From NCBI GenBank assembly GCA_902590895.1, contig CACIYM010000001.1, forward strand, positions 4,477 through 68,476: DNA of 64,000 nucleotides, written 5' to 3'. The translations under genes and the position numbers were made by a program. This document shows, piece after piece, positions 1-64,000 of this stretch (the stretch's first letter is position 1; each line of letters starts with the position of its first letter). The notes below the pieces were generated by a model that saw only the letters and a program-made list of their open reading frames with translations, was not told the origin of the DNA and searched no databases. The DNA is from an uncultured Alphaproteobacteria bacterium (GTDB lineage: Bacteria; Pseudomonadota; Alphaproteobacteria; Methylaequorales; Methylaequoraceae).

Positions 1-595
1 TTTGATTTTTTTTATTTTCTTTTACCATTTTATCCAGTTCTTGATTTATTTTTGCTGAAGTCATCACGTTTGATTCTGCAATTGATTTAACAAGTTTGTT
101 GGATTCATCCTTAATTGATTTTGATAAACCACTAGAGAGATTTGATATTTCCTTGGATAGGTTAATCATAAGCGTTTTATCATTTGATTTTATGGCATCT
201 GATAAGTTATCCACAGCACTTTTTAATTCAGTATTAGCATTAACAAGATCGCTGTGCCTCGCTAAACTTGAATTCATATTTTCGACAGCTTTATTTACAT
301 TTTCAACATTTTCAGCAAATACTACGAGTGCTTCCCTACTTGTACTTGTCATGTCCTCTAACTCCGATAAAGATTTAAAATATAGAAGTCCTGTTAGTAT
401 TATTGCAATAACAGCTGTTGCAATTGAACTTGAAAAAACAATTGTAGTGTATTTATGTATTTCTTTCACTTTTTGCTCCGCTTTTATATATTCATTTTTT
501 ATCTTTTTATATTCTGATGTAACATCGGTGGCAGCATCAGCAGCATCTAAAGCAATTTTAATGCTTTCTTGCATAGCGTTTATTTGTTGGTTCAT
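1..595 (-). CDS. membrane-anchored coiled-coil protein of unknown function (partial; 3' end beyond left edge of window)
   Basis: My own minus-strand translation from the ATG at 595-593 gives MNQQINAMQESIKIALDAADAATDV...TTIVFSSSIATAVIAIILTGLLYF (one TM)...ENVENVNKAVENMNSSLARHSDLVNANTELKSAVDNLSDAIKSNDK... The frame stays open to position 1. It is absent from the ORF track because it has no stop in the window. The listed + ORF 96..623 is its antisense shadow. It has an ATGA start/stop overlap with the upstream 66-aa ORF. Confidence 0.6.
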   Translation of the reverse strand, partial: MNQQINAMQESIKIALDAADAATDVTSEYKKIKNEYIKAEQKVKEIHKYTTIVFSSSIATAVIAIILTGLLYFKSLSELEDMTSTSREALVVFAENVENVNKAVENMNSSLARHSDLVNANTELKSAVDNLSDAIKSNDKTLMINLSKEISNLSSGLSKSIKDESNKLVKSIAESNVMTSAKINQELDKMVKENKKNQ

Positions 596-792
596 GCAAG
601 CAATCCTTTTTTCTTTATGTTAACATTTTTATTCTTTTTTGAAAATAGTGCACAATTTGTGCCAGAAATTGTTCTGACCTCTAGATAAGGAATTTTTTTT
701 GATATAACGCCAAAAGCTCTGCAGCCGTATGGATAGTTTCTTTTGTGAGTTATATAAAAGTGTTGGCAGTTATTACAATAATCCCTATTCAT
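592..792 (-). CDS. small Cys-containing protein (66 aa), unknown function
   Basis: ORF track. The N-terminus has a CNNC...GC pattern (MNRDYCNNCQHFYITHKRNYPYGCRAFG) plus a later Cys. An 8-nt overlap with the upstream ORF and an ATGA overlap with the downstream gene suggest a real, co-translated gene. I recognise no family. Confidence 0.45.
   Translation of the reverse strand: MNRDYCNNCQHFYITHKRNYPYGCRAFGVISKKIPYLEVRTISGTNCALFSKKNKNVNIKKKGLLA
649..664 (-). promoter_or_regulatory. sigma54-type promoter candidate (-24/-12) in front of the coiled-coil gene
   Basis: The minus strand reads TGGCAC-AAATT-GTGCA (GG-N10-GC spacing, perfect -24 hexamer, -12 one mismatch from TTGCA). It lies 53 nt upstream of the ATG at 595, with AGGA 8 nt before the ATG. 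It sits inside the 3' part of the 66-aa ORF. Confidence 0.5.
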
Positions 793-1021
793 TGTTCTTA
801 AGTTCCTTTATCTTTGATACTAATTTTGCTATTTGAAATCTTAAACCACCGGCAAAAGATGTTACGGCACAAAACCACAAAAAATATGACAAAAGAATGT
901 TTTCATCTTTGTAAGTTTCAATGGCTTTAAAATGGCAAACAACTGCACTGTAGAAAAATGCAAAGGTAATAATTAGTTGAGATATTTTTCTACTAAACAT
1001 TTTGTTTTCCATTTTCGTCAA
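785..1021 (-). CDS. small two-TM membrane protein, unknown function
   Basis: ORF track. Two hydrophobic helices (LIITFAFFYSAVVCHF and LLSYFLWFCAVTSFAGGL). It overlaps the flhB 3' end by 29 nt from the first ATG, or by 8 nt if Met8 at 1000 is the start. It overlaps the next ORF by 8 nt. Confidence 0.5.
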   Translation of the reverse strand: MTKMENKMFSRKISQLIITFAFFYSAVVCHFKAIETYKDENILLSYFLWFCAVTSFAGGLRFQIAKLVSKIKELKNNE

Positions 1022-2141
1022 AAATTAAGTCGCTAGGTACTTCAATTTCTGGTTTTTCGATTTCCTCGCCATTATTAATTTTATATATATACGCCAATGC
1101 TATAGCTACTGCATTATACAACTTACTTACTATTTCGTCACCAATTTCTGTAGTAAAGTATAATGCCCTAGCTAATATTGGACTTTGCATATTACCGATA
1201 TTAAGTTTTTTGGCCTTCTCAATTATTAATTCAGCATTTTTTCCTTTACCCTTTGCAATAACTATCGGTGCAGCTGAATCACCAACCTCATATTTAAGGG
1301 CAATTGCAAAATGAGTTGGGTTTGTAATTATCGCGGTTGCTTCATCAAGATTTTCTATAGATGCATTTTCTTGTCTAGTTTTTCTCGCAGCATTCATTTG
1401 TAATTTTCTTATTTTTTGTTTTACCTCTGGCTGACCATCAGTGTCTTTATATTCGTCTTTGATATCCTGATGGGACATTCTCAGTGATTTTATGTAGTCA
1501 TATTTTTGATAAGTGAAGTCGATTGCCGCAATAACTGCTAAAGCCACCAACAAGCAAATAACTAAAATTGGGAAAAAAGAGACAAGCCTTGATAAAGCTG
1601 AGAATAGGTTTGCCTCACTTATATTTATAATATCTGGAAGGTAAAAAATTAATACGAAATATGAAATAATCCCTAAGAAAAAAACTTTTAAAATTGATTT
1701 TGCTAGTTCGACAAGACCTTTAATGGCAAATATTTTACCAAGTCCCTTAATAGGATTCATTTTTTCAAATTTAAACTCAATAGATTTTAGAGAAAAGTTT
1801 ATCCCCCCAACCATGAATTGAGTTAAAATACAAATAATTACAAGTGGTGTAGAAAAGATAATAACTACTTTAACAATGAAATTAATAGCAGCCTTTACTG
1901 ATTCTAATGGGGATTTACCATTGTTTAATTCTGGTCCAAAATTAAAAAAAGAGGCAGTAATTTTTAAAAAATCATCTAGCAACGGCGGCATTAAATACAT
2001 CAATAAAACACCGATTGATAGAATAGTGAAAACCTGCATCTCTCTGGATGTAACAACTTTCCCATCCTCTTTAGCTTTTTCCAATCTTCGGGAGGTGGGG
2101 TCCTGGGTTTTTTCCTGACTTTCGTCTTTATCTTCAGCCAT
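993..2141 (-). CDS. flhB: flagellar type III export switch protein FlhB
   Basis: 382 aa with four N-terminal TM segments. Has the NPTH autocleavage motif (AIITNPTHFAIALKY) and a typical N-terminus (EKTQDPTSRRLEKAKEDGKV). Confidence 0.95.
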   Translation of the reverse strand: MAEDKDESQEKTQDPTSRRLEKAKEDGKVVTSREMQVFTILSIGVLLMYLMPPLLDDFLKITASFFNFGPELNNGKSPLESVKAAINFIVKVVIIFSTPLVIICILTQFMVGGINFSLKSIEFKFEKMNPIKGLGKIFAIKGLVELAKSILKVFFLGIISYFVLIFYLPDIINISEANLFSALSRLVSFFPILVICLLVALAVIAAIDFTYQKYDYIKSLRMSHQDIKDEYKDTDGQPEVKQKIRKLQMNAARKTRQENASIENLDEATAIITNPTHFAIALKYEVGDSAAPIVIAKGKGKNAELIIEKAKKLNIGNMQSPILARALYFTTEIGDEIVSKLYNAVAIALAYIYKINNGEEIEKPEIEVPSDLIFDENGKQNV

Positions 2142-2142
2142 T

Positions 2143-2964
2143 TTATTTTGATCCTACAAATAAGATTTCAACTGATTCAAGTGCATTTTTAGTCAAATCG
2201 GAAAAAGCATTACCTATTGTTCTTGATGATAAATAAAGAACAAAAAATGCAAGAAGTAATGTAACCGGAAAAGCAAATGAAAACATATTTAATTGTGGTG
2301 AAGATCTGGTGATAACTCCGATAGCGATATTTGCCATCAACAGTGATCCAACGACTGGTAACATAATCAATCCACCTGTATAAAACATTGCGCCTGCTGC
2401 CTCAATTCCTAACCCTACAAGTGATAAAGGTGGAAGTTCTGCGCTTAAATTATAAACTTCAAAGCTTTTAAATAAAAAATCTATCGCAATGAGGTGTCCA
2501 TTTAGTGATAAAAAAACTGTGATTAAAAATAGGTCTAAAATAATACTAATTACAGGGGTTTGACCACCAGTTTCGGGATCCACCATTTGTGAAAACCCAA
2601 GTCCAGTAGATGCTGCCATTTTTTCACCAGCTAAAGTTGCTGCACTAAACCAAATACTAAGAGTTAATCCTAATGAAATCCCAATTATTGCTTCAACAAT
2701 TACAATCATTAATAAGTTATCCATAACATACTGATTGACTTCAGTTTCTGAAATATAACCAAAATAAAAAAAAGAAATTACCATCGAAAAAACTATTTTT
2801 ACATTTAATGGTATATTCTTTGAACCAAGGAATGGACTGGAAATCAGAAATGAAGACAGTCTTATTGAGGATAAAAAGAATAAAAAAAGATAATCCATTA
2901 ATTCATTTAATTCTATCCCCGGAAGTGGATCCATAGGAGAAAAAAATGGAAGAGGAATGAACAT
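2143..2964 (-). CDS. fliR: flagellar export gate protein FliR
   Basis: A 273-aa polytopic membrane protein between fliQ and flhB, with a FliR-like sequence. There is a 1-nt gap to flhB and a 1-nt overlap with fliQ. Confidence 0.9.
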   Translation of the reverse strand: MFIPLPFFSPMDPLPGIELNELMDYLFLFFLSSIRLSSFLISSPFLGSKNIPLNVKIVFSMVISFFYFGYISETEVNQYVMDNLLMIVIVEAIIGISLGLTLSIWFSAATLAGEKMAASTGLGFSQMVDPETGGQTPVISIILDLFLITVFLSLNGHLIAIDFLFKSFEVYNLSAELPPLSLVGLGIEAAGAMFYTGGLIMLPVVGSLLMANIAIGVITRSSPQLNMFSFAFPVTLLLAFFVLYLSSRTIGNAFSDLTKNALESVEILFVGSK

Positions 2965-3230
2965 TATTTTATACCTGAGACTGTTTCAAAGATAAAATGA
3001 AAATAATCATGTAAGCTTACTAATAAGAAAGGAGCTAAAAAACCCATTGCAAAAATAACTAACACCATTTTTGGTACAAAACTTAAAGTCATTTCTTGAA
3101 TAGAAGTAGCGGCTTGTAAGATGCCTATTAACAAACCAATTGCTAACGCTGCTCCTAAAAACGGTCCACTAGTTATCAATACTTGATAAAAAGCTAATCT
3201 GACCATTTCAATATTTTCATCAAATCCCAT
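2964..3230 (-). CDS. fliQ: flagellar export gate protein FliQ
   Basis: The ORF track gives 2964..3290, but that start would overlap fliP by 46 nt. Met21 (ATG at 3230-3228) gives an 88-aa two-TM protein of typical FliQ size, 14 nt downstream of the fliP stop. Confidence 0.9.
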   Translation of the reverse strand: MGFDENIEMVRLAFYQVLITSGPFLGAALAIGLLIGILQAATSIQEMTLSFVPKMVLVIFAMGFLAPFLLVSLHDYFHFIFETVSGIK

Positions 3231-3244
3231 TAATAAACTTCTTT

Positions 3245-3994
3245 CTAAGGTGAAAATGTTCCAACTAATGAACCAACTGTCATTGACCATCCATCAACCA
3301 ATACGAATAAAAGAAGTTTAAATGGAAGTGCAATTAACATTGGTGATAACATCATCATACCTAGTGACATTAAAATAGAAGCAATTACCATATCAATTAC
3401 TAGAAACGGTAAAAACAACAAGAACCCAATCTGAAATGCAGTTTTTAGCTCACTAGTCATGTAAGCCGGAAGAATTATGTAAAACGGTATCTCAGAAGTA
3501 TCAAGAAATTCACCTTTGTTTGCCATATCTGAAAACATCACAAGATCATTTTTTCTGGTGTTTTTAATCATAAAACCCTTTAGTTCGTTACCCCCACTTT
3601 CAATAGCCTCACTTAAATTCATCTCTCCAGCCTGATAAGGTCCTGAAACAGTTGAATATATTTTGTTAAAAGTTGGGGCCATTACAAAAAATGTTAGAAA
3701 AAGTGAAATAGCAATAATAATTTGATTAGGTGGAGTTTGTTGGGTACCTAGTGCTTGTCTAAGAATTGACATAACAATTACTATTCTCGTGAAAGCAGTC
3801 ATACCCAAAACAAGTGAGGGTAGGATTGTTAATGCTGTCATTAATGCTAAAATTTTTAAAGATAGCGAATATGTTTTATCTCCATTAGCTGATTCTGTAA
3901 TAGTAAGTGCTTCTAATCCTCCTGGAACTGCCTGTGAGAATGCTAAAACTGGGAATAAAAATGTTATTATAAGAAAAATACTAAATTTTTTCAT
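3245..3994 (-). CDS. fliP: flagellar export gate protein FliP
   Basis: 249 aa with an N-terminal signal peptide (MKKFSIFLIITFLFPVLAFS). Has a conserved FliP core (TALTILPSLVLGMTAFTRIVIVMSILRQALGTQQTPPNQ). Confidence 0.95.
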   Translation of the reverse strand: MKKFSIFLIITFLFPVLAFSQAVPGGLEALTITESANGDKTYSLSLKILALMTALTILPSLVLGMTAFTRIVIVMSILRQALGTQQTPPNQIIIAISLFLTFFVMAPTFNKIYSTVSGPYQAGEMNLSEAIESGGNELKGFMIKNTRKNDLVMFSDMANKGEFLDTSEIPFYIILPAYMTSELKTAFQIGFLLFLPFLVIDMVIASILMSLGMMMLSPMLIALPFKLLLFVLVDGWSMTVGSLVGTFSP

Positions 3995-4310
3995 TTAATA
4001 ACCTTTTTTCAAAAACCTTTTCAAGATGTGATGTTTTATTTTTTGAATTTGTTTTAATTTCAGTTAATAGAGCTCCTGAGTTTTTTCCAGAAATAAATAA
4101 ATATTCTTTGTCATCAAGATTTAATATTAAAGCCCTATCTCCTTGACCAAGAATGGTCACATCAGATATTTTCATCCTTTTTTTTGAATTTAATTTTTGT
4201 GATATTACATGCTTATTTTTTTTTAGATAATAAAAACCAATAAGCATTGATAGTAAAAAACCTAAAACTAACAAATAGTTTGATAAACTGGGTCCTGTAA
4301 ATTCTTGCAT
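3981..4310 (-). CDS. fliO: FliO-like flagellar biosynthesis protein
   Basis: Single TM (LSNYLLVLGFLLSMLIGFYYL) followed by a small soluble domain. It sits immediately upstream of fliP and overlaps it by 14 nt. I place the start at the ATG at 4310-4308 (MQEFTG...), which is preceded by GAGG. The track's TTG start at 4340 lies inside the -12 element of the promoter. Confidence 0.6.
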   Translation of the reverse strand: MQEFTGPSLSNYLLVLGFLLSMLIGFYYLKKNKHVISQKLNSKKRMKISDVTILGQGDRALILNLDDKEYLFISGKNSGALLTEIKTNSKNKTSHLEKVFEKRLLNEKI

Positions 4311-4335
4311 ATTACCTCGCTTTTTATACAGAGGA

Positions 4336-4351
4336 TGCAAGAACCTTGCCG
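4336..4351 (-). promoter_or_regulatory. sigma54-type promoter (-24/-12) for fliOPQR-flhB
   Basis: The minus strand reads CGGCAAG-GTTC-TTGCA (GG-N10-GC; GGCA and TTGCA match the consensus TGGCAC-N5-TTGCW). It lies 25 nt upstream of the ATG at 4310, with GAGG in the short leader. Confidence 0.6.
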
Positions 4352-4430
4352 TAAGATTGATCTTTAGTGTAAGTTACTGATTGTACTGATAAAATATTTA
4401 ATAAAAAAATTTGTTGTCAAATAAATGGCG

Positions 4431-4835
4431 CTAGAGATTTTCAATTAATTCCTCAGGATCGGCCACTTCAGTAAATCTTATTCCAAACTTCTCGCCAACC
4501 ATAACAACTTCTCCTTTAGCTATTTTTGTTCCATTTGCAAGTATATCTAACGGTTCGCCTGCTAGTCTTTCAAGTTCAACCACGGAACCTTCATTAAGCC
4601 TTAATAGGTCTTTGATTTTTATCTCCGTGTTACCAACCTCCACAGTTAATTTAACCTCTATATTCTCTAATACTCGCAGGTTATTAACGGCTGCTGTCCC
4701 TTGTTTTGCAATTTTGTCATTAGGCTCACTTTGAGCATTGACATCACCGTCAGCTTTTGTCTCTTCAGGTTTATTTTCTTTAACTTCTTCGTTCGGTGTT
4801 TCTTTTTTTTCTTCTTGAGCAGTTTCAGCGTTCAT
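4431..4835 (-). CDS. fliN: flagellar motor switch protein FliN
   Basis: Has a C-terminal SpoA/FliN domain (LLRLNEGSVVELERLAGEPLDILANGTKIAKGEVVMVGEKFGIRFTEV). Lies downstream of fliM. Confidence 0.9.
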   Translation of the reverse strand: MNAETAQEEKKETPNEEVKENKPEETKADGDVNAQSEPNDKIAKQGTAAVNNLRVLENIEVKLTVEVGNTEIKIKDLLRLNEGSVVELERLAGEPLDILANGTKIAKGEVVMVGEKFGIRFTEVADPEELIENL

Positions 4836-4846
4836 TATATATCTCC

Positions 4847-5827
4847 TTAGTTTTTTAATCTTTTAGTTAATTTTACAGAAGCATTACCTTTAACTTCTCC
4901 CATTTCAGCCTTAAAATACTTTTGATTACTAACATAAAAATCGACGGTATCATCTACATTAATATTTAAAGTATCACCTTCTTTTATTCTAAGAAGTTTT
5001 GACATTGAAACAACAGGTTCTGATAAATTACTTTGAACTTTTAAAGGCACTTCTAGTACAGCCTTTTCTAATTTATCTCTCCAAGATAGATTAGTCTCTA
5101 CAACATCGGACTGTACCCTTGATCTTAGTAACGAAGATACTGGTTTAAGAGTTTGTAATGGGTAAACTATATCAAATGACATTGAGTCAACTTTTGGGAG
5201 TTGCATTACAAAAGAACAAACAATTATAAGATCAGAAGATTCAACAAAAGCTGCAAATTGCGGATTTTGTTCTCTACTATGAAATTTGATTGTAATTGGT
5301 GTCAAGTCTTTCCAGCTTTGCTCTAAAACTTTTGCTATACCTTCATTTACTACTTCAATTATTTTTTCTTCTGTAGAAGTGAATTCTGTTCTGTTTGTCT
5401 CAGAAACTTCAAGCTTCCCTCCATATCTGCTACTCGTACAAAGGTTGACAAAATTTGGTGGTAAGACTGTAAGCATTGAACCTCTAAGCTCATCAATTCT
5501 GCTATTCGTCATACTCATGAATGCATCCAATCCAGAGCTATATTCTTCGTATGATTTTACTTCAGGAGGAAAGGAGCTAATTCTTGGTTGAACTCTGAGT
5601 AATGGTAAAAAAACACTTCTCACTGTTCGAGCGAATCTTTCATTTATCAATCTTAATGCATAATAATCTCCAAGTAATGAAAGATCATCTGAACCAAATT
5701 GGAAGGTTTTGTATTCAATTTCTTTTCCATCTTTAATAGTAGTTGAGGCACTCAAATCACCAGACTTAAGTCCTTCCATTAGAGCGTTTACTTCTTCACT
5801 AGATAACTTTCTTGATGGTTCCACCAT
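4847..5827 (-). CDS. fliM: flagellar motor switch protein FliM
   Basis: 326 aa with an N-terminal CheY-binding-like LSSEEVNALMEGL. The C-terminus has a SpoA-like domain. Lies between fliL and fliN. Confidence 0.85.
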   Translation of the reverse strand: MVEPSRKLSSEEVNALMEGLKSGDLSASTTIKDGKEIEYKTFQFGSDDLSLLGDYYALRLINERFARTVRSVFLPLLRVQPRISSFPPEVKSYEEYSSGLDAFMSMTNSRIDELRGSMLTVLPPNFVNLCTSSRYGGKLEVSETNRTEFTSTEEKIIEVVNEGIAKVLEQSWKDLTPITIKFHSREQNPQFAAFVESSDLIIVCSFVMQLPKVDSMSFDIVYPLQTLKPVSSLLRSRVQSDVVETNLSWRDKLEKAVLEVPLKVQSNLSEPVVSMSKLLRIKEGDTLNINVDDTVDFYVSNQKYFKAEMGEVKGNASVKLTKRLKN

Positions 5828-5835
5828 ATTAAACT

Positions 5836-6468
5836 CTATTGTAGTACAAAGGATGTAAAGTGAACATTTTCAACTCCACCAAATCCCTCAACCTTAACTA
5901 ATGTGTTGTTAATACCTTCTTTTAAAGAATCCGCAAGTTTTTGTTTGCCCTCTCTGCCTGCAATGTCCGCTGGGGAAAAGGTTGACATAATTGTTAGGAT
6001 CTCTGATCTAAGTGCTAATTGATGGCTATCAACATTAGCCATAACCTGCTCATCGTATTGTGTTGAAACCCCAAGTGATATTTGCAGAAATTTTTTTGAC
6101 TCTTTAAGATTGGTTGTAAAATTTCCTGGGAATTCGTAATATGTTGTTGCAAAAATTTCCTCTTCAGGTGTAATTTTTGGAATTTTTTTTGGGCCAACAG
6201 GACAATTACCTTCTTCATCTTTTTCCTCCTCAGCACACTCAGCTGCTACCTCTTCAACTTCTGCTTCAGTATCTTTTTCAGAAGCTTCTGGGTTTTCTTT
6301 TTTTTCAATAATTTGTGATATTTCGGTAGATGGATCTGATGATTCTCCACCACTCATAAGTATTCCAATTCCTAAACCTGCCCCGAGAAGTACAATACCT
6401 CCAACAATCATTAAAATTAATTTTATTGGACTTTTTTTTTCATTATCTTGGTTATTATCTTCAGCCAT
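5836..6468 (-). CDS. fliL: flagellar basal-body-associated protein FliL
   Basis: Single N-terminal TM (IKLILMIVGGIVLLGAGLGIGILM). Has a FliL-like C-terminal domain (YYEFPGNFTTNL...FLQISLGVST...LRSEILTIMS) and sits upstream of fliM. It also contains an acidic insert (see findings). Confidence 0.75.
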   Translation of the reverse strand: MAEDNNQDNEKKSPIKLILMIVGGIVLLGAGLGIGILMSGGESSDPSTEISQIIEKKENPEASEKDTEAEVEEVAAECAEEEKDEEGNCPVGPKKIPKITPEEEIFATTYYEFPGNFTTNLKESKKFLQISLGVSTQYDEQVMANVDSHQLALRSEILTIMSTFSPADIAGREGKQKLADSLKEGINNTLVKVEGFGGVENVHFTSFVLQ

Positions 6469-6496
6469 CTTTACTCCTTAATAAATAGTATTTTAT

Positions 6497-7771
6497 TTAT
6501 GCTTGCACATCAATATTATGGTTACTAATTATTGTTTTTTTATTATCAATTGATTTTCTTTTATTAACTATTTGCTGGTTATCAATAACTTTTTTTTTTT
6601 TGGGATTATTAAAATTGTTATTAGAATTACCTTCAAAAAAATTAGAAAACTTATCATTTTTACTTTCAATAAGCTCATTTAACTTTCCCAAGTTTTCATT
6701 AAGTATATTAGCTGATTCAATATTTTCGGCGTTAATTTGAATTTTTGTTGTATTATCTTTTACAGAAACATCTAAATTTATTTTACCTAGGCTTTTTGGT
6801 TTAAGTGTGATTTCAACTTTATTTAGACCGTTGGTAACAGCATTTTTAATCATTTTCGAAAACTTTTCTCCCCAACTGCTTTCCATTAAATTTAATATTT
6901 CAGGTGTTGCAAATAATTTTGTTGGTCTGGTCTTGTTTTCTAATAATTGGGTATTCTTTTCTTTTTTTAATTTTTGAATATTGTTACTGATATCAATATT
7001 TTTTTTGGAACTTGTTATTACTTGATTGAAATTTTGTTTAAGAGGATTATTGTTTTTAATGATTTGATTTTCCTCTTCATTATTTACGTTTGTAGTAAAT
7101 GATTGTTTTCTTTTTCTAATTTTTTTTTTCTCTGATACTAGTTCTGGTTGATTTGTAATTTTTTTTTTTAAATCAAACCCTTCATGATTATTTTTTTCCC
7201 CTTTTATCTCTCCTATTTTTGATTCTGTTCCTAAGTTACTAATTTTTAAATCACTGCTAGAGTTTACCTTAAAGTCTGACTTTGTATTTTTTTTTGGCGG
7301 TTTAAATGAGACAGCTACAGAAATATTTTCAGTATTAATTGTTTTCTCTGGATTATTAGATTTAATTAGATTTTGTCGATTTTCACTTGTTTTATTTGAA
7401 TCATTAGGAGTCAATATTTGATTATTTAAATTTTTAGAAAGTATATTTTTATTTTTTGAAAAATTAATGATTTCAGATTTGGGTTCATTCGTTTGAGTTA
7501 TGCCAACATCTTTATAAAAAATTTGTACTAAAGACTTTGCAAGATCTTCGGTTCTTGAATTATAATTTTGGGTGTATAAAGTGTTTTTATCACCTTCACT
7601 TTGATCAATATTGTAAATATTTGAATCATTTTCCGTATATTCTTCATTGCTTCCAGAATGCACCAAAGCGAATAGCTCAGCAAATAACAAATCTACTTCA
7701 TCAGGAGAAACATTTTGTTTGATTCCAACTAAATTTGATGCTGAATTTGTTTTATTATCTATTGAAACCAT
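6497..7771 (-). CDS. fliK: flagellar hook-length control protein FliK-like
   Basis: The C-terminal part (KVEITLKPKSLGKINLDVSVKDNTTKIQINAENIESANILNENLGKLNELI) resembles the FliK C-terminal (Flg_hook) domain. The N-terminal two thirds are N/K/S-rich low complexity. Lies between fliJ and fliL. Confidence 0.65.
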   Translation of the reverse strand: MVSIDNKTNSASNLVGIKQNVSPDEVDLLFAELFALVHSGSNEEYTENDSNIYNIDQSEGDKNTLYTQNYNSRTEDLAKSLVQIFYKDVGITQTNEPKSEIINFSKNKNILSKNLNNQILTPNDSNKTSENRQNLIKSNNPEKTINTENISVAVSFKPPKKNTKSDFKVNSSSDLKISNLGTESKIGEIKGEKNNHEGFDLKKKITNQPELVSEKKKIRKRKQSFTTNVNNEEENQIIKNNNPLKQNFNQVITSSKKNIDISNNIQKLKKEKNTQLLENKTRPTKLFATPEILNLMESSWGEKFSKMIKNAVTNGLNKVEITLKPKSLGKINLDVSVKDNTTKIQINAENIESANILNENLGKLNELIESKNDKFSNFFEGNSNNNFNNPKKKKVIDNQQIVNKRKSIDNKKTIISNHNIDVQA

Positions 7772-7796
7772 AAATTAACCTTTCACTACAACTTAG

Positions 7797-7812
7797 TGCA
7801 AATATAGTGCCA
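7797..7812 (-). promoter_or_regulatory. sigma54 promoter (-24/-12) for fliKLMN
   Basis: The minus strand reads TGGCAC-TATAT-TTGCA, a perfect match to TGGCAC-N5-TTGCA. It lies 10 nt after the fliJ stop and 25 nt upstream of the fliK ATG (7771), with AAAGG in the leader. Confidence 0.7.
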
Positions 7813-7821
7813 CGTTAATTT

Positions 7822-8229
7822 CTAAATCATTACTTTAGTTTTAAAATTTTGATCTTTTCTCAAGTCTTTTATTTTTTCGATCATTTGGGCTTCCTCTTTT
7901 ATTTTTTTATCAATTTTTTCTTTCTGTTTTTTTATTTTGTTGATTTCACCCAAATAATCGTTCATTTCCTTTTCAAGATGAATTTCTCTATTTGTTGAAA
8001 TTTCAAGTTTTTCTTGAAGATTTTCTCTAAAAGAAGAAGTTTGTCTAAGTTGAGAACTATTTAATATTTCTCCTTCATTAAATGATGATTTTTTAAGCAT
8101 TTCCTTTAAATCTTCACTAATCCTTTCTAATTTTTTTTTTTCTAAACTAAGGGTATTTAGATTTAAAGAGAGCTTATTTTTTTTGATTTTTTTTAATAAA
8201 TTAAGTAGTTGGTATTTTTTTTTTTTCAT
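7822..8229 (-). CDS. fliJ: flagellar export chaperone/stalk protein FliJ-like
   Basis: A 135-aa, entirely coiled-coil, K/E-rich protein lying directly after fliI. Size and position are typical of FliJ. Confidence 0.6.
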   Translation of the reverse strand: MKKKKYQLLNLLKKIKKNKLSLNLNTLSLEKKKLERISEDLKEMLKKSSFNEGEILNSSQLRQTSSFRENLQEKLEISTNREIHLEKEMNDYLGEINKIKKQKEKIDKKIKEEAQMIEKIKDLRKDQNFKTKVMI

Positions 8230-8233
8230 AATG

Positions 8234-9550
8234 TTAAATGTTTTTTAATAAATCCATACTTTGGTTGAAGTCTTCTTTTTTTCTGTAATCTTGCTTGATT
8301 AACTCGCAAATTTTAGGCCATAACTCAATTGCTTTGTCAATTTCTTCATTTTGACCAGTATTGTAACCACCCATTAAAACTAGATCTTTATTTTCTTGAT
8401 ATATTGAAAAATATTTTTTTATCAGCTCAGATTTTTTTCTGTGTTCGTCAGTAATTATTGAATTCATTACTCTACTTAGAGATTGATTGATATCAATTGC
8501 TGGAAAGATACCTAGCTGTGCAAAATCTCTAGACAAAACAATATGTCCGTCAAGAATTGCTCTAGCCGTATCGACCACAGGATCGTTTGTGTCATCTGAA
8601 TCAGCTAAAATTGTATAAAAGCTTGTTATTGTTCCTTCATTTTGTGAACCTGCACCCGTTCTTTCAATTAGATTCGGTATCATTGAAATTACTGATGGAG
8701 GGTATCCTTTTGATGTTGGTTGTTCCCCTAATGCGAGACCAACTTCCCTTTTGGCATGGGCAATTCTTGTTAAAGAATCCATGATTAGCAGAACATTTTT
8801 ACCTTTTGCTCTAAAATATTCGGCAATTGATGTAGCTCTTTCTGCACCTTTAATTCTAAGTAAAGGAGATTTATCTGCCGGAACTGCGATAATTGTTGTT
8901 CTTTTTTTTGTTTCGTCATTAAGTATATCTGAAACAAAATTACCAAGCTCTCTCCCTCTTTCACCTATTAATGCTACTATCACAATGTCTGCATTTGTAA
9001 ATTTTGTCATCATTCCTAAAAGCATTGATTTACCAACTCCAGAGCCAGCTATAATTCCTAATCTTTGACCTCTACCAACAGTGAACATTGTATTAATTGC
9101 CTTTATTCCTACATCCAAAGTTTCACTTATTGGTTTACGCTTCATTGGATTAATTGGTTTACCATTCAAAGGCCAATGATCATTCAAGGAAATTTTTTTA
9201 CTTTCTTCATCAATAGGGTTTCCAAATGCATCGACTACTCTTCCCAAAATTTCATCCCCAACTTCAATGTTGGTGCTGGTATCGAGTGCCTCAATTATTG
9301 AACCAGAGATGAGATTTGCATTTTGGTTGTGAACAGCAATTAAATTTTTATTCTCTCTAAAACCAATAATTTCACCAGTTACGTTATCATCATTGTTACA
9401 ATATATTTTGCAAACAGTGCCAATTGGAGAAGGAAAGGCGTCACATTCAATAATTTTTCCATCAAATTTTGTGATTCTACTTTTGTAGGAGATATTTTTG
9501 TTAATTGAAAACTTTTCTAAATTTTCATTTATTTTTTTGGCTATAATCAT
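8234..9550 (-). CDS. fliI: flagellum-specific ATPase FliI
   Basis: 438 aa. Has Walker A GSGVGKS, Walker B LLIMDSLTR, and an F1/T3SS-ATPase-like sequence throughout. Confidence 0.95.
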   Translation of the reverse strand: MIIAKKINENLEKFSINKNISYKSRITKFDGKIIECDAFPSPIGTVCKIYCNNDDNVTGEIIGFRENKNLIAVHNQNANLISGSIIEALDTSTNIEVGDEILGRVVDAFGNPIDEESKKISLNDHWPLNGKPINPMKRKPISETLDVGIKAINTMFTVGRGQRLGIIAGSGVGKSMLLGMMTKFTNADIVIVALIGERGRELGNFVSDILNDETKKRTTIIAVPADKSPLLRIKGAERATSIAEYFRAKGKNVLLIMDSLTRIAHAKREVGLALGEQPTSKGYPPSVISMIPNLIERTGAGSQNEGTITSFYTILADSDDTNDPVVDTARAILDGHIVLSRDFAQLGIFPAIDINQSLSRVMNSIITDEHRKKSELIKKYFSIYQENKDLVLMGGYNTGQNEEIDKAIELWPKICELIKQDYRKKEDFNQSMDLLKNI

Positions 9551-10470
9551 TTTTTACTAGTATCTGACACATCATTATTTTTCAAAGTTTTATTATTATT
9601 ATTATTTTCTTGATTTTGATTTGAATTACTTTCAATATTCTTCTTAAGATCTTCTAAATCTTCATTAATATTAGATGATTGAACAAATTTAGTTTTATTA
9701 GAGAGTATATTTGCTACTTCAATAGATCCCGATTTTATTTTTAAATCACCACGTTGAAGATCATTATCAATTTCAAGTTTTTGATCAATATTTATTTTGT
9801 GGTCGGTAAGATATTTTGAAACAGATTCAAAATCTTCTTTATTAAGAAAAATTTTAACTTGCTTGAGAGAATTTTCAATTAAGTTACTTAATTCAGAAAC
9901 TTTTTCAAAAAATTTTTCTGTTTTTGTATCGATTTCATACCCTAGCATTTGTCTAGAAATTTTTTTCAAATTAGTGTTGATTTGATCATTTATCTGTCTG
10001 ATAAAATCAGGGGTCACTGTAAATATATTGTCAGCAAGATTTTTAAAGTTTACAGCAAGTGCCTGTTCACCTTTTTCAAGTTCCTCTTTGACTTTTTTTA
10101 CGCCGAGGTTGTAACCTTTATTATAATATTCTTTTGCAAGTTCGTTGGCCATTTTTTTTGCTTCTGTTTCAGTAATTTTTTTTTCTTCAATAGTTTCCTC
10201 TTTTTTTTCTTCTTCAGTTTCATCTTTCTTCACTTCTTTATCAACAATCTCAGGCTGCTCAGTTTTTTTTAAATTTTGTGAGTTTGACAAAGCCATATCC
10301 TTTGGTGTTTTTTTATTAAAAAGATACGAAACGTTTTCAGTAATTTCAGATTCTTTCTTGAAGTCTTGACTTGTTTTACTTAACAAACTTAGGATTTCTT
10401 CAGTATTTAAAGCACCAGTATTTTTTTTGTCTTGATCTTTTTTTTTTTGATTTTCTTGGATCTGCATCAT
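9547..10470 (-). CDS. fliH: flagellar assembly protein FliH-like
   Basis: Lies between fliG and fliI with 4-nt overlaps on both sides. Has a central coiled-coil segment (EAKKMANELAKEYYNKGYNLGVKKVKEELEKGEQ) typical of FliH. The N- and C-termini are low complexity. Confidence 0.65.
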   Translation of the reverse strand: MMQIQENQKKKDQDKKNTGALNTEEILSLLSKTSQDFKKESEITENVSYLFNKKTPKDMALSNSQNLKKTEQPEIVDKEVKKDETEEEKKEETIEEKKITETEAKKMANELAKEYYNKGYNLGVKKVKEELEKGEQALAVNFKNLADNIFTVTPDFIRQINDQINTNLKKISRQMLGYEIDTKTEKFFEKVSELSNLIENSLKQVKIFLNKEDFESVSKYLTDHKINIDQKLEIDNDLQRGDLKIKSGSIEVANILSNKTKFVQSSNINEDLEDLKKNIESNSNQNQENNNNNKTLKNNDVSDTSKK

Positions 10471-11516
10471 ACAAAGTCATCTCCACCTCTTCCAGCTAGA
10501 ACAATAGTTCCTTCATCTGACATTGTTCTTGCAACATTTATTACAGCTTTTTGTGCTTCTTGTACTTCTGTTAATCTTACTGGTCCAAGAACTTCCATCT
10601 CATCTTTAATATTTGCTGCAGCTCTTTGTGACATACAATTAAATATTTTTTCTTTCAGTTCATCCTCTGTCCCTTTTAGAGCAATAATTAAAATCTCTTG
10701 ATCAACATTTCTTAAAAGAGTTTGCATGCTCCTGTCATCCATTAAAATTAAAGTTTCAAATGTGAACATACTTTCTTGTATTTCTTTTGCTAGGTGTCTA
10801 TCTTTTTCACCCAAGGATTTAATAACTCTTTGTTCCATATTTTGCTTAGTGAAGTTCATTATTGAAGCTGCTGCTTTTATCCCACCGACTGAAGATGCTC
10901 TAAGAGAAGTATTAGTTTTAAATTTAAGTTGCATAACTCTTTCGAGCTCAGCTAAAGCATCAGGCTGGACTGTTTCAAGTGTTGCTATTCTGTGAATTAT
11001 GTCCGACTGAATGTCTTCTGGAAGTAAAACAAGTACATCCGCAGCTACCCCTGGTTCAAGATATGAAATAATGAGAGACATAATTTGCGGATGTTCATCC
11101 GCTATTAGTTCTGCAACTGACCTAGCATCCATCCAATCAAGAATTTCAATAGGTTTATCACTTTCAGTAGGTGTAATTCTTCCAAGAACTGACTGTGCTT
11201 TATTTTCGCCTAAAGCTTTTGTCATAACATTTTTGATATAATTAGATGAGCCCATTCCAAGATCAGTTTGCGTTTTTATTATCGCAAGAAATTCATCTAA
11301 AACTTTATTTACCGTGTCTTGATCTAACCCTTGAACATTATACATCTCTTTACCAAGCTGTTGAACTTCTTTTGGCCCAAGATTTCTTAGGATTTCCGAT
11401 GCTTCATCTTCTCCCAATAACATCATTAATATTGCGCATTTTTGTGTGCTGGTCAGTTTTTCGTAAAATGAAAGTTCTTCTTCGTTTTTATTTTCTTCTG
11501 TTTGTTTTTCGGCCAT
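10467..11516 (-). CDS. fliG: flagellar motor switch protein FliG
   Basis: 349 aa with the MFTFETL motif and a typical LTSTQKCAILMMLLGEDEASEILRNL N-terminus. The charged C-terminal torque helix region is present. Confidence 0.95.
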   Translation of the reverse strand: MAEKQTEENKNEEELSFYEKLTSTQKCAILMMLLGEDEASEILRNLGPKEVQQLGKEMYNVQGLDQDTVNKVLDEFLAIIKTQTDLGMGSSNYIKNVMTKALGENKAQSVLGRITPTESDKPIEILDWMDARSVAELIADEHPQIMSLIISYLEPGVAADVLVLLPEDIQSDIIHRIATLETVQPDALAELERVMQLKFKTNTSLRASSVGGIKAAASIMNFTKQNMEQRVIKSLGEKDRHLAKEIQESMFTFETLILMDDRSMQTLLRNVDQEILIIALKGTEDELKEKIFNCMSQRAAANIKDEMEVLGPVRLTEVQEAQKAVINVARTMSDEGTIVLAGRGGDDFV

Positions 11517-11535
11517 TTAAAATTCCTTTTTATTA

Positions 11536-13254
11536 CTATGCATCTTTTTTCATTAGTTGTCTAAATACATTTGATACCTTCCCTGCTTCATCTCCCACAA
11601 TCATTCTGATTACTGCCACTTTATCGTCATATGTGTTAGCAGTATCTAGCATTTCAGCTGAAATTGCAGTTTTCTTAGGTTTTAATTTAGCTTTTATATC
11701 CTCTATTGATTCACCTTCTTGAACCTCTACCTCGGCTTCTGCTTCTTCTGGTTCAAGATCTGCTTCAGACATTCCAGCTCCAGCACCAACTCCTGCTGAT
11801 GGCACTAAAATTCTATTTAACAATGGTTTCAAAGCCCCGAATGTAACAATTGCTAAGATAAGAACGGTAGAAATTTGACCAATAAGATTTTGAAACCATG
11901 ATTCTTCATACCATTTAGTTGATATTAAATCCATCTCTTCAATGAAATCTCCACTTGTCACAACAATGCTATCGCCTCTATCACCGTTAAATCCTACTGC
12001 CTCCTTTACAAGCGAGGAGATTTTTTCTTTATCTTCTTCACTAATTGGTTCAGAAACGATACCCTCTGGTGACTCGACAGCTTTGTTTTTTACTAAAACT
12101 GCTGTTTTTACTCTTCTAATTTTACCAATTTGACCAACAGTTGTACTAAGTTTTTTACTAACTTCATAATTCTTCACATTTGATGATGATCTTTGTTTGA
12201 ATTCTGCTGGGTCACCCTCGACTGGAGTGTCAATTTGTAAATCAGCTGCAAGAGGAGCTTGATTTGCAACTGCTCCTGGAATACCTCTTGCGGGTCTATC
12301 TGTTGACTCATCCAAACTGTTTTGTTCACTTCTTGGCGCAATGGTTTCTGGGTCGAATGTCTCCTCAGTGGTTTGGGTATTTGTAAAGTCCATTTCTACA
12401 TTTACTTCAGCGGTGATGTTTCCTGCTCCAACTATTGGTGAAACCAAAGATAAAATTCTCTCTCTGTAAAGTGACTCAATCTTAATCCTGTGATTAAGCT
12501 GTTTTTCAGTTAAAGCTATATTAGGATCGTTTTCAGGCTTTGAAAGAAGTTTACCATACTGATCAACAACAGTTACATTATCAGAAGACATATTAGGAAT
12601 AGATGATGAAACAATATGGACTATGGATCTTACCTGTTCACGATTCAGAACTCTGCCGTCAGCAAGTTTCACAAAAACTGAGGCTGTTGGAGATGCAGAG
12701 TTTCTTACAAAAACAGATCTCTCTGGTATCGCCAAGTGCACTCTTGCACCTAAAATGTAAGAGATTTCATTTATTGACCTAGCTAATTCTATTTCTTGTG
12801 TTTGTTTCATCTTCATAAATTCTACTGATCGACTTGTTCCCATAGGAATTTTCTCTAAAATGTCATATCCCTGAGGTATAGAACTTGGAAGACCTTCCGC
12901 TGCAAGTTTCATTTTTGCTTCATAATATTCTGGTGATGGGACAAGTATTTCGCCGGTAGTAGAGTCAATCGAGACATCTATTCCATTAGATCTAAGTACA
13001 TCAATAACCCTTGATTTTTCATGTTCTGGTAATGATGAAAATAGTGTTGTTCTAGATGGTTCCTTGAAAGAAAGAAATAAAATCATTCCTATAAAAATTA
13101 CAAATAAAGTTATCATTACTGGAATAGATCTTTGAACAGCCGGTTCATTTGAAAGTTTTCTTAACTTTTCAAGTGAGTTCCCAATACTCGAAACAATACC
13201 TTTGTTAGCTAATTGAGCGTTTGTAATTTCAGATGTTTGTACTTGTTCAGCCAT
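11536..13254 (-). CDS. fliF: flagellar MS-ring protein FliF
   Basis: 572 aa with an N-terminal TM, a periplasmic ring-building region and a C-terminal TM. The sequence is typical of FliF (GYDILEKIPMGTSRSVEFMKMKQTQEIELARSI). Confidence 0.95.
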   Translation of the reverse strand: MAEQVQTSEITNAQLANKGIVSSIGNSLEKLRKLSNEPAVQRSIPVMITLFVIFIGMILFLSFKEPSRTTLFSSLPEHEKSRVIDVLRSNGIDVSIDSTTGEILVPSPEYYEAKMKLAAEGLPSSIPQGYDILEKIPMGTSRSVEFMKMKQTQEIELARSINEISYILGARVHLAIPERSVFVRNSASPTASVFVKLADGRVLNREQVRSIVHIVSSSIPNMSSDNVTVVDQYGKLLSKPENDPNIALTEKQLNHRIKIESLYRERILSLVSPIVGAGNITAEVNVEMDFTNTQTTEETFDPETIAPRSEQNSLDESTDRPARGIPGAVANQAPLAADLQIDTPVEGDPAEFKQRSSSNVKNYEVSKKLSTTVGQIGKIRRVKTAVLVKNKAVESPEGIVSEPISEEDKEKISSLVKEAVGFNGDRGDSIVVTSGDFIEEMDLISTKWYEESWFQNLIGQISTVLILAIVTFGALKPLLNRILVPSAGVGAGAGMSEADLEPEEAEAEVEVQEGESIEDIKAKLKPKKTAISAEMLDTANTYDDKVAVIRMIVGDEAGKVSNVFRQLMKKDA

Positions 13255-13272
13255 TTCTTACCCCTTACTGTT

Positions 13273-13617
13273 CTAAACCGGCATATTCATTATATCTTTG
13301 TATGCAGATAAAACCTTATTTCTAATATTTAACGTCATTTGAAATCCTAAACTGGCCATTTGCTGATTTATCATTACTTTGGTTAAATCATTTTCAATTC
13401 CAAGTTCATATTTTTTTGTCAGTTCAGCACTGTGAGTTTGGTTATCTGAAACTTCAGTTATTGCATTCTTTATACTTTGTAAAAAATCAAGATCCCTATT
13501 GTTTTCAATTTTTGGTGAAAGATTTGCGACACTTTCTTGAAGGTTCTTGATTTGTTCTTGGTTGTTATTAGTCTCTACTAATTGAGGTTTAAAAACAGTT
13601 GTTAAATTTGGTTTCAT
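13273..13617 (-). CDS. fliE: flagellar hook-basal body protein FliE
   Basis: 114 aa. The C-terminus NIRNKVLSAYKDIMNMPV matches the conserved FliE end (VRNK..AYQEIM.M). Confidence 0.8.
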   Translation of the reverse strand: MKPNLTTVFKPQLVETNNNQEQIKNLQESVANLSPKIENNRDLDFLQSIKNAITEVSDNQTHSAELTKKYELGIENDLTKVMINQQMASLGFQMTLNIRNKVLSAYKDIMNMPV

Positions 13618-13635
13618 TTTTATCTTTCTTAAAGT

Positions 13636-14781
13636 TTATAATGCTGCCTGCGAAATCTTTTCGTCAAAATTTTTATATAAATTGTTATTGCAACTCACAT
13701 CAACCATAATGTGACTTTCATCTATGATTTTATCATCACTTAAAACAATTGCTCTTTGCAAAACATTTTCTAGTTCTCTAACATTTCCTGGCCAACTATA
13801 ACTAGTAAGAATTTTTTTTGCTTTATCTGTTATAAAAGGAAGTTTTCCGAATTCTGTGTGTCTTTTAAGTAATGCTATACTAATAGGTATAATATCATCT
13901 GTTCTTTCAGATAAATGTAGTGTTTCAATAGGAAAAACATTTAGTCTATAGTAAAGATCCTCTCTGAATTTTTTTTCTTTGACTTCTTCAATCATGTTCC
14001 TGTTTGTTGTTGCTATCACTCTTACATCAACATCTATATCTCTTTGTCCTCCAATTGGCGTTACTTTCTTTTCTTGTAAAACCCTCAATAATTTGGCTTG
14101 AAGAGATAAAGGCATTTCTGAAATTTCGTCAAGTAATAGTGTTCCAGTATCAGCAGCTCTAAAAATACCTTTATTTGCCGACGAGGCACCTGTAAAAGCA
14201 CCTTTTTCATGTCCAAAAAGCATCGCTTCTAACATATTTTCTGGGATTGCCGCGCAATTTATTGCAACAAATGGTTTTTCAGATCTAACAGAATTTTGGT
14301 GAATATAGTTTGAAATTACCTCTTTGCCTGTCCCCGTCGGTCCATGTATAAAAACGGTAACATCTGTCTTTGCAACTTTTTCAGCCATTTTAACTAAAGA
14401 ATATGTTTTGGGATCAGAAAAACTGTATTTGTCATCAGAAAGTGACTGAAAAATGATTTCTAAAATTACGTCATTAAAATCTTTGAGTGAAATTATCACA
14501 TAAGCTCCACCTAAATCATTTTGCATTTCGTAACCTGCTTCAGATTTTTCTAAAACTAGTATATTAGTAGAACCAAAGGTTCTGGAAACTTTTAAAATCT
14601 CTGATTTTCCCCCAATTTTTTCTTGCAAATTTTTAGCGCAAATAATTGTTGATTTGTTTTTTTCAATTTTTTTAATTTCATTTAAACTTATTGTTTGTAC
14701 ATTAAGATTCTTTTTCTTTAAAAAATTTAGTACTAAATTTTTTTCTTCAAAATTTTCTTCTATAATAAATATTTCTTTCAT
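13636..14781 (-). CDS. sigma54-dependent activator with a degenerate REC-like N-domain and AAA+ core but no DNA-binding domain (FleT/FlrC-like)
   Basis: Has Walker A GPTGTGKE, the GAFTGA loop ([10 protein letters not shown]), LLLDEI and PGNVRELEN. The N-terminal ~125 aa looks REC-like but has IFIIEEN in place of the DD pocket and no acceptor Asp (STIICAKNL). The protein ends ~45 aa after the AAA+ lid with no Fis-type HTH. It is the first gene of the fliE-fliJ string (18 nt before fliE). Confidence 0.85.
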   Translation of the reverse strand: MKEIFIIEENFEEKNLVLNFLKKKNLNVQTISLNEIKKIEKNKSTIICAKNLQEKIGGKSEILKVSRTFGSTNILVLEKSEAGYEMQNDLGGAYVIISLKDFNDVILEIIFQSLSDDKYSFSDPKTYSLVKMAEKVAKTDVTVFIHGPTGTGKEVISNYIHQNSVRSEKPFVAINCAAIPENMLEAMLFGHEKGAFTGASSANKGIFRAADTGTLLLDEISEMPLSLQAKLLRVLQEKKVTPIGGQRDIDVDVRVIATTNRNMIEEVKEKKFREDLYYRLNVFPIETLHLSERTDDIIPISIALLKRHTEFGKLPFITDKAKKILTSYSWPGNVRELENVLQRAIVLSDDKIIDESHIMVDVSCNNNLYKNFDEKISQAAL

Positions 14782-14811
14782 TTGTAACCTTGATAAAGTT
14801 TCTAAGCTAAA

Positions 14812-14827
14812 AGCAAAAAACTTACCA
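14812..14827 (-). promoter_or_regulatory. sigma54-type promoter candidate for the activator-fliEFGHIJ operon
   Basis: The minus strand reads TGGTAA-GTTTT-TTGCT (GG-N10-GC; good -12, weaker -24). It lies 30 nt upstream of the ATG at 14781, with AAGG in the leader. An A19 tract starts 6 nt upstream of the -24 element. Confidence 0.4.
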
Positions 14828-14833
14828 ATTTAC

Positions 14834-14859
14834 TTTTTTTTTTTTTTTTTTTAAAAAAA
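14834..14859. repeat. T19 A7 homopolymer tract in the divergent regulator intergenic region
   Basis: Counted directly: T at 14834-14852 (19) followed by A at 14853-14859 (7). The count agrees with the FFFFFF* ending of the spurious + ORF 14654..14854. Confidence 0.9.
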
Positions 14860-14887
14860 CTGTTTAAAATCAATGACTTAAAATTTT

Positions 14888-14902
14888 TTATTATTATTAT
14901 TA
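14888..14902. repeat. (TTA)5 microsatellite
   Basis: Read directly as ttattattattatta. It lies in the same intergenic region, about 50 nt upstream of the ATG at 14953. Confidence 0.85.
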
Positions 14903-14952
14903 TTTTTTTAATATCATTATCGTCATTTTTCTGACATTATTTTAAAGTTATT

Positions 14953-16023
14953 ATGAATAACATTATTAAAGGAAACTGTGAGGCTACATCAGAGCTGAAA
15001 AAATTGGTAGAAATGGTCTCAATTTCTAATTCAACTGTATTGTTACGTGGTGAGACTGGTTGTGGAAAAGATGTTGTTGCACGAGCAATTCATCAAACTT
15101 CTAAAAGAGCAGGAGAATTGGTCAATGTAAACTGTGCAGCTATACCCTCCGAGTTATTAGAGTCAGAGCTTTTTGGTCATGAAAAAGGTGCATTTACAGG
15201 AGCAGATAACAGAAGAGAGGGAAGATTTGAGGCCTCAGACCAAGGTACACTTTTTCTTGACGAAATTGGCGATATGCCCCTTCCTCTTCAGGCAAAATTA
15301 TTAAGAGCCATTGAAACAAGAACTATACAAAGAGTAGGGGGTAAAGGTGAAATCAAACTGGATCTTAGACTTATTTGTGCAACACATCAAAATATCGAAA
15401 AGAAAATTGATGAGGGTCTCTTTAGGGCTGATTTATTTTATAGAATTAATGTGTTTCCAATTGAAATCCCCACTTTAGCTGAAAGAAAGGAAGATATTCC
15501 AATATTAGTTACGCACATTTTAAATGAAATAAGAGAAAATGGATCAAAGTCTCCTTCATTTGAGGAATCGGCTTTAACTGCCTTAAAAGAGTATGTTTGG
15601 CCTGGTAACATAAGAGAATTAAAAAATTTAATTGAAAGAGCGGCAATCATTTTTGGAGACAAAAAAATCAATGGGAAGAACATAAGAGAAAATTTACTAA
15701 AAATCAATCTTCCAGATTTCAAAGAGGAAAAGGATGTTTTATGGGATTTAACATCTGATCTTGCAGAAGTTGAAGAAAAGACAGAGCAAAATCATGACGA
15801 GAGTTCAATGCCGCATCCTAATCATTACAAAAAATGGTTTGAATATTTAGATAAAATAGATTTAAGGAGACACCTAAGCGAAATAGAGTATATTTTAATT
15901 GAAGGGGCCTTAAAAAAAAATAGTGGATCGGTAACAGCTGCTTCAAAAAGTCTTAAAATTAACAGAACCACCCTAATTGAAAAAATGAAAAAATATTCAA
16001 TTCCAAAAGCAGGAAATGATTAA
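14953..16023 (+). CDS. sigma54-dependent activator with AAA+ core plus C-terminal Fis-type HTH and no N-terminal sensor domain (FleQ/PspF-like architecture)
   Basis: Starts directly in the AAA+ module (GETGCGKD at aa 33-40). Has [25 protein letters not shown] and a C-terminal HTH ([24 protein letters not shown]). An in-frame TGA at 14932-14934 excludes an N-terminal extension. Confidence 0.9.
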
Positions 16024-16934
16024 TTCCCTAGATGAGTTATACCTTTCTTTTTTGCTAAAAAAATTTGTTTTTTCCTTTCCTCAAATCCTCTCTTTTGTTT
16101 ATTTGATGTAAGCCTTTTGCACTTAGGACAATAAACTCCCATTTTATAGCTTGATGATTTCTTTTGGATCTCATTAATTGCTGATCCACAAGCATAACAT
16201 TGATCGTACTTTCCTTTGTAAAGATTATCGTCTAATGCTACTCTTTCATCAAAAACAAAACATTCACCAATCCATTTTTTATTTTTATTTTTTGTTTCTT
16301 TGAGATAGGAGATAATTCCACCATTAAGCTGAAAAACATTATTAAAACCTTGTTGTATCAAATATGCGCTTGCTTTCTCACAACGAACACCTCCTGTACA
16401 AAACATGGCTATTTTTTTATTTTTCATCAATTCTTTGTTCTTATTAAACCACTTAGGAAACTCAGTAAAATTTTTTGTATTAGATCTTAAGGAATTTTTA
16501 AAAGTGCCAATTTCTGATTCGTATACATTTCTAGTATCTATACTTATCACCTCTGGATCACTTATAAGATCATCCCATTTTTTTGCATCAATAAAAGCAC
16601 CAGTTTTATTTACTGGGGAAATACTATTTTTACCTAATTTTATGATCTCCTCTTTAATTTTAACCTTCAATCTTAGAAAAGGATGCGAAATATGATAATG
16701 TAACTTAATTACAAATTTTTGCTTCGTGGTCTTTTCTAAAAAACTAATAAACTTCTCGCCGTTACCGATTTTACAAGAAATAGTCCCATTTAATCCTTCA
16801 CTAGCAATTATTATTGTTCCCCTAAATTTTCTTACCTCTAAAAAATTTAGTAATTTATTTTTTAGTTGTTTAGGGTTACTAAGATTTATAAATTTATAAA
16901 AGGATATTATTTCAAAACTATTTGCTTTATGCAT
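16020..16934 (-). CDS. trhO: rhodanese-domain protein of the UPF0176/YceA (TrhO, tRNA U34 hydroxylase) family
   Basis: Has the rhodanese active-site loop [16 protein letters not shown]. The N-terminal region is family-typical (IISFYKF...LNGTIS) and the tail is Cys-rich (CYACGS...CPKC). I prefer the start at Met6 (ATG 16934-16932); the track start is 16949. Confidence 0.8.
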
Positions 16935-17549
16935 GATATTTTTTTTCAAAACCTTTTCAAAGCGTTTGTGGCAATAGACCCTTTGTCATTAATCCCACTT
17001 TTTGCAGTTTTAACAGCCGATCTTGATTCAAAAAAAACTTTAAATCTATCATTTCTTGTTTTTATAATTACATCAACCGTACTAACATTTTTTTCAATCT
17101 TCGGAAATAAATTTTTATTATTTATGGGAATTTCAATTTATTCTTTCCAAATTATTGGTGGATTTTTTCTACTATTCATTTCTTATGAAATGGTTTTTGA
17201 AAAAAGACTAACAAGAAAGAAGAATGTTGCAAAAAAAATAATTGATGAAAATGAAGTTAAAAATAACGCTGTTTTTCCTGTTTCAATTCCTCTGGTTGCT
17301 GGACCATCTGCTATTACTTTATCAGTGTTAATTTCAAAAGATTTTGGCTATAATGCTTTAGATTTTTATCAAAAAATCTTCCCTATAATAATTATTTTAT
17401 TTATTACCTCTTTAATTATTTTGTTTTCAAATTATATACTAAAATTGCTAAATCAAACTTTTATAATAATATTGCAAAAAATCTTTGGTTTAATATTAGG
17501 AGCTTTATCTGTGGAATTTATAGCACTCGGGATTAAGGGCATATCATGA
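16929..17549 (+). CDS. MarC/UPF0056 family integral membrane protein
   Basis: Polytopic membrane protein with an N-terminal FVAIDPLSLIPLFAVLT motif typical of the MarC family. I prefer the start at Met22 (ATG 16929); the track start at 16866 would overlap trhO. Confidence 0.7.
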   Translation: MHDIFFQNLFKAFVAIDPLSLIPLFAVLTADLDSKKTLNLSFLVFIITSTVLTFFSIFGNKFLLFMGISIYSFQIIGGFFLLFISYEMVFEKRLTRKKNVAKKIIDENEVKNNAVFPVSIPLVAGPSAITLSVLISKDFGYNALDFYQKIFPIIIILFITSLIILFSNYILKLLNQTFIIILQKIFGLILGALSVEFIALGIKGIS

Positions 17550-17701
17550 AGGTTGAATCCCCTTGCATTAATGTATGTCAAATTGATGAAAGCAATTCTT
17601 ATTGTATTGGATGTCTGAGAACTTTAGAAGAAATTTCTAATTGGCAAAGTTATAGCGAAAAGAAAAAAAAAAATATAATTAAATTACTTCCTAATAGATG
17701 A
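17546..17701 (+). CDS. DUF1289 (YdhL-like) small Cys-rich protein, 51 aa
   Basis: Not in the ORF track because it is under 60 aa. My own translation is MKVESPCINVCQIDESNSYCIGCLRTLEEISNWQSYSEKKKKNIIKLLPNR. This matches the DUF1289 signature SPC..(V/I)C..D.....C.GC.RT..EI..W. It has ATGA overlaps with both the preceding and following genes. Confidence 0.7.
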   Translation: MKVESPCINVCQIDESNSYCIGCLRTLEEISNWQSYSEKKKKNIIKLLPNR

Positions 17702-18021
17702 TAATGAATATATTGCTGAAGTTCTTAGTTTTGTTCTTTTTCTTTAACTATGTTAATGCAAAAAATAATTGGTTAGGAGAATGGATAGCTTCTGACAAAT
17801 GGCAGTCTGAATTTTCAATTAAGATTTATGAAGATGGAAGTGCTTCATCTAATTATGGATCTGGTGAAACTGGTAGTTGGGAATTTACAGACGGAAATCT
17901 TACAATTTTTTGGAATTCAGGGAAGACTGATTATTTTTTTAATGGAGTTATGGGGTATCAAAGAATTAGAAAGAACAAAAATGAGAGCTATACATCTGGC
18001 TTGAGAAAGTCATCTAACTAA
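17698..18021 (+). CDS. small secreted protein, unknown function
   Basis: ORF track. Has a signal peptide (MIMNILLKFLVLFFFFNYVNA), then a W/G/S-rich ~85-aa domain. I recognise no family. Confidence 0.5.
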   Translation: MIMNILLKFLVLFFFFNYVNAKNNWLGEWIASDKWQSEFSIKIYEDGSASSNYGSGETGSWEFTDGNLTIFWNSGKTDYFFNGVMGYQRIRKNKNESYTSGLRKSSN

Positions 18022-18300
18022 TTTCAGATTAGGTTTTTTTAAATAACTTAACAACGGTTTTAATTTTTTAGAAGAAACAATCACACAATTTCTGGAACTC
18101 AGCATAAAATGGTTTTTTGATAACTGTTTTTTTGTAATTTGGAACAGTGGTCCCAAGCTATATGACCTATGAATTGAAAAAATGGCACAGTTAGTTTGAA
18201 AGCAAATAGAATAGTCTTTCCATTCTCCTATTGAAATTTTTTTTGAATAAATTTCCATTATTTGATTTATCTCTTCTTTTTTGAATCTAACTAAACTCAT
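18010..18300 (-). CDS. DUF2794-like conserved alphaproteobacterial protein
   Basis: 96 aa. The FKKEEINQIMEIYSKKISIGEWKDYSI...AIFSIHRSYSLGPLFQITKK pattern matches, from memory, the F.R.EL..IL..YG..V..GEWRDYAI...A.FS.FRR..E.PL..I.K pattern of DUF2794. Confidence 0.55.
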   Translation of the reverse strand: MSLVRFKKEEINQIMEIYSKKISIGEWKDYSICFQTNCAIFSIHRSYSLGPLFQITKKQLSKNHFMLSSRNCVIVSSKKLKPLLSYLKKPNLKLVR

Positions 18301-18391
18301 AATAATGAATATTAAAATTGAATTTTTTTTTAATATAATATAATAAAACAGATATTAGTTTATTAATTATTTGAAAAAAAGAAATTAAAAA

Positions 18392-19036
18392 ATGAGTGAA
18401 GAATTTATTAAAGAAGTTGACGAAGATATAAAAGAGGAAAAAAGAGTAAAATTATGGAAAAAACTTATACCTTATGTGATTAGTTTTTCTTTAACGATTA
18501 TATTACTAACATCAGGATTTGTTTTCTGGGAAAATTACACAAAAAACAGTAATCAAACTTTGGGAGACGATTTTACAGCCGCAGTGGATTTAGCTAAAGA
18601 AAATGACACGGATGCTGCACTCCTCGCTCTTGACAGAATCGTTGACAAGGGGTCAGATGGATACGCAACTATAGCAAAAATGAAAAAAGCATCATTACTG
18701 ATTGATAAAGGCTTGTTAGATGAGGGGCTGTCAATTTACCTTGATTTGGAAAGAAACGCGGTTGATCAATCTTTTAGAGATATTGCAACCATACTCTATG
18801 TTTTGAACTCGATGGATAGTAATGATCCTGAAACTTTACTAAAAAAAATTGAGCCACTGGAGAATAGCCAAGTTTGGCAATCTTCAGCTCTAGAGCTAAA
18901 AGCATTTATTTTTTTAAAAAATAATAATAAAAAATTAGCAAAAGAAGCTTTTAAATCAATTTTAAGTCTTAAAACTTCTCCATCATCTTTATCAACAAGA
19001 GCTAGGAATATGATTGAACATCTCAAGGAAGAATAA
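18392..19036 (+). CDS. YfgM-like TM-anchored TPR-like protein
   Basis: Acidic N-terminus (EEFIKEVDEDIKEEKRVKLWKK), one TM and a helical repeat domain. It lies directly upstream of bamB-der, the same order as yfgM-bamB-der. Confidence 0.6.
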   Translation: MSEEFIKEVDEDIKEEKRVKLWKKLIPYVISFSLTIILLTSGFVFWENYTKNSNQTLGDDFTAAVDLAKENDTDAALLALDRIVDKGSDGYATIAKMKKASLLIDKGLLDEGLSIYLDLERNAVDQSFRDIATILYVLNSMDSNDPETLLKKIEPLENSQVWQSSALELKAFIFLKNNNKKLAKEAFKSILSLKTSPSSLSTRARNMIEHLKEE

Positions 19037-19038
19037 AT

Positions 19039-20334
19039 TTGAAAATATATAATTTTTTCTTTGTTAACTTAGTTTTTATTTTCTTGTTATGCTCCTGCTC
19101 ATATTTTGACCAAGAGAAAGAAAATATTTTACCGGGTAAAAGAGAAAGTGTATTCATAAACGATGAAAGGATTTTAAAAAAAGCCAATAAAAAAGTAAAA
19201 ATTTCCCCTCCTGAATACATTAGTTCTTGGACACAGCAACACCAAAACAATAGAAATCATCTTTATCATTTTAAAAGTAATCCAAGTTTGAAATTGTTAA
19301 AAAGATTAAAATTAGGTGATATTAACTTTAAAAATCTTCAATACATACCTTCACCTGTCTTTTTAGAAAATGTAATATACTACTGTGACAACAAATTTAA
19401 TATTTATGCTAAATCTACAGATACAGGTAAAGTACTATGGAAAACTAAATTAACACTTGAAGATTCAGAGAACTTTTCATTTATTGGAGGTATATCTCTC
19501 TCAGGTGAAAGTGTTTTTATTACCACTGGGCTTGGAAATATATATAAAGTAAATAAAAAAAAAGGAAAAATAATTTGGTCTAAAAGATTTTTTATGCAAT
19601 TTTCTAGACCTCCTTTAATCTATAAAAATAAAATTTTTGTTATTTCAGACGATAATCAAGTTTTCGCGTTAAATATAATCTCGGGAGATACAATTTGGTC
19701 ACACGTTGGAAATATTGAGGAGGTTTCAATCTTAGGTGGCTCAAAACCTGTGATAGACGAGGAGACTTTAGTTGTAACTTACTCTTCTGGTGAAATTTTT
19801 GCCTTTAATCAAAATGACGGTTCAATCATCTGGTTTGATAATAGTAATTCAGGGAGTATTTTTTCACGTACAAATGTTAATGACATTCAATCTCCATTGA
19901 CAATTGAAAATAAAACTTTGTATGTACCAACTTTTTCTGAAAAACTTCTTGTTTACAATCTCAAAGATGGAAAAAAAAAATGGGACTTAAAATTATCATC
20001 AGTGAATCCCTTAGTTATTTCTGGTGATGTAGTATTTGTATTAGATACAACTGGAAAATTGATGTGTCTTGAAAAGTTATCAGGTAATTTAACATGGGCA
20101 GTTCAATTAAAAATGAAAAAAAAAAATAAGGATATAGTTTGGTTCGGGCCATTGTTATCAACAAATAAATTGATTTTAGTTTCATCGGACGGATTAGTTT
20201 TGTCCTTGTCACCATTTAGTGGTAAAATTTTAAGTAAGATTCAATTTGACGAAAGTTTTTTAAATAATCCAATACAAGTAAAAGAAAATATTTATCTAAT
20301 TTCTAAGCAAGGAACATTATTTATTTTAGGTTAG
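19039..20334 (+). CDS. bamB: outer membrane assembly lipoprotein BamB (PQQ-like beta-propeller)
   Basis: Has a lipobox (FLLCSCS). Repeated W-containing propeller blades are present (GKVLWKTKL, GKIIWSKRF, GDTIWSHVG, GSIIWFD, GKKKWDLKL, GNLTWAVQL). Lies upstream of der. Confidence 0.8.
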   Translation: MKIYNFFFVNLVFIFLLCSCSYFDQEKENILPGKRESVFINDERILKKANKKVKISPPEYISSWTQQHQNNRNHLYHFKSNPSLKLLKRLKLGDINFKNLQYIPSPVFLENVIYYCDNKFNIYAKSTDTGKVLWKTKLTLEDSENFSFIGGISLSGESVFITTGLGNIYKVNKKKGKIIWSKRFFMQFSRPPLIYKNKIFVISDDNQVFALNIISGDTIWSHVGNIEEVSILGGSKPVIDEETLVVTYSSGEIFAFNQNDGSIIWFDNSNSGSIFSRTNVNDIQSPLTIENKTLYVPTFSEKLLVYNLKDGKKKWDLKLSSVNPLVISGDVVFVLDTTGKLMCLEKLSGNLTWAVQLKMKKKNKDIVWFGPLLSTNKLILVSSDGLVLSLSPFSGKILSKIQFDESFLNNPIQVKENIYLISKQGTLFILG

Positions 20335-20336
20335 AA

Positions 20337-21656
20337 ATGACTAACAATATCATTATATTGGGCAAACCTAACGCTGGAAAATCTTCCTTATTTAACGCAC
20401 TACTAGGAAAGCAAATAGCTGTAGTTAATGATTTTGAGGGGCTTACTAGGGATTTAAAAGAAATTGAAATAAATATTAATGAGAAAGTTTGTAGTGTCAT
20501 TGATTCACCCGGAATAACAGGTGGTAAAAGTTTAATTGAAAAGGAAATAAAAAAAAAAACAATCTTATCAATAGAGAAATGTGATTTAATATTTTTAGTC
20601 ATTGATGGAAAAAAAAATTTGACTAGTGAGGACTTTGAGATTTTTAATATAGTAAGAAAATCCCAAAAAAAAACTTTATTAATAATAAACAAAACTGAAG
20701 GACAAATAAATGAAGCTTTAATTGATGAGTGCAATAATTTAGGTTTTGGTTTACCTATAAAAATTTCTACAGCACATATGCAAGGAATTGATCATCTAAA
20801 ATATTTAGTCACAGAAATTTTTCATAATGAAACTTATGGAAAACCTCCTAATGAGGTTAAAGAATTGTCTATTGCAATTGTAGGTAAAACAAACTCCGGT
20901 AAATCAACACTGTTAAACACTCTTAAGGGTGAAAATTTATCAATTACAGGTGATTTACCTCATTTGACTAGGGATGCAGTTGAAACAACAATTAAAAATA
21001 ACTTATTTGAATCAAAGATAATCGATACTGCTGGCTTTAGTAAATCTAAAAGTGATGAAGATAAGATTAATTACTTATTTACTGATCAAACAAAAAAAAA
21101 GATCAGGTTATCTAAAATTATAATCATTCTAATGGATATTGATGACTATTTTGAAAGAATTCATTCAAAAATTTTAAAATTCGTTTATGAAGAGAATAGG
21201 TGTATGATTCTGGCAGTAAATAAAATTGATGAAAAAAAAAAAATTCTAGAAAATGAAATAAAAAAAAAAATATATAACTTAACACCACAAATTAGAGGTT
21301 TGCCAGTTTATTTTATCTCGGCAAAGGAAAATATTGGTCTTAAAGAAATGATTCATGGTATAAAAAAACAGTATGATATATGGAATAAAAGAATTTCAAC
21401 TGGAAGATTAAATTCTTGGTTACAAGACATAACAAAAAAAAATCCACCGCCTCTTCATAATAAAAAGATAGTAAAGTTTAAATACATTGTACAAGTTTCG
21501 ACAAGTCCTCCAAAGTTCAATGTTTTTTTGAATTTAAATGATGTTTTAAAAAACCCATATAAAAGATTTATAGAAAATAAACTTAAAACGCATTTTGAAA
21601 TGAATGGTCTTCCGCTTAAGATAATATATAAGAAAACAGCAAATCCCTATGAATAA
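20337..21656 (+). CDS. der: ribosome-associated GTPase Der/EngA
   Basis: Has two tandem GTPase domains (GKPNAGKSSLFN, DSPG; GKTNSGKSTLLN, DTAG, NKID) plus a KH-like C-terminus. Confidence 0.95.
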   Translation: MTNNIIILGKPNAGKSSLFNALLGKQIAVVNDFEGLTRDLKEIEININEKVCSVIDSPGITGGKSLIEKEIKKKTILSIEKCDLIFLVIDGKKNLTSEDFEIFNIVRKSQKKTLLIINKTEGQINEALIDECNNLGFGLPIKISTAHMQGIDHLKYLVTEIFHNETYGKPPNEVKELSIAIVGKTNSGKSTLLNTLKGENLSITGDLPHLTRDAVETTIKNNLFESKIIDTAGFSKSKSDEDKINYLFTDQTKKKIRLSKIIIILMDIDDYFERIHSKILKFVYEENRCMILAVNKIDEKKKILENEIKKKIYNLTPQIRGLPVYFISAKENIGLKEMIHGIKKQYDIWNKRISTGRLNSWLQDITKKNPPPLHNKKIVKFKYIVQVSTSPPKFNVFLNLNDVLKNPYKRFIENKLKTHFEMNGLPLKIIYKKTANPYE

Positions 21657-21933
21657 AAATTTATTATTCCTAACCCTTTTAATTTTTTTTAGAATATCTG
21701 ATGCTAATGATATAAAAACATTTACAATTATACAAAATTGTAATGTTTGTCATACTGAAAAATATAAAAAATCAAGTAGTATTAAATCACTAAAAACACT
21801 TGAAAAAGAATATTTTTTAACAAAAATGTATGAGTATAAAAAAGAAAATAAAAACGGTGTTATGAACAGAATTTTAGATCCAATTAATGTCTTAGATATA
21901 ATTGAAATGGCTGATTATCTTTATGGAGAATAA
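21649..21933 (+). CDS. monohaem c-type cytochrome (flavocytochrome c cytochrome subunit-like)
   Basis: Has a signal peptide (MNKNLLFLTLLIFFRISDA), a single CxxCH motif (CNVCH) and a distal Met candidate (GVMNRI). It overlaps the following flavoprotein gene by 11 nt. Confidence 0.7.
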   Translation: MNKNLLFLTLLIFFRISDANDIKTFTIIQNCNVCHTEKYKKSSSIKSLKTLEKEYFLTKMYEYKKENKNGVMNRILDPINVLDIIEMADYLYGE

Positions 21934-23206
21934 TATAAATACAAGAAGAGTGTTCCTTAATAATATAAAAAATTTTTTTTTATATAGTTTTCTAAGCCAA
22001 TTTTTTTTTGTTAAAAACCTAAAAGCAAAAAATGTCAAACCCAAAGTAGTAGTAGTAGGTTCAGGTTTTGGTGGCGGAACCTGTATAAAATATTTGTCTA
22101 AATATTCTAAAATTTTGGATTTACAAGTAATTGATAAATACACTCAAATTCAAACATGTCCTTTTTCAAACCTTGTTATAGGTAATGTTATGGATTACAA
22201 AGACATCACCTTTGACATAAATAAAAATTTAGAAGCAAAGTTTCACACTGGACAAATAAAATATATTAATCCAGAAAAAAAACAAATCTACTTTTCTGAC
22301 GATTTATCGATGAATTATGATTTCTTGATATTATCACCAGGCATTGGTTTTAAGAAAAATCAAATTGATGGGTATTCAATAGAGGATGAAAGTTTTGTTC
22401 CGCATTGTTGGACAGGAAATAAAAAAATTTTAGAATTCAAAAAAAGACTAAATAGCTTAGATGATGGATGTAGTTTAGTTATTTCTGCTCCAGAGTATCC
22501 GTATAGATGTCCCCCAGCGCCATATGAAAGGGCTTCAATGATTGCTAACTACCTAATGAAAAAAAAAAAACAATTTAAAATTTTCATTTTAGACTCCAAA
22601 AATTCTTTTACAAAAAAAGAAATATTTTTTAATGAATGGAAAAAAAAATATAATGATTCAATTGAATGGATTAGTAAAAAAGATGGTGGAAAAATTATAA
22701 ATGTAAATGACGGAGTTGTTACCACTGAAGGTGGACTAAAATTTTCATCTGATTTTTTGCATATAATTCCGAATCAGCAGGCCTCTGAAATATTCCATAA
22801 TTCTGGTTTAACTTCTGATGACTGGTGTTCGATTAATCCGATAAATTTTGAAGTAACCGGATCCAAAGATATTTATGCTCTTGGAGATTCAATAGACGCC
22901 GGTGATATGCCAAAATCAAGCTTTTCTGCTAATAGCCAAGCAAAGATGTTATCAATGAATTTAGTAAATAAGATTTTGGAGAAAGATTATGTTGAACCTG
23001 TTTTTTTAAATACATGTTACAGTTTCTCTTCAAATGATAGAGCCTTTTCTATCACTTCATGGTATAGGTTAAATAGTCAAAAAAATAGGATTGTTTCTCT
23101 TGGCAGCAAAGAAAGTAATGTTGATGCAAGTGATCTCGATAGATTAAGAGAATCAAAAGAAGCACATGATTGGTATGAAAATATTACACAAATGATTTAC
23201 AGTTAA
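21923..23206 (+). CDS. fccB: flavocytochrome c sulfide dehydrogenase flavoprotein subunit-like FAD oxidoreductase, Tat-exported
   Basis: Has a twin-arginine signal (NTRRVFLNNIKNFF...NLKA) and an FAD fold (VVVVGSGFGGGT). Its ~430-aa length is typical of FccB/SoxF, and it is coupled to the upstream cytochrome c gene. I prefer the start at Met8 (ATG 21923); the track start is 21902. Confidence 0.7.
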   Translation: MENNINTRRVFLNNIKNFFLYSFLSQFFFVKNLKAKNVKPKVVVVGSGFGGGTCIKYLSKYSKILDLQVIDKYTQIQTCPFSNLVIGNVMDYKDITFDINKNLEAKFHTGQIKYINPEKKQIYFSDDLSMNYDFLILSPGIGFKKNQIDGYSIEDESFVPHCWTGNKKILEFKKRLNSLDDGCSLVISAPEYPYRCPPAPYERASMIANYLMKKKKQFKIFILDSKNSFTKKEIFFNEWKKKYNDSIEWISKKDGGKIINVNDGVVTTEGGLKFSSDFLHIIPNQQASEIFHNSGLTSDDWCSINPINFEVTGSKDIYALGDSIDAGDMPKSSFSANSQAKMLSMNLVNKILEKDYVEPVFLNTCYSFSSNDRAFSITSWYRLNSQKNRIVSLGSKESNVDASDLDRLRESKEAHDWYENITQMIYS

Positions 23207-23895
23207 TCCAGATTTGCAAATAGTTTATTATTTTTATCATCAAATGCATTAACTATAACTTTTTCTATAATCGTATCATGGTTTTCTTTGTTTTCTTTTT
23301 TTGTATACATCTTCGAAGTAATACCATTATTAAGTAAAGGAATTTTAATTATTTTTGTTAAAATTTTTAATCGTTTATTCTCTTCATAAAAAATCTCTCC
23401 AATAACTTTTTTCATAACTTGTGAAATATTAAAAAAATTTTGATAAGGTTTTCCTATTAATGAGTCATCATTTATTACAAAAATTACTCTTGGATTTGTT
23501 GACCTTTTTAATAACGGTTCAAGTTCTTTTAAAATTTTCCAAAAAGAATTTACATTTATTTCAACCATTTCCTCCCACTCATCATTGGTTAGATTTGTTA
23601 GAGGGGAAAGCCTCTCAAACTTTCCAACAAAATTCATTAAAAAATCGAGATAATCAAACCTTGAATTAATAATTCTAAATAAATTAGAAAAAAAATTTTT
23701 GTCTGTTAGATCACCTTGAAGAAGAGTTTGTCTTAAATTAAATTTTTCTTTTAAATCATCATCTAACTTCTCTAATTTTTTTTTTGATTTACCATGTAAA
23801 ATTAATTTCATTCCTTTTTTTGTCATTTTGTGAGCAACTTGAGACCCAATGAAACCTGTTGCACCAAATATAATACCCTTACCATTTTCAGACAT
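23203..23895 (-). CDS. short-chain dehydrogenase/reductase-like NAD(P)-binding protein
   Basis: Has an N-terminal Rossmann motif (IIFGATGFIGSQVA). At 230 aa its specificity is not assignable. Confidence 0.65.
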   Translation of the reverse strand: MSENGKGIIFGATGFIGSQVAHKMTKKGMKLILHGKSKKKLEKLDDDLKEKFNLRQTLLQGDLTDKNFFSNLFRIINSRFDYLDFLMNFVGKFERLSPLTNLTNDEWEEMVEINVNSFWKILKELEPLLKRSTNPRVIFVINDDSLIGKPYQNFFNISQVMKKVIGEIFYEENKRLKILTKIIKIPLLNNGITSKMYTKKENKENHDTIIEKVIVNAFDDKNNKLFANLD

Positions 23896-23898
23896 AAT

Positions 23899-25377
23899 CT
23901 ATTTCTTTGCTTCAATTAGAAGTGAAAGCTGTGATGGAAGGGAACCTAACTTTTGATCAACCAGTTCAACAGGATAATCACCACTGAAGTAGTGATCAGT
24001 AAATTCTGGTTTACCATTATCTCTTCCTTTTTTATGACCCAGAGCCTTATAAACTCCGTCTAATGAAATGAAACTTAAACTATCAACTCCAATATATTTT
24101 TGAATTTCTTTAATAGAGAATTTTGAGGCTAACAATTCTTTTTTTGTAGGTGTATCAATTCCATAAAAACAAGGAAATTTTACCGGAGGACTTGCTATCC
24201 TCATATGAATTTTCTTTACTCCGCAATTTCTCAGCATTTCAACAATTTTTATTGACGTAGTCCCCCTAACAATTGAATCATCAATCAATGCTATATTTTT
24301 ATTTTTTAGTGAAAAAAGATTAGGGTTATGTTTTAGTTTAACAGATAAGTGTCTAATAGATGTTGATTCTTGAATGAAGGTTCGACCAGTGTAGTGGTTT
24401 CTTATTATACCAAATTCAAATGGTTTCTTAATTTTCTCAGAGTATCCTAAAGCAGAAGCATTTCCAGAGTCGGGAATTGGTATAACTACATCAATTTTAT
24501 CTTTGTCACCTTTATTTTCATCTGCCAATTCAATTCCAATTTTTTTTCTTACATCATAAACATTTCTTCCCTCGAAAATACTATCTGGTCTAGAAAAATA
24601 TATATATTCAAATAAACAAGGTCTAAGGTTTGTTTTTTTAAATGGTTTAATCGACTCTAATTTGTTTTCTTTAATCACAACTATTTCACCAGGTTCTATA
24701 TCTCTTATAAGTTCTGCGCCAATAATATCTAAACCACAGCTTTCAGAACTTAAAATATAAGAATTTTTATATTTTCCCAATACTAACGGTCTTATGCCAA
24801 AAGGATCTCTCACACCAATTAATTTAGTGTTAGTCATTATTAAAAGTGAGTATGCTCCACTAATTGAGTTTAAAGCATAGGTTAGTCTCTCTAACAATGT
24901 TCCAGACGCTGTTGATAATAAGTGAAGTATTACCTCGGTATCAGATGTTGATTGAAAAATTGAACCTGACTTAATCAATTTTTCCTTAAGTTGATGGGTA
25001 TTGGTAAGATTACCATTATGTGCTATCGCAACCCCCCCCACACTTAATTCAGAGAAAAGAGGTTGAACATTTTTTAATGCAGACTCTCCGGTAGTACCAT
25101 ATCTATTATGTCCTATTGACATTGAACCCTGAAGAGTGTTGAGAAGCTCAGAGTTTGAAAAGACTTCAGAAACTTGCCCCATACCTCTATGAGCATAAAA
25201 ATTATTTTTATCACTAGTAACTATACCTGTAGAGTCTTGGCCCCTGTGCTGAAGAGCATGAAGACCTAAAGCCACAAGATTCGCAGCGTTTTGATCATTT
25301 GATATGCCAAAAATGCCACATTCATCTTTAGGTTTATTATCCAAAAAAAAATATTTTGTTTTATTCTGAATTTTCAA
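23899..25377 (-). CDS. purF: amidophosphoribosyltransferase PurF
   Basis: Has the Ntn-glutaminase N-terminus CGIFGI, preceded by ~20 aa (a propeptide or an upstream start). The PRTase motif is IALIDDSIVRGTT. Shows cvpA-purF synteny. Confidence 0.95.
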   Translation of the reverse strand: MKIQNKTKYFFLDNKPKDECGIFGISNDQNAANLVALGLHALQHRGQDSTGIVTSDKNNFYAHRGMGQVSEVFSNSELLNTLQGSMSIGHNRYGTTGESALKNVQPLFSELSVGGVAIAHNGNLTNTHQLKEKLIKSGSIFQSTSDTEVILHLLSTASGTLLERLTYALNSISGAYSLLIMTNTKLIGVRDPFGIRPLVLGKYKNSYILSSESCGLDIIGAELIRDIEPGEIVVIKENKLESIKPFKKTNLRPCLFEYIYFSRPDSIFEGRNVYDVRKKIGIELADENKGDKDKIDVVIPIPDSGNASALGYSEKIKKPFEFGIIRNHYTGRTFIQESTSIRHLSVKLKHNPNLFSLKNKNIALIDDSIVRGTTSIKIVEMLRNCGVKKIHMRIASPPVKFPCFYGIDTPTKKELLASKFSIKEIQKYIGVDSLSFISLDGVYKALGHKKGRDNGKPEFTDHYFSGDYPVELVDQKLGSLPSQLSLLIEAKK

Positions 25378-26008
25378 TTAGATACTCCAAACTTTTCTTA
25401 TCCATATCATTATAAATCTTTTTTTCCTCATCCATAAACTTTTTAAGCTTTATTTGAGAATCTATACTTTTTTCAAATAAAGTACTTGATTTTTTTTCAA
25501 TTTCTTTTCTTAATTTTTTGGAAAACTCATTTTCATCATTAAAAAAATTAACAATCTTTTCATTGGATACCAAAGTCATGAAATTAAATTTTGACCTTTC
25601 AATCCAAATTATTTTATCCCCATTGTAAAAATAATGAAAAGTAAAAAAACATAAACTGACTATTAAGTACCCTCTCAATAATCCAAAAAGAAAACCTCCA
25701 GTTCTATCAACCATTCCTACATAACTTTTTTTGATGAGACTGGAAAACCTTTTAGTTACAAACGATAAAAGTATCATAATTAAAAAAAAAATTACTGTGT
25801 ATGATGCAATGTTAGAAATAACAATATTGTCAATTATTTTGTTAAAAAAATTTACAAAATTGTCTCCATATTTATACGAACCAAGAAATGAAACAATCCA
25901 AGTGAAAAGTGATAAGAATTCTTGAGAAAACCCTCTCATAAAAGAAAAAAAAGCTGATAAAACAACAAAAAATAAAATTGAAATATCTAGAATTAAATAA
26001 CTTTCCAA
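25361..26008 (-). CDS. cvpA: CvpA-family membrane protein with C-terminal charged extension
   Basis: Has a four-TM N-terminal CvpA-like part and sits immediately upstream of purF (17-nt overlap). The C-terminal ~70 aa are K/E-rich. Confidence 0.7.
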   Translation of the reverse strand: MESYLILDISILFFVVLSAFFSFMRGFSQEFLSLFTWIVSFLGSYKYGDNFVNFFNKIIDNIVISNIASYTVIFFLIMILLSFVTKRFSSLIKKSYVGMVDRTGGFLFGLLRGYLIVSLCFFTFHYFYNGDKIIWIERSKFNFMTLVSNEKIVNFFNDENEFSKKLRKEIEKKSSTLFEKSIDSQIKLKKFMDEEKKIYNDMDKKSLEYLIENSE

Positions 26009-26016
26009 ATTTTCTC

Positions 26017-26727
26017 CTAATAAAGTCCATTAATAAAATTCAATAGCGACTTATTACCCTTCTTTTTTATCTCATTTGATTTTCCGTACCAAGAAATAGA
26101 TCCTTTTTTAATAAAAGCCGTGTAATCAGAGAATTCATAAACACTTTGCATGTCGTGAGTAACAGTAATGGTGGTGATTTTTTTTTCTTTAACTAATTTT
26201 TTAATTAAAGAATTAATTTGTTTACCAATGATTGGGTCAAGACCAGTAGTTGGTTCATCTAAAATTAGAATTTCCGGACTTTTGAGAATTGCCCTAGCCA
26301 GTCCAATTCTTTTTTGGACACCTATCGAGAGGTTATTAGGATATTCATTTAATAAACTTTCAGGAAGGGCTACATCATTTAAAATTTTTTTAAAATTATC
26401 CTTCTTACAAAACTTTAAATTTTCCTCAACTGTTAAACTATCCAAAAGAGCAGCATTCTGAAATAGAATTCCAAACTTCCCTAAATACTCATTCTTTTTT
26501 TGTGTATTTAAATTTCTGATATTATCAATGTTTTCGTAAGAAATAATTCCTGAGTCATAATCTTCTAACCCGTCAATACATTTTGTTAAAACTGATTTTC
26601 CAGTTCCAGATTCTCCTATAATGGCAAGAGATTCAGATTCGTAAATATCTAGATTAAGATTTTTAAGAACTACCTTATCTCCAAAATTTTTCGATAAATT
26701 TTTAATTCTTATTTTTACTTTTCTCAT
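26017..26727 (-). CDS. mlaF: ABC transporter ATP-binding protein, MlaF-like
   Basis: Has Walker A GESGTGKS, signature LSIGVQKR and Walker B ILILDEP. It overlaps the MlaE-like permease by 4 nt. Confidence 0.8.
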   Translation of the reverse strand: MRKVKIRIKNLSKNFGDKVVLKNLNLDIYESESLAIIGESGTGKSVLTKCIDGLEDYDSGIISYENIDNIRNLNTQKKNEYLGKFGILFQNAALLDSLTVEENLKFCKKDNFKKILNDVALPESLLNEYPNNLSIGVQKRIGLARAILKSPEILILDEPTTGLDPIIGKQINSLIKKLVKEKKITTITVTHDMQSVYEFSDYTAFIKKGSISWYGKSNEIKKKGNKSLLNFINGLY

Positions 26728-27521
26728 AAATTAAAAAATAACGAAGTGAGTATATAATTCATTAGGAGTATTAATATAGATGAACTTACTACTGAATAGG
26801 TAGTAGACATTCCAACGCCTTGAGCTCCACCCTTTGCATTAAAACCATAATAACATCCCATAAATGTTATAATAAAACCAAAAACAAAAGCTTTCACTAA
26901 ACCTGAAAATACATCTAAAAACTGAACAAAATTGTAAGTATTTTGAAGATACACAACAGGGTTGAAATTTAACACTTGAGTGCAAATCAAATAACCTCCC
27001 AATACACCAATTATATCTCCTATAAAAACCAGAATTGGTAAAGAGATTACACCAGCAAAAACTCTAGGAATTACCAAATAATTATAAGGGTTCGTTGATA
27101 ATGTTTTTAAAGCATCTATTTGCTCTGTAACTTTCATTGTACCAATCTCTGCAGCAATTGCTGCTCCAGAGCGTCCGGCAACCATTAATCCAGCCAAAAC
27201 AGGTGCTAACTCTCTTGTTATTGATAAAACCACTACATTGGGAATAGCACTTTCTGCTGAAAATCTTGAAAACCCCGTATATGATTGAAGTGCTAAAACC
27301 ATTCCAGTAAATATAGATGTTAGACCTACAACCGGTAATGAATTATAACCAATTTTTATCAGCTGAAGAAAAAAAATTTTGGTATAAAACTGACCAGTGA
27401 ACAGATACCTGACTGAATTGAAGAAGAATAAAACAATTTCTCCAATTGAGCTAAAGATCTCGAAAAAAACGCTTCCAATTTTTTTTAAAAAAAAAAAGAA
27501 TTTTTTTATCAAGTTATTCAT
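26724..27521 (-). CDS. mlaE: ABC transporter permease, MlaE-like
   Basis: 265 aa. The MlaE/Ttg2B-type sequence includes ITRELAPVLAGLMVAGRSGAAIAAEIGTMKVTEQIDAL. Confidence 0.85.
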   Translation of the reverse strand: MNNLIKKFFFFLKKIGSVFFEIFSSIGEIVLFFFNSVRYLFTGQFYTKIFFLQLIKIGYNSLPVVGLTSIFTGMVLALQSYTGFSRFSAESAIPNVVVLSITRELAPVLAGLMVAGRSGAAIAAEIGTMKVTEQIDALKTLSTNPYNYLVIPRVFAGVISLPILVFIGDIIGVLGGYLICTQVLNFNPVVYLQNTYNFVQFLDVFSGLVKAFVFGFIITFMGCYYGFNAKGGAQGVGMSTTYSVVSSSILILLMNYILTSLFFNL

Positions 27522-27524
27522 TAC

Positions 27525-28628
27525 TCAGTCAATATATGACTTTTTTACTCTATTACCAACACTATTTAAAATTTCGTAAGATATAGTCCCGGCTCTCGAA
27601 GACACTTCTTCAAGAGAAATATTATTCCCAATAAGCTCGACCCAGTCACCAACTTTTAGTTCATTATTATTCAAACTAGATATATCTATTATTGTATAGT
27701 CCATAGATATTGAACCAATAATAGGTAATTTTTTTTTTTTGAAAAAAGCATTTGAATTATTACTCAGGATTCTCGGTAGACCATCAGCATAACCTACACC
27801 CAATATAGCAATATTTTTTCTTTGATAAGATTGAAATGTAGCGTTATATCCAAAGCCTTCGTGATCCTTATCTAATGTTCTTATCTGTAACACTCTTCCA
27901 AAAAACTCAATTACATTTTTTATTTTTAGATGATTAGTTGTTCCGAAAATACATCCCCCTGATCTTACAAGACTATAATTAAATTGTTTAAAATTCAAAA
28001 TTGCATTTGAGTTTGACAAACTGTGAAGGGATTCTGGAAAAAATTTAATAATTTCTTCGAACTTTGTTTTTTGAATCATGTTGTATTTGCTTTCAATTTC
28101 ATCAGATGAAATTAGATGTGACATTACACAAAATATATTTATTTTTTTTTTCTTACAAAAATTGATAACTTCTTTTTTTTCATGTTGACCTATTCCAATT
28201 CTGTTTATACCAGTGTCAAAGTGCAATGTAATTTTCTGGTTAATATTAAACTTTTTAGAAAATTCATAAAACTTTTTAAGTTCATTAAAAGAATTTATTA
28301 CAGGAATAATTTTACTTTTAAAAATATCGTAAATTTCTTTTTCAGATTGACCAATAATTCCATTCAATAAAATAACATTACCTTTTGATGTTATTTTTTT
28401 TAGAGCGAATGCCTCTTCGAAACTGGTCAAAAAAAAATCTTTACAACCAAGACCTAAAAGTTTCTTAGCAACTTTTTCAAGCCCAAGTCCATAACAGTTA
28501 GATTTTAGAACAGATGCAACTCTTGATGGTTTAACAAATTTACTTAAAAAAATGTAATTGTCCGAAAGGTTGCTTAAGTTAATTCTTAATAAACCATTAT
28601 TGTTAATAATGTGTTCTACAGTTTTCAT
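27525..28628 (-). CDS. alr: alanine racemase
   Basis: 367 aa with a PLP-lysine motif (ASVLKSNCYGLG). Overall the sequence is Alr-like, and it is adjacent to dnaB. Confidence 0.9.
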   Translation of the reverse strand: MKTVEHIINNNGLLRINLSNLSDNYIFLSKFVKPSRVASVLKSNCYGLGLEKVAKKLLGLGCKDFFLTSFEEAFALKKITSKGNVILLNGIIGQSEKEIYDIFKSKIIPVINSFNELKKFYEFSKKFNINQKITLHFDTGINRIGIGQHEKKEVINFCKKKKINIFCVMSHLISSDEIESKYNMIQKTKFEEIIKFFPESLHSLSNSNAILNFKQFNYSLVRSGGCIFGTTNHLKIKNVIEFFGRVLQIRTLDKDHEGFGYNATFQSYQRKNIAILGVGYADGLPRILSNNSNAFFKKKKLPIIGSISMDYTIIDISSLNNNELKVGDWVELIGNNISLEEVSSRAGTISYEILNSVGNRVKKSYID

Positions 28629-28636
28629 TATTTTAA

Positions 28637-30100
28637 TTATTCAGCAGATGGTGAATCAGCTAAATCTGAAAACTTTGTATTAGTTGCATTAAAGTGTAGT
28701 TTAACTCTAGAAATAGGACCATGTCTATGTTTTGCAACAATAGCTTCTGCAATATTATGAACTTTGTCCATTTTACTTGTCCACATTGCATGTTTTTCTG
28801 TACCTTCGGGTGGCTCAGTCCTTGCTAAATAATATTCTTCACGATATAAAAAAACTACCAGATCAGCATCTTGTTCTATTGAACCAGATTCTCTTAAATC
28901 TGCAAGTTGCGGCCTTTTTTCCTCTCTCTCTTCTACTTTTCTAGATAGTTGAGATAGAGCTACAACAGGTATATTTAATTCTTTGGCTATTGCTTTAAGT
29001 CCTCTGGTAATGTCAGATATCTCTTTAACTCTATTGTCATTTGAGTTTCTTGATTCTCCGTTTATTAATTGAAGATAATCAATTATAATTAAGTCAAGTC
29101 CAAATTTTCTTTTTAACCTTCTAGACCTAGTTCTAATTGATGAAATTGTTAAAGCAGGTGAGTCATCAATAAAAAGTGACAAATTTTTAAGTTGTTCGCT
29201 AGCTTTAATTATTTTTTCAAAATCTGTTTTTGACAAGTTTCCAGTTCTTATTCCTTCAGAAGAAATTTGAGATAATTCAGATAAAACTCTTGTAGCTAAT
29301 TGCTCTGAGGACATTTCTAGTGAAAAAAATAAAACATTAGTTTTATTATCATTATTTTTTCTATTGCAAATATTTGAAGCAATATTTGTTGCAAAAGCTG
29401 TTTTACCCATAGATGGTCTCCCAGCAATAATAATTAAATCTGATTTGTGAAGACCACCAATTTTTTTATCAAAATCATTAAGTCCTGTTTTTAATCCAAC
29501 AACATCAGAGCTTTTTTTATATGCTTTCTCAGCATAATCAATTGTCACAGATAAAATATCATCAAATTGCTTAGGTCCTTTTTGGGTATCTCCGTCGTTA
29601 GTTAGGTTGTAAAGATTAGATTCAGTATTTTCTATAATTATGTTGGAATTTTGATCTTCAAAATTATCGTATGAATCATTTATTAAATTCGTACCTAGAT
29701 TAATTAACTTTCTTCTTATAAACAAATCATGTATCAGTTCACCGTATTGTTTAGAATTAATAATACTTATTGAATTTTCAGAAATCTTTAACAGATAAGA
29801 AATCCCTCCATTAGATATAAAATCCTGATCATTTTCTAAAAAAACTTTTAGAGTATTCAAATCAGCTACCTGATCATTTGATATTAATTTTTTTAATGTT
29901 TTAAAAATTAGAGCGTTAATTTTACTTGAAAAATGCTCTGGCTCTAGAAAGTTTTCAACCTTTTCTAGGGCTAAATTGTTTGATATTATAGCACCTAACA
30001 GAGCTTGTTCAGCTCCAATGTTCATAGGGGCTTCTCTGGAGATTTTTGTTACTTCTTTTGATAATAAGTTGGTTAAGTTATTTGATTGATCTGAGGACAT
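28637..30100 (-). CDS. dnaB: replicative DNA helicase DnaB
   Basis: 487 aa with Walker A GRPSMGKTAFA. The N- and C-domains are DnaB-typical (NIGAEQALLGAII; IIIDYLQLI; SQLSR). Confidence 0.95.
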   Translation of the reverse strand: MSSDQSNNLTNLLSKEVTKISREAPMNIGAEQALLGAIISNNLALEKVENFLEPEHFSSKINALIFKTLKKLISNDQVADLNTLKVFLENDQDFISNGGISYLLKISENSISIINSKQYGELIHDLFIRRKLINLGTNLINDSYDNFEDQNSNIIIENTESNLYNLTNDGDTQKGPKQFDDILSVTIDYAEKAYKKSSDVVGLKTGLNDFDKKIGGLHKSDLIIIAGRPSMGKTAFATNIASNICNRKNNDNKTNVLFFSLEMSSEQLATRVLSELSQISSEGIRTGNLSKTDFEKIIKASEQLKNLSLFIDDSPALTISSIRTRSRRLKRKFGLDLIIIDYLQLINGESRNSNDNRVKEISDITRGLKAIAKELNIPVVALSQLSRKVEEREEKRPQLADLRESGSIEQDADLVVFLYREEYYLARTEPPEGTEKHAMWTSKMDKVHNIAEAIVAKHRHGPISRVKLHFNATNTKFSDLADSPSAE

Positions 30101-30175
30101 TAAACAATAATAGCAAAATTAAATCTTAAAGCACCAATTTTCTGGCTGTGAATTAAGTGGAAAACGTGTAAAACC

Positions 30176-31144
30176 CTAAAAATTTGAGCTATAAAGATTG
30201 TATAAGTAGCCAAGGTACAAAAACATTAAAATATAAGAATAATTTCTTTGAAACTTGAAATTTTTAATTAAAAGAATGGTAAGTGATAGAATACAAACAA
30301 CTAAAAAGAAAACTTCTGATATTAAAAAGTTTTTGTTATAACTAAAATTTTCAAACAGGGAAGATATTCCTAGAATCAATAATAAATTGTAAATATTTGA
30401 TCCTACTATATTACCAATTATTATATCTGATTTTTTTTTTTTTGCAGCTCTGATTGAAGTTGCAATCTCAGGTAAGGATGTACCTATTGCTATTATTGAA
30501 AGTCCTAAAAAGGAGTCAGCTATATTTAAAATATAGGAAATATTTAAAGCTGAACTTACAGTAATTTTTGCACCTAATAAAGTGATAATAATTGAAACAA
30601 AAATTATTGGAACACCGAATTTAATTGGGTTTCCATATGATAACTTAGAGAGTTTATCTTTTTCTAATTCAATATTACTAACTTCGTTTGAAGAAGAGTC
30701 TTTTATACTTTTTAATACGTAAAACAAAAAAGTTAAAATGAATATAACCCCAAAAACCATGTTTAAAGTATAAAAAAAAAAAACTGTAATAAAAACTATG
30801 TGAATTAAGAGGTGAAAATAAATATCAAATTTTTTTATGTTTTTAAACTGCAAATTGGTAATTGATAATGCAAAACCTAAAACCAAAATTACATTCGAAA
30901 TATTCGATCCTATAATATTACCAATGGATAAATCAGGAGAATTTTCTAGAACGGCTTTCAAAGATACTAGTAGTTCTGATAATGAAGTCCCAAAACCTAT
31001 AACAATTAATCCTATAAAAAAATCTGAAACTTTTAATTTTTTTCCAATTGAAATTGCGCTTGATAACAAAATGTCTGCACCTTTTATCACCAAAAAGAGT
31101 CCCAAGCAAAGGGTAAGAAACTGATTGGCGATACTCAGACTCAT
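30176..31144 (-). CDS. Ca2+/cation antiporter (CaCA/YrbG family)
   Basis: 322-aa polytopic protein with two alpha-repeats (GTSLSELLVS and GTSLPEIATS). Confidence 0.8.
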   Translation of the reverse strand: MSLSIANQFLTLCLGLFLVIKGADILLSSAISIGKKLKVSDFFIGLIVIGFGTSLSELLVSLKAVLENSPDLSIGNIIGSNISNVILVLGFALSITNLQFKNIKKFDIYFHLLIHIVFITVFFFYTLNMVFGVIFILTFLFYVLKSIKDSSSNEVSNIELEKDKLSKLSYGNPIKFGVPIIFVSIIITLLGAKITVSSALNISYILNIADSFLGLSIIAIGTSLPEIATSIRAAKKKKSDIIIGNIVGSNIYNLLLILGISSLFENFSYNKNFLISEVFFLVVCILSLTILLIKNFKFQRNYSYILMFLYLGYLYNLYSSNF

Positions 31145-31167
31145 AAAGTTTTAAATTTGTTAATCTT

Positions 31168-31968
31168 TTATTTTTCTTTTTTTTCGCTTTTATCTTGAGA
31201 TTTAAGTTCTTCTTTTTTAATTAGACTCTCAGACTTTTTTATAGTCTCAGTATTTGAATCTGGTTTGTTTTTATTTTTGGTTTTGATTTCTTCATCTTTA
31301 TCACTTTTTACTTCAACTGTAGTCTTTTCATTTTTTGTTAACACTTCTGATTCTGTGTTGGCTATTTTCTTATCATCTGAACTTTTTTTGGGGTTACTTT
31401 TGGTAACTTTTTTTTCTGAATTATTTATTTCGTCATCTATAGAAACTTTATTTTCTTTGTCATTAATATCTTCATTAGATTTGTTAGATTTATTTAACTC
31501 ATTCTTCTGTTCATTAGCATTTTCTGGTGATGTAGCAACATTTATTTTAAGGTCGCATGTAACTTCAGCATGTAACTTAATGTTTATACTGTAAATGCCA
31601 ACCTTCTTAATAGCAGAATGTAGATTGATATTGGATGGTTTGATGTCAATTTCTTTTTGGTTAAAATAGCTAGAAATATCTTTTGGTGATACTGAACCAT
31701 ATAGTTGTCCATTATCACTTGCATTTCTTATAAAAATTATCTCTTCGCCCAAAATTTTTTTTAAGCTTTCTTTAGCTTCTTCAATTACTTTGTTATTTTT
31801 TTCAATCAATTCATTCTTGATCGTTGTAAAATGTTCTTTATTAACTTTGTTTGCTCTCAAAGCTTTTTTTTGAGGTATAAGATAATTTCTTGCAAAACCA
31901 TCTTTAACATTTACTATATCACCAATTTTTCCTAGCTTGTTAAAACTTTCCAATAAAATAACTTCCAT
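31168..31968 (-). CDS. rplI: 50S ribosomal protein L9 with ~110-aa low-complexity C-terminal extension
   Basis: The N-terminus MEVILLESFNKLGKIGDIVNVKDGFARNYLIPQKKA is canonical L9. The L9 body ends near aa ~155 and is followed by a K/E/S/N-rich tail. Lies in the rpsF-rpsR context. Confidence 0.9.
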   Translation of the reverse strand: MEVILLESFNKLGKIGDIVNVKDGFARNYLIPQKKALRANKVNKEHFTTIKNELIEKNNKVIEEAKESLKKILGEEIIFIRNASDNGQLYGSVSPKDISSYFNQKEIDIKPSNINLHSAIKKVGIYSINIKLHAEVTCDLKINVATSPENANEQKNELNKSNKSNEDINDKENKVSIDDEINNSEKKVTKSNPKKSSDDKKIANTESEVLTKNEKTTVEVKSDKDEEIKTKNKNKPDSNTETIKKSESLIKKEELKSQDKSEKKEK

Positions 31969-31975
31969 AGATACC

Positions 31976-32920
31976 TCAGGTATTAAACAATCCTTTTATT
32001 ATTTTTTTTAAGTTTATAAAAAAACCTAATAAAAATAATATTAAAAATAGAAGATAACCTAAAAAAATAAAAAGTAAAAAGATTATTATAATTTTTAAAA
32101 AATTCTGAATTTCTAATCCTTTTAAAGAGTTAAAAAAAGATACAAATCCCTCATAAAAAATTAAAAAACTAATAGCTATAGTAAGATTTAAAAATAAATA
32201 ATTGATACCGCTTGGTAAAATTGTGCTTAAAATAAAAAAAATATTGAATGATAAAAAAATAATTTTTGGAATCTCAAATTCAAAAAAATCAAAACTATAC
32301 CTCATTTGAAAGTTCAATTTATTAACAAAAAATTTAGTCACATAATAATTAAATAAAAAAATTAATAAAAATGAAAAAATATTTATCGATGGCATGACTT
32401 TAACTACAGTTTCAATTAAAGAAGAGGTTTCTATGTTATTTGGAATATCTTTAAGTTTTAAAAACTCCTCTGTAAATCTATTTAAATATTGTCTTAGCTG
32501 ATTTTGTTCATTTTCTGAAAAAAAAAAAAAAGACAATAATCCCACGATTAATAAAGAGAAAAGAGTCAAATAAACAATTACTCTGTCATTTCTTATTTTT
32601 TTTTTGTTTTTTTCGTTCAATAAAATACTAAAAAAAAACACAATTAAAGAGATTGTAAGAAAATTTAAAACTAGTTTTAAAGAAATTACTTCACTGTAAA
32701 AGTTACTTATGAATAAAAAAAGAAAAAAAGCAAATGAAATAATTAAAGTAAATAGAAATAATTCGATTCTAAGAATTTGAGACAGAAAAAGTAATGGCAG
32801 GGTATTTACAACTGTATATATCCTAGGTATCAACATTAAGAACAACAGTTCTAAAGAAATAATAAGTATTGAGCTGTAAGCTATTGAGATTAAGTTTGCT
32901 CTACCAAAGTTATACATCAA
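31976..32920 (-). CDS. polytopic membrane protein (DUF2232-like by position between rpsR and rplI)
   Basis: A 314-aa, very hydrophobic protein. It has a 4-nt overlap with rpsR. From memory, a membrane protein at this position is common in Alphaproteobacteria. Confidence 0.5.
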
Positions 32921-33186
32921 TTAGAGACATAGGGTAAAAGTGCTAAAAACCTTGCTCTTTTTACAGCCTGCGATAATGCCTTTTGCTTCTTTGTTGAAAC
33001 CTGAGTAACCCTGCTTGGAAGTATTTTTCCTTTTTCGGTTGTGTATTTTTTTAAAAGATTGATATTTTTATAATCTACTTTTGGCGCGTCTTTTCCAGAA
33101 AGAGGGCAGCTTTTATTAAGGAGTGCTTTGGAAGTATTATCGAAAGCTTTATTTTTCATACATTTTCTCCTTTGATTTAGTTTCAT
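32917..33186 (-). CDS. rpsR: 30S ribosomal protein S18
   Basis: The conserved core [48 protein letters not shown] is present. The start is uncertain: the track start overlaps rpsF by 38 nt, and Met9 overlaps by 14 nt. Confidence 0.9.
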
Positions 33187-33493
33187 CTAGAAATGAAGCT
33201 TCTTTATCTACTTCTTTGATTTTAATATTTAGGAACCTAAGAAAATCGTCATCTTGTTTTATTTTTTGATCAAATTTGCTAAGTGCTTCATAACTACTTT
33301 CTGAATTTATCATAAAGTAATAACCCTTTGAATTTTTCTTTATTTTATATGCAAGTGTTCTCAACCCCCACTTTTCTTTTTTTAAGATTTTTCCTCCAGC
33401 TTGATTTATTTGCTCAATAGTTTCTTTAAACTTATCTTCAGCCAATTTTGGTGATAATTGACCACTAAAAACAAACACGCTTTCGTATAACAT
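33149..33493 (-). CDS. rpsF: 30S ribosomal protein S6
   Basis: The sequence [14 protein letters not shown]...[23 protein letters not shown] is typical S6. It is the first gene of the rpsF-rpsR-rplI string. Confidence 0.9.
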
Positions 33494-33510
33494 ACGTACT
33501 CCTTTTGGGT

Positions 33511-33546
33511 AAATTTATTTAAATAAATTTAGCTAATTTAATTAGC
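33511..33546 (-). promoter_or_regulatory. two adjacent palindromes in the rpsF 5' leader / rpsF-fabD divergent region
   Basis: A perfect 20-bp palindrome aaatttatttaaataaattt lies at 33511-33530. A 7-bp-arm hairpin gctaatt-t-aattagc lies at 33532-33546. They sit 18-53 nt upstream of the rpsF ATG, just before the AAGGAG SD. Confidence 0.35.
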
Positions 33547-33610
33547 AAGGTTTATTTATTGGTCTTATAACATTATAAATGTATATTTTAAAGACACTTT
33601 ATAAATTTAT

Positions 33611-34573
33611 ATGAAAAAAATAGCACTAGTTTTTCCAGGTCAAGGTTCTCAAAAAATTGGGATGGGAGAAGATTTATACCTCAATCACAAAATTGGTAAA
33701 AAAGTTTTTAATGAGATTGATCAATGCCTTGATGAAGATCTTTCTAAATTAATTTTTAATGGAAATGAGAAAGAATTACAGTTAACGAGAAATACCCAAC
33801 CAGCATTACTGGCTGTTAGTATGGCAATTATAAAAATCATCGAATTTGAATTAAAAAAAAAAACCGAGGATTTTGTTGAAGTTGTATTAGGTCACTCTCT
33901 TGGGGAATATTCAGCGCTTTGCAGCATTGATTGTATTAGCTTGTGTGAGAGTGCCAAAATTTTAAGAAAAAGGGGAGATGCCATGCAAAATGCAGTCAGA
34001 AATATAGAAACTAGTATGGTGGCAGTAATAGGTATGGAGTTGGATATAATTGAAAAAGAAATAAATCGTTTAAATAACAAAAAAAATGAGATTTGTGAAA
34101 TAGCAAACGATAATTGTCCTGGACAGGTGATATTATCTGGAACCAAAAACTCAGTTGACTTTATTTCACAAAAACTTAAATCGTTAGGTGCAAGGTCTGT
34201 CATTGAACTAAATGTAAGTGCTCCCTTTCACTGCAGTTTGATGAAAAATGCGAGATTGAAAATGCAAGATGCTTTAAGTGAAGTTGTTATTGAAAAACCA
34301 AAAATAAAATTTATTAACAATGTAAACGCAAATTTTGTTTATAACCCCGAAGAAATAAAAAAGCTTTTGGTTGAGCAAGTGCAATCTCGTGTGCGTTGGA
34401 GAGAAAGTATTAGTGAGGCATCCAGCTTAAATTTAGATTTTATAATAGAAATTGGACCAGGCAGGGTTCTAACTGGATTGAATAAAAGAATGAAGATTGA
34501 CGCAGGATATTTTAACATATCAACATTAGAAGATATTAATAATTTTCTAAGAAAATACGGAGATGATTTATGA
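33611..34573 (+). CDS. fabD: malonyl-CoA:ACP transacylase FabD
   Basis: Has FPGQGSQ and the active-site GHSLGEYSA. Lies in the fab operon context. Confidence 0.95.
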   Translation: MKKIALVFPGQGSQKIGMGEDLYLNHKIGKKVFNEIDQCLDEDLSKLIFNGNEKELQLTRNTQPALLAVSMAIIKIIEFELKKKTEDFVEVVLGHSLGEYSALCSIDCISLCESAKILRKRGDAMQNAVRNIETSMVAVIGMELDIIEKEINRLNNKKNEICEIANDNCPGQVILSGTKNSVDFISQKLKSLGARSVIELNVSAPFHCSLMKNARLKMQDALSEVVIEKPKIKFINNVNANFVYNPEEIKKLLVEQVQSRVRWRESISEASSLNLDFIIEIGPGRVLTGLNKRMKIDAGYFNISTLEDINNFLRKYGDDL

Positions 34574-35292
34574 AAAAAAATGCCCTAATTACAGGTGCCA
34601 CAGGAGGTATTGGAATGGCAATAGTGGATATACTGTCAAAAAAATTTAATTTAATTTTAGTAGCAAGAAACGAAGAAAAACTTGAAAAACTGTCATCAAA
34701 AAATAATTCTGTCCTTCAGTACATAAAATGTGATTTATCAAATCCAAATGAAATAAAAAGATTGATAGAAAAAATTAATGTGGATACTTTAGGTATCGAT
34801 GTTTTGGTGAATAACGCTGGTATAACTGATGATTCACTTTTTTTGAGAATGAACACAGAAAAATGGGAAAATGTTATAAATACAAATTTATCATCCAACT
34901 TCCATCTAACAAGCCACATTTCTAAAATAATGATAAAAAAAAAATGGGGTAGGATAATAAATATTACTTCAGTCGTTGGTCATACAGGAAATTTGGGTCA
35001 GGCAAATTACTGTGCTTCAAAAGCAGGTATTATAGGAATGTCTAAATCTATAGCACTTGAGCTTGCGAAAAGAAATGTAACAGTAAACTGTATTTCACCG
35101 GGTTTTATTGAAAGTAACATGACTGATCTATTAACAGATAATCAAAAAGAAATAATTCTAAAAAAAATACCACTTCAAACCATTGGATCTCCGTACGATG
35201 TAGCCCACTGCGTAAATTTTTTAGCCTCTGACGAATCAAGATATATTACTGGAGAAACAATTCATATAAATGGAGGTTTGGCAATGTTATAA
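34570..35292 (+). CDS. fabG: 3-oxoacyl-ACP reductase FabG
   Basis: Has the SDR motifs TGATGGIG, NNAG and YCASKAG. Lies between fabD and acpP. Confidence 0.9.
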   Translation: MKKNALITGATGGIGMAIVDILSKKFNLILVARNEEKLEKLSSKNNSVLQYIKCDLSNPNEIKRLIEKINVDTLGIDVLVNNAGITDDSLFLRMNTEKWENVINTNLSSNFHLTSHISKIMIKKKWGRIINITSVVGHTGNLGQANYCASKAGIIGMSKSIALELAKRNVTVNCISPGFIESNMTDLLTDNQKEIILKKIPLQTIGSPYDVAHCVNFLASDESRYITGETIHINGGLAML

Positions 35293-35360
35293 TTATAGTT
35301 TGATTTAAAACAAAAAATAATTATTAATATAAACTTAACTATAAAAATAAGGAAAATATT

Positions 35361-35597
35361 ATGAGCGACATTGCAGATAGAGTAAAAAAAATTGTAATTG
35401 AACATCTAGGTGTTGAAGAAGATAAAGTTATTGATTCCGCAAGTTTCGTAGATGACCTAGGTGCTGATAGTTTAGATACAGTAGAGTTAGTTATGGCTTT
35501 CGAAGAAGAATTTAGTATAGAAATACCAGATGATGTGGCTGAAAAAATAACAACAATTAAAGATGCAATTGGTCATATAGAGAAATCACAAAACTAA
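35361..35597 (+). CDS. acpP: acyl carrier protein
   Basis: 78 aa with the phosphopantetheine site [12 protein letters not shown]. Confidence 0.95.
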
Positions 35598-35601
35598 TAA
35601 C

Positions 35602-36855
35602 ATGAGAAGAGTGGTAGTTACAGGTATAGGTATGTGCAGTCCACTCGGCTACGGGGTCAAGCATTCCTGGTCTCAACTAATAAACTCAAAGTCAGGTATA
35701 AGACAACTTACTGGCTTTGACATAACCGGCTTGACATCTCAGGTAGGCGGCCAAATTCCCAAGGATGGTAACTCAGAATTTTTTCCAGATAAGGTAATAG
35801 AAGCAAAAGAAGAAAAGAAAATGGAGCCTTTTATCCAGTTTGCTCTTATCGCGGCAAAAGAGGCTATACAAGATTCAGGATGGAAACCAGAAAATGAAAT
35901 TGATTCCGAACGAACTGGTGTTATGATTGGCTCTGGAATTGGCGGTTTAGATGGTATAAAAAAAAGCGCTGAAAATCTTGAAAGAAGCCCTAGAAAAATC
36001 TCCCCTTTTTTCATACCCTCCTGCTTAATTAACTTAGCAGCTGGACACATATCAATTAAACATAATTTCAAAGGTCCTAACCACTCAGTTGTTACAGCAT
36101 GCGCGTCTGGTGCACATGCCATCGGTGATTCGTACAGAATGATATCCTATGGTGATGCCGATGTTATGGTTGCTGGTGGAACAGAATCCGCTTGCACAAG
36201 ATTTGGTATTGCAGGATTTTGTGCAATGAGAGCATTATCTACAAAATTTAATGGAACACCTGATAAAGCATCAAGACCTTGGGATAGAGATAGAGATGGA
36301 TTTGTTTTATCCGAGGGTTCTGGAATTCTTGTTTTGGAGGAGTATGAACATGCGGTAAAGAGGTCTGCAAAAATTTACGCTGAGGTCGTCGGTTATGGCT
36401 TAACTGGAGATGCATACCATCCCACCGCTCCCTCTGAGGACGGTAGTGGAGGTTTTAGAGCAATGAAAATGGCTCTTAAAAATGCTAGAATAAATCCTGA
36501 CTCAATTGACTATATCAACGCACATGGTACATCAACACCACTTGGTGATGAGATAGAATATAATGCAGTAAAAAAACTTTTTGAAAAAAATTTAGATAAA
36601 ATCTATATGTCTTCTACCAAATCTTCAACTGGACATTTATTGGGTGCATCAGGTGCGATTGAAGCAATTTTTTCAATAATTTCTCTTAAAGAAAGTGTTT
36701 TACCTCCAACCCTAAATCTTGACAGTCCATCAGATGATTGTATGGATATTAATCTAATACCGCATCAAAGTATAGATTATAAAAGCTCATTTATCTTATC
36801 AAACTCATTTGGCTTTGGTGGAACAAATGTATCTCTTATATTTAAGAATGTTTAG
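35602..36855 (+). CDS. fabF: 3-oxoacyl-ACP synthase II FabF
   Basis: Has the active-site Cys (VVTACASGAHAIG), HGTSTPLGD and GHLLGASG. Confidence 0.95.
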   Translation: MRRVVVTGIGMCSPLGYGVKHSWSQLINSKSGIRQLTGFDITGLTSQVGGQIPKDGNSEFFPDKVIEAKEEKKMEPFIQFALIAAKEAIQDSGWKPENEIDSERTGVMIGSGIGGLDGIKKSAENLERSPRKISPFFIPSCLINLAAGHISIKHNFKGPNHSVVTACASGAHAIGDSYRMISYGDADVMVAGGTESACTRFGIAGFCAMRALSTKFNGTPDKASRPWDRDRDGFVLSEGSGILVLEEYEHAVKRSAKIYAEVVGYGLTGDAYHPTAPSEDGSGGFRAMKMALKNARINPDSIDYINAHGTSTPLGDEIEYNAVKKLFEKNLDKIYMSSTKSSTGHLLGASGAIEAIFSIISLKESVLPPTLNLDSPSDDCMDINLIPHQSIDYKSSFILSNSFGFGGTNVSLIFKNV

Positions 36856-36860
36856 ATAAG

Positions 36861-37802
36861 GTGACTAAAAGCTTTAGTTTCTTATTGTTAATCACTCTTT
36901 TTAATTTTTTCTATTCTTTATTTTTTTCTTACAATAAAGAAATTTCTAATACTACCATCGTAATACAAAAAGGTATGAAAATAAATGAGATTTCAAATAT
37001 GTTATATGAAAAAAAAATTATTAGAAATAAATCTGCATTTAATTTGTGGATAAAATTTAATTTTCTCGAAAAAAAAATTAAATTTGGGGAATTTCAACTA
37101 AGCGGTAAAAATTCAATTTATAATATTACTAAAAAGCTTCTATCAGGAACTTTTGTTTATAGAAAATTCACTCTGGTTGAGGGTATGTATAAATATGAAC
37201 TGTTAAGAATTTTGAAGGAAATAGATCCAAATTCAGTCATTAGTATATATGATATACCAGACAATATTATTGCTGACACCTACAGTTATCTTGCTACGGA
37301 TACGGCAGAGAGAATTTTAGAAAATATAATAAATTATAGTCAGAGATTTTCTGAGGATATTTGGAAAAAAAGAGATAAAAATATTCCATTAAAAAATATT
37401 GATGAGCTTTACATTCTAGCCTCAATAGTAGAAAAAGAAACGGCGATAAAGAGCGAAAAAGGAAAAATAGCTGGTGTTTTTTTTAATAGGATGAGCATTG
37501 GTATGAGACTTCAATCAGACCCTACTGTTGAGTTTTCAATTACAAAAGGGGTAAAAAAACTTGGTCGAAAGCTTTTAAGAAAAGACTTAAAATTTGATTC
37601 TGAGTATAATACTTACATGAACAAAGGGTTACCCCCATCAATCATTTGTTACCCTGGGAAAGAGTCACTTATTGCAGTGTCCAGACCATACAATAGTAAT
37701 TATTTGTTTTTTGTTGCAAAAAAAAAAAATGGACAACACTATTTTTCAGTTAACTATAAAGAGCACTTAGAGAGAATCAGGTCAATCAAAAATGCAAAAT
37801 AA
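36861..37802 (+). CDS. mltG: endolytic murein transglycosylase MltG (YceG-like)
   Basis: Has an N-terminal TM and the motifs LASIVEKE and GLPPSIICYPG. Lies after fabF. Confidence 0.85.
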   Translation: MTKSFSFLLLITLFNFFYSLFFSYNKEISNTTIVIQKGMKINEISNMLYEKKIIRNKSAFNLWIKFNFLEKKIKFGEFQLSGKNSIYNITKKLLSGTFVYRKFTLVEGMYKYELLRILKEIDPNSVISIYDIPDNIIADTYSYLATDTAERILENIINYSQRFSEDIWKKRDKNIPLKNIDELYILASIVEKETAIKSEKGKIAGVFFNRMSIGMRLQSDPTVEFSITKGVKKLGRKLLRKDLKFDSEYNTYMNKGLPPSIICYPGKESLIAVSRPYNSNYLFFVAKKKNGQHYFSVNYKEHLERIRSIKNAK

Positions 37803-38418
37803 TCAAAGAAAAGGAATAATGCTTATATTATCATCACCTTCAGGTGCAGGTAAAACTTCAATATGTAAAAAAGTTCTAGAAACAGAAAAAAATTTAGTAA
37901 TGTCAGTTTCTTATACGACAAGACCCAAAAGAAAAAGTGAAAAAGAGGGTAGAGATTATATTTTTGTAAAAAAAAAAAAATTTGACTACTTACTGTCGAA
38001 AAACTTCTTTGTTGAAAGTGCTCTTGTTTTTGATCATTTCTATGGAACTCCAAAAAACTTTATTGAAAAAAATATTAACAAAGGAAAAGACATTTTATTT
38101 GATATTGACTGGCAAGGTGCACAGAAATTGGTAGATTATTCAAAAAATGATGTTGTTTCTATTTTCGTATTACCGCCAAGTAATAAGATTTTGTTAGAAA
38201 GATTAAAAAAAAGGAATGAAGACACTGAAGAGATTGTTAAAAAAAGAATGAGTAAAGCCAAATCAGAAATTAGCCATTGGATTGAGTATGATTATATAAT
38301 AATAAATCATGATATTAAAAAAAGTGCTAAAGAGGTAAAAACCATTTTAGATTCAGAGAGAAAAAAAAGAATTAGACAAAAATTTATTTTTGATTTCATC
38401 GATAAACTAACAAAATAA
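37792..38418 (+). CDS. gmk: guanylate kinase
   Basis: Has the P-loop SSPSGAGKTS and TTRPKRKSEKEGRDYIFV. Confidence 0.9.
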   Translation: MQNNQRKGIMLILSSPSGAGKTSICKKVLETEKNLVMSVSYTTRPKRKSEKEGRDYIFVKKKKFDYLLSKNFFVESALVFDHFYGTPKNFIEKNINKGKDILFDIDWQGAQKLVDYSKNDVVSIFVLPPSNKILLERLKKRNEDTEEIVKKRMSKAKSEISHWIEYDYIIINHDIKKSAKEVKTILDSERKKRIRQKFIFDFIDKLTK

Positions 38419-39180
38419 TATTTTGCTAAGTTTTATGTAATCATCTGGTGATAAATCCTGTGGTCTTGAAGATAAATTTATTCCGTTTTCTTTAATTTTT
38501 TTTTTTTCTTCAATACTTAAATTTTTTAAATTATTTTTAAGTATTTTTCTTCTATGCAGAAAGGATACTTTTAAAATTTTATCAAGATTTTGATAGTTAA
38601 AGTTTTTTTCCCCAGGTATGATTTCAATTACAGATGAATTGACTTTCGGTTGTGGAAAAAAATTATTAGCGCTCACTTCAAACTTTTCCTCTACAGAAGC
38701 ATTTGCTTGAACAAGAACTGACGTTCTACTGTAAAACTTTGTTCCAGCTTTTGCATATAATCTTTGGGCAACTTCTTTTTGAACCATTACGACCAAAGCT
38801 TTAAAAATTTTATAATTTCTCATCCAGTCAATTATTAGAGTTGTTGCAATATTGTAGGGTAGGTTTCCAATTAGAATTATTTTTTTTTTTGTTAAAGTAG
38901 AGAAATCAAATGTTAAAGCATCGTTAAATATAAGATTAAAATTTTTGGGATACCTTTCTTTAAATTTGCTTAAGTTTGGTTTTAAATCTTCATCTTTTTC
39001 AATAACAGTAAGATTTTTTGGATTTTCTCTTAATATAAATTCAGTGAGTGAACCACTACCAGGACCTATCTCAATAACGTATTCGTTAAATAGTTTTTTT
39101 ATTTTACTAATTTTTTCTAGAAGTTTTCTGTTATGAAGAAAGTTTTGACCTAGCGATTTTTTGTGATAAAAGTTTGGCAT
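38407..39180 (-). CDS. rsmA: 16S rRNA (adenine1518/1519-N6)-dimethyltransferase RsmA/KsgA
   Basis: Has KSLGQNFL, EIGPGSGSLT and NLPYNI. Shows pdxA-ksgA synteny. Confidence 0.9.
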   Translation of the reverse strand: MPNFYHKKSLGQNFLHNRKLLEKISKIKKLFNEYVIEIGPGSGSLTEFILRENPKNLTVIEKDEDLKPNLSKFKERYPKNFNLIFNDALTFDFSTLTKKKIILIGNLPYNIATTLIIDWMRNYKIFKALVVMVQKEVAQRLYAKAGTKFYSRTSVLVQANASVEEKFEVSANNFFPQPKVNSSVIEIIPGEKNFNYQNLDKILKVSFLHRRKILKNNLKNLSIEEKKKIKENGINLSSRPQDLSPDDYIKLSKILFC

Positions 39181-40199
39181 TATCCATGTCTCTCTAAAAA
39201 TTTAATAGATGATATAACGCTATTTATTTTTGCTGATTTTAACTTTGCTATATCAAATGCAGGTCCATGATCAGGGGATACTCTAATTATAGGAAGTCCA
39301 GCAGTAACATTTATTGAATTAAAAAAATCAAGTGTTTTTACTGGTGAGAGTGCTTGGTCATGATAAAGGCACAAAATTCCATCATATTTTTCTCTTATAT
39401 TCTTAAAAAAACAGGTATCACTACTAAGTGGACCAGACACATGTATCCCTTTGGTTTTTAATTTTTTTATTATTGGTTCAATAATTTTTTTTTCCTCATC
39501 GCCAATTAGTCCCTCTTCTCCTGAATGCGGGTTTAAACCTGTAATTCCAATTCGCGGTTGTTTTATCTTCCAAATTTTTTTTAAAGAATTTCTAAAAATC
39601 AGAAGTTTTTCTTCAATTTCTTTTTTTTTTAAAAAATTAAAAATTCTTTTTAGTGGGATATGGGTGGTAACCAAACCTACTATTAAATTTTTTCCTTTGT
39701 CTGTTGGTTTTGTGGTGGATAATATCATTATTTCTTTATTTTTGTGATGAAATTTTTTTTTGGAAAGATCACCAATAAACTCAGTCTGTCCATTAAATTT
39801 AAATCCTGAACTTTTTAATGTTCTTTTACACACTGGTAAGGTTAATAACCCAAGTGCTTTTTTTTGTGCTACAAAATCGAACGATATTCTTAAGGACCTA
39901 AGAATTATTTTTGTATTTTTTTTATTTGGTTTACCAAGTTTAAAATCAACTTTTTCATTAATATTAAAAATTGGAAGTTTATATTTAAAAAAATCGTTTG
40001 TTTCAAAGGGATCATTTATGATCTGAGTTTCAATTTTCAAATCTAAATAATCAATCATTTTTTTTATTTTTTGAATATTATCAACAATAAAAAATGGATA
40101 AAGTTTATACTTATTTCTGTATTTCCACGATTTTAAAATTATTTCAGAGGATATACCTGATGGCTCACCCATTGAAACAACTATTGGTTTTTTTTTCAT
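39180..40199 (-). CDS. pdxA: 4-hydroxythreonine-4-phosphate dehydrogenase PdxA
   Basis: Has GEPSGI, GLNPHSGE and SPDHGPAFDIA. Shows surA-pdxA-ksgA synteny. Confidence 0.9.
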   Translation of the reverse strand: MKKKPIVVSMGEPSGISSEIILKSWKYRNKYKLYPFFIVDNIQKIKKMIDYLDLKIETQIINDPFETNDFFKYKLPIFNINEKVDFKLGKPNKKNTKIILRSLRISFDFVAQKKALGLLTLPVCKRTLKSSGFKFNGQTEFIGDLSKKKFHHKNKEIMILSTTKPTDKGKNLIVGLVTTHIPLKRIFNFLKKKEIEEKLLIFRNSLKKIWKIKQPRIGITGLNPHSGEEGLIGDEEKKIIEPIIKKLKTKGIHVSGPLSSDTCFFKNIREKYDGILCLYHDQALSPVKTLDFFNSINVTAGLPIIRVSPDHGPAFDIAKLKSAKINSVISSIKFLERHG

Positions 40200-40205
40200 T
40201 GCTTA

Positions 40206-41447
40206 TTATTTGTTGAAGTATTTTATATTTGCATTTTTTCTAAGATTTGCAATAAAAGTACTAGCTAGTTGGTTAAATTTTTTTGCGTATAAATTATTTT
40301 GAATTTTGTTTCTTTTTTCTACTTGATTAAGTTCATTTTTTTTATCACATAACTTTAAAACACTGAACTGATTATCATGACTTATAACAGTTGAAAATTC
40401 TCCAATTTCAAGTTTTTCAAGCTTTTCTAAATAAACACTTATCATTTCATTGGCAATTACATCTGTTAACTTTATAGCAGAAATATTACTATCTATGTTA
40501 AATTTATCGTTTGAGCAACTAATTGATGAAAATTTTGAAAAATCTAAATTTTCAATCTCAAAGGATGATACTTTAATAAAGGAATATTTAAGCATTTGAT
40601 ATCCAAAAATCCTTTTTTTATTCAATTTAATGATTTTATAACCATCATTTACTTTTATTTCCCTAGAAATGTCTCCTTCTTTCATTTCTGTTAAGATTTT
40701 TTTTAATTTGGTATCTAAATTTTCTTCAATGGTCCAGTTTAACTCAGAATCTTGATTTTCTTTTCCAAATCCATACTTATCAGCAAGATTATTGAATGAA
40801 ATTCCCTGATCTAACAATGAAACAAAATTTTTTAATTTTTTTTTTGATTCTGACCAATCATTGCTGGTTTTATTTTCAAAAAAAACTTCTGTAAAATTAT
40901 ATTCGTATTTACCTTGTTTTTTTTTTTCATCTTCTAGTATTTTTTCAATTTCTTGCTGACTTATTATTACTTTAGAGGAGAATTTTTTTTGTAATAATTT
41001 TTTCCACATCAATTCAGCGGATAATTGATCCATAAGAATGTCAATATCGATACCATTTTCTTTATTGATGAATACTTTAAAATCCTCGAATCTCTCTCTT
41101 GGAAAATTATACAGCATCGAGGCAAAGTCAATTAGTTCATCTTCTGTGTGATTAACATTTTCTTTTATAGCTTCTGATTTCTTAATTTTTTCAATTATTA
41201 ACAATTCCAGTACTTTTTCGCGAACGTTATCTCTGTTGGAAATATTATCCTCAAGATCCAATGATCTTAATGCAAGCTTTATTCTTTCTGAGAGATCATA
41301 AGTTGTGAGAACATTTGAGTTAACGCTTACAATAAGTCCTTCAAATTTTTCAATAGATTTAGTTTGAAAGTTGAAAAAACCATAATGATAAAAAGTGAAA
41401 ATAAAAAAAATAAATTTTAAAAACATAACAATTTTTCTAAAAATCAC
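40206..41447 (-). CDS. surA: periplasmic chaperone SurA-like (single parvulin-like domain)
   Basis: Has a signal/anchor sequence and an N-terminal SurA-like chaperone region. The parvulin-like end is EMKEGDISREIKVNDGYKIIKL. Lies between lptD and pdxA. Confidence 0.7.
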   Translation of the reverse strand: MIFRKIVMFLKFIFFIFTFYHYGFFNFQTKSIEKFEGLIVSVNSNVLTTYDLSERIKLALRSLDLEDNISNRDNVREKVLELLIIEKIKKSEAIKENVNHTEDELIDFASMLYNFPRERFEDFKVFINKENGIDIDILMDQLSAELMWKKLLQKKFSSKVIISQQEIEKILEDEKKKQGKYEYNFTEVFFENKTSNDWSESKKKLKNFVSLLDQGISFNNLADKYGFGKENQDSELNWTIEENLDTKLKKILTEMKEGDISREIKVNDGYKIIKLNKKRIFGYQMLKYSFIKVSSFEIENLDFSKFSSISCSNDKFNIDSNISAIKLTDVIANEMISVYLEKLEKLEIGEFSTVISHDNQFSVLKLCDKKNELNQVEKRNKIQNNLYAKKFNQLASTFIANLRKNANIKYFNK

Positions 41448-43611
41448 TTTCCATTATCTCCTTTATACTGAATAGAAAGGCAAAGTTATTTGATGTTGGA
41501 TCCTCAGGATTATGAGTGAACTGTCTTGTCCACAAAAAAGAAACTCCAAAACACTCATCTTCATATTTAAGTTTTGCTCCAAAATTGTACATTTTAATTT
41601 CATTTTTTTTATCAAATGTTGTAAAGCTAGTAAAGTTCCAATAATCATCTATTTGTTGGGTATATCTTACAGAAAATTGATTTTTACCATCTATTTCGTT
41701 TTCTCCATTTATATTAACGACAGGTGCAGATTTTATATTACTTATAGAAAGTAATGAATTTTTTTGATGAATTAAGAAATCAGAATATGCTGTTTTAATG
41801 GTTGAGTCTTTTTTATCAATTTTTAGGTATGAATTTATCTTAATACTTTCTTGAGGAATAAGTCTCAAATTAATTACTATGTCTGAGAATTTATCATTTA
41901 TACCAGAATTATTTTCAAGATATTTATTTCGTCCAAGTTGATAACTCTGTCCGACTTCTAAAAGCGTAATATTGTCATCTTTATAAATCTTCTTTTTTAA
42001 AAAAGATAATCCATAATCTATTCTTGAGGTAGAATCAAACCTGTCGTTTCCTGAAATTCGATTAACATTAAACAAATCGATGAAATCAAAATCGAAATTA
42101 TTGATATCACTTTCATCTGGTATTGCTCTAAAAAAAGCATTTTTATTTGATTTAATTGCTAATATTTTTGGAGTGACAATAGTTATATAATCATTGTTTT
42201 TCTTGTAATAAGGTTTGCTAAATTCCATGAATAATTGCGGAAAAAAATTTGATCTATATTTATTATATTCAAATTTATCGTTTTTAGGATTTTGAAATTT
42301 TTCAATATTATAAACACCACCGTTAAAATGAACTCCAGGTTTGACAAAAGTACCATCATCAAAAAGTTTTGGAAATTCAAACTTTTGTTGAAAAAATAAT
42401 TTTTTTGTTTCATTTCCATTGGTTCTTATAATATTTGAGAATTCAATATTTGTGTTGTAATTAAAGCTATTATTTTTAGAATCAGAATTTAACTCAATTA
42501 AAATTCTTGGTAATACTTTAGGTGTTTCCTTTCTGTCAAATTGTTGTCTTAAATCCTGGAACAAATAAGATTGAAAGCTATAGAAATTATTTGATCTTAA
42601 ACTCTCAATTTTAATATTTGATTCTAAGGTATCTTTATAGTTATATTTGTATGTATTAAGATAATTTCTATCAGTTGTTTTGTGAATTTTAAAATCAAGA
42701 TAAGAGTTTGACGATAAGTCAAAAGAGCCAACCGTCTTAATGTGGCCTCTTTTTTTATTTTCTTTCAATTCATTCACTTCTTGGTTTTCAATAGTTGCAC
42801 TAAACTCAGTCTTTAGCTCTCCATTAAAAAAATTTTTTCTGTGTTCAAAGAATAAGGCAGGATTTTTTTTTTGTGAGAACTTAGGTGTTATTGTAATATC
42901 ATGATAATCATTTATTGAATAATAATAAGGAACATTACTTCCAAAACCAAAAAAGTGTGTTTGAAAAAAACTTGGAGCTAAAAAACCAGATTTTCTTTTT
43001 ACTAATGGTGAGGGATGAGAGAAATAAGGAAGATAAAAAATACTTTTACCTTTGAAATCAAAAAAAGCATCATAGTACTTTACATCTAATTCTTTTTTGT
43101 CATGAATTATTTTCTTTGCCTTTAATTGAATAAGTGGCGGATCGAATTTTTTCTTTTCTTCATTATAGCATAATCTACAGGCAGTAAATTTTCCAAACTC
43201 CATTTTTTCCCAAGTTTTGTTCCTCCTTTCTACTTTTTTAGCTGCAATTCTTAGAAAATTTTCTTCTTCATTAAATTTTTTACCAGGAATATATAAGTAA
43301 TTATTTAAAATTAATGCATTATTTAGATTTTGATCTGCAACAATTTTTTCTGCTTTAAGTATTGTTCCATCAATATTAAAAACTTTAACATTTTCCCTCG
43401 CAGAAATCACTCTTGAAGAATTATTCACAAAAACCTTTTCAGCAAATAGCTTAAATTCAGAATCTAATATCTCAACATTTCCAGTAGCGTAGATTCTTGT
43501 ATTGTCTTTGTCATAAGTAAACTGATCAGCATTTATTTCGATTTTATCATTTGAAAAGGAAGAAAAATTTACAAGAATTAAAAATATGATGAAAAATTTA
43601 ACCATCTTCAA
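41437..43611 (-). CDS. lptD: LPS assembly outer membrane protein LptD
   Basis: 724 aa with a signal peptide, an N-terminal OstA-like region (INADQFTYDKDNTRIYATGNVEI) and a large beta-barrel. Shows synteny with surA and lptFG. Confidence 0.85.
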   Translation of the reverse strand: MKMVKFFIIFLILVNFSSFSNDKIEINADQFTYDKDNTRIYATGNVEILDSEFKLFAEKVFVNNSSRVISARENVKVFNIDGTILKAEKIVADQNLNNALILNNYLYIPGKKFNEEENFLRIAAKKVERRNKTWEKMEFGKFTACRLCYNEEKKKFDPPLIQLKAKKIIHDKKELDVKYYDAFFDFKGKSIFYLPYFSHPSPLVKRKSGFLAPSFFQTHFFGFGSNVPYYYSINDYHDITITPKFSQKKNPALFFEHRKNFFNGELKTEFSATIENQEVNELKENKKRGHIKTVGSFDLSSNSYLDFKIHKTTDRNYLNTYKYNYKDTLESNIKIESLRSNNFYSFQSYLFQDLRQQFDRKETPKVLPRILIELNSDSKNNSFNYNTNIEFSNIIRTNGNETKKLFFQQKFEFPKLFDDGTFVKPGVHFNGGVYNIEKFQNPKNDKFEYNKYRSNFFPQLFMEFSKPYYKKNNDYITIVTPKILAIKSNKNAFFRAIPDESDINNFDFDFIDLFNVNRISGNDRFDSTSRIDYGLSFLKKKIYKDDNITLLEVGQSYQLGRNKYLENNSGINDKFSDIVINLRLIPQESIKINSYLKIDKKDSTIKTAYSDFLIHQKNSLLSISNIKSAPVVNINGENEIDGKNQFSVRYTQQIDDYWNFTSFTTFDKKNEIKMYNFGAKLKYEDECFGVSFLWTRQFTHNPEDPTSNNFAFLFSIKEIMESDF

Positions 43612-44692
43612 GATGAATCAATGTACTAATTAAAACTAAGTTAAAAATAATTGGAATTGACCAGACCGAAAGAAAAATATTTAGTGCTCCTGTTTGTCCA
43701 AAAGTTTTGACAATATCAGAAAGAAAATGAAAGATAACTCCTATAATTATTCCGTATATTATTTTAACCAAGTTTTTTTTTATTCTGTCCTTTTTAATCG
43801 ATAAAATACAACCTAAGAGAACCATCGAAATAAGAATAAGTGGATAGGAATATAAATAATTTTTATATACTTCATGTTTTTTTACAGAAAATCCAGAATT
43901 TTCAAGATTTTTTATGTAGTCATTAAGACTCCAAAAACTGATGGTTTCAGGAGGTCTAAAGTTTTTTTCAATTTTGTTAGCATCTAAATTTATTTCTAAG
44001 TATGTTTTTTGAAATGATTCAGGATTTTCATTGATTTTTAACCTAAAACCATTCTCAAGTTGCCAAAGTTGGTCATTTTCCATTTTAACATTTTCAACAT
44101 CAATTCTTTCTAGAAATTCGTTATTTAAATCAAATTTAAAAATTTTTACATTTTTTAATGTTTTATTTTCAAAAGAATAATGCTGAGAATTAATTACATA
44201 CTCAAAATTATCATTTTTTTCTCTAAGCCAGAGACCGGTCTCAGAAATTGCAAACAAACCAGCGTTACCCTTAAAAAAAATACTTTCATAGTTTTTAAAT
44301 TTTATACTCATAAAAGCAAAAATTGGATTAAAAACTAGTAAATATAAAAAGCTTATAATAACCACGTTAAAAATTGACGGAAAAATAAGTGACCATATTG
44401 AAAAACCTGATGCTCTTAAAACTGTAAGCTCGTTATTTTTATTGAGTTTCATATAAGTGTGCATAGAACTTAAAAGAAAAACTGTTGGAAGAATTAGAGG
44501 AAACAAAGTTGGAATGTGAAAAATTGCCATTTTTAATAAAATTAAAAAATCTATTTCTTTACTAGAACTTCTTCTAATCAACTCAATAAGATCAATTGAA
44601 ATAAATAACAAACAAGAAAATGAGAAAATGAGTAGAAATGAATAAATATTTTCTTTTATGAGATATCTTAGAATAATTGGATTTTTAATCAT
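43598..44692 (-). CDS. lptG: LPS export ABC permease LptG (YjgP/YjgQ family)
   Basis: 364 aa with six TM segments and a periplasmic beta-jellyroll insert. It is the second of two tandem paralogues and overlaps lptF by 8 nt. Confidence 0.8.
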   Translation of the reverse strand: MIKNPIILRYLIKENIYSFLLIFSFSCLLFISIDLIELIRRSSSKEIDFLILLKMAIFHIPTLFPLILPTVFLLSSMHTYMKLNKNNELTVLRASGFSIWSLIFPSIFNVVIISFLYLLVFNPIFAFMSIKFKNYESIFFKGNAGLFAISETGLWLREKNDNFEYVINSQHYSFENKTLKNVKIFKFDLNNEFLERIDVENVKMENDQLWQLENGFRLKINENPESFQKTYLEINLDANKIEKNFRPPETISFWSLNDYIKNLENSGFSVKKHEVYKNYLYSYPLILISMVLLGCILSIKKDRIKKNLVKIIYGIIIGVIFHFLSDIVKTFGQTGALNIFLSVWSIPIIFNLVLISTLIHLEDG

Positions 44693-45779
44693 AAATAAGT
44701 TTCCTGGATTTTGATAGAAAAAAAATTGAAAAAATTATTGAGAAAACTGAAGGAAAGAAGTTTACATAATGCATATTTTCAAATTTAATTGAAAGATTTG
44801 ATGAAAAAATTGATAAAATTTGCAAAAAAACTATCAATGAGAGAATTTTTACTGTTCTTGAAATATTTTCAACTCTATCGAATTTTAGATTTAAAATAAA
44901 ACCTAAGAGGAACACACTGAATGATAACACATTAATGGGCATTGCAAATCTTAATGTTATTTCGGCTTTAAATGCTTGAAGGTTTTTAATGTCGTCTAGA
45001 GAGTTTTTATCAGGAAACATTAATTCATCTAGTGTGCGTTCAGAGGGTGACTTCCACCTAGTTAGGAAATTATCATTACTTTCTTGATTAATGTTGAGTA
45101 AATATTCATCAAAGTAAAGAATTGATAATTTTTTGTCTTTGGACTGAAACTGTTGTGAACCTTGTCTTAAAAAAATTTTTGTTGCCAAATCAGTATTTAT
45201 AATTTTTCCTTTTTTTGCAATAAGTGTTGTAGGCTTATTTGCGTCGCGAGTATCATGTATAAAAATATTATGGAGGCCATCTTTATTATTCTGTTTTATA
45301 AAAATTGTAAAATCTTTGCCAATTGTATTAAACATTCCCTCTTGAAGAAGTGTAGAAGAATAGTCGTTTTTAATAGTGTACAAAAGTATCTTAAAATTTT
45401 TATTAGAAAGTGGAGCTTGGTAAATTGTAAAAAAAAAACTTAGTATAGTTAAGATTGTTCCAAAAAGAAAGACAGGTTTTACCAATTCAACGTTTGAGAA
45501 ACCGGATGATTGTAGGATAACCATTTCTCTATCTGTTTGCATTCTAGAATATACAAAAAATATAGAAAGACTTGTAATTATAGGTAATAGAGTAGGGATG
45601 ATTTGTGGAAGAGAATTAAAAATCAACTTAAAAAATACTGAGGCTGGTAAACCTCTGCTCACCATTAATTCGATAAGTTGGACACTTTTACCAAGACAAA
45701 AAACCGAAGTGATAAGCACTAGTATCAAAAGAGAATTGTTTAAAAGTTGCTTAAAAATATACTTATCAACTAAATTCAT
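44685..45779 (-). CDS. lptF: LPS export ABC permease LptF (YjgP/YjgQ family)
   Basis: 364 aa. It is the first of the tandem pair and is divergent from pepA-holC, the same arrangement as in E. coli. Confidence 0.8.
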   Translation of the reverse strand: MNLVDKYIFKQLLNNSLLILVLITSVFCLGKSVQLIELMVSRGLPASVFFKLIFNSLPQIIPTLLPIITSLSIFFVYSRMQTDREMVILQSSGFSNVELVKPVFLFGTILTILSFFFTIYQAPLSNKNFKILLYTIKNDYSSTLLQEGMFNTIGKDFTIFIKQNNKDGLHNIFIHDTRDANKPTTLIAKKGKIINTDLATKIFLRQGSQQFQSKDKKLSILYFDEYLLNINQESNDNFLTRWKSPSERTLDELMFPDKNSLDDIKNLQAFKAEITLRFAMPINVLSFSVFLLGFILNLKFDRVENISRTVKILSLIVFLQILSIFSSNLSIKFENMHYVNFFPSVFSIIFSIFFLSKSRKLIYD

Positions 45780-45848
45780 TGTATTTTAAAAAAAAACAAT
45801 ATAAATATACATTACTTACTATAAATATTACTACAAATAAAAACCAAA

Positions 45849-47321
45849 ATGAAAATAAGTTTTACAAATAAAATATCAGAAACAGACCATCCAGTGTTAA
45901 TTGTTTCGGAAAAAATTCAAAAAACTACCTTCTCATTAAGTCATTTTAATAAAGATATGACAAATGTTTTTCAGTATTATATCAAAGATAAAAAAAATTC
46001 TTCTTCTACATTTAAAACACTATCTTACCGAAACCAAAATAAAGTTTCTTACTTTACGATAGCAAAATGTAAAGTAAAAATTGACACATCTTCAAAACTT
46101 CATTTTTCAGGTCAATTGTTTTCATATCTTGAGAAACAAAAAATCGATAATGTTTTAATTTTTTTATGTGAAGATAAAGACTTCGAACTAGACGACTATA
46201 TTAATGACATAGTTTGCGGTTTTTCTTTAAAAGATTACAGATTTGAAAAATATAAGACTATATCAAACAAAGATCATAAAATCTCTAGTTTAAAAATAGC
46301 TAATAAAGTAAATCCTTCACAAAAAAAAAATTTAGAAAATAAAATTAATTCATTAGAGGGTGTTTTCCTTACTAGAGACCTTGTTTCAGAGCCAGCAAAT
46401 GTACTTTATCCAGAGAAATTTGTTGATTATTGCAACAAGTTAAAAAAAGTAGGTGTGAAAATCGAAGTTTTTGACGAAAAAAAATTAAAAGCAATTGGCA
46501 TGAACGCCCTACTGGGCGTGGCTCAAGGGTCCGTAAGGCCAGCAAGAGTGATGATTTTTAAATGGACCGGTGATAAAGCATCTAAGACTCAACCTCTCGC
46601 TTTCATCGGAAAAGGCGTAACTTTTGATACCGGTGGAATTTCAATTAAACCTTCCGGAGGCATGGAAGATATGAAATGGGATATGGGAGGTGCAGGTGTT
46701 GTTGCTGGTTTAATGTATACACTTGGTCTGAGAAAGGCTAAGGTAAATGTTGTAGGAGCAGTAGGTTTGGTTGAAAATATGCCTGACGGGAACGCGCAAC
46801 GCCCTGGCGACATTGTAAAATCTCTTTCTGGTCAGACAATCGAAGTTTTAAATACTGATGCCGAGGGTAGGTTGGTACTTGCAGACGTGTTATGGTACAT
46901 AAAAGAAAAATTTAACCCGAGATTTATGATTGATTTAGCAACTTTAACTGGTGCAATCATTGTTGCTCTAGGTGACAGATATGGCGGATTATTTTCTAAC
47001 GATGATGATCTAGCTGAAAAGTTATATGAATCATCAAAAAAAACAAAGGAACTACTTTGGAGACTCCCAATAGATGAAGATTTTGATAAACTTTTAAACT
47101 GTTCAGTTGCTGACATGAAAAACATCACTGGTACAAGAGGGGCAGGTAGTATCACTGCTGCTCAATTTCTAAAAAGGTTTGTTGGAGACACTAGCTGGGC
47201 GCATCTAGACATAGCTGGAGTAACGTGGTCAAAAAAAGGCACAAGTTTTGCTCGCCCTGGCGGAACAGGTTTTGGTGTGAGACTATTAGATGAATTTATA
47301 AAAAATTATTATGAAAGATAA
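45849..47321 (+). CDS. pepA: leucyl aminopeptidase (M17)
   Basis: Has the NTDAEGRLVLAD signature, VTFDTGGISIKP and HLDIAG. Confidence 0.95.
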   Translation: MKISFTNKISETDHPVLIVSEKIQKTTFSLSHFNKDMTNVFQYYIKDKKNSSSTFKTLSYRNQNKVSYFTIAKCKVKIDTSSKLHFSGQLFSYLEKQKIDNVLIFLCEDKDFELDDYINDIVCGFSLKDYRFEKYKTISNKDHKISSLKIANKVNPSQKKNLENKINSLEGVFLTRDLVSEPANVLYPEKFVDYCNKLKKVGVKIEVFDEKKLKAIGMNALLGVAQGSVRPARVMIFKWTGDKASKTQPLAFIGKGVTFDTGGISIKPSGGMEDMKWDMGGAGVVAGLMYTLGLRKAKVNVVGAVGLVENMPDGNAQRPGDIVKSLSGQTIEVLNTDAEGRLVLADVLWYIKEKFNPRFMIDLATLTGAIIVALGDRYGGLFSNDDDLAEKLYESSKKTKELLWRLPIDEDFDKLLNCSVADMKNITGTRGAGSITAAQFLKRFVGDTSWAHLDIAGVTWSKKGTSFARPGGTGFGVRLLDEFIKNYYER

Positions 47322-47784
47322 ATTTCAAACAAAACCAGAGGTTTTTTTGTATTTCATCAAATCAGATTTTAAAGAAATTTTATTGAGATTGTGTAATAAG
47401 ATTCTAGAGGAGTGTGAAAATTGTTTAATTAATTTAGAAAGTGACTCAGATTTAACTGAAGTTGATAAATATTTATGGGTTAAGGATAGGGATAACTTTG
47501 TACCACATAAAATTTTTGATGAGAATATGAGCGAGTTAGATAATCTAGTTTTGTTTAAAGGGTCTTATGAGAAGATGAGAAGTTTTGGAAAATTTAAAAA
47601 ATTAATAGTTGCTCCAAAAGTAAAAATAACAAAATTTAAATTTTTTAGTAGATTCATGTTGTTCTCAGATACAACTCTAACAAAAGATATTTTAAAAAAT
47701 CTCAAAGAAAAATTAACTAAATATGAAATAAAATACAAAATTTTTTATGAGTACGGTAATTTTAAATGGAAATTAGTTAATTAA
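47311..47784 (+). CDS. holC: DNA polymerase III chi subunit
   Basis: 157 aa directly after pepA (11-nt overlap). The N-terminal half is chi-like (VFLYFIKSD...DKYLWV...FVPHKIF). Confidence 0.7.
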   Translation: MKDKFQTKPEVFLYFIKSDFKEILLRLCNKILEECENCLINLESDSDLTEVDKYLWVKDRDNFVPHKIFDENMSELDNLVLFKGSYEKMRSFGKFKKLIVAPKVKITKFKFFSRFMLFSDTTLTKDILKNLKEKLTKYEIKYKIFYEYGNFKWKLVN

Positions 47785-47798
47785 AAAAGGAGTCAAAT

Positions 47799-48218
47799 AT
47801 GGATCTCACATTATCAATAATTAAACCAGATGCAGTTAAAAGAAACATAACAGGAGAAATAAATTCATTGATAGAAAAGAATGACATGAAAATAGTCGCT
47901 CAAAAAATGATTCATCTTTCCATTGATGATGCAAAAAGATTTTACGGAGTTCACAAAGATAGAGCTTTTTTCAATGATTTATGCGAATACATGATCTCTT
48001 ATCCAATAGTTGTTCAAGTTTTAATGGGTAAAGATGTTGTATCTAGATACAGAAAATTGATGGGCGCAACTAACCCTGCTAATGCAGATGATAACACAAT
48101 TAGGAAGCTATACGGGTTAAGCGTTGAAGAAAACTCTGTGCATGGGTCTGATAGTAGTGAAAATGCTGAAATAGAAATAAATTTTTTCTTTGCTGAAAGA
48201 GAAGTATATAAATCCTAA
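47799..48218 (+). CDS. ndk: nucleoside diphosphate kinase
   Basis: Has LSIIKPDAV and the active-site NSVHGSDS. Confidence 0.95.
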   Translation: MDLTLSIIKPDAVKRNITGEINSLIEKNDMKIVAQKMIHLSIDDAKRFYGVHKDRAFFNDLCEYMISYPIVVQVLMGKDVVSRYRKLMGATNPANADDNTIRKLYGLSVEENSVHGSDSSENAEIEINFFFAEREVYKS

Positions 48219-48328
48219 CCTACCTTATCAAAAAAAACCATAAAACTGCTAAAAGTACTGTTACTATCACACATGACCAAATAGTGAACTTGATAAACCT
48301 AGCGAAAAAATTTTCGTGAGATTTTGAG

Positions 48329-48916
48329 TTATGTTTTTCCATTAAAACATTTCCTTTCGAATTCTTTTATGACTTTTATATACAACCCATGCTCTTTTTT
48401 CAATATCTTTTTTCCCAGAGTTTCTTCATTATCATTACTCAAAACTGGTACTCTTTCCTGACTAATTATTTCTCCAGTATCTATACCTTCGTCAACAAAA
48501 TGAACTGAACAACCTGCAGTTTTTACCTTATTTTCTAAAGCCTGTTTTACAGCATTTTTCCCTCTAAAACTGGGAAGTAAGGATGGATGAATATTTATTA
48601 CCTTTTTGTTCCAATCCTTTAAAAAATTTTTACTTAGTATACTCATGAAACCTGCTAAACACACAAGTTCTACGTCTTCATTTTTTAGAGTATTCGAAAG
48701 AGCATTTTCAAAATCTTTTTTTGATTCGTACTCTTTTTGGTTTATGATTTTTGTTTTGATATTTTTTCTTTTAGCTTTATCAATTCCATTAGAGTTTTTA
48801 TTATTTGAAATAACAATTTTTATCTTAGAGTTGATAAGTCCTCTTTGAGAGGCGTTAACTAAATTTAGCATATTAGAACCTCTTCCTGATATTAAAATTC
48901 CTAAATTAAGTCCCAT
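48329..48916 (-). CDS. purN: phosphoribosylglycinamide formyltransferase PurN
   Basis: Has ISGRGSN and NIHPSLLPSFRG plus a DEGIDTG region. Overlaps purM by 16 nt. Confidence 0.9.
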   Translation of the reverse strand: MGLNLGILISGRGSNMLNLVNASQRGLINSKIKIVISNNKNSNGIDKAKRKNIKTKIINQKEYESKKDFENALSNTLKNEDVELVCLAGFMSILSKNFLKDWNKKVINIHPSLLPSFRGKNAVKQALENKVKTAGCSVHFVDEGIDTGEIISQERVPVLSNDNEETLGKKILKKEHGLYIKVIKEFERKCFNGKT

Positions 48917-49962
48917 TGTCCAAATTTTTTTATGAAAACTGTTTGTTGTTTCTTTTTCTTTTTTGAAATTTTACCAATGATATACGAATTGATACCTTTT
49001 TTTTTAAAAAAATCCATGATTTTTTTTGATTCATTTGTATCTATAGCTAAGATTAATCCAATTCCACAATTAAAAGTTTTAAGCATTTCGATTGAATTAA
49101 TTTGTCCAACTTCTTTTAACCACAAAAATTTTTCAGGAATAGAAAATCTTTCAGTATTAATCTCAGCAAAAAAATTTTTAGGTACAATTCTTTCTAAATT
49201 TTCAAAAATCCCTCCTCCTGTAATATGTGCAATAGCTGAAATTTTTTTCTTTTTTATTAGAGGTAAAACATATCTTACGTATATTTTTGTTGGCTCGATC
49301 AAATCTTCACCCAAATTATGTTTTGAGGATTTATAAGGTGTTTTAGTTTTTAATGAAACTTTTTTTTCTTTTATAATTTTTCTGATTAAGGAGTAACCGT
49401 TAGAGTGAAAACCATTGGATTCTAGCCCTATAAGAATAGAATTTTCTTTAACATTTTCTTTTTTTAAAATATTTTTTCTTTCGACGACACCCACTGAGAA
49501 ACCGGCTAAATCAAATTCATCTTTTCTATATAACCCTGGCATTTCAGCGGTTTCTCCACCTACAAGAGAGCAACCAGCTTCTTTGCAAGCTAAATTAATG
49601 CTGGTAATTAATTGTAAGAATTGATTTTTTTTAATTTTTGAGGAAGCAATGTAGTCCAAAAAAAAAAGTGGTTCTCCTCCGTTAGCAAGAAGATCATTTA
49701 CACACATAGCTACTAAATCAAAACCGAGAAAATTTAGATCTTTTTGATCAATTGCAAGTTTAAGTTTTGTACCCACACCATCTGTGCAACTTAATAGAAT
49801 TGGGTCAATATAATTTAATTTTTTTAAATCAAACATTGATGAAAAGCCACCTGGATTTTTAATAATTTCTTTCCTTGTATTTTTTCTTGTAATTGACTCT
49901 AATTTTTTTACTAAAAGGGAAGTTTTTTTTGTATCTACGCCTGATGATTTATAAGTTGAAAT
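48901..49962 (-). CDS. purM: phosphoribosylformylglycinamidine cyclo-ligase PurM (5' end extended beyond the track's ATG; probable non-canonical start)
   Basis: The track ORF starts at 49836 (MFDLKK...DGVGTKLKLA). The same frame stays open upstream and encodes the conserved PurM N-terminus (STYKSSGVDTKKTSLLVKKLESITRKNTRKEIIKNPGGFSS). No ATG, GTG or TTG occurs before the in-frame TAA at 50014-50016. ATT codons at 49962-49960 and 49965-49963 follow a GGAG. The gene call is firm; the start is uncertain. Confidence 0.85.
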   Translation of the reverse strand: MSTYKSSGVDTKKTSLLVKKLESITRKNTRKEIIKNPGGFSSMFDLKKLNYIDPILLSCTDGVGTKLKLAIDQKDLNFLGFDLVAMCVNDLLANGGEPLFFLDYIASSKIKKNQFLQLITSINLACKEAGCSLVGGETAEMPGLYRKDEFDLAGFSVGVVERKNILKKENVKENSILIGLESNGFHSNGYSLIRKIIKEKKVSLKTKTPYKSSKHNLGEDLIEPTKIYVRYVLPLIKKKKISAIAHITGGGIFENLERIVPKNFFAEINTERFSIPEKFLWLKEVGQINSIEMLKTFNCGIGLILAIDTNESKKIMDFFKKKGINSYIIGKISKKKKKQQTVFIKKFGQWDLI

Positions 49963-50040
49963 AATTCGTCTCCATTTTGTTTGATGTTTTTTAAAAATTA
50001 ATGATATAAACTTTTAGTGTTAATAAAATAAAATAATACC

Positions 50041-51135
50041 TTGTTTAAATTTATAATTATCATATTCACTATTTTTACTAATACTGCAAATTCTTTTGCT
50101 AGTGATAATATTTATCTTATAGAAGATAACGAAATATATCTTGAAAACAATGGAAATGTATTGGAACTCAGAGAGAATGCTAAAGAAATATCATTTCAAA
50201 ATGCATTTAATATTTTATCTAGAAAGATTTTAGATCCTAGTGATATTTTACAATTTGAACAACTTCAAGATATTGAAGTCTCAAATTTAGTAAAAGATTA
50301 TCAGATTCAATCTGAGAAGATTAACGACGTTAAATATTTTGCTAATATATCGGTAAATTTTAACAAGAAAAAAGTAAAAGATTTTTTTTTAAATAATAAC
50401 ATTATAATTAATGTTTTGATCTCTGAGGAGTATCTCGTTTTTCCTCTTTTTAATAAATTTCATACCTTCTATTTATGGGAGAAAGATAATTTTTGGTATG
50501 ACAGTCTCATCCAAGAATATGATGAGCAAAGTTTATTAAAACTATTTTTCCCCGAAAAAAGTCACTTAAATAAATTTAAAATTACACCAGTGGATTTGGT
50601 TGGAGAGAATTATTCTAAAATTCAACAATTTTTGGATTTTTATAAAAAAAAAAAAGCTTTAATTCTCTACCTTAAAGAAGATTTTGATGGTGACAATAAT
50701 AAATTTAAATTAAATTTTGTTGCTAAATTATTTTTTAATTCTTCTTTTAAAGAAATAGATTTATTAAAAAATGAAATAACTTATGATAATTCTGATTATT
50801 CGCGTGTAGAACTAATCGCAAAAGAAGTTGTGACAGAATTGGAGAATTGGTGGAAAAATAAAATTGATGATTTTGAAATTACGACAGATAACAAATTTGA
50901 GTTTGATATTCTCATAAAAACTGATGATCTCAAGAAAGTATTGTATATTGAAAAAACTTTAAAAAATATTTTAAATGAAAATGATTTGAATATTAAAGAA
51001 ATTAATAAAGACTACGTAATTTATAATAGTTTTAGTAGCTTCAGTGTTGAAAGATTAAATTTAGCTTTGGAATCGAAAAATTTAAAATTAACAAAAAGTA
51101 ATGATGAAAATATCTTTATAATAAACTATTATTAA
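50041..51135 (+). CDS. secreted protein of unknown function (possibly DUF2066-like by position between purM and hda)
   Basis: TTG start. Has a signal peptide (FKFIIIIFTIFTNTANSFA) and is 364 aa long. Its stop overlaps the hda ATG (TAATG). Confidence 0.5.
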   Translation: MFKFIIIIFTIFTNTANSFASDNIYLIEDNEIYLENNGNVLELRENAKEISFQNAFNILSRKILDPSDILQFEQLQDIEVSNLVKDYQIQSEKINDVKYFANISVNFNKKKVKDFFLNNNIIINVLISEEYLVFPLFNKFHTFYLWEKDNFWYDSLIQEYDEQSLLKLFFPEKSHLNKFKITPVDLVGENYSKIQQFLDFYKKKKALILYLKEDFDGDNNKFKLNFVAKLFFNSSFKEIDLLKNEITYDNSDYSRVELIAKEVVTELENWWKNKIDDFEITTDNKFEFDILIKTDDLKKVLYIEKTLKNILNENDLNIKEINKDYVIYNSFSSFSVERLNLALESKNLKLTKSNDENIFIINYY

Positions 51136-51800
51136 TGAAGCAGAATATTCTTAATTTTAAATTTTCACAAAATAGAGATTTTTTTATTTCGCCAAAGAAT
51201 GAAATTGCATTTAATATGGTCCAAAAGTGGCCCAATTGGAACTCTCAGTTAATTTACATTTACGGTCCAGATAAATGTGGAAAAACGTTGATTAGTAGTC
51301 TTTGGAAAAAAAAATCTAAAGCAATTCTTTTGGATGACATTAAATTAAACGGATTTATAAAAAATAACATAGACATCGAAGATATAAAAAACCAAAACTG
51401 GATTATTGATGATATTGAATATTTTATAAAAAAAGGATATGACGAAAAAATACTAAATCTTATAAATATTACACTTTCTGTAAAAGATTCATTTATATTA
51501 ATAACCTCAAAAATCCCTCCTAAATTTTTGTGCACTCAAATTGCCGACCTATTGTCGCGATTATCAAGCTCTTTAGTGATAGAAGTTTTTCAACCAGATA
51601 ACGAACTTTTGTCTAGAATAATTAAAAAATACTTGAATGAAAGATCAATTTCAATTAATAAAAAAAGTCTAGATTATATAATATTACGTATTGAACGTTC
51701 CTACGAAAAAGCGTTAGAAGTAGCAAAAAAAATTGATAAGCAATCACTTGAATCACATGCTAAAATAAATTATAAATTCCTAAAAAAATTAATTGATTAA
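51135..51800 (+). CDS. hda: DnaA-related regulatory inactivator Hda/HdaA
   Basis: 221 aa with Walker A IYGPDKCGKTLIS. The DnaA domain III-like end is LLSRLSSSLVIEVFQPDNELLSRIIKK...SLDYIILRIERSYE. Confidence 0.8.
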   Translation: MKQNILNFKFSQNRDFFISPKNEIAFNMVQKWPNWNSQLIYIYGPDKCGKTLISSLWKKKSKAILLDDIKLNGFIKNNIDIEDIKNQNWIIDDIEYFIKKGYDEKILNLINITLSVKDSFILITSKIPPKFLCTQIADLLSRLSSSLVIEVFQPDNELLSRIIKKYLNERSISINKKSLDYIILRIERSYEKALEVAKKIDKQSLESHAKINYKFLKKLID

Positions 51801-52616
51801 AATTTTTGTTAATTCTTTTTTAAAAGAATAAAATTCAACGCTTTCTAAAATTAACTTTTTATCTTTTGTATCTACCTTTTTTTTACAAAGTAATTTAACA
51901 TTTTGGTCAGTCATAATTTTTTTTACAGGTTTGTCTTTTTCTTTTGCTAATTCTTCCCTAATAAAACAAACTTGTTTTAATTTGTTGATTTCATAATTTT
52001 TTATTTCATTAATTTTTAATTTTTTCCAAGCATTTTTTGGCTTTTTTTTGTAAATTTCTTCATCAAGAAGTTTTTTATGACTTCTCATTATATTAATATT
52101 TTCTGTGATATTAATTTTTTCTGAAATTTTTAAAAATAATTTGGGCAAATATTTTACATCATTAATTGCATACAAAATTTTTTCTTTTTCTAATGGTCGT
52201 TTTCTCCAATCAATAAATTGATTTGTTTTATCAACTTTAATATTCAATAAATTTTTGCAAGCGTCAGCATAACCAAGAGATTCTGAAAATCCAATTTCTG
52301 ACAGACAAAGCTGAATATCAATTATATTTTCTGGAATTTTTCCAAATAAATTAAATAAAATTTCAATATCTTGATATGCAGCATGAAAAACTTTTAAGAT
52401 ATCTTTATTAAAAAATATTTTTTTTACCAGAGAAAAGTCGATTTTTTTGCTTAATGGATCTATGATGATTGCACTATTCTTATTAGATAATTGTATTAAG
52501 CACAATTTTGGATAATAAGTACTAACTCTGTAAAACTCTGTATCTATTCCTATTATTTTATCCTTTTGACTTTTTAAAAAGAATTGTTTTAATTGATCAT
52601 AATTATAAACTAGCAC
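51789..52616 (-). CDS. rnd: ribonuclease D-like 3'-5' exonuclease (short form)
   Basis: Has DEDDy motifs (IGIDTEF, HAAYQDIE, YAINDVKYL). At 275 aa there is room for at most one HRDC-like region. Confidence 0.75.
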   Translation of the reverse strand: MLVYNYDQLKQFFLKSQKDKIIGIDTEFYRVSTYYPKLCLIQLSNKNSAIIIDPLSKKIDFSLVKKIFFNKDILKVFHAAYQDIEILFNLFGKIPENIIDIQLCLSEIGFSESLGYADACKNLLNIKVDKTNQFIDWRKRPLEKEKILYAINDVKYLPKLFLKISEKINITENINIMRSHKKLLDEEIYKKKPKNAWKKLKINEIKNYEINKLKQVCFIREELAKEKDKPVKKIMTDQNVKLLCKKKVDTKDKKLILESVEFYSFKKELTKILIN

Positions 52617-52655
52617 TTTTAATAAGTATCATTAAAATAATTTAACATCAATGTC

Positions 52656-54440
52656 ATGAATTTATACAGGTCTCATAATTGCGGTGAATTAAATGTAAAC
52701 CATATTGATAAAGATGTATATATTTCTGGTTGGGTGAATAAAAAAAGAGACCATGGTGGTCTCTTGTTTATTGATTTAAGAGATGAATATGGAATAACTC
52801 AATGTGTTGTAAATTCTGATAATTCAAAATTTAAAATTTTAGAAACTCTCAAACTCGAAAGCGTAATTAAAATCTCGGGTAAGGTCATAAGAAGATCAGA
52901 TGATACTATTAACAAAAGTTTACCAACTGGTGAGATTGAAGTTTTGTCTGCGAATATCGAAATATTAAGTGAATCTGATCAAATACCATTTCAGGTTGCA
53001 GTTCACGACGATTCTCCAGAAGATTTGAGACTTAAATACAGATATCTTGATTTAAGAAGAGAAAAAAATCATAAAAATATAATTCTTAGATCAAAGATAA
53101 TTAACAGTATAAGACAAAAAATGATAAATAGAGGTTTTCTTGAAATCCAAACCCCTATACTTACAGCATCTTCTCCTGAAGGAGCAAGAGATTATTTAGT
53201 TCCGAGTAGGTTACACAAAGGAAAGTTTTATGCCCTACCTCAAGCACCTCAAATTTTTAAACAATTATTGATGATAGCTAACTTCGATAAATATTTTCAA
53301 ATAGCTCCCTGTTTCCGTGATGAAGATGCTAGAGCTGATAGATCACCTGGAGAGTTTTATCAGCTAGATTTTGAAATGGCTTTTGTTGAACAAAATGATA
53401 TTTTCCAAACAATTGAACCTGTTTTATTTGAAATTTTCTCAGAAAATTCAAAAAGTTTAGTATCAAAACCACCTTTTAAGATTATTAAATATAAAGATTC
53501 AATTAGTTTGTATGGAACAGATAAGCCTGATTTAAGGAACCCTTTAATTATAATTGACGCAACAAAATGTTTTACAAAATCAGGTTTTAAAATTTTTGAA
53601 GAAAATATTGAGAAGGGCTTTGTTGTAAAAGCAATTAAAACCCAGGGTTCAAGCACGAAGCCTAGAGGCTGGTTTGACAAGTTAAACAACTGGGCTAGAG
53701 ATGAAGGACAGAAAGGTTTGGGCTACATAATTTTTGAAAATAATGAGTTCAAGGGACCGATTGCAAATAATTTGAAAGAAGACAATTTGAAAACCCTTAA
53801 GGATTTGTTAGACTTAGAAAATGGAGATTCAATCTTCTTCATTTGTGATGAAGAAAATAATGCTTCTAAATTTGCATCAATTGCAAGAACAAAACTGTGT
53901 AATGAGTTAGATCTTTTAGAAAAAAATATATTCAAATTTTGTTGGATTGTTGATTTTCCAATGTTTGAATTAGATCCACAAACTAAAAAAATAGATTTTA
54001 GTCATAACCCCTTCTCAATGCCTCAAGGAGGTATGGACTCTTTGGTTAACAAAGATCCACTAGAGATTTTAGCATGGCAATTTGACATAGTATGTAATGG
54101 TGTAGAATTGTCGTCGGGTGCTATAAGAAACCATAAGTTGGATATAATGATTAAAGCATTTGAGATTGCAGGTTATTCTAAAGATGATTTAAGAGAACGG
54201 TTTGGTTCCTTATCTGAAGCTTTTAAGTTTGGGGCACCACCTCATGGTGGCTCGGCGCCAGGTATAGATAGAATTATAATGTTAATAGCGGAAGAGGAAA
54301 ATCTAAGAGAGGTAGTTGCTTTCCCGATGAATCAACAAGCAGAGGATTTGATGATGAGATCCCCAAACTTTGTTTCTGAGAACTCTCTTGATGAATTGGG
54401 TATAAATTTAAAGCCTGATAAAAAGAAAAAGCTTACTTAA
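52656..54440 (+). CDS. aspS: aspartyl-tRNA synthetase
   Basis: 594 aa. Has an OB-fold N-terminus ([19 protein letters not shown]) and class II motifs ([19 protein letters not shown]). Confidence 0.95.
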
Positions 54441-54600
54441 TTTTTTGCTCTTTAAAAACTACGTGCTTTCTTACCTTTGGGTCATATTTTTTAAGCTCGA
54501 GTTTTTCAGACTTGGATTTAGGATTTTTATTTTTGACATAAAAAAAACCTGTGTTAGCTGAACTGACAAGTTTAATTTGAATTGTGTTAGATTTAGCCAT
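54433..54600 (-). CDS. rpmG: 50S ribosomal protein L33
   Basis: Not in the ORF track (55 aa). My own translation from the ATG at 54600 is [55 protein letters not shown], which matches the L33 pattern. It overlaps the aspS 3' end convergently by 8 nt. Confidence 0.9.
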
Positions 54601-54636
54601 TATTTTGTTATAATAAATATCAAAAGACTGTCAAGT

Positions 54637-55002
54637 CTAACTTTTTTTATCATTTAAAAAAATTTGTACTGCAATAAAAGCACCCTTGACTTTAGGTAGA
54701 AGCCAGAGAGAAGCAACTACTGTTAAAATAGGCCAAAATATCATTTGAAAAATAATTGAAGGACTGAAATTTTTTTCAACAATTAGAATTAATGGAATTA
54801 ATAAATGTCCAACAAGAAAAATTGTACAATATGCTGGACCATCATCCGATTTATAATTGGAAAACTTTAAACCACATGTACTACAATTTTCAAAAGTCTT
54901 TATATAACTTAGAAAAATTGGAGATTTTCCACAGTTGGGACATTTTTTTGAAAAACCTCTTTTTAATTGATTGAATTTAGAATTTTTCATTTTTTTCAAC
55001 AA
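54637..55002 (-). CDS. DUF983-family zinc-ribbon membrane protein
   Basis: Has CPNCG...CSTCG followed by two TM helices. Its position between rnr and rpmG is typical of Alphaproteobacteria. Confidence 0.7.
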   Translation of the reverse strand: MLKKMKNSKFNQLKRGFSKKCPNCGKSPIFLSYIKTFENCSTCGLKFSNYKSDDGPAYCTIFLVGHLLIPLILIVEKNFSPSIIFQMIFWPILTVVASLWLLPKVKGAFIAVQIFLNDKKS

Positions 55003-56449
55003 GTTTTATCTTTTCAAGGAGTATTTTGCCATTATGAATATTGTTTCTTTTAATTTTAAATTTTACAATTTGACCAACTTTGAAAATATTATCACCAGAT
55101 TTTACTTTTGATTTAAAATTAAAACTTTTTAATCTAGCCAAACCAGAAAATGGATAATCAATCGCTTTTATAAAAATTCCAAAACTCTCCACAGCATCAA
55201 CAAAACCATAAAACTCATATCTAGTTTTTTTTCTTAAATATATACTACATGCTCTTTCCATAATTCTCCTTTCCATATAATCAGCCTTTTTTTCTTGAAG
55301 GTTAAGGTGATCTGAGATCATCAATTTTTTTTTTTTTTGGTTACTAAAATAAGCACCTATTAAATTTCGATGAACAACAAGATCTGAGTATCTTCTTATA
55401 GGTGAGGTAAAGTGAACATAATCATTTATGGACAAACCAAAATGACCTTTATTTTTTTCGTTATAATATGCTTTGGATTGTGATTTAAGTAATATTTCAT
55501 TAAAAAAAAAAAGATTTTTTTTTTTTTTTATTTTTTTTAAAAGATCATTAAAATCTTTTTGATTTTGAAAATTACTTGAAAAATCAATATTATTTTCGTT
55601 AATAATTTTCTTCAAATTAAATATCTTTTCCTTAGATGGCTTTTCATGATTTCTAAATAATGATGTAATTTTATTTGTTTTTAGAAAATTACCAATTACA
55701 GAGTTTGCAAGAACCATAAACTCCTCTATCAATTTATAAGATTGATAACTAACTTTTTTTTTTAAATCAAAATCTTCGTTCGAAGTTAAAATAATTTTAT
55801 ATTCCTCAGAAAAAAAAAAGATTTTTCCTCTCTCCTCTGCCTTTTTTTTTAACATAAAATATGTCTCATATAAATTTGAGATCAAATTAAAATGTTTATT
55901 TCTGATACTTTTTGTTGTGTAAATTTCTTCTACTTCTTTATAAGTAAGTCTAGCGACTGATCTAATAATCGCTCTGTGGATTTTAAAATCTTTAAAATTG
56001 TCGTTTTGAAAATTAACCTCTATTATAATACATTTTCTTTTTTTTTTAGGAACCAATGAGCAAATATCATTCGAAATCTCAGATGGAAACATAGGTATAA
56101 CTCTGTCAGGAAAATAGAAAGAGTTCCCTCTTTTTTTTGCCTCCAAGTCTAAAGGATCGTTTTCTGACACAAAATGACTTACATCTGATATTGCTATCAT
56201 TATTTTTGTTTTTTCTTTTTCATAATTTGCCCATACGGCATCATCAAAATCTTTACTATCTTCGCCATCAATTGTCACAAAAGGTATATCTGTGAAATCC
56301 TTATGTTCGTTAGTTTTTTTTTTTATTATTTTTTTTGTGTACTTAATAAGATTTTTTGAAAACCCCTGTCTTATTGAATTTTGTTTTATTTCTTCTTCAA
56401 TAATATTAAGTAAATTAATTTCTCTTTTTTTTAGTACTTTTTTTTTCAT
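54977..56449 (-). CDS. rnr: RNase R/RNase II-family exoribonuclease, short form (RNB + S1 only)
   Basis: The RNB start motif FVTIDGEDSKDFDDAVWA lies at aa ~57. Has HFTSPIRRYSDLVVHR and a C-terminal S1-like domain (YEFYGFVDAVESFGIFIKA). There is no room for N-terminal cold-shock domains. It overlaps the topA 3' end by 35 nt. Confidence 0.85.
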   Translation of the reverse strand: MKKKVLKKREINLLNIIEEEIKQNSIRQGFSKNLIKYTKKIIKKKTNEHKDFTDIPFVTIDGEDSKDFDDAVWANYEKEKTKIMIAISDVSHFVSENDPLDLEAKKRGNSFYFPDRVIPMFPSEISNDICSLVPKKKRKCIIIEVNFQNDNFKDFKIHRAIIRSVARLTYKEVEEIYTTKSIRNKHFNLISNLYETYFMLKKKAEERGKIFFFSEEYKIILTSNEDFDLKKKVSYQSYKLIEEFMVLANSVIGNFLKTNKITSLFRNHEKPSKEKIFNLKKIINENNIDFSSNFQNQKDFNDLLKKIKKKKNLFFFNEILLKSQSKAYYNEKNKGHFGLSINDYVHFTSPIRRYSDLVVHRNLIGAYFSNQKKKKLMISDHLNLQEKKADYMERRIMERACSIYLRKKTRYEFYGFVDAVESFGIFIKAIDYPFSGLARLKSFNFKSKVKSGDNIFKVGQIVKFKIKRNNIHNGKILLEKIKLVEKNEKF

Positions 56450-58865
56450 TTATGATTTTTATTGCATCCTCAACTGATATAGTTTTACCTTCAAATCCTT
56501 TGGGTAAAGGATAATTTTTTTTATTGTGCGATATATAATCCGATCGTCCCTTAATACCTTTTTTCTTTATTATTTTATTTTTTGTTTCCGGATGAACACC
56601 TATTAGTTCTTCTTTTGTCTCCGAAATCTTTTTATCAATAAGTTCAACAGCTCTATTTATACCAACCTCAGTAACATCATCTTCCTTTAAAGAAATAAAT
56701 TTATTATCATGTTTCAAATATGGACCATATGGACCTATCGATGCAATAATTTCCTTTTTAGTTTCTGGGTGTGTGCCCACAGTTCTGGGTAGAGTTAAAA
56801 AATCAATTGATTTTTCCAGGTTTAGTTCATCATTTGAAACATTTTTTGGAATACTTGAGCGTTTAGTTTTACCTTCAAGTGTTTCAGTTTCTAAATACCT
56901 TCCGTATCTTCCTACCTTTAAATAAATATCTTTATTTGTGACTGGATGAATACCAATATTTTTACCTTCTCCTGATAATTCTTTATTATCTTCATCATCA
57001 CCAATAGCATGACTGTATTTGCATCCATTACCATCTTTTTGATATTTTGTACACCCAATAAAAGGCCCACTGAATGCAAATTTAATTGTAAGTTCTCCAT
57101 CTGAACATTTTGGACATTTTTTTTCTTTAAGAATTTCTGGAGAATATTCGTTAACTTTATTAATTACTTCTGTGATGCTCTTATCCTCAACCTCTTTAAG
57201 AGTTTTATTAAGAATATTTAGGAAATCTCTTAAAATATCTTTCCACTGTAATTTAGATTCAGTAATTTTATCTAATTGTTCTTCAAGCCCTGCTGTAAAT
57301 GCATAGTCTACAAACTGATTAAAAAATCCATCAAGAAATTTTGATAAAATTTTTCCACTGGATGTTGGTATTAATGCTTTATTTTTAATTTGAACATATT
57401 TTCTGTCTTCCAGTTTTGTGAATATCGAAACATAAGTTGATGGTCTTCCTATACCGAGTTCTTCTAATTTTTTAATCAGTCCGGCCTCTGAATATCTATT
57501 TGGTGGTTTTGTAAAATTTTGTTTAATTTCAATCTTTGATTGATTTAATTTATCTTTTAAATTCAATTCTGGGAGTGTTTGTTGATCATCATTCCTATCT
57601 TGATAGTTATAAACAGATTTAAAGCCTTTAAACTTTTCAATAGATCCATTGGCCTTTAATAATACTTCATCACCTTTTATATAATATGTAGTTTCTAAGT
57701 TTATACTAGGTTGCATTTGAGATGCTATTGTTCTTTTCCATATCAAATCGTAAAGTTTATATTGATTGTCACTTAAATATTTTTTTATCTGATCTGGTCT
57801 TTTTTCAAAACTAGTTGGTGTTACTGCTTCATGACCTTGTTGAACAAATTTAGATTTTTCTTTATATACAATTTCTTTTTTTGAAATAAATTCTTCTCCA
57901 AAATTTTTATTTATAAATTTTCTTAGTTTTCTTATTTCACTACTTTTCATTTTATTTGAGTCCGTTCTATGATACGTAATTAGCGCACCCATTGATCCAA
58001 TCCCATCTTTTAATTCTTGTGCAATTGCATTTGTTTGTTTGGGGCTAAATCCTAGTTTTGAGGAAGCGTCTTGGAGAAGTAGAGAATTTGAAAATGGAGA
58101 ATAAGGATTCCTTTTTTTTTCTCTTTTATTAATATTTTCCACAAAAAAGTTTTGATTAGAAATTTTATTTTTTAGATTTTCGGCGATTTTTTTATTGTTT
58201 ATGGAAAGTTTGTCAAACCTTTTTTCTTCATTTGTAACAATTGAACATTTAATTTTATTTTTTTTTATATCTTCTAGTACAATATCAAAATCCCAATACT
58301 CTTGCGGTTTGAAAATATCGATTTCTCTTTCCTTTTCGCATAAGATTTTTAAAGTTGGTGATTGAACCCTTCCAGCAGAGGAACCAAAAATTGTTCTTCT
58401 TTTTGTAATTGGAGAAATTTTGTAGCCAAAAAATCTATCTAAAAACCTTCTCGTGATTGCAGCATTAACCAAATTTTGATTTATTGTTCTTGGGTTTTTA
58501 ATAGCATTTAAAATATCTTCTTTTCTTACAGCAGAAAATTCTATACGTTTAAATTGTTTACCATCAAAAATTTTTTTTTCTTTGCATACCTCAACCAAAT
58601 GCCAAGCTATTAGCTCTCCTTCTCTATCAGGATCTAGCGCCAAAAAAATTTCATCTGATTTTTTTATAGATTTTAAAATGGGATCAACTTTTTTTTTATC
58701 AATTTCCCACTTGCTTACAAAAAAATCATTTTCTTCTTCTATGCCAATGCCACTTCTTGGCAAATCCCTAAAATGACCAATGCTTGCCACAACTTCAAAA
58801 TTATTATCTAAGTAGGCTTTAATAGTATTGGCTTTTGCAGGTGATTCTACAACAAGTAATTTCAT
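56415..58865 (-). CDS. topA: DNA topoisomerase I
   Basis: Has a Toprim N-terminus (MKLLVVESPAKA), the active-site region ITYHRTDS and C-terminal Zn-ribbon/repeat domains (CPKCSDGEL...). I prefer the start at the ATG at 58865; the track uses a TTG at 58895. Confidence 0.95.
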   Translation of the reverse strand: MKLLVVESPAKANTIKAYLDNNFEVVASIGHFRDLPRSGIGIEEENDFFVSKWEIDKKKVDPILKSIKKSDEIFLALDPDREGELIAWHLVEVCKEKKIFDGKQFKRIEFSAVRKEDILNAIKNPRTINQNLVNAAITRRFLDRFFGYKISPITKRRTIFGSSAGRVQSPTLKILCEKEREIDIFKPQEYWDFDIVLEDIKKNKIKCSIVTNEEKRFDKLSINNKKIAENLKNKISNQNFFVENINKREKKRNPYSPFSNSLLLQDASSKLGFSPKQTNAIAQELKDGIGSMGALITYHRTDSNKMKSSEIRKLRKFINKNFGEEFISKKEIVYKEKSKFVQQGHEAVTPTSFEKRPDQIKKYLSDNQYKLYDLIWKRTIASQMQPSINLETTYYIKGDEVLLKANGSIEKFKGFKSVYNYQDRNDDQQTLPELNLKDKLNQSKIEIKQNFTKPPNRYSEAGLIKKLEELGIGRPSTYVSIFTKLEDRKYVQIKNKALIPTSSGKILSKFLDGFFNQFVDYAFTAGLEEQLDKITESKLQWKDILRDFLNILNKTLKEVEDKSITEVINKVNEYSPEILKEKKCPKCSDGELTIKFAFSGPFIGCTKYQKDGNGCKYSHAIGDDEDNKELSGEGKNIGIHPVTNKDIYLKVGRYGRYLETETLEGKTKRSSIPKNVSNDELNLEKSIDFLTLPRTVGTHPETKKEIIASIGPYGPYLKHDNKFISLKEDDVTEVGINRAVELIDKKISETKEELIGVHPETKNKIIKKKGIKGRSDYISHNKKNYPLPKGFEGKTISVEDAIKIINEKKSTKKKRN

Positions 58866-58905
58866 AATGAAAATACCTATATTTTTAAAAAACAAATGTC
58901 AAAAT

Positions 58906-59502
58906 TTAATTTTTTTTTTTCAAATTTATTTTTGATTCTTCACCTTTAAATAGTCTTTGAATGTTCTCTTTGTGTTTATATGTTATGAGAAGAGTTATAA
59001 TTACGAATACAATTTTTTGTTCGTAAAAACCTATGACTAAAATAATATTTATAAGTAAAGCCGTTAAAGCAGATAAAGATGAGTATTTAAATAATATTGA
59101 GACTAATATCCATGTTATTGAAAAACAAAAAAATAAAAAAAGATCATAACCTAGAAGAATTCCTATAAGCGCTGCAACTCCTTTTCCACCCCTAAACTTC
59201 AGCCATACAGGATATAGATGCCCAAAAATCACTCCGAAAATTGCAAAAACTATAATCTCTTGTTGATTAAAAATTAAAAGCAATTTTATTGGAATAAACC
59301 CTTTTGTGATATCAAATACTAAAGTAATAAATCCAATTTTCCATCCACCGATTCTTAACATATTGGTTGCACCAATATTTTTCGATCCAAAATGTCTTGG
59401 ATCATTTTTTTTTGTTATTTTAGATATTAGAAGTCCAAATGGAATTGAGCCAATAAAATAACAAATAATTAAAATAAAAAAAGAATTATAATCTGTAAAC
59501 AA
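58906..59502 (-). CDS. plsY: glycerol-3-phosphate acyltransferase PlsY
   Basis: 198-aa polytopic protein with GSIPFGLL, GSKNIGATN and FRGGKGVA. Confidence 0.9.
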   Translation of the reverse strand: MFTDYNSFFILIICYFIGSIPFGLLISKITKKNDPRHFGSKNIGATNMLRIGGWKIGFITLVFDITKGFIPIKLLLIFNQQEIIVFAIFGVIFGHLYPVWLKFRGGKGVAALIGILLGYDLFLFFCFSITWILVSILFKYSSLSALTALLINIILVIGFYEQKIVFVIITLLITYKHKENIQRLFKGEESKINLKKKN

Positions 59503-60811
59503 GTCTACCCCTTACAAATGTCATTATGTTTTTTCCTTCAACAAGCATTCCGTCGAAAGGTGTATTTTTTGACTTTCCAAAAAATGATTCTGGATTAATT
59601 TTCCAGGGTTTAGATAAATCAAATACTGATATATCTGCCTCTGATTTTTCATTTATTATCCCATAATCTAGATTTAAAATTTTTGCTGGATTTACCGTTA
59701 GAAGTTTCAATAATTTTTCAACGCTAATATACTTATTTTTTACAAGATTTAAAGAAAGTGATAACAATGTTTCCAAACCAACTCCACCGAATTCTGCTTG
59801 ATTAAACGGTAATCTCTTTGCATCTTGGTCTTGCGGTGTGTGATCAGATGAAATGGCATCAATAGTTCCATCGCATATACCTTCAATTATTGATAATCTA
59901 TCTTCTTCACCTCTCAGTGGAGGGTTTAATTTTGAAAATGTTCTGTAATCTTCAAGGCTTAATTCGTTGAGTGTGAAGTATGGCGGAGAAGTATCACAGG
60001 TAACTGGTAAACCAAGTTTTTTTGCTTTTCTTATTATTTCAACTGTTTCCTTTGTTGAAATATGGTTTACATGATATCTACATTTAGTTTCTTTCACTAA
60101 CCATAAGTCTCTCTCTACTATCATAGGTTCTGCATAGCTAGGGATTCCCTTTAAACCCATTCTAGTTGCTGTCTCAGATTCATTAACAACACCATTAGCA
60201 CTAAGATTGTGTTCCTCTGCATGTTGAATAATTAGTCCGTCAAAAGATTTTGCATAATTCAATGCTCTTCTCATTACCCTAGTATTTTCTATTGACTTTA
60301 TTCCATCAGTAAAACCTACAGCACCAGATTGCTTCATTAGATGCAACTCACAAATTTCTTCGCCTTTAAAGTTTCTTGTAATGCAACCGGTACAAAAAAC
60401 TTTACTTAACGCAACTTCGCGAGCCTTTCTCTGAATGCTATGGATTATTGCTGGTTGATCTATTGGAGGTATTGTATTAGGCATACATATCAAAGAAGTA
60501 ATTCCACCGCTAGCCGCAGACATAGATGCGCTTTTTATTGTTTCCTTATGTTCGTGACCAGGTTCAGAAATATTAACTCTCATATCAATTAATCCAGGTG
60601 ATATGAAAAGATTTTTGCAATCAATTATTTCAGTATCTTCATCAACGATTTTTGAGAGGTTTTTTCCAATTTTTTCAACAACTTTATTTTTAATGTATAA
60701 ATCTTCTTTAATAATTCTGTTTTTAATTACGTCTATTATTGAGCCATTTTTAAGTAAATATTTTTTTGATATTTTTTTATCACTATTGAAAGGATTATCT
60801 TTTTTAATCAT
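59486..60811 (-). CDS. pyrC: dihydroorotase-like protein lacking the HxH metal site (PyrC'-type, probably non-catalytic ATCase partner)
   Basis: Type I DHOase fold ([18 protein letters not shown]...[30 protein letters not shown]). The canonical D-x-H-x-H reads D-M-R-V-N. It overlaps pyrB by 8 nt. Confidence 0.8.
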
Positions 60812-61766
60812 TTGCTTTCAATTTGTGATCTATTATGGCTTTTAAACATGCCATTCTCACAGCAACACCCATTTGAACTTGTTCAAATATTGCTGATCTA
60901 TCAATATCATCCGCTAACTCTGAATCTATTTCTACACCTCTATTCATTGGACCTGGGTGAAGAATCAGTGCATCAGGGTTTGCAAAATTAAGCTTTTCTC
61001 TATCTAATCCATAAAACCTAAAGTATTCTCTAATGGATGGAACAAAAGAACCTGACATTCTTTCAAGTTGTAGTCTTAACATAATAATTATATCAACATC
61101 TTTTAAACCACTTTTCATATCGTAAAATATGTTTACACCCAGAGATTCTATACCTTTTGGAATTAATGTTGCTGGTGCTATTACCCTAACTTCTGCCCCA
61201 AGAGTATTTAACAAGTGAATATTAGATCTAGCAACTCTACTGTGCATAATATCACCGCAAATAGCTATTTTGAGCCCCGAGATTTTTTTCTTTCTTTTTA
61301 AAATTGTTAATGCATCTAATAGTGCTTGAGTTGGGTGTTCGTGTGGTCCATCTCCAGCATTAATAACTCCACAGTTCACTTTTTCAGACAGAAGTTTTAC
61401 CGCACCTGCATCATGGTGTCTAACAACAAGGATGTCAGGTTGCATAGCATTTAACGTCATTGCTGTATCTATTAAAGTTTCACCTTTTTTTATCGAACTT
61501 GTTCCTACAGAAATGTTTAACATATCAGCTCCAAGCTTCTTTCCTGCAAGCTCGAAGGATGTTCTAGTTCTAGTAGAATTTTCAAAAAAGAGATTGATAC
61601 AAATCTTATTTTTAAGAATATCTAATTTTCCATTTTTTTTATTATTTAGGTAATCGACATAATTATTGGACGATTTAAGTAAAAAGTTAATGGAAGTTGG
61701 GAGAAGCCCCTCAATGCCGAGTAGATGCTTGTGAGGATAGCTATTGATTAATTCGTCCTCTGTCAT
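60804..61766 (-). CDS. pyrB: aspartate carbamoyltransferase catalytic subunit
   Basis: Has [19 protein letters not shown] and LHPGPMNRG. Confidence 0.95.
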
Positions 61767-61812
61767 TAAAACTGAATACTACACTTTTAAAAATAATCTT
61801 CAACCTACTTCT

Positions 61813-63036
61813 TCAAATTATCTTATTCAATTTTAATTTTTTTAAACCTTCTGCACTAATTTTTAGAAATTTCTTTAAAAATAATTCTGTATCCTCACCT
61901 AAAACGGGAGGAGCTTTTTTATATTTTATATTTGACACTGAAAATTTAATTGGATTAGCAATAAGATCAATCAATTGCTTTGATTTTTTATGTTTCATCT
62001 TTATTTTCATTTTCCTGGATTTGACTTGGGGGTCGTCAAACACTTGACTAATATCGTTTATTGGACCGCAAGGCACATTCACATTCGTTAAGCCGTCTAC
62101 CCAATACTCAATATTTTTTTGTTTAATTATTTTATTAATTATTTTGTTAAGACTTTTTCTATTTTTTACTCTAAGTGAGTTGTTTTTATATTTTGGATCA
62201 TTATGAAGATCATCTAATTTGGAAAATTTACAAAAGTTCTTAAATTGTCTGTCATTTGCTATGGCTAGTACCATTAATCCATTTTTTGCCTTAACAGTTT
62301 GATAAGGAACAATTGAAGGATGGTCATTTCCAATTCTTTTTGGAGTAATTCCGGATGTTAAATAACCTTGCGCAACATAACTTAACCAAGATACTTGTGA
62401 GTCCATTAAAGAAATGTCTATGTGTTGACCTTTAGAGGTAATATCTCTGTATTTTAAAGCTGATAAAATCGAAATACATGCATACAAACCCGTAATAATA
62501 TCCGAAACACCAACACCAATTTTAGTAGGTTGTCCTTTTCGCTCCCCCGTAATACTCATTATTCCACCCATTGCTTGGACTAAGTAATCATATCCACCTC
62601 TTTTTGAATATGGACCAGTTTGACCAAATCCAGTAATTGAACAGTAGATTATTTTTGGATTTATTTTTTTTATACTTTTATAATCTAGCCCATATTGTTT
62701 TAAATTTCCCGCTCTAAAGTTTTCTACTAAAACGTCACACTTTTTTATAATTTTTTTAGCAAGTTTTTGTCCTTCCTGTTTTGTTAAATCAATTGTGACA
62801 GAATTCTTATTTCTATTTACACTCAGAAAATACGAACTTTCTTGTGGAGATTTTGAAGAACTATCTAAGTAAGGTGGTCCAAGATTTCTTGAATCGTCAC
62901 CTGAATTTGGCCTTTCAACTTTAATTATGTTTGCCCCGAGATCTCCAAGTATTTGAGTTGATGTGGGCCCAGCTAAAACCCGTGTGAGATCAAAAACATT
63001 AATGCCATGAAGAGGTTCAGTAATTTTTTTTTTCAT
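61813..63036 (-). CDS. family III CoA-transferase (CaiB/BaiF/Frc-like)
   Basis: 407 aa. The N-terminus is LHGINVFDLTRVLAGPTSTQILGDLGANIIKVERP... Also has GYDYLVQAMGGIMSITG and VGVSDIITGLYA. The substrate is not assignable. Confidence 0.8.
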   Translation of the reverse strand: MKKKITEPLHGINVFDLTRVLAGPTSTQILGDLGANIIKVERPNSGDDSRNLGPPYLDSSSKSPQESSYFLSVNRNKNSVTIDLTKQEGQKLAKKIIKKCDVLVENFRAGNLKQYGLDYKSIKKINPKIIYCSITGFGQTGPYSKRGGYDYLVQAMGGIMSITGERKGQPTKIGVGVSDIITGLYACISILSALKYRDITSKGQHIDISLMDSQVSWLSYVAQGYLTSGITPKRIGNDHPSIVPYQTVKAKNGLMVLAIANDRQFKNFCKFSKLDDLHNDPKYKNNSLRVKNRKSLNKIINKIIKQKNIEYWVDGLTNVNVPCGPINDISQVFDDPQVKSRKMKIKMKHKKSKQLIDLIANPIKFSVSNIKYKKAPPVLGEDTELFLKKFLKISAEGLKKLKLNKII

Positions 63037-63496
63037 TTAAATTTTCGTTAAAAAAATCATCCAGTATTAACTTTGCCGCAAACTTATCTATATGTCTATT
63101 TTGTTCTTTTGAATTTTTAAAAAAATCTTTTGTTATATCTTCGGCTTCAAAACTAGTATAACTTTCATCCCAAAAAAAAATAGGTATATCATTATTATTT
63201 TCTAATAAAAATTTATCAATATTTTTCCCAACATCCCTAATCATTTGGCACATTTTATTTTTGTCACTGTTAGTGATTGGTAATCCAATTAAAATACCTC
63301 CAATGTTAAAGTCAGTTATAATCAACAGAAGATTATCTAAGTAATTTTTATCTTTTTTTAAAACATCCAGAGGATTGACTATTTTATGATTGGGATCGGA
63401 TATAGCTAAACCAATTTTTTTTTTCCCCATATCCAAAGCTAAGATTTTTCTAGTTTTAGTTTTTTCTAAAAACTCTTTTATATTGCGAATTAACAT
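63017..63496 (-). CDS. ruvX: Holliday-junction-resolvase-like nuclease YqgF/RuvX
   Basis: Has ILALDMGKKKIGLAISD, GLP and WDESYTSFEAE. Confidence 0.85.
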   Translation of the reverse strand: MLIRNIKEFLEKTKTRKILALDMGKKKIGLAISDPNHKIVNPLDVLKKDKNYLDNLLLIITDFNIGGILIGLPITNSDKNKMCQMIRDVGKNIDKFLLENNNDIPIFFWDESYTSFEAEDITKDFFKNSKEQNRHIDKFAAKLILDDFFNENLNEKKNY

Positions 63497-63544
63497 ACCT
63501 AGTGTTATTTATACATAAAGTTTATTAAAGAAAAATCATTATTT

Positions 63545-63832
63545 ATGTCTATTGATAATTCTATTGTTAGAAAAGTTGGAAAGCTCGCTAAAATAAAGAT
63601 TAAAGAATCTGAGGAAAATAAGCTTCTTGATGAGCTCAATAATATACTTGGATGGGTGGATGAGTTAAAAAAAGTTGATACTGAAGGAGTTGAACCAATG
63701 CTTTCAGTTTTTAATGAGTCTATGAATATGAGAGAGGATAAATCAGACTCAAAATTTTCAAATAATTTGATAACTAAAAATTCTCCTGAAAAAAAAGCTG
63801 GTTTCTTTGTTGTTCCGAAGGTAGTTGAGTGA
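63545..63832 (+). CDS. gatC: Asp/Glu-tRNA amidotransferase subunit C
   Basis: 95 aa with LAKIKIKESEENKL..ELNNILGWVDELKKVDT and a FFVVPKVVE end. Followed by gatA. Confidence 0.9.
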   Translation: MSIDNSIVRKVGKLAKIKIKESEENKLLDELNNILGWVDELKKVDTEGVEPMLSVFNESMNMREDKSDSKFSNNLITKNSPEKKAGFFVVPKVVE

Positions 63833-64000
63833 CAGATTTTTCAGCTATAGATATTACTGAAGCCAAAAAGCTTCTATCTCAAAAACAAATTACCGCGACT
63901 GAATTGACTGAATTCTTTATTAAACAGATCGAAGAAAAAAAGGAGTTGAATTGTTTTATTACAAATACCTTTGATATTGCCTTAAAAATGGCAAAAGAAT
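63829..64000 (+). CDS. gatA: Asp/Glu-tRNA amidotransferase subunit A (partial, 5' end only)
   Basis: My own translation from the GTG at 63829 (GTGA overlap with the gatC stop) is VTDFSAIDITEAKKLLSQKQITATELTEFFIKQIEEKKELNCFITNTFDIALKMAKE. This is a typical GatA N-terminus. The frame runs off the right edge. Confidence 0.85.
   Translation, partial: MTDFSAIDITEAKKLLSQKQITATELTEFFIKQIEEKKELNCFITNTFDIALKMAKE

What the first reader, a model, noticed from the sequence alone, without database searches (positions are those of the whole stretch)
1..1021. Three overlapping uncharacterised genes translationally chained to flhB where flhA is expected
After flhB the minus strand continues without a gap into three genes:
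- A 78-aa two-TM protein. It overlaps flhB by 8-29 nt, depending on which start is used.
- A 66-aa protein with a CNNC...GC...C pattern, after an 8-nt overlap.
- A protein of at least 198 aa, after an ATGA overlap. It has a ~50-aa cytoplasmic head, one TM and a long heptad-like coiled coil, and it runs off the window.

In Vibrio/Pseudomonas-type clusters with this gene order, flhB is followed by flhA-flhF-flhG-fliA. None of these is present here. I recognise none of the three proteins as a known flagellar component.

Tight coupling to flhB, plus an extra sigma54 promoter, suggests they are lineage-specific flagellar, export or motor accessory proteins.
Basis: partly seen in the sequence, partly recalled or inferred. 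Interest (0 to 1): 0.65.

Follow-up and report, generated by a model that had tools for sequence, protein, structure and literature searches.

The report
MotF-type flagellar module after flhB
The three unannotated genes after flhB are real and conserved, but they are the usual tail of a Rhodobacter "Fla1-type" flagellar cluster: the largest is very probably the motor-activating protein MotF, and the two small ones are conserved partners of unknown role.

Summary
On the minus strand, flhB (993..2141) runs with overlaps into three genes:
- a 2-TM protein, 71 aa from the only conserved start (785..1000);
- a 66-aa protein with four invariant Cys (592..792);
- a bitopic helical protein (1..595) that is 241 aa in sibling contigs.

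All three are under purifying selection.

The interpretation needs correcting. The cluster is not Vibrio/Pseudomonas-like. It copies the Rhodobacter sphaeroides Fla1 order fleT-fliE...fliR-flhB, where the gene after flhB (RSP_0066) is motF (RSP_0067) and flhA lies elsewhere.

p241 matches MotF in position, size and topology. Its family (244 cluster representatives) includes Rhodobacteraceae genes at the same position. MotF works with FliL to release the MotB plug. I could not align p241 directly to RSP_0067.

The block flhB-p71-p66-MotF-like-PDZ/DUF2628 protein recurs in Gemmobacter, Plastorhodobacter and other alphaproteobacteria. The function of p71 and p66 is unknown. The p66 family also occurs widely outside flagellar loci.

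It sits inside p66 codons and is conserved across lineages about 70 nt upstream of the motF-like start.

Verdict: mostly explained. It is a new member of a known kind, with some new detail.

The parts
993..2141 (-). flhB, the last canonical gene of the fliK...flhB operon
   Evidence: Pfam Bac_export_2 E 1.6e-100; TIGR00328 flhB E 3.6e-102
A small inner-membrane protein with two TM helices and a conserved G-[GA]-L-R-F-Q-I-A C-terminal amphipathic motif. It overlaps flhB by 8 nt.
   Evidence: The ATG at 1000 is the only start conserved in all loci. Two KD hydrophobic segments. dN/dS 0.18. Orthologues follow flhB in Plastorhodobacter, Gemmobacter, L035 and L040. hhalign 97.8%, E 1.2e-12. No Pfam or NCBIfam hit.
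592..792 (-). p66, a small basic cytoplasmic protein with four invariant Cys (C6, C9, C24, C47). Presumed metal-binding (Zn or Fe).
   Evidence: Alignments A1, A2 and A4. dN/dS 0.27 with depressed pS. Orthologues sit at the same place in L031, L032, L037, L038, L039 and L040. hhalign 99.2%. The family also occurs in non-flagellar contexts. No Pfam, NCBIfam or PDB match. AF2 model poor, pLDDT 59.6.
649..664 (-). Sigma54 (-24/-12) promoter-like site TGGCACAAATTGTGCA embedded in p66 codons S-G-T-N-C-A. It lies about 55-70 nt upstream of the p241 ATG and probably drives the motF-like gene and the PDZ/DUF2628 gene.
   Evidence: Found. Invariant, including synonymous positions, in about 25 marine-clade genomes. 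An equivalent site lies at -68 to -77 in Gemmobacter, Plastorhodobacter and L040. In L035, which lacks p66, a perfect TGGCACAGGTCTTGCT sits in the intergenic gap.
1..595 (-). N-terminal 198 codons of p241 (241 aa in full). A MotF-like bitopic inner-membrane protein: cytoplasmic helix with the motif ESIKIALDAADAATD, TM at about 50-72, then a long periplasmic helix with the motif REALVVFAENV. In full-length copies the C-terminus ends I-x-[FY]-P.
   Evidence: Translation. Full length from L001. dN/dS 0.069, 77-93% identity across the clade, higher than FlhB. Profile search found 244 representatives. Members occur in Gemmobacter and Plastorhodobacter directly after flhB/p71/p66. R. sphaeroides motF = RSP_0067 lies next to flhB RSP_0066. 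MotF is 24 kDa with a TM at 54-74. AF2 model pLDDT 78, one helix over residues 3-152.
7798..7812 (-). Consensus sigma54 promoter TGGCACTATATTTGC upstream of fliK. It is the likely promoter of the fliK...flhB-p71-p66 operon.
   Evidence: fliK is 6497..7771.
13636..14781 (-). fleT-like sigma54 activator (AAA+ domain, no HTH) heading the fliE-fliJ genes. Context that identifies the cluster as Fla1-type.
   Evidence: Pfam Sigma54_activat E 4.2e-70, no HTH_8. FleT/FleQ scheme in PMC7277832.
14953..16023 (+). fleQ-like sigma54 activator with a Fis-type HTH, divergently transcribed.
   Evidence: Pfam Sigma54_activat E 4.2e-67 plus HTH_8.

Best explanation
The region is the distal end of an R. sphaeroides Fla1-type flagellar cluster in an AT-rich, uncultured marine alphaproteobacterium. 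After flhB comes a conserved four-gene module.

1. p71 is a two-TM inner-membrane miniprotein, translationally coupled to flhB.
2. p66 is a cytoplasmic Cys4 (metal-binding) miniprotein.
3. p241 is the orthologue of MotF.
4. A PDZ-like/DUF2628-like membrane protein (p256) lies just beyond the window.

**Proposed mechanism for p241 (inferred)**
- By analogy with MotF, it inserts N-in/C-out.
- It extends a roughly 80-residue periplasmic helix from the membrane.
- It localises to the motor.
- Together with FliL it remodels the MotB plug so that MotA/MotB stators conduct ions and drive rotation.

**Transcription**
- p241 and p256 are transcribed from their own sigma54 promoter. That promoter is written into the codons for invariant Gly44 and for Cys47-Ala48 of p66.
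- p71 and p66 are read through from the sigma54-dependent fliK...flhB operon.
- p71 and p66 are dispensable accessories (each is missing in some lineages). Their role is unknown. My best guess is inner-membrane or cytoplasmic partners of the export gate or of the MotF complex.

**flhA** is simply encoded elsewhere, as in R. sphaeroides.

**Shown versus inferred**
- Shown: the genes, their conservation and synteny, predicted topology, the promoter motif and its conservation, and positional identity with motF.
- Inferred: homology to RSP_0067 itself, the plug-opening function, use of the promoter, metal binding by p66, and any role for p71 or p66.
For: **Cluster type**
- The window has a fleQ-like gene, a fleT-like gene, then fliE-F-G-H-I-J-K-L-M-N-O-P-Q-R-flhB.
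- This matches RSP_0051 to RSP_0066 of R. sphaeroides, with RSP_0067 (motF) next and flhA at RSP_0034.
- rpoN, motAB, FliL and a MotB plug are present nearby.
- The FleQ/FleT/sigma54 hierarchy is described in PMC7277832.

**MotF properties**
- MotF is 24 kDa, with a TM at residues 54-74 and a periplasmic C-terminus. It acts with FliL on the MotB plug.
- p241 is 26.5 kDa with its TM inside a hydrophobic stretch at residues 49-77.
- AF2 predicts a single helix through the membrane.

**Family**
- The A3 profile found 244 representatives with collinear motifs.
- Members include Gemmobacter sp. and Plastorhodobacter daqingensis, both Rhodobacteraceae.
- In those genomes the gene lies after flhB-p71-p66 and before the p256 homologue.
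- Other lineages show the same arrangement.

**Selection**.

**Promoter conservation**.

**Orthology of the small genes and p256**: hhalign 97.8%, 99.2% and 99.7%.
Against: - The R. sphaeroides MotF sequence could not be obtained, so no direct alignment exists. The papers are not held, and no Cereibacter or Rhodobacter name appeared among the cluster members read.
- The review calls MotF restricted to some Rhodobacteraceae, whereas this family is much broader.
- No Pfam, NCBIfam or PDB family covers p241.
- The periplasmic part is low-complexity helical sequence, which can inflate profile scores.
- The sigma54 site has G instead of T at one -12 position. It is absent from L039 and shifted in L031.
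- A count of sigma54-like sites in the window is not itself significant (4 found against 1.7 expected).
- The p66 family is mostly non-flagellar, so its presence here may be incidental.
Confidence: 0.74

Rival explanations
1. p241 is an unrelated coiled-coil membrane protein, for example a polar landmark, a chemoreceptor-like protein or a structural periplasmic spacer. It merely occupies the slot after flhB, and the resemblance to MotF in size and topology is coincidental.
For: There is no direct sequence comparison with RSP_0067. One UniRef or JGI name for family members is 'methyl-accepting chemotaxis protein'. There are no curated family hits.
Against: - The same family sits at the same position in Rhodobacteraceae Fla1-type clusters, the family in which motF was defined.
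- No MCP signalling domain or any other domain was found in 50 members.
- Conservation is stronger than for FlhB.
- The gene has its own sigma54 promoter, as expected for Fla1 genes.
Confidence: 0.12
2. The trio are accessory subunits or assembly factors of the flagellar type III export gate. They would be partners of FlhB or FlhA, as their translational coupling to flhB suggests, rather than motor or stator factors.
For: The genes overlap flhB by 8 nt and each other by 4 to 14 nt in every genome. p71 is a small membrane hairpin like other export-gate helpers. FliO, another small helper, is in the same operon.
Against: - p241 has its own promoter and is kept even where p71 or p66 is lost.
- Each small gene is missing in some lineages that keep flhB (L035 lacks p66; L031, L032 and L039 lack p71).
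- The p66 family is mostly found away from any flhB.
Confidence: 0.1
3. The two small ORFs are not functional proteins. In p66, the apparent conservation would reflect the embedded sigma54 promoter and spacer constraints between flhB and motF.
For: p66 has the lowest synonymous divergence (pS 0.47 against about 0.68). Its most conserved codons coincide with the promoter. L035 keeps the promoter but has no p66. Gene callers missed p66 in Plastorhodobacter.
Against: - dN/dS is well below 1 for both.
- The four Cys, T15, P21 and G28 lie outside the promoter and are invariant across lineages.
- The p66 family exists as a stand-alone gene in 80 non-flagellar loci and in a planctomycete.
- p71 motifs are conserved from 28% to about 65% GC genomes.
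Confidence: 0.04

Closest known systems
MotF of Rhodobacter (Cereibacter) sphaeroides Fla1 (RSP_0067; Ramirez-Cabrera et al. 2012, as summarised in PMC7277832)
   Same: - The gene lies directly after flhB in a fleT-fliE...fliR-flhB cluster.
- It is about 240 aa (24-26 kDa).
- It has a single TM near residues 50-74 and a large C-terminal part predicted or shown to be periplasmic.
- It is accompanied by FliL, MotB with a plug, rpoN and FleQ/FleT-type activators.
- It has its own sigma54-type promoter.
   Different: - The host is an AT-rich (28-31% GC), uncultured marine alphaproteobacterium, not a member of the Rhodobacteraceae.
- Sequence identity to RSP_0067 is untested.
- Here motAB and rpoN lie within about 6 kb, whereas motAB is outside the fla1 locus in R. 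sphaeroides.
- The family is far broader than the 'some Rhodobacteraceae' stated in the review.
FliL and the FliL paralogue called MotF in Sinorhizobium meliloti (PMC9541039)
   Same: A single-pass inner-membrane protein with a periplasmic domain that modulates stator (MotB plug) activity.
   Different: S. meliloti MotF has a FliL (SPFH-like) globular fold. p241 has no FliL Pfam hit and is predicted to be all long helices. A separate FliL gene is present at 5836..6468.
Vibrio/Pseudomonas polar flagellar clusters (flhB followed by flhA-flhF-flhG-fliA)
   Same: The gene order fliE-fliR-flhB, sigma54 dependence and two sigma54 activators. Fla1 is thought to derive from a gammaproteobacterium.
   Different: There is no flhA, flhF, flhG or fliA after flhB. 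The post-flhB slot holds the p71-p66-MotF-p256 module.
Small Cys4 zinc-ribbon or HiPIP-like proteins (for p66)
   Same: Four invariant cysteines in a protein of about 50 residues, with a CxxC pair at the N-terminus.
   Different: There is no significant match to any Pfam, NCBIfam or PDB family. The best hits are HiPIP at E 0.055 and the GATA finger at E 0.39. The third and fourth Cys are single, not a second CxxC.

Membership tests
MotF (R. sphaeroides Fla1 stator-activating protein) | Encoded immediately downstream of flhB in a fleT-fliE...fliR-flhB (Fla1-type) cluster | tested here: met
   Window gene order compared with RSP_0051...RSP_0066 flhB and RSP_0067. Here two miniprotein genes are intercalated, and they are also present in Rhodobacteraceae.
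MotF (R. sphaeroides Fla1 stator-activating protein) | About 24 kDa bitopic membrane protein, TM around residues 54-74, large periplasmic C-terminus | tested here: met
   241 aa, 26.5 kDa, with one hydrophobic segment within residues 49-77. K-rich N-flank and acidic C-flank, consistent with N-in (sequence). AF2 single helix over 3-152. Topology is predicted, not measured.
MotF (R. sphaeroides Fla1 stator-activating protein) | Significant sequence similarity to RSP_0067 | not testable with these tools
Indirect evidence: the p241 family includes Gemmobacter and Plastorhodobacter (Rhodobacteraceae) proteins at the motF position.
MotF (R. sphaeroides Fla1 stator-activating protein) | Co-occurs with FliL and a plug-bearing MotB, on which it acts | tested here: met
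   FliL PF03748 at 5836..6468. MotB with PF13677 MotB_plug and MotA lie within 5 kb in sibling contigs.
MotF (R. sphaeroides Fla1 stator-activating protein) | Required for rotation; loss suppressed by MotB plug mutations; localises to the motor | not testable with these tools
   Needs genetics and microscopy.
   None of the three ORFs has it. No FHIPEP ORF occurs among the large ORFs of the window or within 10 kb beyond it.
FliL family (including S. meliloti MotF) | FliL/SPFH-like periplasmic domain (PF03748) | tested here: not met
   No FliL hit for p241 or for 50 family members. The model is all-helical.
Methyl-accepting chemotaxis protein (the database name given to some p241 relatives) | MCP signalling domain or HAMP | tested here: not met
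   No such Pfam hit in 50 members at E <= 1e-3.
Cys4 metal-binding miniprotein (p66) | Four invariant Cys spaced C-x2-C...C...C | tested here: met
   C6, C9, C24 and C47 are invariant in 23 sequences from 6 or more lineages. Metal binding itself was not tested.
HiPIP (PF01355), for p66 | Score above the Pfam gathering threshold | tested here: not met
   14.2 bits against a cut-off of 22, E 0.055.
PDZ + DUF2628 membrane protein (p256, next gene, outside the window) | Pfam PDZ and DUF2628 domains | tested here: inconclusive
   Only sub-threshold hits in different orthologues: DUF2628 at 22.2 bits against a cut-off of 23; PDZ_2 at 19.7 against 27.

The most novel reading that the evidence does not exclude
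The most novel reading is that p71, p66 and the PDZ/DUF2628 protein are unrecognised components of Fla1-type flagella. They would form, with MotF, a four-protein post-flhB module that couples export-gate expression to stator activation. On this reading the MotF family is a widespread alphaproteobacterial motor component, abundant in streamlined ocean bacteria, rather than a Rhodobacteraceae curiosity. In addition, its sigma54 promoter is dual-coded in the metal-ligand codons of p66, which ties promoter and protein evolution together.
Probability: 0.3. Interest if true: 0.55.

Novelty: new member of a known kind. Interest (0 to 1): 0.4.

Why it matters
- The apparent anomaly of a missing flhA disappears. 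The cluster is simply the Fla1 type, and this gives a correct annotation for a block of hypothetical genes found in abundant marine and freshwater alphaproteobacteria.
- If the MotF assignment holds, MotF-dependent stator activation is much more widespread than the literature states.
- R. sphaeroides genetics could then be used directly to test three further conserved, unstudied genes: p71, p66 and the PDZ/DUF2628 protein.
- The sigma54 promoter written into conserved codons is a neat example of overlapping constraints. It also explains the depressed synonymous divergence of p66.

Tried and rejected
- **Curated family searches.** Pfam and NCBIfam scans of the three proteins gave nothing above threshold. 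Scans of 50 p241-family members gave only scattered coiled-coil noise.
- **PDB profile search with p66.** It returned only a GATA finger at E 0.39.
- **Structure prediction.** The AF2 model of p66 was poor (pLDDT 59.6) and its Foldseek hits were meaningless (E > 1). The p241 model had no Foldseek hit in the PDB.
- **Plasmid search.** tblastn of p241 and of a p66 homologue against plasmids found no match.
- **Word-indexed homologue searches.** They returned only close relatives, all named hypothetical.
- **MotF papers.** The primary MotF and FlgT papers were not held.
- **Cluster-member names.** Three look-ups gave Gemmobacter and Plastorhodobacter but no Cereibacter.
- **Rfam.** No RNA family was found in the window.
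- **Rejected readings.**
  - An flhA substitute: no FHIPEP domain.
  - A FliL paralogue: no FliL domain.
  - A chemoreceptor: no MCP domain.
  - Spurious small ORFs: purifying selection and cross-lineage motifs argue against it.
- **Neighbourhood clustering of 80 non-flagellar p66 loci.** No consistent partner gene emerged. The best was a QueD-like ORF in 12 of 80 loci.
Full report
**Observation**

On the minus strand, flhB occupies 993..2141 (Bac_export_2, E 1.6e-100). Three ORFs follow it without any gap.
- **p78/p71.** The ORF spans 785..1021 from a TTG (78 aa).
  - Across about 30 related loci, the only start present everywhere is the ATG at window 1000. That gives a 71-aa protein overlapping flhB by 8 nt.
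- **p66.** The ORF is 592..792 (66 aa) and overlaps the previous gene by 8 nt.
- **p241.** The ORF starts at 595 in an ATGA overlap and runs off the window after 198 codons. Sibling contigs show it is 241 aa.

Hydropathy gives two TM segments in p71, none in p66 and one in p241 within residues 49-77.

All three are under purifying selection. Median dN/dS is 0.18, 0.27 and 0.069, against 0.10 for FlhB and 0.035 for MotA.

**Where the window comes from**

Exact or near-exact copies lie in single-cell and metagenome-assembled genomes labelled uncultured marine Alphaproteobacteria, "Rickettsiales" or "Pelagibacteraceae TMED13". The window is 28-31% GC.

In about 23 of these genomes one block is conserved: FliR-FlhB-p71-p66-p241-p256-RRF-like-(p284, MotB, MotA)-Lcl_C-RpoN. 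p241 is 77-93% identical across the clade, which is more conserved than FlhB (65-92%).

**What kind of flagellar cluster this is**

Upstream of flhB the window encodes FliR, Q, P, O, N, M, L, K, J, I, H, G, F and E.
- Next comes a sigma54 activator without an HTH (13636..14781).
- A divergent sigma54 activator with a Fis-type HTH follows (14953..16023).

This is the R. sphaeroides Fla1 arrangement and regulatory logic:
- FleQ activates fleT-fliEFGHIJ.
- FleQ/FleT with sigma54 then activates the rest.
- rpoN2 lies in the locus (PMC7277832).

A published gene table for R. sphaeroides lists RSP_0051 (fleT, annotated torF) and RSP_0052 to RSP_0065 (fliE...fliR). It then lists RSP_0066 flhB and RSP_0067 "hypothetical", and places flhA at RSP_0034 (PMC9779115).

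RSP_0067 is motF; that identification is from my own recollection of the 2012 paper. One search lists RSP_0067 only as a hypothetical protein next to flhB. The review describes MotF without giving a locus tag.

So flhA is not expected after flhB in this cluster type. No FHIPEP gene is in the window or in the 10 kb beyond it. In one relative (L039), flhA lies about 4 kb further on in a divergent operon beside flgM, flgA and flgT.

**The third gene is very probably MotF**

The review describes MotF as follows:
- a 24-kDa protein with a TM at residues 54-74 and a large periplasmic C-terminus;
- a protein that localises to the motor depending on MotAB, FliL and FlgT;
- a protein that becomes dispensable, like FliL, when the MotB plug is mutated.

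p241 matches this in position, size (26.5 kDa) and predicted topology.

A profile built from marine and freshwater members (A3) found 244 representatives at E <= 1e-3 among 1.84 billion proteins. Most are 240-300 aa and matched end to end. They share collinear motifs:
- an N-terminal [DE]-x-[ST]-I-x-x-A-L-x-A-A;
- one TM;
- Y-[FY]-[RK]-x-x-S-E-[LM]...E-A-L-V-x-F-A-E-N-V;
- a C-terminal [IF]-x-[YF]-P.

Named members include Gemmobacter sp. MAGs and Plastorhodobacter daqingensis WP_377400556.1, both Rhodobacteraceae. That is the family in which MotF is said to occur.
- In Plastorhodobacter the gene lies in fliOPQR-flhB-74aa-67aa-[P0268]-258aa...rpoN-fliC-Lcl_C-motA-motB-fliD.
- In Gemmobacter it lies in fliL...flhB-73aa-71aa-[P0362]-275aa.

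The caveat is that I could not obtain the RSP_0067 sequence itself. The primary papers are not held, and no Cereibacter name appeared among the cluster members read. Homology to the characterised protein therefore rests on position, architecture and family membership of close relatives.

No Pfam or NCBIfam model covers the family, and Foldseek finds nothing in the PDB.

The AF2 model (pLDDT 78; above 89 for residues 11-130) has one uninterrupted helix over residues 3-152 that passes through the membrane, followed by two more helices. The periplasmic stretch of about 80 residues is long enough to reach periplasmic ring structures. That point is my inference.

**The two small genes**

*p71.*
- It has orthologues directly after flhB in Plastorhodobacter, Gemmobacter, L035 and L040.
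- These share an IS[ST] N-terminal motif and a G-[GA]-[LIF]-R-F-[QA]-[IL] C-terminal motif.
- hhalign gives 97.8%, E 1.2e-12.
- It is absent from L031, L032 and L039.

*p66.*
- It has orthologues at the same place in L031, L032, L037 (an ORF the gene caller missed), L038, L039 and L040.
- C6, C9, T15, P21, C24, G28, G44 and C47 are invariant.
- hhalign gives 99.2%.
- It is absent from L035.
- The p66 family is not intrinsically flagellar.
  - A planctomycete copy sits among unrelated genes.
  - Eighty further metagenomic loci carry a family member, and none has FlhB or a p241 relative nearby.
  - Those loci show no consistent neighbouring gene.
- Its function remains open. Four invariant Cys suggest metal binding. 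The structure model was too poor to use.

*p256.* The gene after p241 is orthologous across all lineages (hhalign 99.7%). It shows only sub-threshold PDZ and DUF2628 signals.

**The promoter**

A count of such motifs in the window is not significant by itself (4 found against 1.7 expected). The conservation is what matters.
- The motif is invariant in about 25 marine genomes, even at synonymous positions. This includes a GGC glycine codon in a 28% GC genome. It explains the low pS of p66 (0.47 against about 0.68).
- An equivalent site lies 68-77 nt upstream of the motF-like ATG in Gemmobacter (TGGCACGGTTTGTGCT), Plastorhodobacter (TGGCATGGATTGTGCA) and L040.
- In L035, which has lost p66, a perfect TGGCACAGGTCTTGCT stands in the intergenic gap.
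- In the p66-bearing genomes the -24 GG is the invariant Gly44 codon, and the -12 GC spans the Cys47-Ala48 codons.
- The high-GC genomes use A/T-ending codons there (GAT in Plastorhodobacter, TGT and GCA/GCT). I expect these to be rare in such genomes, though I did not measure codon usage. That points to a constraint at the DNA level.

So p241 and p256 probably form their own sigma54 unit, in line with my recollection that motF heads its own transcription unit. p71 and p66 would be read from the fliK promoter, the consensus site TGGCACTATATTTGC at 7798..7812.

**Verdict**

The finding is real but largely explained. It is the standard tail of a Fla1-type cluster, and its main gene belongs to a known, experimentally characterised kind (MotF).

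What is new is modest:
- the MotF-like family is far broader than reported;
- three neighbouring conserved genes remain unstudied;
- the promoter is dual-coded in p66.

I rate interest at 0.4.

Noticed in passing
L001 11735..12331 (about 1.1 kb beyond the window's left edge in sibling contigs): A 198-aa protein with only a weak ribosome-recycling-factor match (Pfam RRF 44.6 bits, E 1.8e-11) is conserved inside the flagellar block, between p256 and the motAB operon, throughout the marine clade. It is unclear whether it is the housekeeping frr or a diverged paralogue.
   Followed up: partly
L001 15272..15742; also L035 7883..8464, L037 15316..15822, L040 10090..10596: A small secreted protein with an Lcl_C (PF07603) domain sits next to motA in every Fla1-type locus examined, from 28% to about 65% GC genomes. 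It is a possible unrecognised motor-associated periplasmic protein.
   Followed up: no
L037 9801..10004 (Plastorhodobacter daqingensis JBHTFQ010000002.1): The p66 orthologue (67 aa, ATGA overlap with the motF-like gene) is not called as a gene in the public annotation table. The locus shows a 200-nt 'gap' instead.
   Followed up: yes
window 8306..8320 (-): A further sigma54-like site, TGGCCTAAAATTTGC, lies inside the 3' end of fliI, 77 nt upstream of the fliJ start. All three minus-strand sigma54-like sites in the window fall within the flagellar cluster.
   Followed up: no
L041-L120 (metagenome loci): The Cys4 miniprotein family of p66 is common in sediment, wetland and sludge metagenomes as a stand-alone gene with variable neighbours. 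A QueD/PTPS-like ORF is adjacent in about 12 of 80 loci. No curated family exists for it.
   Followed up: partly
window 1..16000 versus 16001..64000: The flagellar cluster is slightly GC-richer (31.4%) than the rest of the window (27.8-28.0%). This is compatible with, but does not prove, a foreign (Fla1-like) origin.
   Followed up: no
L001 12332..13186 (-): A poorly conserved 284-aa protein (38-56% identity across most of the clade, dN/dS 0.32, no Pfam hit) lies immediately downstream of motB in the marine clade.
   Followed up: no

Follow-up and report, generated by a model that had tools for sequence, protein, structure and literature searches.

A Fla1-lineage flagellar gene cluster in a streamlined marine alphaproteobacterium of the order TMED127/Methylaequorales

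A compact flagellar gene cluster was found at positions 1-16023 of the window, i.e., the whole stretch of 64,000 nucleotides analyzed here, and by sequence comparison it belongs to the Fla1 lineage of Cereibacter sphaeroides. The combined evidence makes it very likely that this is a native cluster of that lineage, inherited vertically since the ancestor of the order TMED127/Methylaequorales and constituting the core half of its sole flagellar system. The first-pass annotation had placed the cluster close to Fla1 and apart from typical alphaproteobacterial loci, a reading borne out by the family assignment and identities of FliI, but its proposal of a lineage-specific acquisition followed by amelioration did not hold.

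The source genome belongs to TMED127/Methylaequorales and falls in the same GTDB family as SAG AG-892-F10, the type of Methylaequor ceniphilum (PMC12542740), with whose FliI the protein encoded here shares 75% identity. TMED127/Methylaequorales is a marine alphaproteobacterial order of ocean methanol-eaters with tiny genomes. The assembly comprises 1.07 Mb at 70.75% completeness and approximately 30% GC, and the window also encodes TopA, RNase R, AspS, DnaB, Der, PyrC, PurF, and BamB. Family kinship, this housekeeping set, and the small AT-rich assembly together support the streamlined alphaproteobacterial background that had been proposed from the sequence alone. The published description of TMED127 contains no mention of flagella, and no match was found in the supplements searched (PMC12542740).

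Pfam and NCBIfam searches corroborated the predicted gene order, with weaker calls for fliJ and fliO. On the minus strand, a sigma-54 activator gene is followed without interruption by fliE-F-G-H-I-J-K-L-M-N-O-P-Q-R and flhB; no unrelated gene lies within the run, and the only notable gaps are those between fliJ and fliK (50 nt) and between fliN and fliO (90 nt). The proximal part comprises fliE (rod adaptor, 13273-13617; PF02049, 85.5 bits; TIGR00205, 80.4 bits), fliF (MS ring, 11536-13254; YscJ_FliF and YscJ_FliF_C; TIGR00206, 261 bits), fliG (rotor/switch, 10467-11516; FliG_N, FliG_M, and FliG_C; TIGR00207, 335 bits), fliH (export ATPase regulator, 9547-10470; PF02108, 43 bits), and fliI (export ATPase, 8234-9550; ATP-synt_ab and T3SS_ATPase_C). 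The next gene (7822-8229; 135 aa) gave no family match in Pfam or NCBIfam and was called fliJ by position, a homologue being found in the same place in all TMED127 loci. Downstream lie fliK (hook-length control, 6497-7771; PF02120, 44 bits), which evolves fast (44% identity within the genus), fliL (5836-6468; PF03748, 72.5 bits), and the C-ring genes fliM (4847-5827; FliM and FliMN_C; TIGR01397, 256 bits) and fliN (4431-4835; FliMN_C, 81 bits; TIGR02480, 107 bits). The fliO gene (3981-4340) was called by its position, conserved in TMED127, together with a sub-threshold match to TIGR03500 (28.2 bits, cut-off 55.25). The run continues with fliP (3245-3994; PF00813, 260 bits), fliQ (2964-3290; Bac_export_3, 85 bits; TIGR01402, 90.6 bits over residues 21-105), whose true start probably lies inside the listed ORF, fliR (2143-2964; Bac_export_1, 189 bits), and flhB (993-2141; Bac_export_2, 337 bits; TIGR00328, 342 bits). 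The region therefore encodes the MS ring, the C ring, the type III export apparatus, and hook-length control.

Positions 1-1021 lack flhA and instead hold three conserved minus-strand genes. The first (785-1021; 78 aa) overlaps the end of flhB and has homologues at the corresponding site of 7 further TMED127 genera and one SAR116-like family; the second (592-792; 66 aa) is kept after flhB in TMED127 and SAR116 families. Neither matched a family in Pfam or NCBIfam. The third (1-595 in the window) continues 127 nt past the window start, and the full ORF (C1:4349-5095 of the genome) encodes a 241-aa protein with one transmembrane helix at about residues 50-73 and the C-terminus ITFP. Its size and helix position fit those published for MotF (24 kDa, transmembrane segment at 54-74; PMC7277832), and the protein is termed MotF-like on architecture and position. 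Homologues directly 3' of flhB were detected in SAR116 (127 bits) and in Rhodobacter kunshanensis (34 bits), the latter ending in FTYP.

Two putative sigma-54 activators are encoded at the head of the cluster. The gene heading the fliE-J operon (13636-14781, minus strand; 381 aa; Sigma54_activat, 235 bits; AAA_lid_14) is FleT-like: an N-terminus of about 120 aa without recognised domain precedes an AAA+ module with a GAFTGA motif and a lid ending at residue 362 of 381, and Pfam detected neither HTH_8 nor any other DNA-binding domain. The second gene (14953-16023, plus strand; 356 aa; Sigma54_activat, 225 bits; AAA_lid_14) is divergent from the operon, and its product combines an AAA+ module with GAFTGA and Walker A motifs in the translation, a lid, and a C-terminal HTH_8 (residues 308-348), without N-terminal regulatory domain. 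It is called FleQ-like for its architecture and position. The same position is occupied in 6 further TMED127 genera and in SAR116; in the seventh further genus the contig ends before it. No ORF, and no kinase gene, lies between the two activators, whereas in Vibrio and Pseudoalteromonas loci the activators are longer and co-directional, and an ORF of 354-381 aa separates them. Judged from gene architecture, regulation is thus of the kinase-less FleQ/FleT type of C. sphaeroides and not of the Vibrio FlrABC type. The "Vibrio/Pseudomonas layout" of the first-pass annotation is accurate for the colinear order but not for the activators, which are divergent, kinase-less, and FleQ/FleT-like.

Predicted sigma-54 promoters, all on the minus strand, fit this arrangement. 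A TGGTAA-N5-TTGC element (GG-N10-GC; 14813-14827) lies about 30 nt 5' of the fleT-like start codon, and TGG-N9-TGC occurs once at the equivalent site of other loci (TMED127, 6 of 7; SAR116, 3; Rhodobacterales, 2). The fliJ-fliK gap contains an exact consensus match (TGGCAC-N5-TTGC; 7798-7812), kept upstream of fliK in 8 TMED127 genera, including this one, and in 2 SAR116 loci. A third element with one mismatch (TGGCAC-N5-TGTGC; 650-664) lies within the 66-aa gene, ahead of the MotF-like gene; it too is kept in 8 TMED127 genera, counting this one, as well as in SAR116. In four relatives, rpoN is situated about 15 kb away from fliI; searches of this 70.75%-complete assembly and of genome G002 did not recover it, its syntenic position being beyond the contig start. 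By analogy with the Fla1 hierarchy of C. sphaeroides (PMC7277832, PMC11999139), the FleQ-like activator, bearing both AAA+ and HTH modules, would bind DNA and, with RpoN, fire the sigma-54 promoter of fleT-fliEFGHIJ. The FleT-like activator, devoid of a DNA-binding domain, would then join FleQ, and both would fire the next tier, comprising the fliK promoter driving fliKLMNOPQR-flhB and the two small genes, as well as the MotF-like promoter and the sigma-54 promoters of the second block. FliA and FlgM would subsequently release late genes, such as those for flagellins, and no sensor kinase would take part in the circuit.

The remainder of the flagellar system is encoded elsewhere. A second block located 11-29 kb downstream contains flgBCDEF (with a hook protein of 1290 aa), flgA-flgM, FlgT, FlgP, and flhA-flhF-flhG-fliA. 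Domain searches detected FlgT_N, LPP20/FlgP, FlgM, FlgA, FlgD, FlgF, and DUF2802, and also FlhA, FlhG, FliA, FlgB/C/G, MotA, and MotB; flagellin genes are present, and FlhF gave a weak match (SRP54, 19.4 bits, cut-off 22.7). FliI is present in a single copy per genome. The survey of the order covered 42 genomes from one family and 14 genera, with FliI found in 31 genomes, in all 9 high-quality genomes, and in 12 genera. Gene order was identical in 7 further TMED127 genera, with all three post-flhB genes in 7/7, and the same layout was found in three SAR116-like families at 45-52% GC. Between the window and genome G003, dN was 0.03-0.09 for core flagellar genes vs. 0.136 for TopA, with saturated dS; the core flagellar genes are under strong purifying selection.

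FliI matched FliI_clade1 best among NCBIfam models (556 bits, vs. 494 for clade2 and 456 for clade3) and is 42-49% identical to beta- and gammaproteobacterial homologues vs. 36-39% to typical alphaproteobacterial ones. Trees of seven flagellar proteins, built under models whose assumptions are violated by the AT-rich composition (model warnings), separated an alphaproteobacterial Fla1-type clan from all sampled gamma- and betaproteobacterial sequences (100/100). Within this clan, TMED127 and SAR116 are each monophyletic (100/100 and 100/99), neither being nested in the other, and they form sister clades (97/94), with Planktomarina plus f241, R. kunshanensis, and Sphingomonadales as the next groups to branch; the TMED127 stem measures 0.46.

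That the cluster might be a decaying relic in bacteria that no longer build a flagellum is suggested by the streamlined genomes, the lack of reported motility for TMED127, and the failure to find FliI in 11 of the 42 genomes. Nevertheless, the FliI-less genomes are incomplete, in this genus and 7 others all genes are intact and free of stops, the sigma-54 motifs are conserved, and the remaining flagellar genes are present, which together with the very low dN makes decay highly improbable. Equally hard to sustain is the origin proposed by the first-pass annotation, namely that this lineage gained the cluster from a Vibrio/Pseudomonas-type gammaproteobacterium and ameliorated it to AT-richness. 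Such an import would account for the FliI identities and clade1 assignment, for FlgT and FlgP, known from Vibrio as components of the H-ring and basal disk, and for the published derivation of C. sphaeroides Fla1 from an ancient gammaproteobacterium (PMC7277832). However, all of the cluster's closest relatives are alphaproteobacterial (SAR116-like, 52-59% identity; Rhodobacterales, 52%; Sphingomonadaceae, 45-51%), the sampled gamma- and betaproteobacteria lie outside their clan, and neither the kinase-less regulation nor the activator architecture resembles gammaproteobacterial loci. No compositional signal of amelioration was detected either (GC3 of 0.207 in the cluster vs. 0.212 in the genome, p = 0.71; codon-usage KL of 0.0068, inside a null with 95th percentile 0.0071), and the layout, identical across the whole order and in SAR116, proved to be ancestral. 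A transfer from Gammaproteobacteria younger than the order is thus already contradicted, whereas the whole alphaproteobacterial Fla1-type lineage may go back to a very ancient transfer out of a stem beta/gammaproteobacterium.

Exchange among Alphaproteobacteria is a different matter. The C. sphaeroides Fla1 set corresponds to the "fla3-type" of the Petersen laboratory, and C. sphaeroides Fla2 to the Rhodobacterales "fla1-type". Clusters of fla3-type are scattered in Rhodobacterales (23/306 genomes) and have been explained by horizontal transfer of the operon out of other orders of the Alphaproteobacteria (PMC12363192), showing that this cluster type moves. Likewise, the ancestor of TMED127 could have received the cluster from that of SAR116/Puniceispirillales or vice versa, or a third marine alphaproteobacterium could have been the donor, with vertical descent thereafter. 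In favor of this, Rhodobacterales sequences are paraphyletic beside the TMED127+SAR116 clade, no non-flagellar flanking gene is common to the SAR116 loci and the window, and a TopA tree, with a long branch (1.7 substitutions per site), did not resolve the relation of the two orders. Moreover, their sisterhood at the species level comes from a published single-gene tree, which leaves room for transfer between them. Against it stand the reciprocal monophyly of the two sister clades, the long stems, which fit an old separation, and that NuoL tree itself, in which both orders sit side by side among deep-branching Alphaproteobacteria (PMC12542740); within the class, the flagellar grouping is therefore congruent with the published one, and transfer between orders appears unlikely. 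Vertical inheritance of the cluster extends at least to the ancestor of TMED127/Methylaequorales and probably to the common ancestor with SAR116/Puniceispirillales.

Typical alphaproteobacterial flagella (Caulobacter, Rhizobiales, and the Rhodobacterales "fla1-type") are the same organelle in the same host class, but their regulatory logic, controlled by CtrA, differs. Their FliI sequences stand apart as a clade of their own, on a very long branch, and, as the first-pass annotation had held, their genes are ordered otherwise, with no colinear fliE-flhB cluster around fliI in five genomes. The polar systems of Vibrio (FlrA-FlrBC) and Pseudomonas (FleQ-FleSR) share with TMED127 sigma-54 dependence, two activators upstream of fliE, colinear fliE-flhB, flhA-flhF-flhG-fliA, FlgT, and FlgP. 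They differ in the kinase and in activators that are not divergent and are about 100-150 aa longer, whereas one TMED127 activator lacks the HTH and the other the N-terminal domain; in addition, flhA is not adjacent to flhB in TMED127, and the trees place the two systems in separate clans (100/100).

SAR116/Puniceispirillales exhibit an identical layout, including the divergent FleQ-like, 66-aa, MotF-like, and following 257-aa genes, with conserved sigma-54 motifs, in genomes of about 2 Mb and 45-52% GC, as opposed to about 1.5 Mb and 30% GC in TMED127. Flagellar proteins of both orders are 43-73% identical, and a homologue of the 78-aa gene turned up in just one SAR116-like family. With Fla1 of C. 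sphaeroides the cluster shares an HTH-less fleT-like activator heading fliEFGHIJ, a separate sigma-54 promoter for the fliKLMNOPQR-flhB genes that follow, another activator that does carry an HTH, the lack of a sensor kinase, FlgT and FlgP, and a MotF-like single-pass membrane protein 3' of flhB. In the trees, TMED127 grouped with the fla3-type sequences of R. kunshanensis and Planktomarina (100/100), with Sphingomonadales and gamma/betaproteobacteria left outside, albeit at modest identity to a fla3-type relative (FliI, 52%; FlhB, 38%). Unlike in the R. kunshanensis locus, where no FleQ-like gene was seen within 10 kb, this gene is divergent beside fleT in TMED127, which also differs from Fla1 in the two extra small genes (78 and 66 aa) after flhB and in the 1290-aa hook protein of its second block. 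Finally, whereas Fla1 occurs patchily and in addition to a CtrA-controlled set, the TMED127 cluster belongs to the only flagellar system, chromosomal and order-wide.

The flagellar genes of the minus strand were found to form a run from 14781 to 993 without a break, in the order sigma-54 activator, fliE, fliF, fliG, fliH, fliI, a gene in the fliJ position, fliK, fliL, fliM, fliN, a gene in the fliO position, fliP, fliQ, fliR, and flhB. The ORF listing and the Pfam and NCBIfam matches confirmed that the cluster described in the first-pass annotation is real and correctly ordered, and the likeness to the Fla1 cluster of Cereibacter sphaeroides noted there was borne out. The gene in the fliJ position (135 aa, minus strand), for which no family match was found in Pfam or NCBIfam, was placed by position, and the product of the gene in the fliO position (119 aa, minus strand) matched TIGR03500 only below threshold. 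Colinearity from fliE to flhB is also present in Firmicutes, as in the fla/che operon of B. subtilis, and is therefore likely an old arrangement and not a marker of gammaproteobacterial origin.

The first gene of the run encodes a FleT-like activator of 381 aa with a Sigma54_activat domain, an intact GAFTGA motif, and a lid that reaches to residue 362, in which Pfam searches revealed no HTH_8 or other DNA-binding domain and no Response_reg match. A second sigma-54 activator (14953-16023, 356 aa), divergent from the run, opens directly with the AAA+ domain, contains GAFTGA, and carries HTH_8 at its C-terminal end; it is conserved, and its architecture and position suggest that it is the counterpart of FleQ. 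In C. sphaeroides, FleQ and RpoN2 transcribe fleT-fliEFGHIJ, and FleT, which is devoid of a DNA-binding domain, joins FleQ to switch on the next class (PMC7277832; PMC11999139). Three sigma-54 motifs were located on the minus strand: at 14813-14827, ahead of the fleT-like gene; at 7798-7812, ahead of fliK, where the match to the consensus is exact; and at 650-664, ahead of a MotF-like gene that lies downstream of flhB. In nearly all of the TMED127, SAR116, and Rhodobacterales loci examined, a single motif was found at the equivalent place. Directly upstream of the fleT-like motif, between the activators, lie about 22 consecutive A residues (14828-14852); this tract may be a homopolymer sensitive to assembly, or else an element that is UP-like or bendable. 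No match to an RpoN-box regular expression was detected over the six frames of the host assembly; in four relatives, rpoN is found at a distance of approximately 15 kb from fliI, and it is missing from the host assembly because its syntenic place falls beyond the contig end.

Three genes encoding proteins of 78, 66, and 241 aa follow flhB and are kept in all seven further TMED127 genera. The first two (785-1021 and 592-792, minus strand) overlap, are chained to flhB, and had no family match; the 66-aa gene is also present in four SAR116-like loci, and both may represent uncharacterised parts of this flagellar type. The MotF-like gene comes directly after them and extends past the window start (minus strand, 4349-5095 in host contig numbering, that is, window 1-595 plus the 127 nt before it). 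It encodes a single-pass membrane protein with a TM segment at residues ~50-73 and the C-terminus ITFP, for which no Pfam match was found. Homologues occupy the same position in SAR116 (ending in ISFP) and in Rhodobacter kunshanensis (ending in FTYP), the ORF of the latter being matched by phmmer with 34 bits. The size and topology of the protein fit published MotF, said to be confined to Rhodobacteraceae, and its architecture and position suggest a putative MotF counterpart. Just outside the window, the MotF-like gene is followed by a 257-aa gene (contig 3568-4338, minus strand), a homologue of which (29% identity, E = 1e-32) holds the corresponding place in a SAR116 SAG (L043:20336-21163).

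The remaining flagellar genes are distributed around the cluster and elsewhere. The contig opens with motA and motB, which face the cluster; in MotB (contig 896-2071, plus strand, 390 aa, before the window), the plug/TM region is joined to the OmpA domain by a long, acidic linker of low complexity. A second block, located 11-29 kb beyond the end of the window, encodes FlgF, FlgE, FlgD, FlgC, FlgB, a DUF2802 protein, FlgM, FlgA, FlgT, FlgP, FlhA, a weakly matching FlhF, FlhG, FliA, and FlgG, with FlgT and FlgP (contig 89587-91300) identified by FlgT_N (38.6 bits, cut-off 28.8) and LPP20 (34.1 bits, cut-off 25.9), respectively. The hook protein FlgE (contig 80573-84445, ~12 kb past the window end) has 1290 aa and is thus roughly three times as long as its enteric counterpart; its termini look ordinary, and its middle part is long and rich in T/S/N/G. 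The flagellin genes are located elsewhere in the genome.

The host assembly comprises 1.07 Mb in 43 contigs, with ~30% GC and 70.75% completeness, and the full genome is estimated at ~1.5 Mb, a 98%-complete congener having 1.6 Mb. When named genomes were scanned, host FliI was 75% identical to that of SAG AG-892-F10, the type of 'Methylaequor ceniphilum' in the order TMED127/Methylaequorales (PMC12542740). Members of this order are abundant marine methylotrophs with small genomes and obligate lanthanide-dependent methanol oxidation; each of three genera accounts for up to ~4% of marine metagenome reads, and the order branches deeply, beside Puniceispirillales, TMED109, and Rickettsiales (PMC12542740). 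Flagella and motility are not mentioned in the description of TMED127, and a search of its supplements for flagella gave no match (PMC12542740).

FliI orthologues (69-100% identity) were found in 31 of the 42 TMED127 genomes sampled, which represent one family and 14 genera; these include all nine high-quality genomes and 12 of the 14 genera, and each genome has one FliI only. Gene order and orientation were alike in seven loci of seven further genera, and the divergent activator was kept in the six further genera whose contig extends to that place. Comparison of the cluster with the remaining genome revealed no anomaly: GC3 was 0.207 versus 0.212 (p = 0.71), codon usage fell within the null distribution, and GC was raised only at codon positions 1 and 2, as expected of conserved proteins. 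Between the host and congener G003, dN of core flagellar genes was 0.03-0.09 versus 0.136 for TopA, with saturated dS.

Host FliI shares only 36-39% identity with FliI of typical, CtrA-controlled systems of its own class, compared with 42-49% with beta- and gammaproteobacterial proteins, 45-51% with Sphingomonadaceae, 52% with R. kunshanensis and Planktomarina, 52-55% with SAR116, and 57-59% with three SAR116-like families; its best NCBIfam model is FliI clade1, not clade3. The Fla1 type is rare and patchy within Alphaproteobacteria: among 401 alphaproteobacterial genomes from 307 genera, FliI was detected at E <= 1e-100 in just 14, four of them TMED127. A fleT-fliE-F-G-I cluster was also observed in another alphaproteobacterial family (locus L176 of genome G606, family f241, 38% GC, 2.5 Mb); it groups with Planktomarina (97/93), not with SAR116 or TMED127, and hints at more hosts of the Fla1-type cluster. 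Beta/gamma-type fliE-fliI clusters at loci L100, L104, and L105, whose contigs bear the names Bifidobacterium, Actinomycetota, and 'Candidatus Fonsibacter lacus', most likely reflect binning contamination in public MAGs.

When 118 FliI sequences were placed in a quick tree with five typical-alpha FliI as the root, all alphaproteobacterial Fla1-type sequences formed one clade (99 SH-aLRT), and typical-alpha FliI a separate one (100 SH-aLRT). Trees of seven proteins (FliF, FliG, FliI, FliM, FliP, FliR, and FlhB; ~2500 columns), obtained with a careful search, split the alpha Fla1-type from gamma+beta at 100/100 and joined TMED127 and SAR116 with Planktomarina and R. kunshanensis at 100/100. After SAR116-like taxa had been added, TMED127 (100/100) was sister to SAR116 (100/99) at 97/94, and the next branches were Planktomarina plus f241, R. 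kunshanensis, and Sphingomonadales. The AT-rich composition breaks model assumptions in all trees of the analysis. The data show three clans in unrooted form: the alpha Fla1-type, the typical alpha systems, and gamma+beta. The TopA species tree did not resolve the sister group of TMED127, which lay in an alphaproteobacterial polytomy with a stem of 1.7 substitutions per site, and xanthomonad and beta TopA were mixed in. Because this tree was uninformative, species placement was taken from GTDB kinship and a published NuoL tree, and the sister relation of TMED127 and SAR116 at the species level rests on the latter, a single-gene tree. TopA (56415-58895) was only 54-55% identical between TMED127 genera, and FliI 69-75% in the same genomes; within this order, the flagellar core is slower-evolving than TopA.

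The first-pass annotation had suggested that this lineage acquired a gamma-style cluster, which was then ameliorated to the AT-richness of the host. Acquisition by this lineage found no support in composition, order-wide distribution, or phylogeny, and recent horizontal transfer of the cluster was rejected on the same three grounds. The cluster is a native component of TMED127 genomes that SAR116 has as well; on the activator side, no non-flagellar flanks shared by the SAR116 loci and the window were found. Any inter-class transfer would predate both TMED127 and SAR116, and is not demonstrable from these data. The quick FliI tree placed the alpha Fla1-type among gamma lineages; this reading was dropped because backbone supports were only 80-94 and the AU test lent the nesting no support. 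When gamma+beta were forced into one clade with typical-alpha FliI included, the likelihood was 6.15 units better and the constraint was not rejected (p-AU 0.61).

Since that clade is not rejected, and is even slightly better, and the seven-protein split is clean, an ancestral origin in marine alphas is allowed, and we advance it only tentatively, as a rather doubtful possibility. A kinase-less FleQ/FleT flagellum would have been kept from the ancestor of the deep-branching marine alphas (TMED127 and SAR116/Puniceispirillales), possibly from the alphaproteobacterial ancestor itself, without gamma import. The fliE-flhB order and the beta/gamma likeness would then be ancestral, the CtrA-type flagellum would be either a derivative that evolved fast and was rearranged or an old lineage of its own, and the Rhodobacterales copies, including C. 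sphaeroides Fla1, would have been received from marine alphas.

The literature on Rhodobacterales already treats the fla3-type of that group, to which Fla1 corresponds, as a product of horizontal recruitment 'from other alphaproteobacterial orders' (PMC12363192); the trees point to the SAR116/TMED127 neighbourhood. As the closest relatives of this fla3-type, TMED127 and SAR116 provide a concrete candidate source group for Fla1, and the label 'gamma-type' for Fla1 is unsupported if it denotes a position nested in Gammaproteobacteria.

The complete flagellar regulon has been kept, occupying ~36 kb in three places, or ~2.4% of the estimated 1.5-Mb genome. From this complete regulon under strong purifying selection, we infer that TMED127 cells, unlike those of SAR11, very probably swim, which would give a new picture of how these cells reach patchy methanol sources such as phytoplankton.

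Compared with known systems, the flagellum of TMED127 shares with C. sphaeroides Fla1 an activator without DNA-binding domain (FleT) that heads the fliEFGHIJ operon (PMC11999139; PMC7277832), sigma-54 promoters before the fleT and fliK operons, with RpoN present in four relatives, and the H-ring protein FlgT together with the lipoprotein FlgP. It groups phylogenetically with the Rhodobacterales fla3-type of R. kunshanensis and Planktomarina at 100/100. The Vibrio/Pseudomonas layout proposed in the first-pass annotation did not hold, as the activators of Vibrio and Pseudoalteromonas are longer, co-directional, and separated by an ORF of 354-381 aa, whereas none lies between the activators here or in SAR116. 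Likewise, the kinase and REC-AAA-HTH pair of the FlrA-FlrBC and FleQ-FleSR systems of Vibrio and Pseudomonas has no equivalent in the cluster, and the host core proteins are not nested in gamma systems, the alpha clan standing apart from gamma+beta at 100/100. In the typical CtrA-type systems of Alphaproteobacteria, gene order is dispersed and FliI is only 36-39% identical to that of the host, whereas the genes described here are colinear.

What the first reader, a model, noticed from the sequence alone, without database searches (positions are those of the whole stretch)
7797..7812. Perfect consensus sigma54 promoter TGGCAC-N5-TTGCA between fliJ and fliK
The minus strand reads TGGCACTATATTTGCA. 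Every position of the canonical -24 TGGCAC and -12 TTGCA elements is present with the correct 5-nt spacer. It lies 10 nt after the fliJ stop and 25 nt before the fliK ATG.

In DNA this AT-rich, a G/C-containing 11-of-11 match at exactly an operon boundary is unlikely to be chance. It splits the colinear cluster into at least two transcription units: activator-fliEFGHIJ and fliKLMN. Any enhancer site must lie inside the fliJ coding sequence.
Basis: partly seen in the sequence, partly recalled or inferred. Interest (0 to 1): 0.6.

Follow-up and report, generated by a model that had tools for sequence, protein, structure and literature searches.

The report
Sigma-54 promoter in front of fliK
The motif is a real, strongly conserved sigma-54 (RpoN) promoter that starts the fliK hook-length and switch-protein part of a flagellar gene cluster in an uncultured marine alphaproteobacterium. 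This arrangement is already known from Vibrio, Pseudomonas and Cereibacter, so the finding is sound but ordinary.

Summary
The sequence is as described. The minus strand at 7812..7797 reads TGGCACTATATTTGCA. It lies 9 nt after the fliJ-like stop codon and 25 nt before the fliK ATG.

- **Uniqueness:** it is the only perfect TGGCAC-N5-TTGCA in the 1.07 Mb assembly.
- **Conservation:** the same spacer holds TGGCA[C/T]-N5-TTGCA in every relative whose spacer was readable, more than 25 genomes from at least 12 genera, while the flanking bases drift freely. It is also present in 3 of 3 more distant alphaproteobacterial families with the same cluster type.
- **Regulon:** weaker sites of the same kind sit before flgB, flhA, a flgP-like gene, a flgF-like gene, motA, glnB/K, fleT and fliO.
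- **rpoN:** it is absent from this 71%-complete assembly. In a same-genus genome it lies about 1.4 kb beyond the point where this contig ends. This genome also keeps three intact sigma-54 activators.
- **Most likely mechanism (inferred):** RpoN holoenzyme binds here and is opened by the neighbouring FleQ/FleT-type activator pair. Transcription would start near 7786 and run through fliKLMN.
- **Caveats:** no terminator separates fliJ from fliK, so this is probably an internal promoter. No enhancer site was found, and nothing requires one inside fliJ.

Verdict: a new member of a known kind, of low interest.

The parts
7797..7812 (-). Sigma-54 promoter core TGGCACTATATTTGCA. The -24 element TGGCAC is at 7812-7807 and the -12 element TTGCA is at 7801-7797.
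   Evidence: Searches show the sequence. It is unique in the genome. It is conserved in all relatives examined.
7784..7788 (-). Predicted transcription start, with +1 near G7786. This counts the C of the -12 GC as -12 and gives a leader of about 15 nt.
   Evidence: Inferred from standard sigma-54 promoter geometry applied. It has not been mapped.
7779..7783 (-). Shine-Dalgarno sequence AAAGG of fliK, 7 nt before the ATG.
6497..7771 (-). fliK (hook-length control protein, 424 aa), the first gene downstream of the promoter.
   Evidence: Pfam Flg_hook, E = 1.9e-11. The N-terminus MV(S/A)I is conserved in relatives.
7822..8229 (-). fliJ-like gene (135 aa, coiled-coil), the last gene of the upstream unit.
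   Evidence: It lies between fliI and fliK. It has no Pfam hit of its own. Five of 13 orthologues weakly match PF02050 FliJ, best E = 0.0033.
4431..6468 (-). fliL (5836-6468), fliM (4847-5827) and fliN (4431-4835), the genes that follow fliK.
4336..4351 (-). Candidate sigma-54 promoter of fliO, CGGCAAGGTTCTTGCA, 25 nt before the ATG at 4310. fliO is then 3981-4310, 109 aa.
   Evidence: The site is identical in G003 and G002, and G012 has CGGCAAGGTTTTTGCA.
14812..14827 (-). Weak sigma-54-like site TGGTAAGTTTTTTGCT, 30 nt before the ATG of the fleT-like gene. It is the candidate promoter of the upstream fleT-fliEFGHIJ unit.
   Evidence: It has three mismatches, but GG-N10-GC is kept.
13636..14781 (-). 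FleT-like sigma-54 activator (381 aa). It has an AAA+ domain, a GAFTGA loop and a Walker A motif, but no HTH_8 DNA-binding domain.
14953..16023 (+). FleQ-like sigma-54 activator (356 aa). It has an AAA+ domain, a GAFTGA loop and a C-terminal HTH_8, but no N-terminal regulatory domain.
649..664 (-). Sigma-54-like site TGGCACAAATTGTGCA, 53 nt before the 241-aa coiled-coil membrane protein gene that follows flhB.
   Evidence: It is conserved in G003, G002 and G012.

Best explanation
The motif is a functional RpoN (sigma-54) promoter, the fliK promoter of a gammaproteobacterial-style ('Fla1-type') flagellar cluster carried by a streamlined marine alphaproteobacterium.

**Shown**
- The -24/-12 element is perfect and unique in the genome.
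- It sits in the right orientation 25 nt before fliK.
- It is the only conserved block of the fliJ-fliK spacer in every relative examined.

**Inferred**
- RpoN holoenzyme forms a closed complex here.
- The complex is opened by the two kinase-less activators encoded at the head of the cluster. One is a FleQ-like protein with a DNA-binding domain. The other is a FleT-like protein without one, whose gene is the first of the upstream fleT-fliEFGHIJ unit.
- As in Cereibacter sphaeroides, FleT must be made first. fliK and the genes after it would then fire one tier later, as class III genes.
- Transcription would start near G7786, give a leader of about 15 nt that carries the AAAGG ribosome-binding site, and run through fliKLMN and probably on into fliOPQR-flhB, which has a similar promoter of its own.
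- No terminator precedes the site, so it acts as an internal promoter added on top of read-through from upstream.
For: - **Sequence and geometry:**
- **Uniqueness:** it is the only perfect match in 1.07 Mb. Sites of the same type are enriched in intergenic DNA, 18 of 62 against about 6% non-ORF sequence. They lie 11-86 nt before flgB, flhA, a flgP-like gene, a flgF-like gene, motA and glnB/K.
- **Phylogenetic footprint:** TGGCA[C/T]-N5-TTGCA occurs in 21 of 21 family genomes. The core columns carry 1.4-2.7 bits of relative entropy; the flanks are mostly 0-0.5 bits. All 25 named loci that reach the spacer have it. So do 3 of 3 other alphaproteobacterial families, with GC of 34-56%.
- **Sigma-54 machinery:** this genome has three true activators with GAFTGA loops. 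A three-domain RpoN is present in 23 of 31 genomes searched. In same-genus G003 it lies about 1.4 kb past the point where contig C1 ends.
- **Activator pair:** the domain make-up matches FleQ/FleT.
- **Literature:** PMC11999139, PMC7277832 and PMC10084136 describe the FleQ/FleT/RpoN2 hierarchy. PMC12607845 places fliKLMNOPQR-flhB in the Vibrio cholerae FlrBC class III regulon. bioRxiv 10.1101/2021.08.29.457346 describes PfliK as an internal sigma-54- and FleQ-dependent promoter in Pseudomonas putida.
Against: - rpoN is not in this assembly. Its presence is inferred from relatives and from the activators.
- No enhancer or FleQ site was found.
- The assignment to class III and to FleQ plus FleT rests only on analogy with C. 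sphaeroides.
- The FleT-like protein here has an extra N-terminal region of about 120 aa with no Pfam match, so it is not a simple copy of the studied FleT.
Confidence: 0.85

Rival explanations
1. It is a real sigma-54 promoter, but it is not FleQ/FleT class III. It could be activated by the FleQ-like protein alone, at the same tier as the fleT promoter. It could also be activated from solution without any nearby enhancer, as described for activators that lack a DNA-binding domain such as Helicobacter FlgR.
For: - No conserved candidate enhancer was found in fliJ, in the start of fliK, or shared among promoters.
- The FleT-like protein lacks an HTH domain.
- PMC3162934 lists FlgR, CtcC and FleT as activators without DNA-binding domains.
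Against: - The FleQ-like partner keeps an HTH_8 domain.
- In C. sphaeroides all flagellar sigma-54 promoters except PfleT need both proteins.
- The motif searches used here were crude and would miss a short degenerate site.
Confidence: 0.25
2. The conserved block serves another purpose. It could be an RNA hairpin in read-through transcripts that masks the fliK ribosome-binding site, or a protein roadblock between the two units. Its resemblance to a sigma-54 promoter would then be secondary.
For: In this genome the spacer RNA folds into a hairpin that pairs the promoter region with the bases just before the ATG. The free energy is -17.6 kcal/mol and the z-score is -2.8.
Against: - The hairpin is not conserved. 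Most relatives give z-scores near 0.
- What is conserved is exactly the TGGCA...TTGCA bases with fixed spacing.
- No Rfam family matches the region.
Confidence: 0.04
3. The site is a chance match to the consensus and has no function.
For: Markov-simulated genomes of this size and composition give 0.3 perfect matches on average.
Against: - The site is intergenic and correctly oriented.
- It is present at the orthologous position in every relative examined across several families, while the neighbouring bases are not conserved.
Confidence: 0.01

Closest known systems
fliK and fliO sigma-54 promoters of the Cereibacter (Rhodobacter) sphaeroides Fla1 cluster, transcribed by RpoN2 with FleQ and FleQ/FleT
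   Same: - The gene order is colinear: fleT-fliEFGHIJ, then fliK and the following genes, then fliOPQR-flhB.
- fleQ is divergent from fleT.
- FleT lacks a DNA-binding domain and FleQ lacks an N-terminal domain.
- rpoN lies inside the flagellar locus, as seen here in same-genus and same-family genomes.
- Sigma-54 promoters stand before fliK and fliO. For C. sphaeroides this comes from my own recollection of Poggio et al. 2000, J Bacteriol 182:5787. Its title is cited in PMC7277832, but the paper itself is not held.
   Different: - The relatives here have a single rpoN match per genome, not four. The same sigma factor must also serve the glnB/K-type promoter.
- The FleT-like protein has an extra N-terminal region of about 120 aa.
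- The host is a streamlined, roughly 30% GC, uncultured marine lineage.
- Nothing has been tested experimentally.
Vibrio cholerae class III (FlrBC- and sigma-54-dependent) fliKLMNOPQR-flhB unit downstream of class II fliEFGHIJ
   Same: - The gene order is the same.
- A sigma-54-dependent start at fliK separates an earlier fliE-J tier from a later fliK tier (PMC12607845).
   Different: - Vibrio uses a two-component pair, the FlrB kinase and the FlrC response regulator.
- No kinase is encoded beside the two activators in this window. The activators are of FleQ/FleT type.
Pseudomonas putida PfliK, an internal sigma-54- and FleQ-dependent promoter of the hsbAR-hptB-fliKLMNOPQR-flhB operon
   Same: - It is an internal promoter directly before fliK, inside a longer read-through unit.
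- It depends on sigma-54 and FleQ.
- Putative FleQ sites lie upstream or downstream of the promoters (bioRxiv 10.1101/2021.08.29.457346).
   Different: - In Pseudomonas fliK is preceded by hsbAR-hptB rather than fliJ.
- FleQ there has an N-terminal domain and is controlled by FleN and c-di-GMP.

Membership tests
Sigma-54 (RpoN)-dependent -24/-12 promoter | Conserved GG and GC doublets exactly 10 nt apart, within TGGCAC-N5-TTGCA | tested here: met
   All 11 consensus positions match.
Sigma-54 (RpoN)-dependent -24/-12 promoter | Located upstream of a gene, on the coding strand, at a workable distance | tested here: met
   The site is intergenic and 25 nt before the fliK ATG, with the Shine-Dalgarno sequence in the predicted leader.
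Sigma-54 (RpoN)-dependent -24/-12 promoter | rpoN present in the genome | tested here: inconclusive
   - rpoN is not in this 71%-complete assembly.
- It is present in 23 of 31 genomes searched (the window's own plus 30 relatives).
- In same-genus G003 a three-domain RpoN lies about 1.4 kb beyond the position where contig C1 ends.
Sigma-54 (RpoN)-dependent -24/-12 promoter | Cognate AAA+ activator with a GAFTGA loop present | tested here: met
   Two such activators lie 6-8 kb away in the same cluster, and a third lies on contig C17. The two cluster activators have intact GAFTGA and Walker A motifs.
Sigma-54 (RpoN)-dependent -24/-12 promoter | Conservation at the orthologous position while the flanks diverge | tested here: met
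   - 21 of 21 family genomes have it.
- All 25 named loci that reach the spacer have it.
- 3 of 3 other families have it.
Sigma-54 (RpoN)-dependent -24/-12 promoter | [quoted passage not shown] | not testable with these tools
Fla1-type FleQ/FleT-dependent class III flagellar promoter (C. sphaeroides model) | A FleQ (AAA+ plus HTH, no N-terminal domain) and FleT (no HTH) pair, with fleT heading the fliE operon | tested here: met
   The domain make-up and gene order match. The FleT-like protein carries an extra N-terminal region of about 120 aa with no Pfam hit.
Fla1-type FleQ/FleT-dependent class III flagellar promoter (C. sphaeroides model) | A FleQ/FleT binding site associated with the promoter | tested here: inconclusive
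   No conserved third-codon-position block was found in fliJ. No 12-mer was shared by the flagellar promoters. The published C. sphaeroides site could not be consulted.
Fla1-type FleQ/FleT-dependent class III flagellar promoter (C. sphaeroides model) | Activity requires both FleQ and FleT | not testable with these tools
   This needs a genetic or in vitro assay.

The most novel reading that the evidence does not exclude
In this lineage the fliK promoter may do more than start transcription.

- It sits only 9 nt after the fliJ stop with no terminator. Its 5' half is complementary to the bases just before the fliK start codon.
- Read-through transcripts from the earlier fleT-fliEFGHIJ unit could therefore fold so that the fliK ribosome-binding site is masked. 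Transcripts started at the sigma-54 promoter lack the masking arm and would be translated.
- FliK synthesis would then depend on the later activator tier despite co-transcription.
- A related possibility is activation without any nearby enhancer.
Probability: 0.08. Interest if true: 0.5.

Novelty: new member of a known kind. Interest (0 to 1): 0.2.

Why it matters
- It confirms that an abundant, uncultured, genome-streamlined marine alphaproteobacterial lineage runs its flagellar genes with the RpoN cascade known from Vibrio, Pseudomonas and Cereibacter Fla1. The conservation extends down to the position of the fliK promoter.
- It gives a reliable anchor for annotating transcription units in these genomes: fleT-fliEFGHIJ, fliKLMN, fliOPQR-flhB, and the genes after flhB.
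- It shows that the missing rpoN is an assembly gap rather than a biological absence.
- It does not open a new question.

Tried and rejected
- **Chance match:** rejected by conservation.
- **rpoN truly absent:** searches with PF04552, PF04963 and tblastn using the same-genus RpoN found nothing. Synteny with G003 shows that the gene falls just beyond the end of contig C1. The near-identical G002 contig ends even earlier.
- **FleR/FlgR-type response regulator as activator (my first idea):** dropped in favour of the FleQ/FleT model after the domain checks and the literature.
- **Enhancer inside fliJ:** a codon alignment of 19 fliJ orthologues shows no block of conserved third positions in the 3' half. 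A search for 12-mers (two or fewer mismatches, at least 4 G/C) shared by 8 promoter regions gave nothing convincing.
- **Terminator between fliJ and fliK:** none was found on the minus strand.
- **Known RNA family in the spacer:** none.
- **Conserved RNA hairpin:** it is present in this species, but z-scores are near 0 in most relatives.
- **Poggio et al. 2000 (PMC94701):** the paper is not held.
- **Confirming fliJ by sequence:** support is weak. The window's own protein has no hit, the PDB profile search gave nothing, and 5 of 13 orthologues match PF02050 weakly.

Full report
**1. Observation**

The minus strand of the window reads TGGCACTATATTTGCA at 7812..7797.

- The upstream ORF (7822-8229, minus, 135 aa) ends with TAG at 7824-7822. 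Nine bases separate that stop from the motif.
- The downstream ORF (6497-7771, minus, 424 aa) starts with ATG 25 nt after the motif. It is preceded by AAAGG at 7783-7779.
- Pfam identifies the surrounding minus-strand genes as a sigma-54 activator, then fliE, F, G, H and I, then the 135-aa ORF, then fliK, L, M, N, a weak FliO, P, Q, R and flhB.
- The 135-aa ORF has no family hit of its own. Five of 13 orthologues match PF02050 FliJ weakly, and it sits exactly where fliJ belongs. The name fliJ is therefore reasonable but rests mostly on position.

**2. Is it more than chance?**

- The site is the only perfect TGGCAC-N5-TTGCA in the window, where 0.02 are expected. It is also the only one in the whole 1,072,689-base assembly at 29.8% GC.
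- First-order Markov genomes of the same size give 0.3 perfect sites on average. Uniqueness alone is therefore not decisive.
- Of 62 sites with two or fewer mismatches that keep GG and GC, 18 fall in the roughly 6% of the genome outside long ORFs.
- The intergenic sites lie 11-86 nt before recognisable sigma-54 targets: flgB, flhA, a FlgP-like (LPP20-type) lipoprotein gene, a flgF-like rod gene, motA and a glnB/K PII gene.
- The genome therefore has a coherent sigma-54 regulon, and the fliK site is its best-scoring member.

**3. Conservation**

I located fliI in 31 of 41 genomes of the same family and pulled 1.5 kb downstream from 20 of them.

- Every one of these, together with this genome, has TGGCA[C/T]-N5-TTGCA in the fliJ-fliK spacer.
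- When the sequences are anchored on the motif, the T, GGC, A, TT, GC and A columns are invariant, with 1.5-2.7 bits of relative entropy. Most flanking columns carry 0-0.5 bits.
- A separate scan of named public genomes returned 26 alphaproteobacterial loci. All 25 that reach the spacer have one site with one or no mismatches at the same place.
- These relatives are uncultured marine Alphaproteobacteria. They are single-cell genomes named AG-... and metagenome bins labelled Pelagibacteraceae or Rickettsiales bacterium.
- In a sample of 200 further genomes of the class (plus the window's own), three other families have the same type of FliI at 48-58% identity. All three carry a sigma-54 site in the same spacer despite GC contents of 34-56%. 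The sites are TGGCATTGTTTTTGCA, TGGCACTTTATTTGCA and TGGCATGAAAAGTGCA.
- This is a clean phylogenetic footprint of an old promoter.

**4. The rpoN problem**

- No Sigma54_DBD or Sigma54_CBD match exists in this assembly, which is 71% complete and in 43 contigs. No tblastn hit to the same-genus RpoN exists either.
- However, 23 of the 31 genomes searched (the window's own plus 30 relatives) have rpoN, and where both genes were located it lies about 16 kb downstream of fliI on the same contig.
- Gene-by-gene comparison with same-genus G003 shows collinearity from fliH to motA. Contig C1 of this genome stops about 120 nt upstream of motA.
- In G003 the next genes are a 156-aa Lcl_C-domain protein, one minus-strand ORF, and a 494-aa RpoN with all three Pfam domains. 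rpoN therefore lies about 1.4 kb past the contig end.
- The contig of the near-identical G002 ends even earlier.
- This genome also keeps three strong sigma-54 activators. The two in the flagellar cluster have intact GAFTGA loops and Walker A motifs. These would be useless without RpoN.
- I conclude that rpoN is missing from the assembly, not from the organism. This is inferred.

**5. Transcription units**

- On the coding strand of the cluster there are four intergenic sigma-54-type sites. All but fleTp were also found in G003, G002 and G012, which belongs to another genus; the relatives' loci used did not reach fleT:
  - fleTp, TGGTAAGTTTTTTGCT, at 14827..14812 (weak);
  - fliKp at 7812..7797;
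  - fliOp, CGGCAAGGTTCTTGCA, at 4351..4336;
  - a site at 664..649 before the 241-aa gene after flhB.
- fliOp has the same geometry as fliKp: 25 nt to an ATG at 4310, with GAGG as the ribosome-binding site. This shows that the ORF caller's TTG start of fliO at 4340 is really the -12 element.
- No terminator-like site lies on the minus strand anywhere in 6000-15200, and the promoter begins 9 nt after the fliJ stop. Read-through from upstream is likely.
- The site is best described as an internal promoter. PfliK is described in the same way in Pseudomonas putida.

**6. Mechanism**

- *Shown:* promoter sequence, position, conservation, and the presence of activators.
- *Inferred from standard sigma-54 geometry:* taking the C of the -12 GC as -12, +1 falls at G7786. 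The leader is 15 nt and contains the Shine-Dalgarno sequence.
- *Inferred from the C. sphaeroides Fla1 model:*
  - The divergent 356-aa protein has AAA+ and HTH_8 domains and no N-terminal domain. It corresponds to FleQ.
  - The 381-aa protein heading the fliE operon has an AAA+ domain and no HTH. It corresponds to FleT.
  - In C. sphaeroides, FleQ with RpoN2 activates the fleT-fliEFGHIJ operon. The FleQ/FleT hetero-oligomer then activates the remaining promoters (PMC11999139, PMC7277832, PMC10084136).
  - On that model, fliK and the genes after it are class III genes that fire only after FleT has been made from the upstream unit.
I checked the domain make-up and the literature, but not the homology to the C. 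sphaeroides proteins themselves.

**7. Enhancer**

- A codon alignment of 19 fliJ orthologues shows no run of conserved third positions in the 3' half.
- No G/C-containing 12-mer is shared by the eight flagellar promoter regions.
- In P. putida, putative FleQ sites lie upstream or downstream of sigma-54 promoters.
- A site inside fliK, a poorly conserved site, or activation without a nearby site all remain open.

**8. Comparison with known systems**

- The arrangement matches V. cholerae. There fliKLMNOPQR-flhB belongs to the FlrBC-dependent class III regulon, while fliEFGHIJ is expressed earlier (PMC12607845).
- It matches P. putida PfliK.
- It matches the C. sphaeroides Fla1 cluster, in which rpoN2 lies within the flagellar locus. 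From my own memory of Poggio et al. 2000, the fliO, flgB and fliK transcripts there start at sigma-54 promoters. That paper is not held in the library.
- The differences are minor: one rpoN rather than four, an N-terminal extension on the FleT-like protein, and an uncultured streamlined host.

**9. Side observations**

- In this genome the spacer RNA can form a hairpin of -17.6 kcal/mol with a z-score of -2.8. It pairs the promoter region with the bases before the ATG. Only read-through transcripts would contain both arms. The fold is not conserved in most relatives, so I give it little weight.
- In several genera the fliK ATG lies only 12-15 nt after the motif. That would give leaders of about 2-5 nt.

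**10. Limits and verdict**

- The promoter call rests on sequence, regulon logic and conservation. The activator assignment rests on analogy.
The feature is a new member of a well-known kind and is of low interest.

Noticed in passing
window 4336-4351 (minus strand): A conserved sigma-54-like site, CGGCAAGGTTCTTGCA, lies in the 90-nt gap between fliN and fliO. It sits 25 nt before an ATG at 4310. The TTG 'start' of the fliO ORF at 4340 is really the -12 element, so fliO is 109 aa rather than 119.
   Followed up: partly
window 14812-14827 (minus strand): A weak sigma-54-like site, TGGTAAGTTTTTTGCT, lies 30 nt before the fleT-like gene. It is preceded by a long run of A (about 14835-14853).
   Followed up: partly
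window 8240-8255 (minus strand, 3' end of fliI); position 15-33 of loci L007-L026: TGGCCTAAAATTTGCG keeps the GG-N10-GC spacing and is conserved in almost all relatives. It lies inside the conserved FliI C-terminus (W-P-K-I-C-E). Protein coding probably explains the conservation, rather than a promoter for fliJ.
   Followed up: no
L022 (G013), L016 (G034), L017 (G037), L026 (G040): fliJ-fliK spacers: In these genera the fliK ATG lies only 12-15 nt after the -12 element. Transcripts from the sigma-54 promoter would have leaders of about 2-5 nt and no Shine-Dalgarno sequence, making them nearly leaderless.
   Followed up: partly
window 7772-7820 (minus strand): The spacer RNA folds into a hairpin of -17.6 kcal/mol with a z-score of -2.8. 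It pairs the promoter region with the bases just before the fliK ATG. Only read-through transcripts would carry both arms. The fold is not conserved in most relatives.
   Followed up: yes
genome contig C5:22808-22823 (minus strand), outside the window: TGGCATAGTTCTTGCT lies 35 nt before a glnB/K (PII) gene. An NtrC-like activator of about 478 aa and an NtrX-like protein are encoded on contig C17. The single RpoN would therefore serve both nitrogen and flagellar promoters.
   Followed up: no
genome contig C27:7196-7211 (minus strand), outside the window: TGGAACAGAAATTGCT lies 11 nt before a 284-aa ORF. I judged the ORF to look like a methyltransferase from its sequence alone and ran no family search. 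It might belong to the flagellar regulon, for example in flagellin modification.
   Followed up: no
start of genome contig C1, and end of G002 contig C2 (L028): Two near-identical assemblies both break within a few kb of the flhB-motA-rpoN stretch. This suggests a region that is hard to assemble, which hides rpoN in both.
   Followed up: partly
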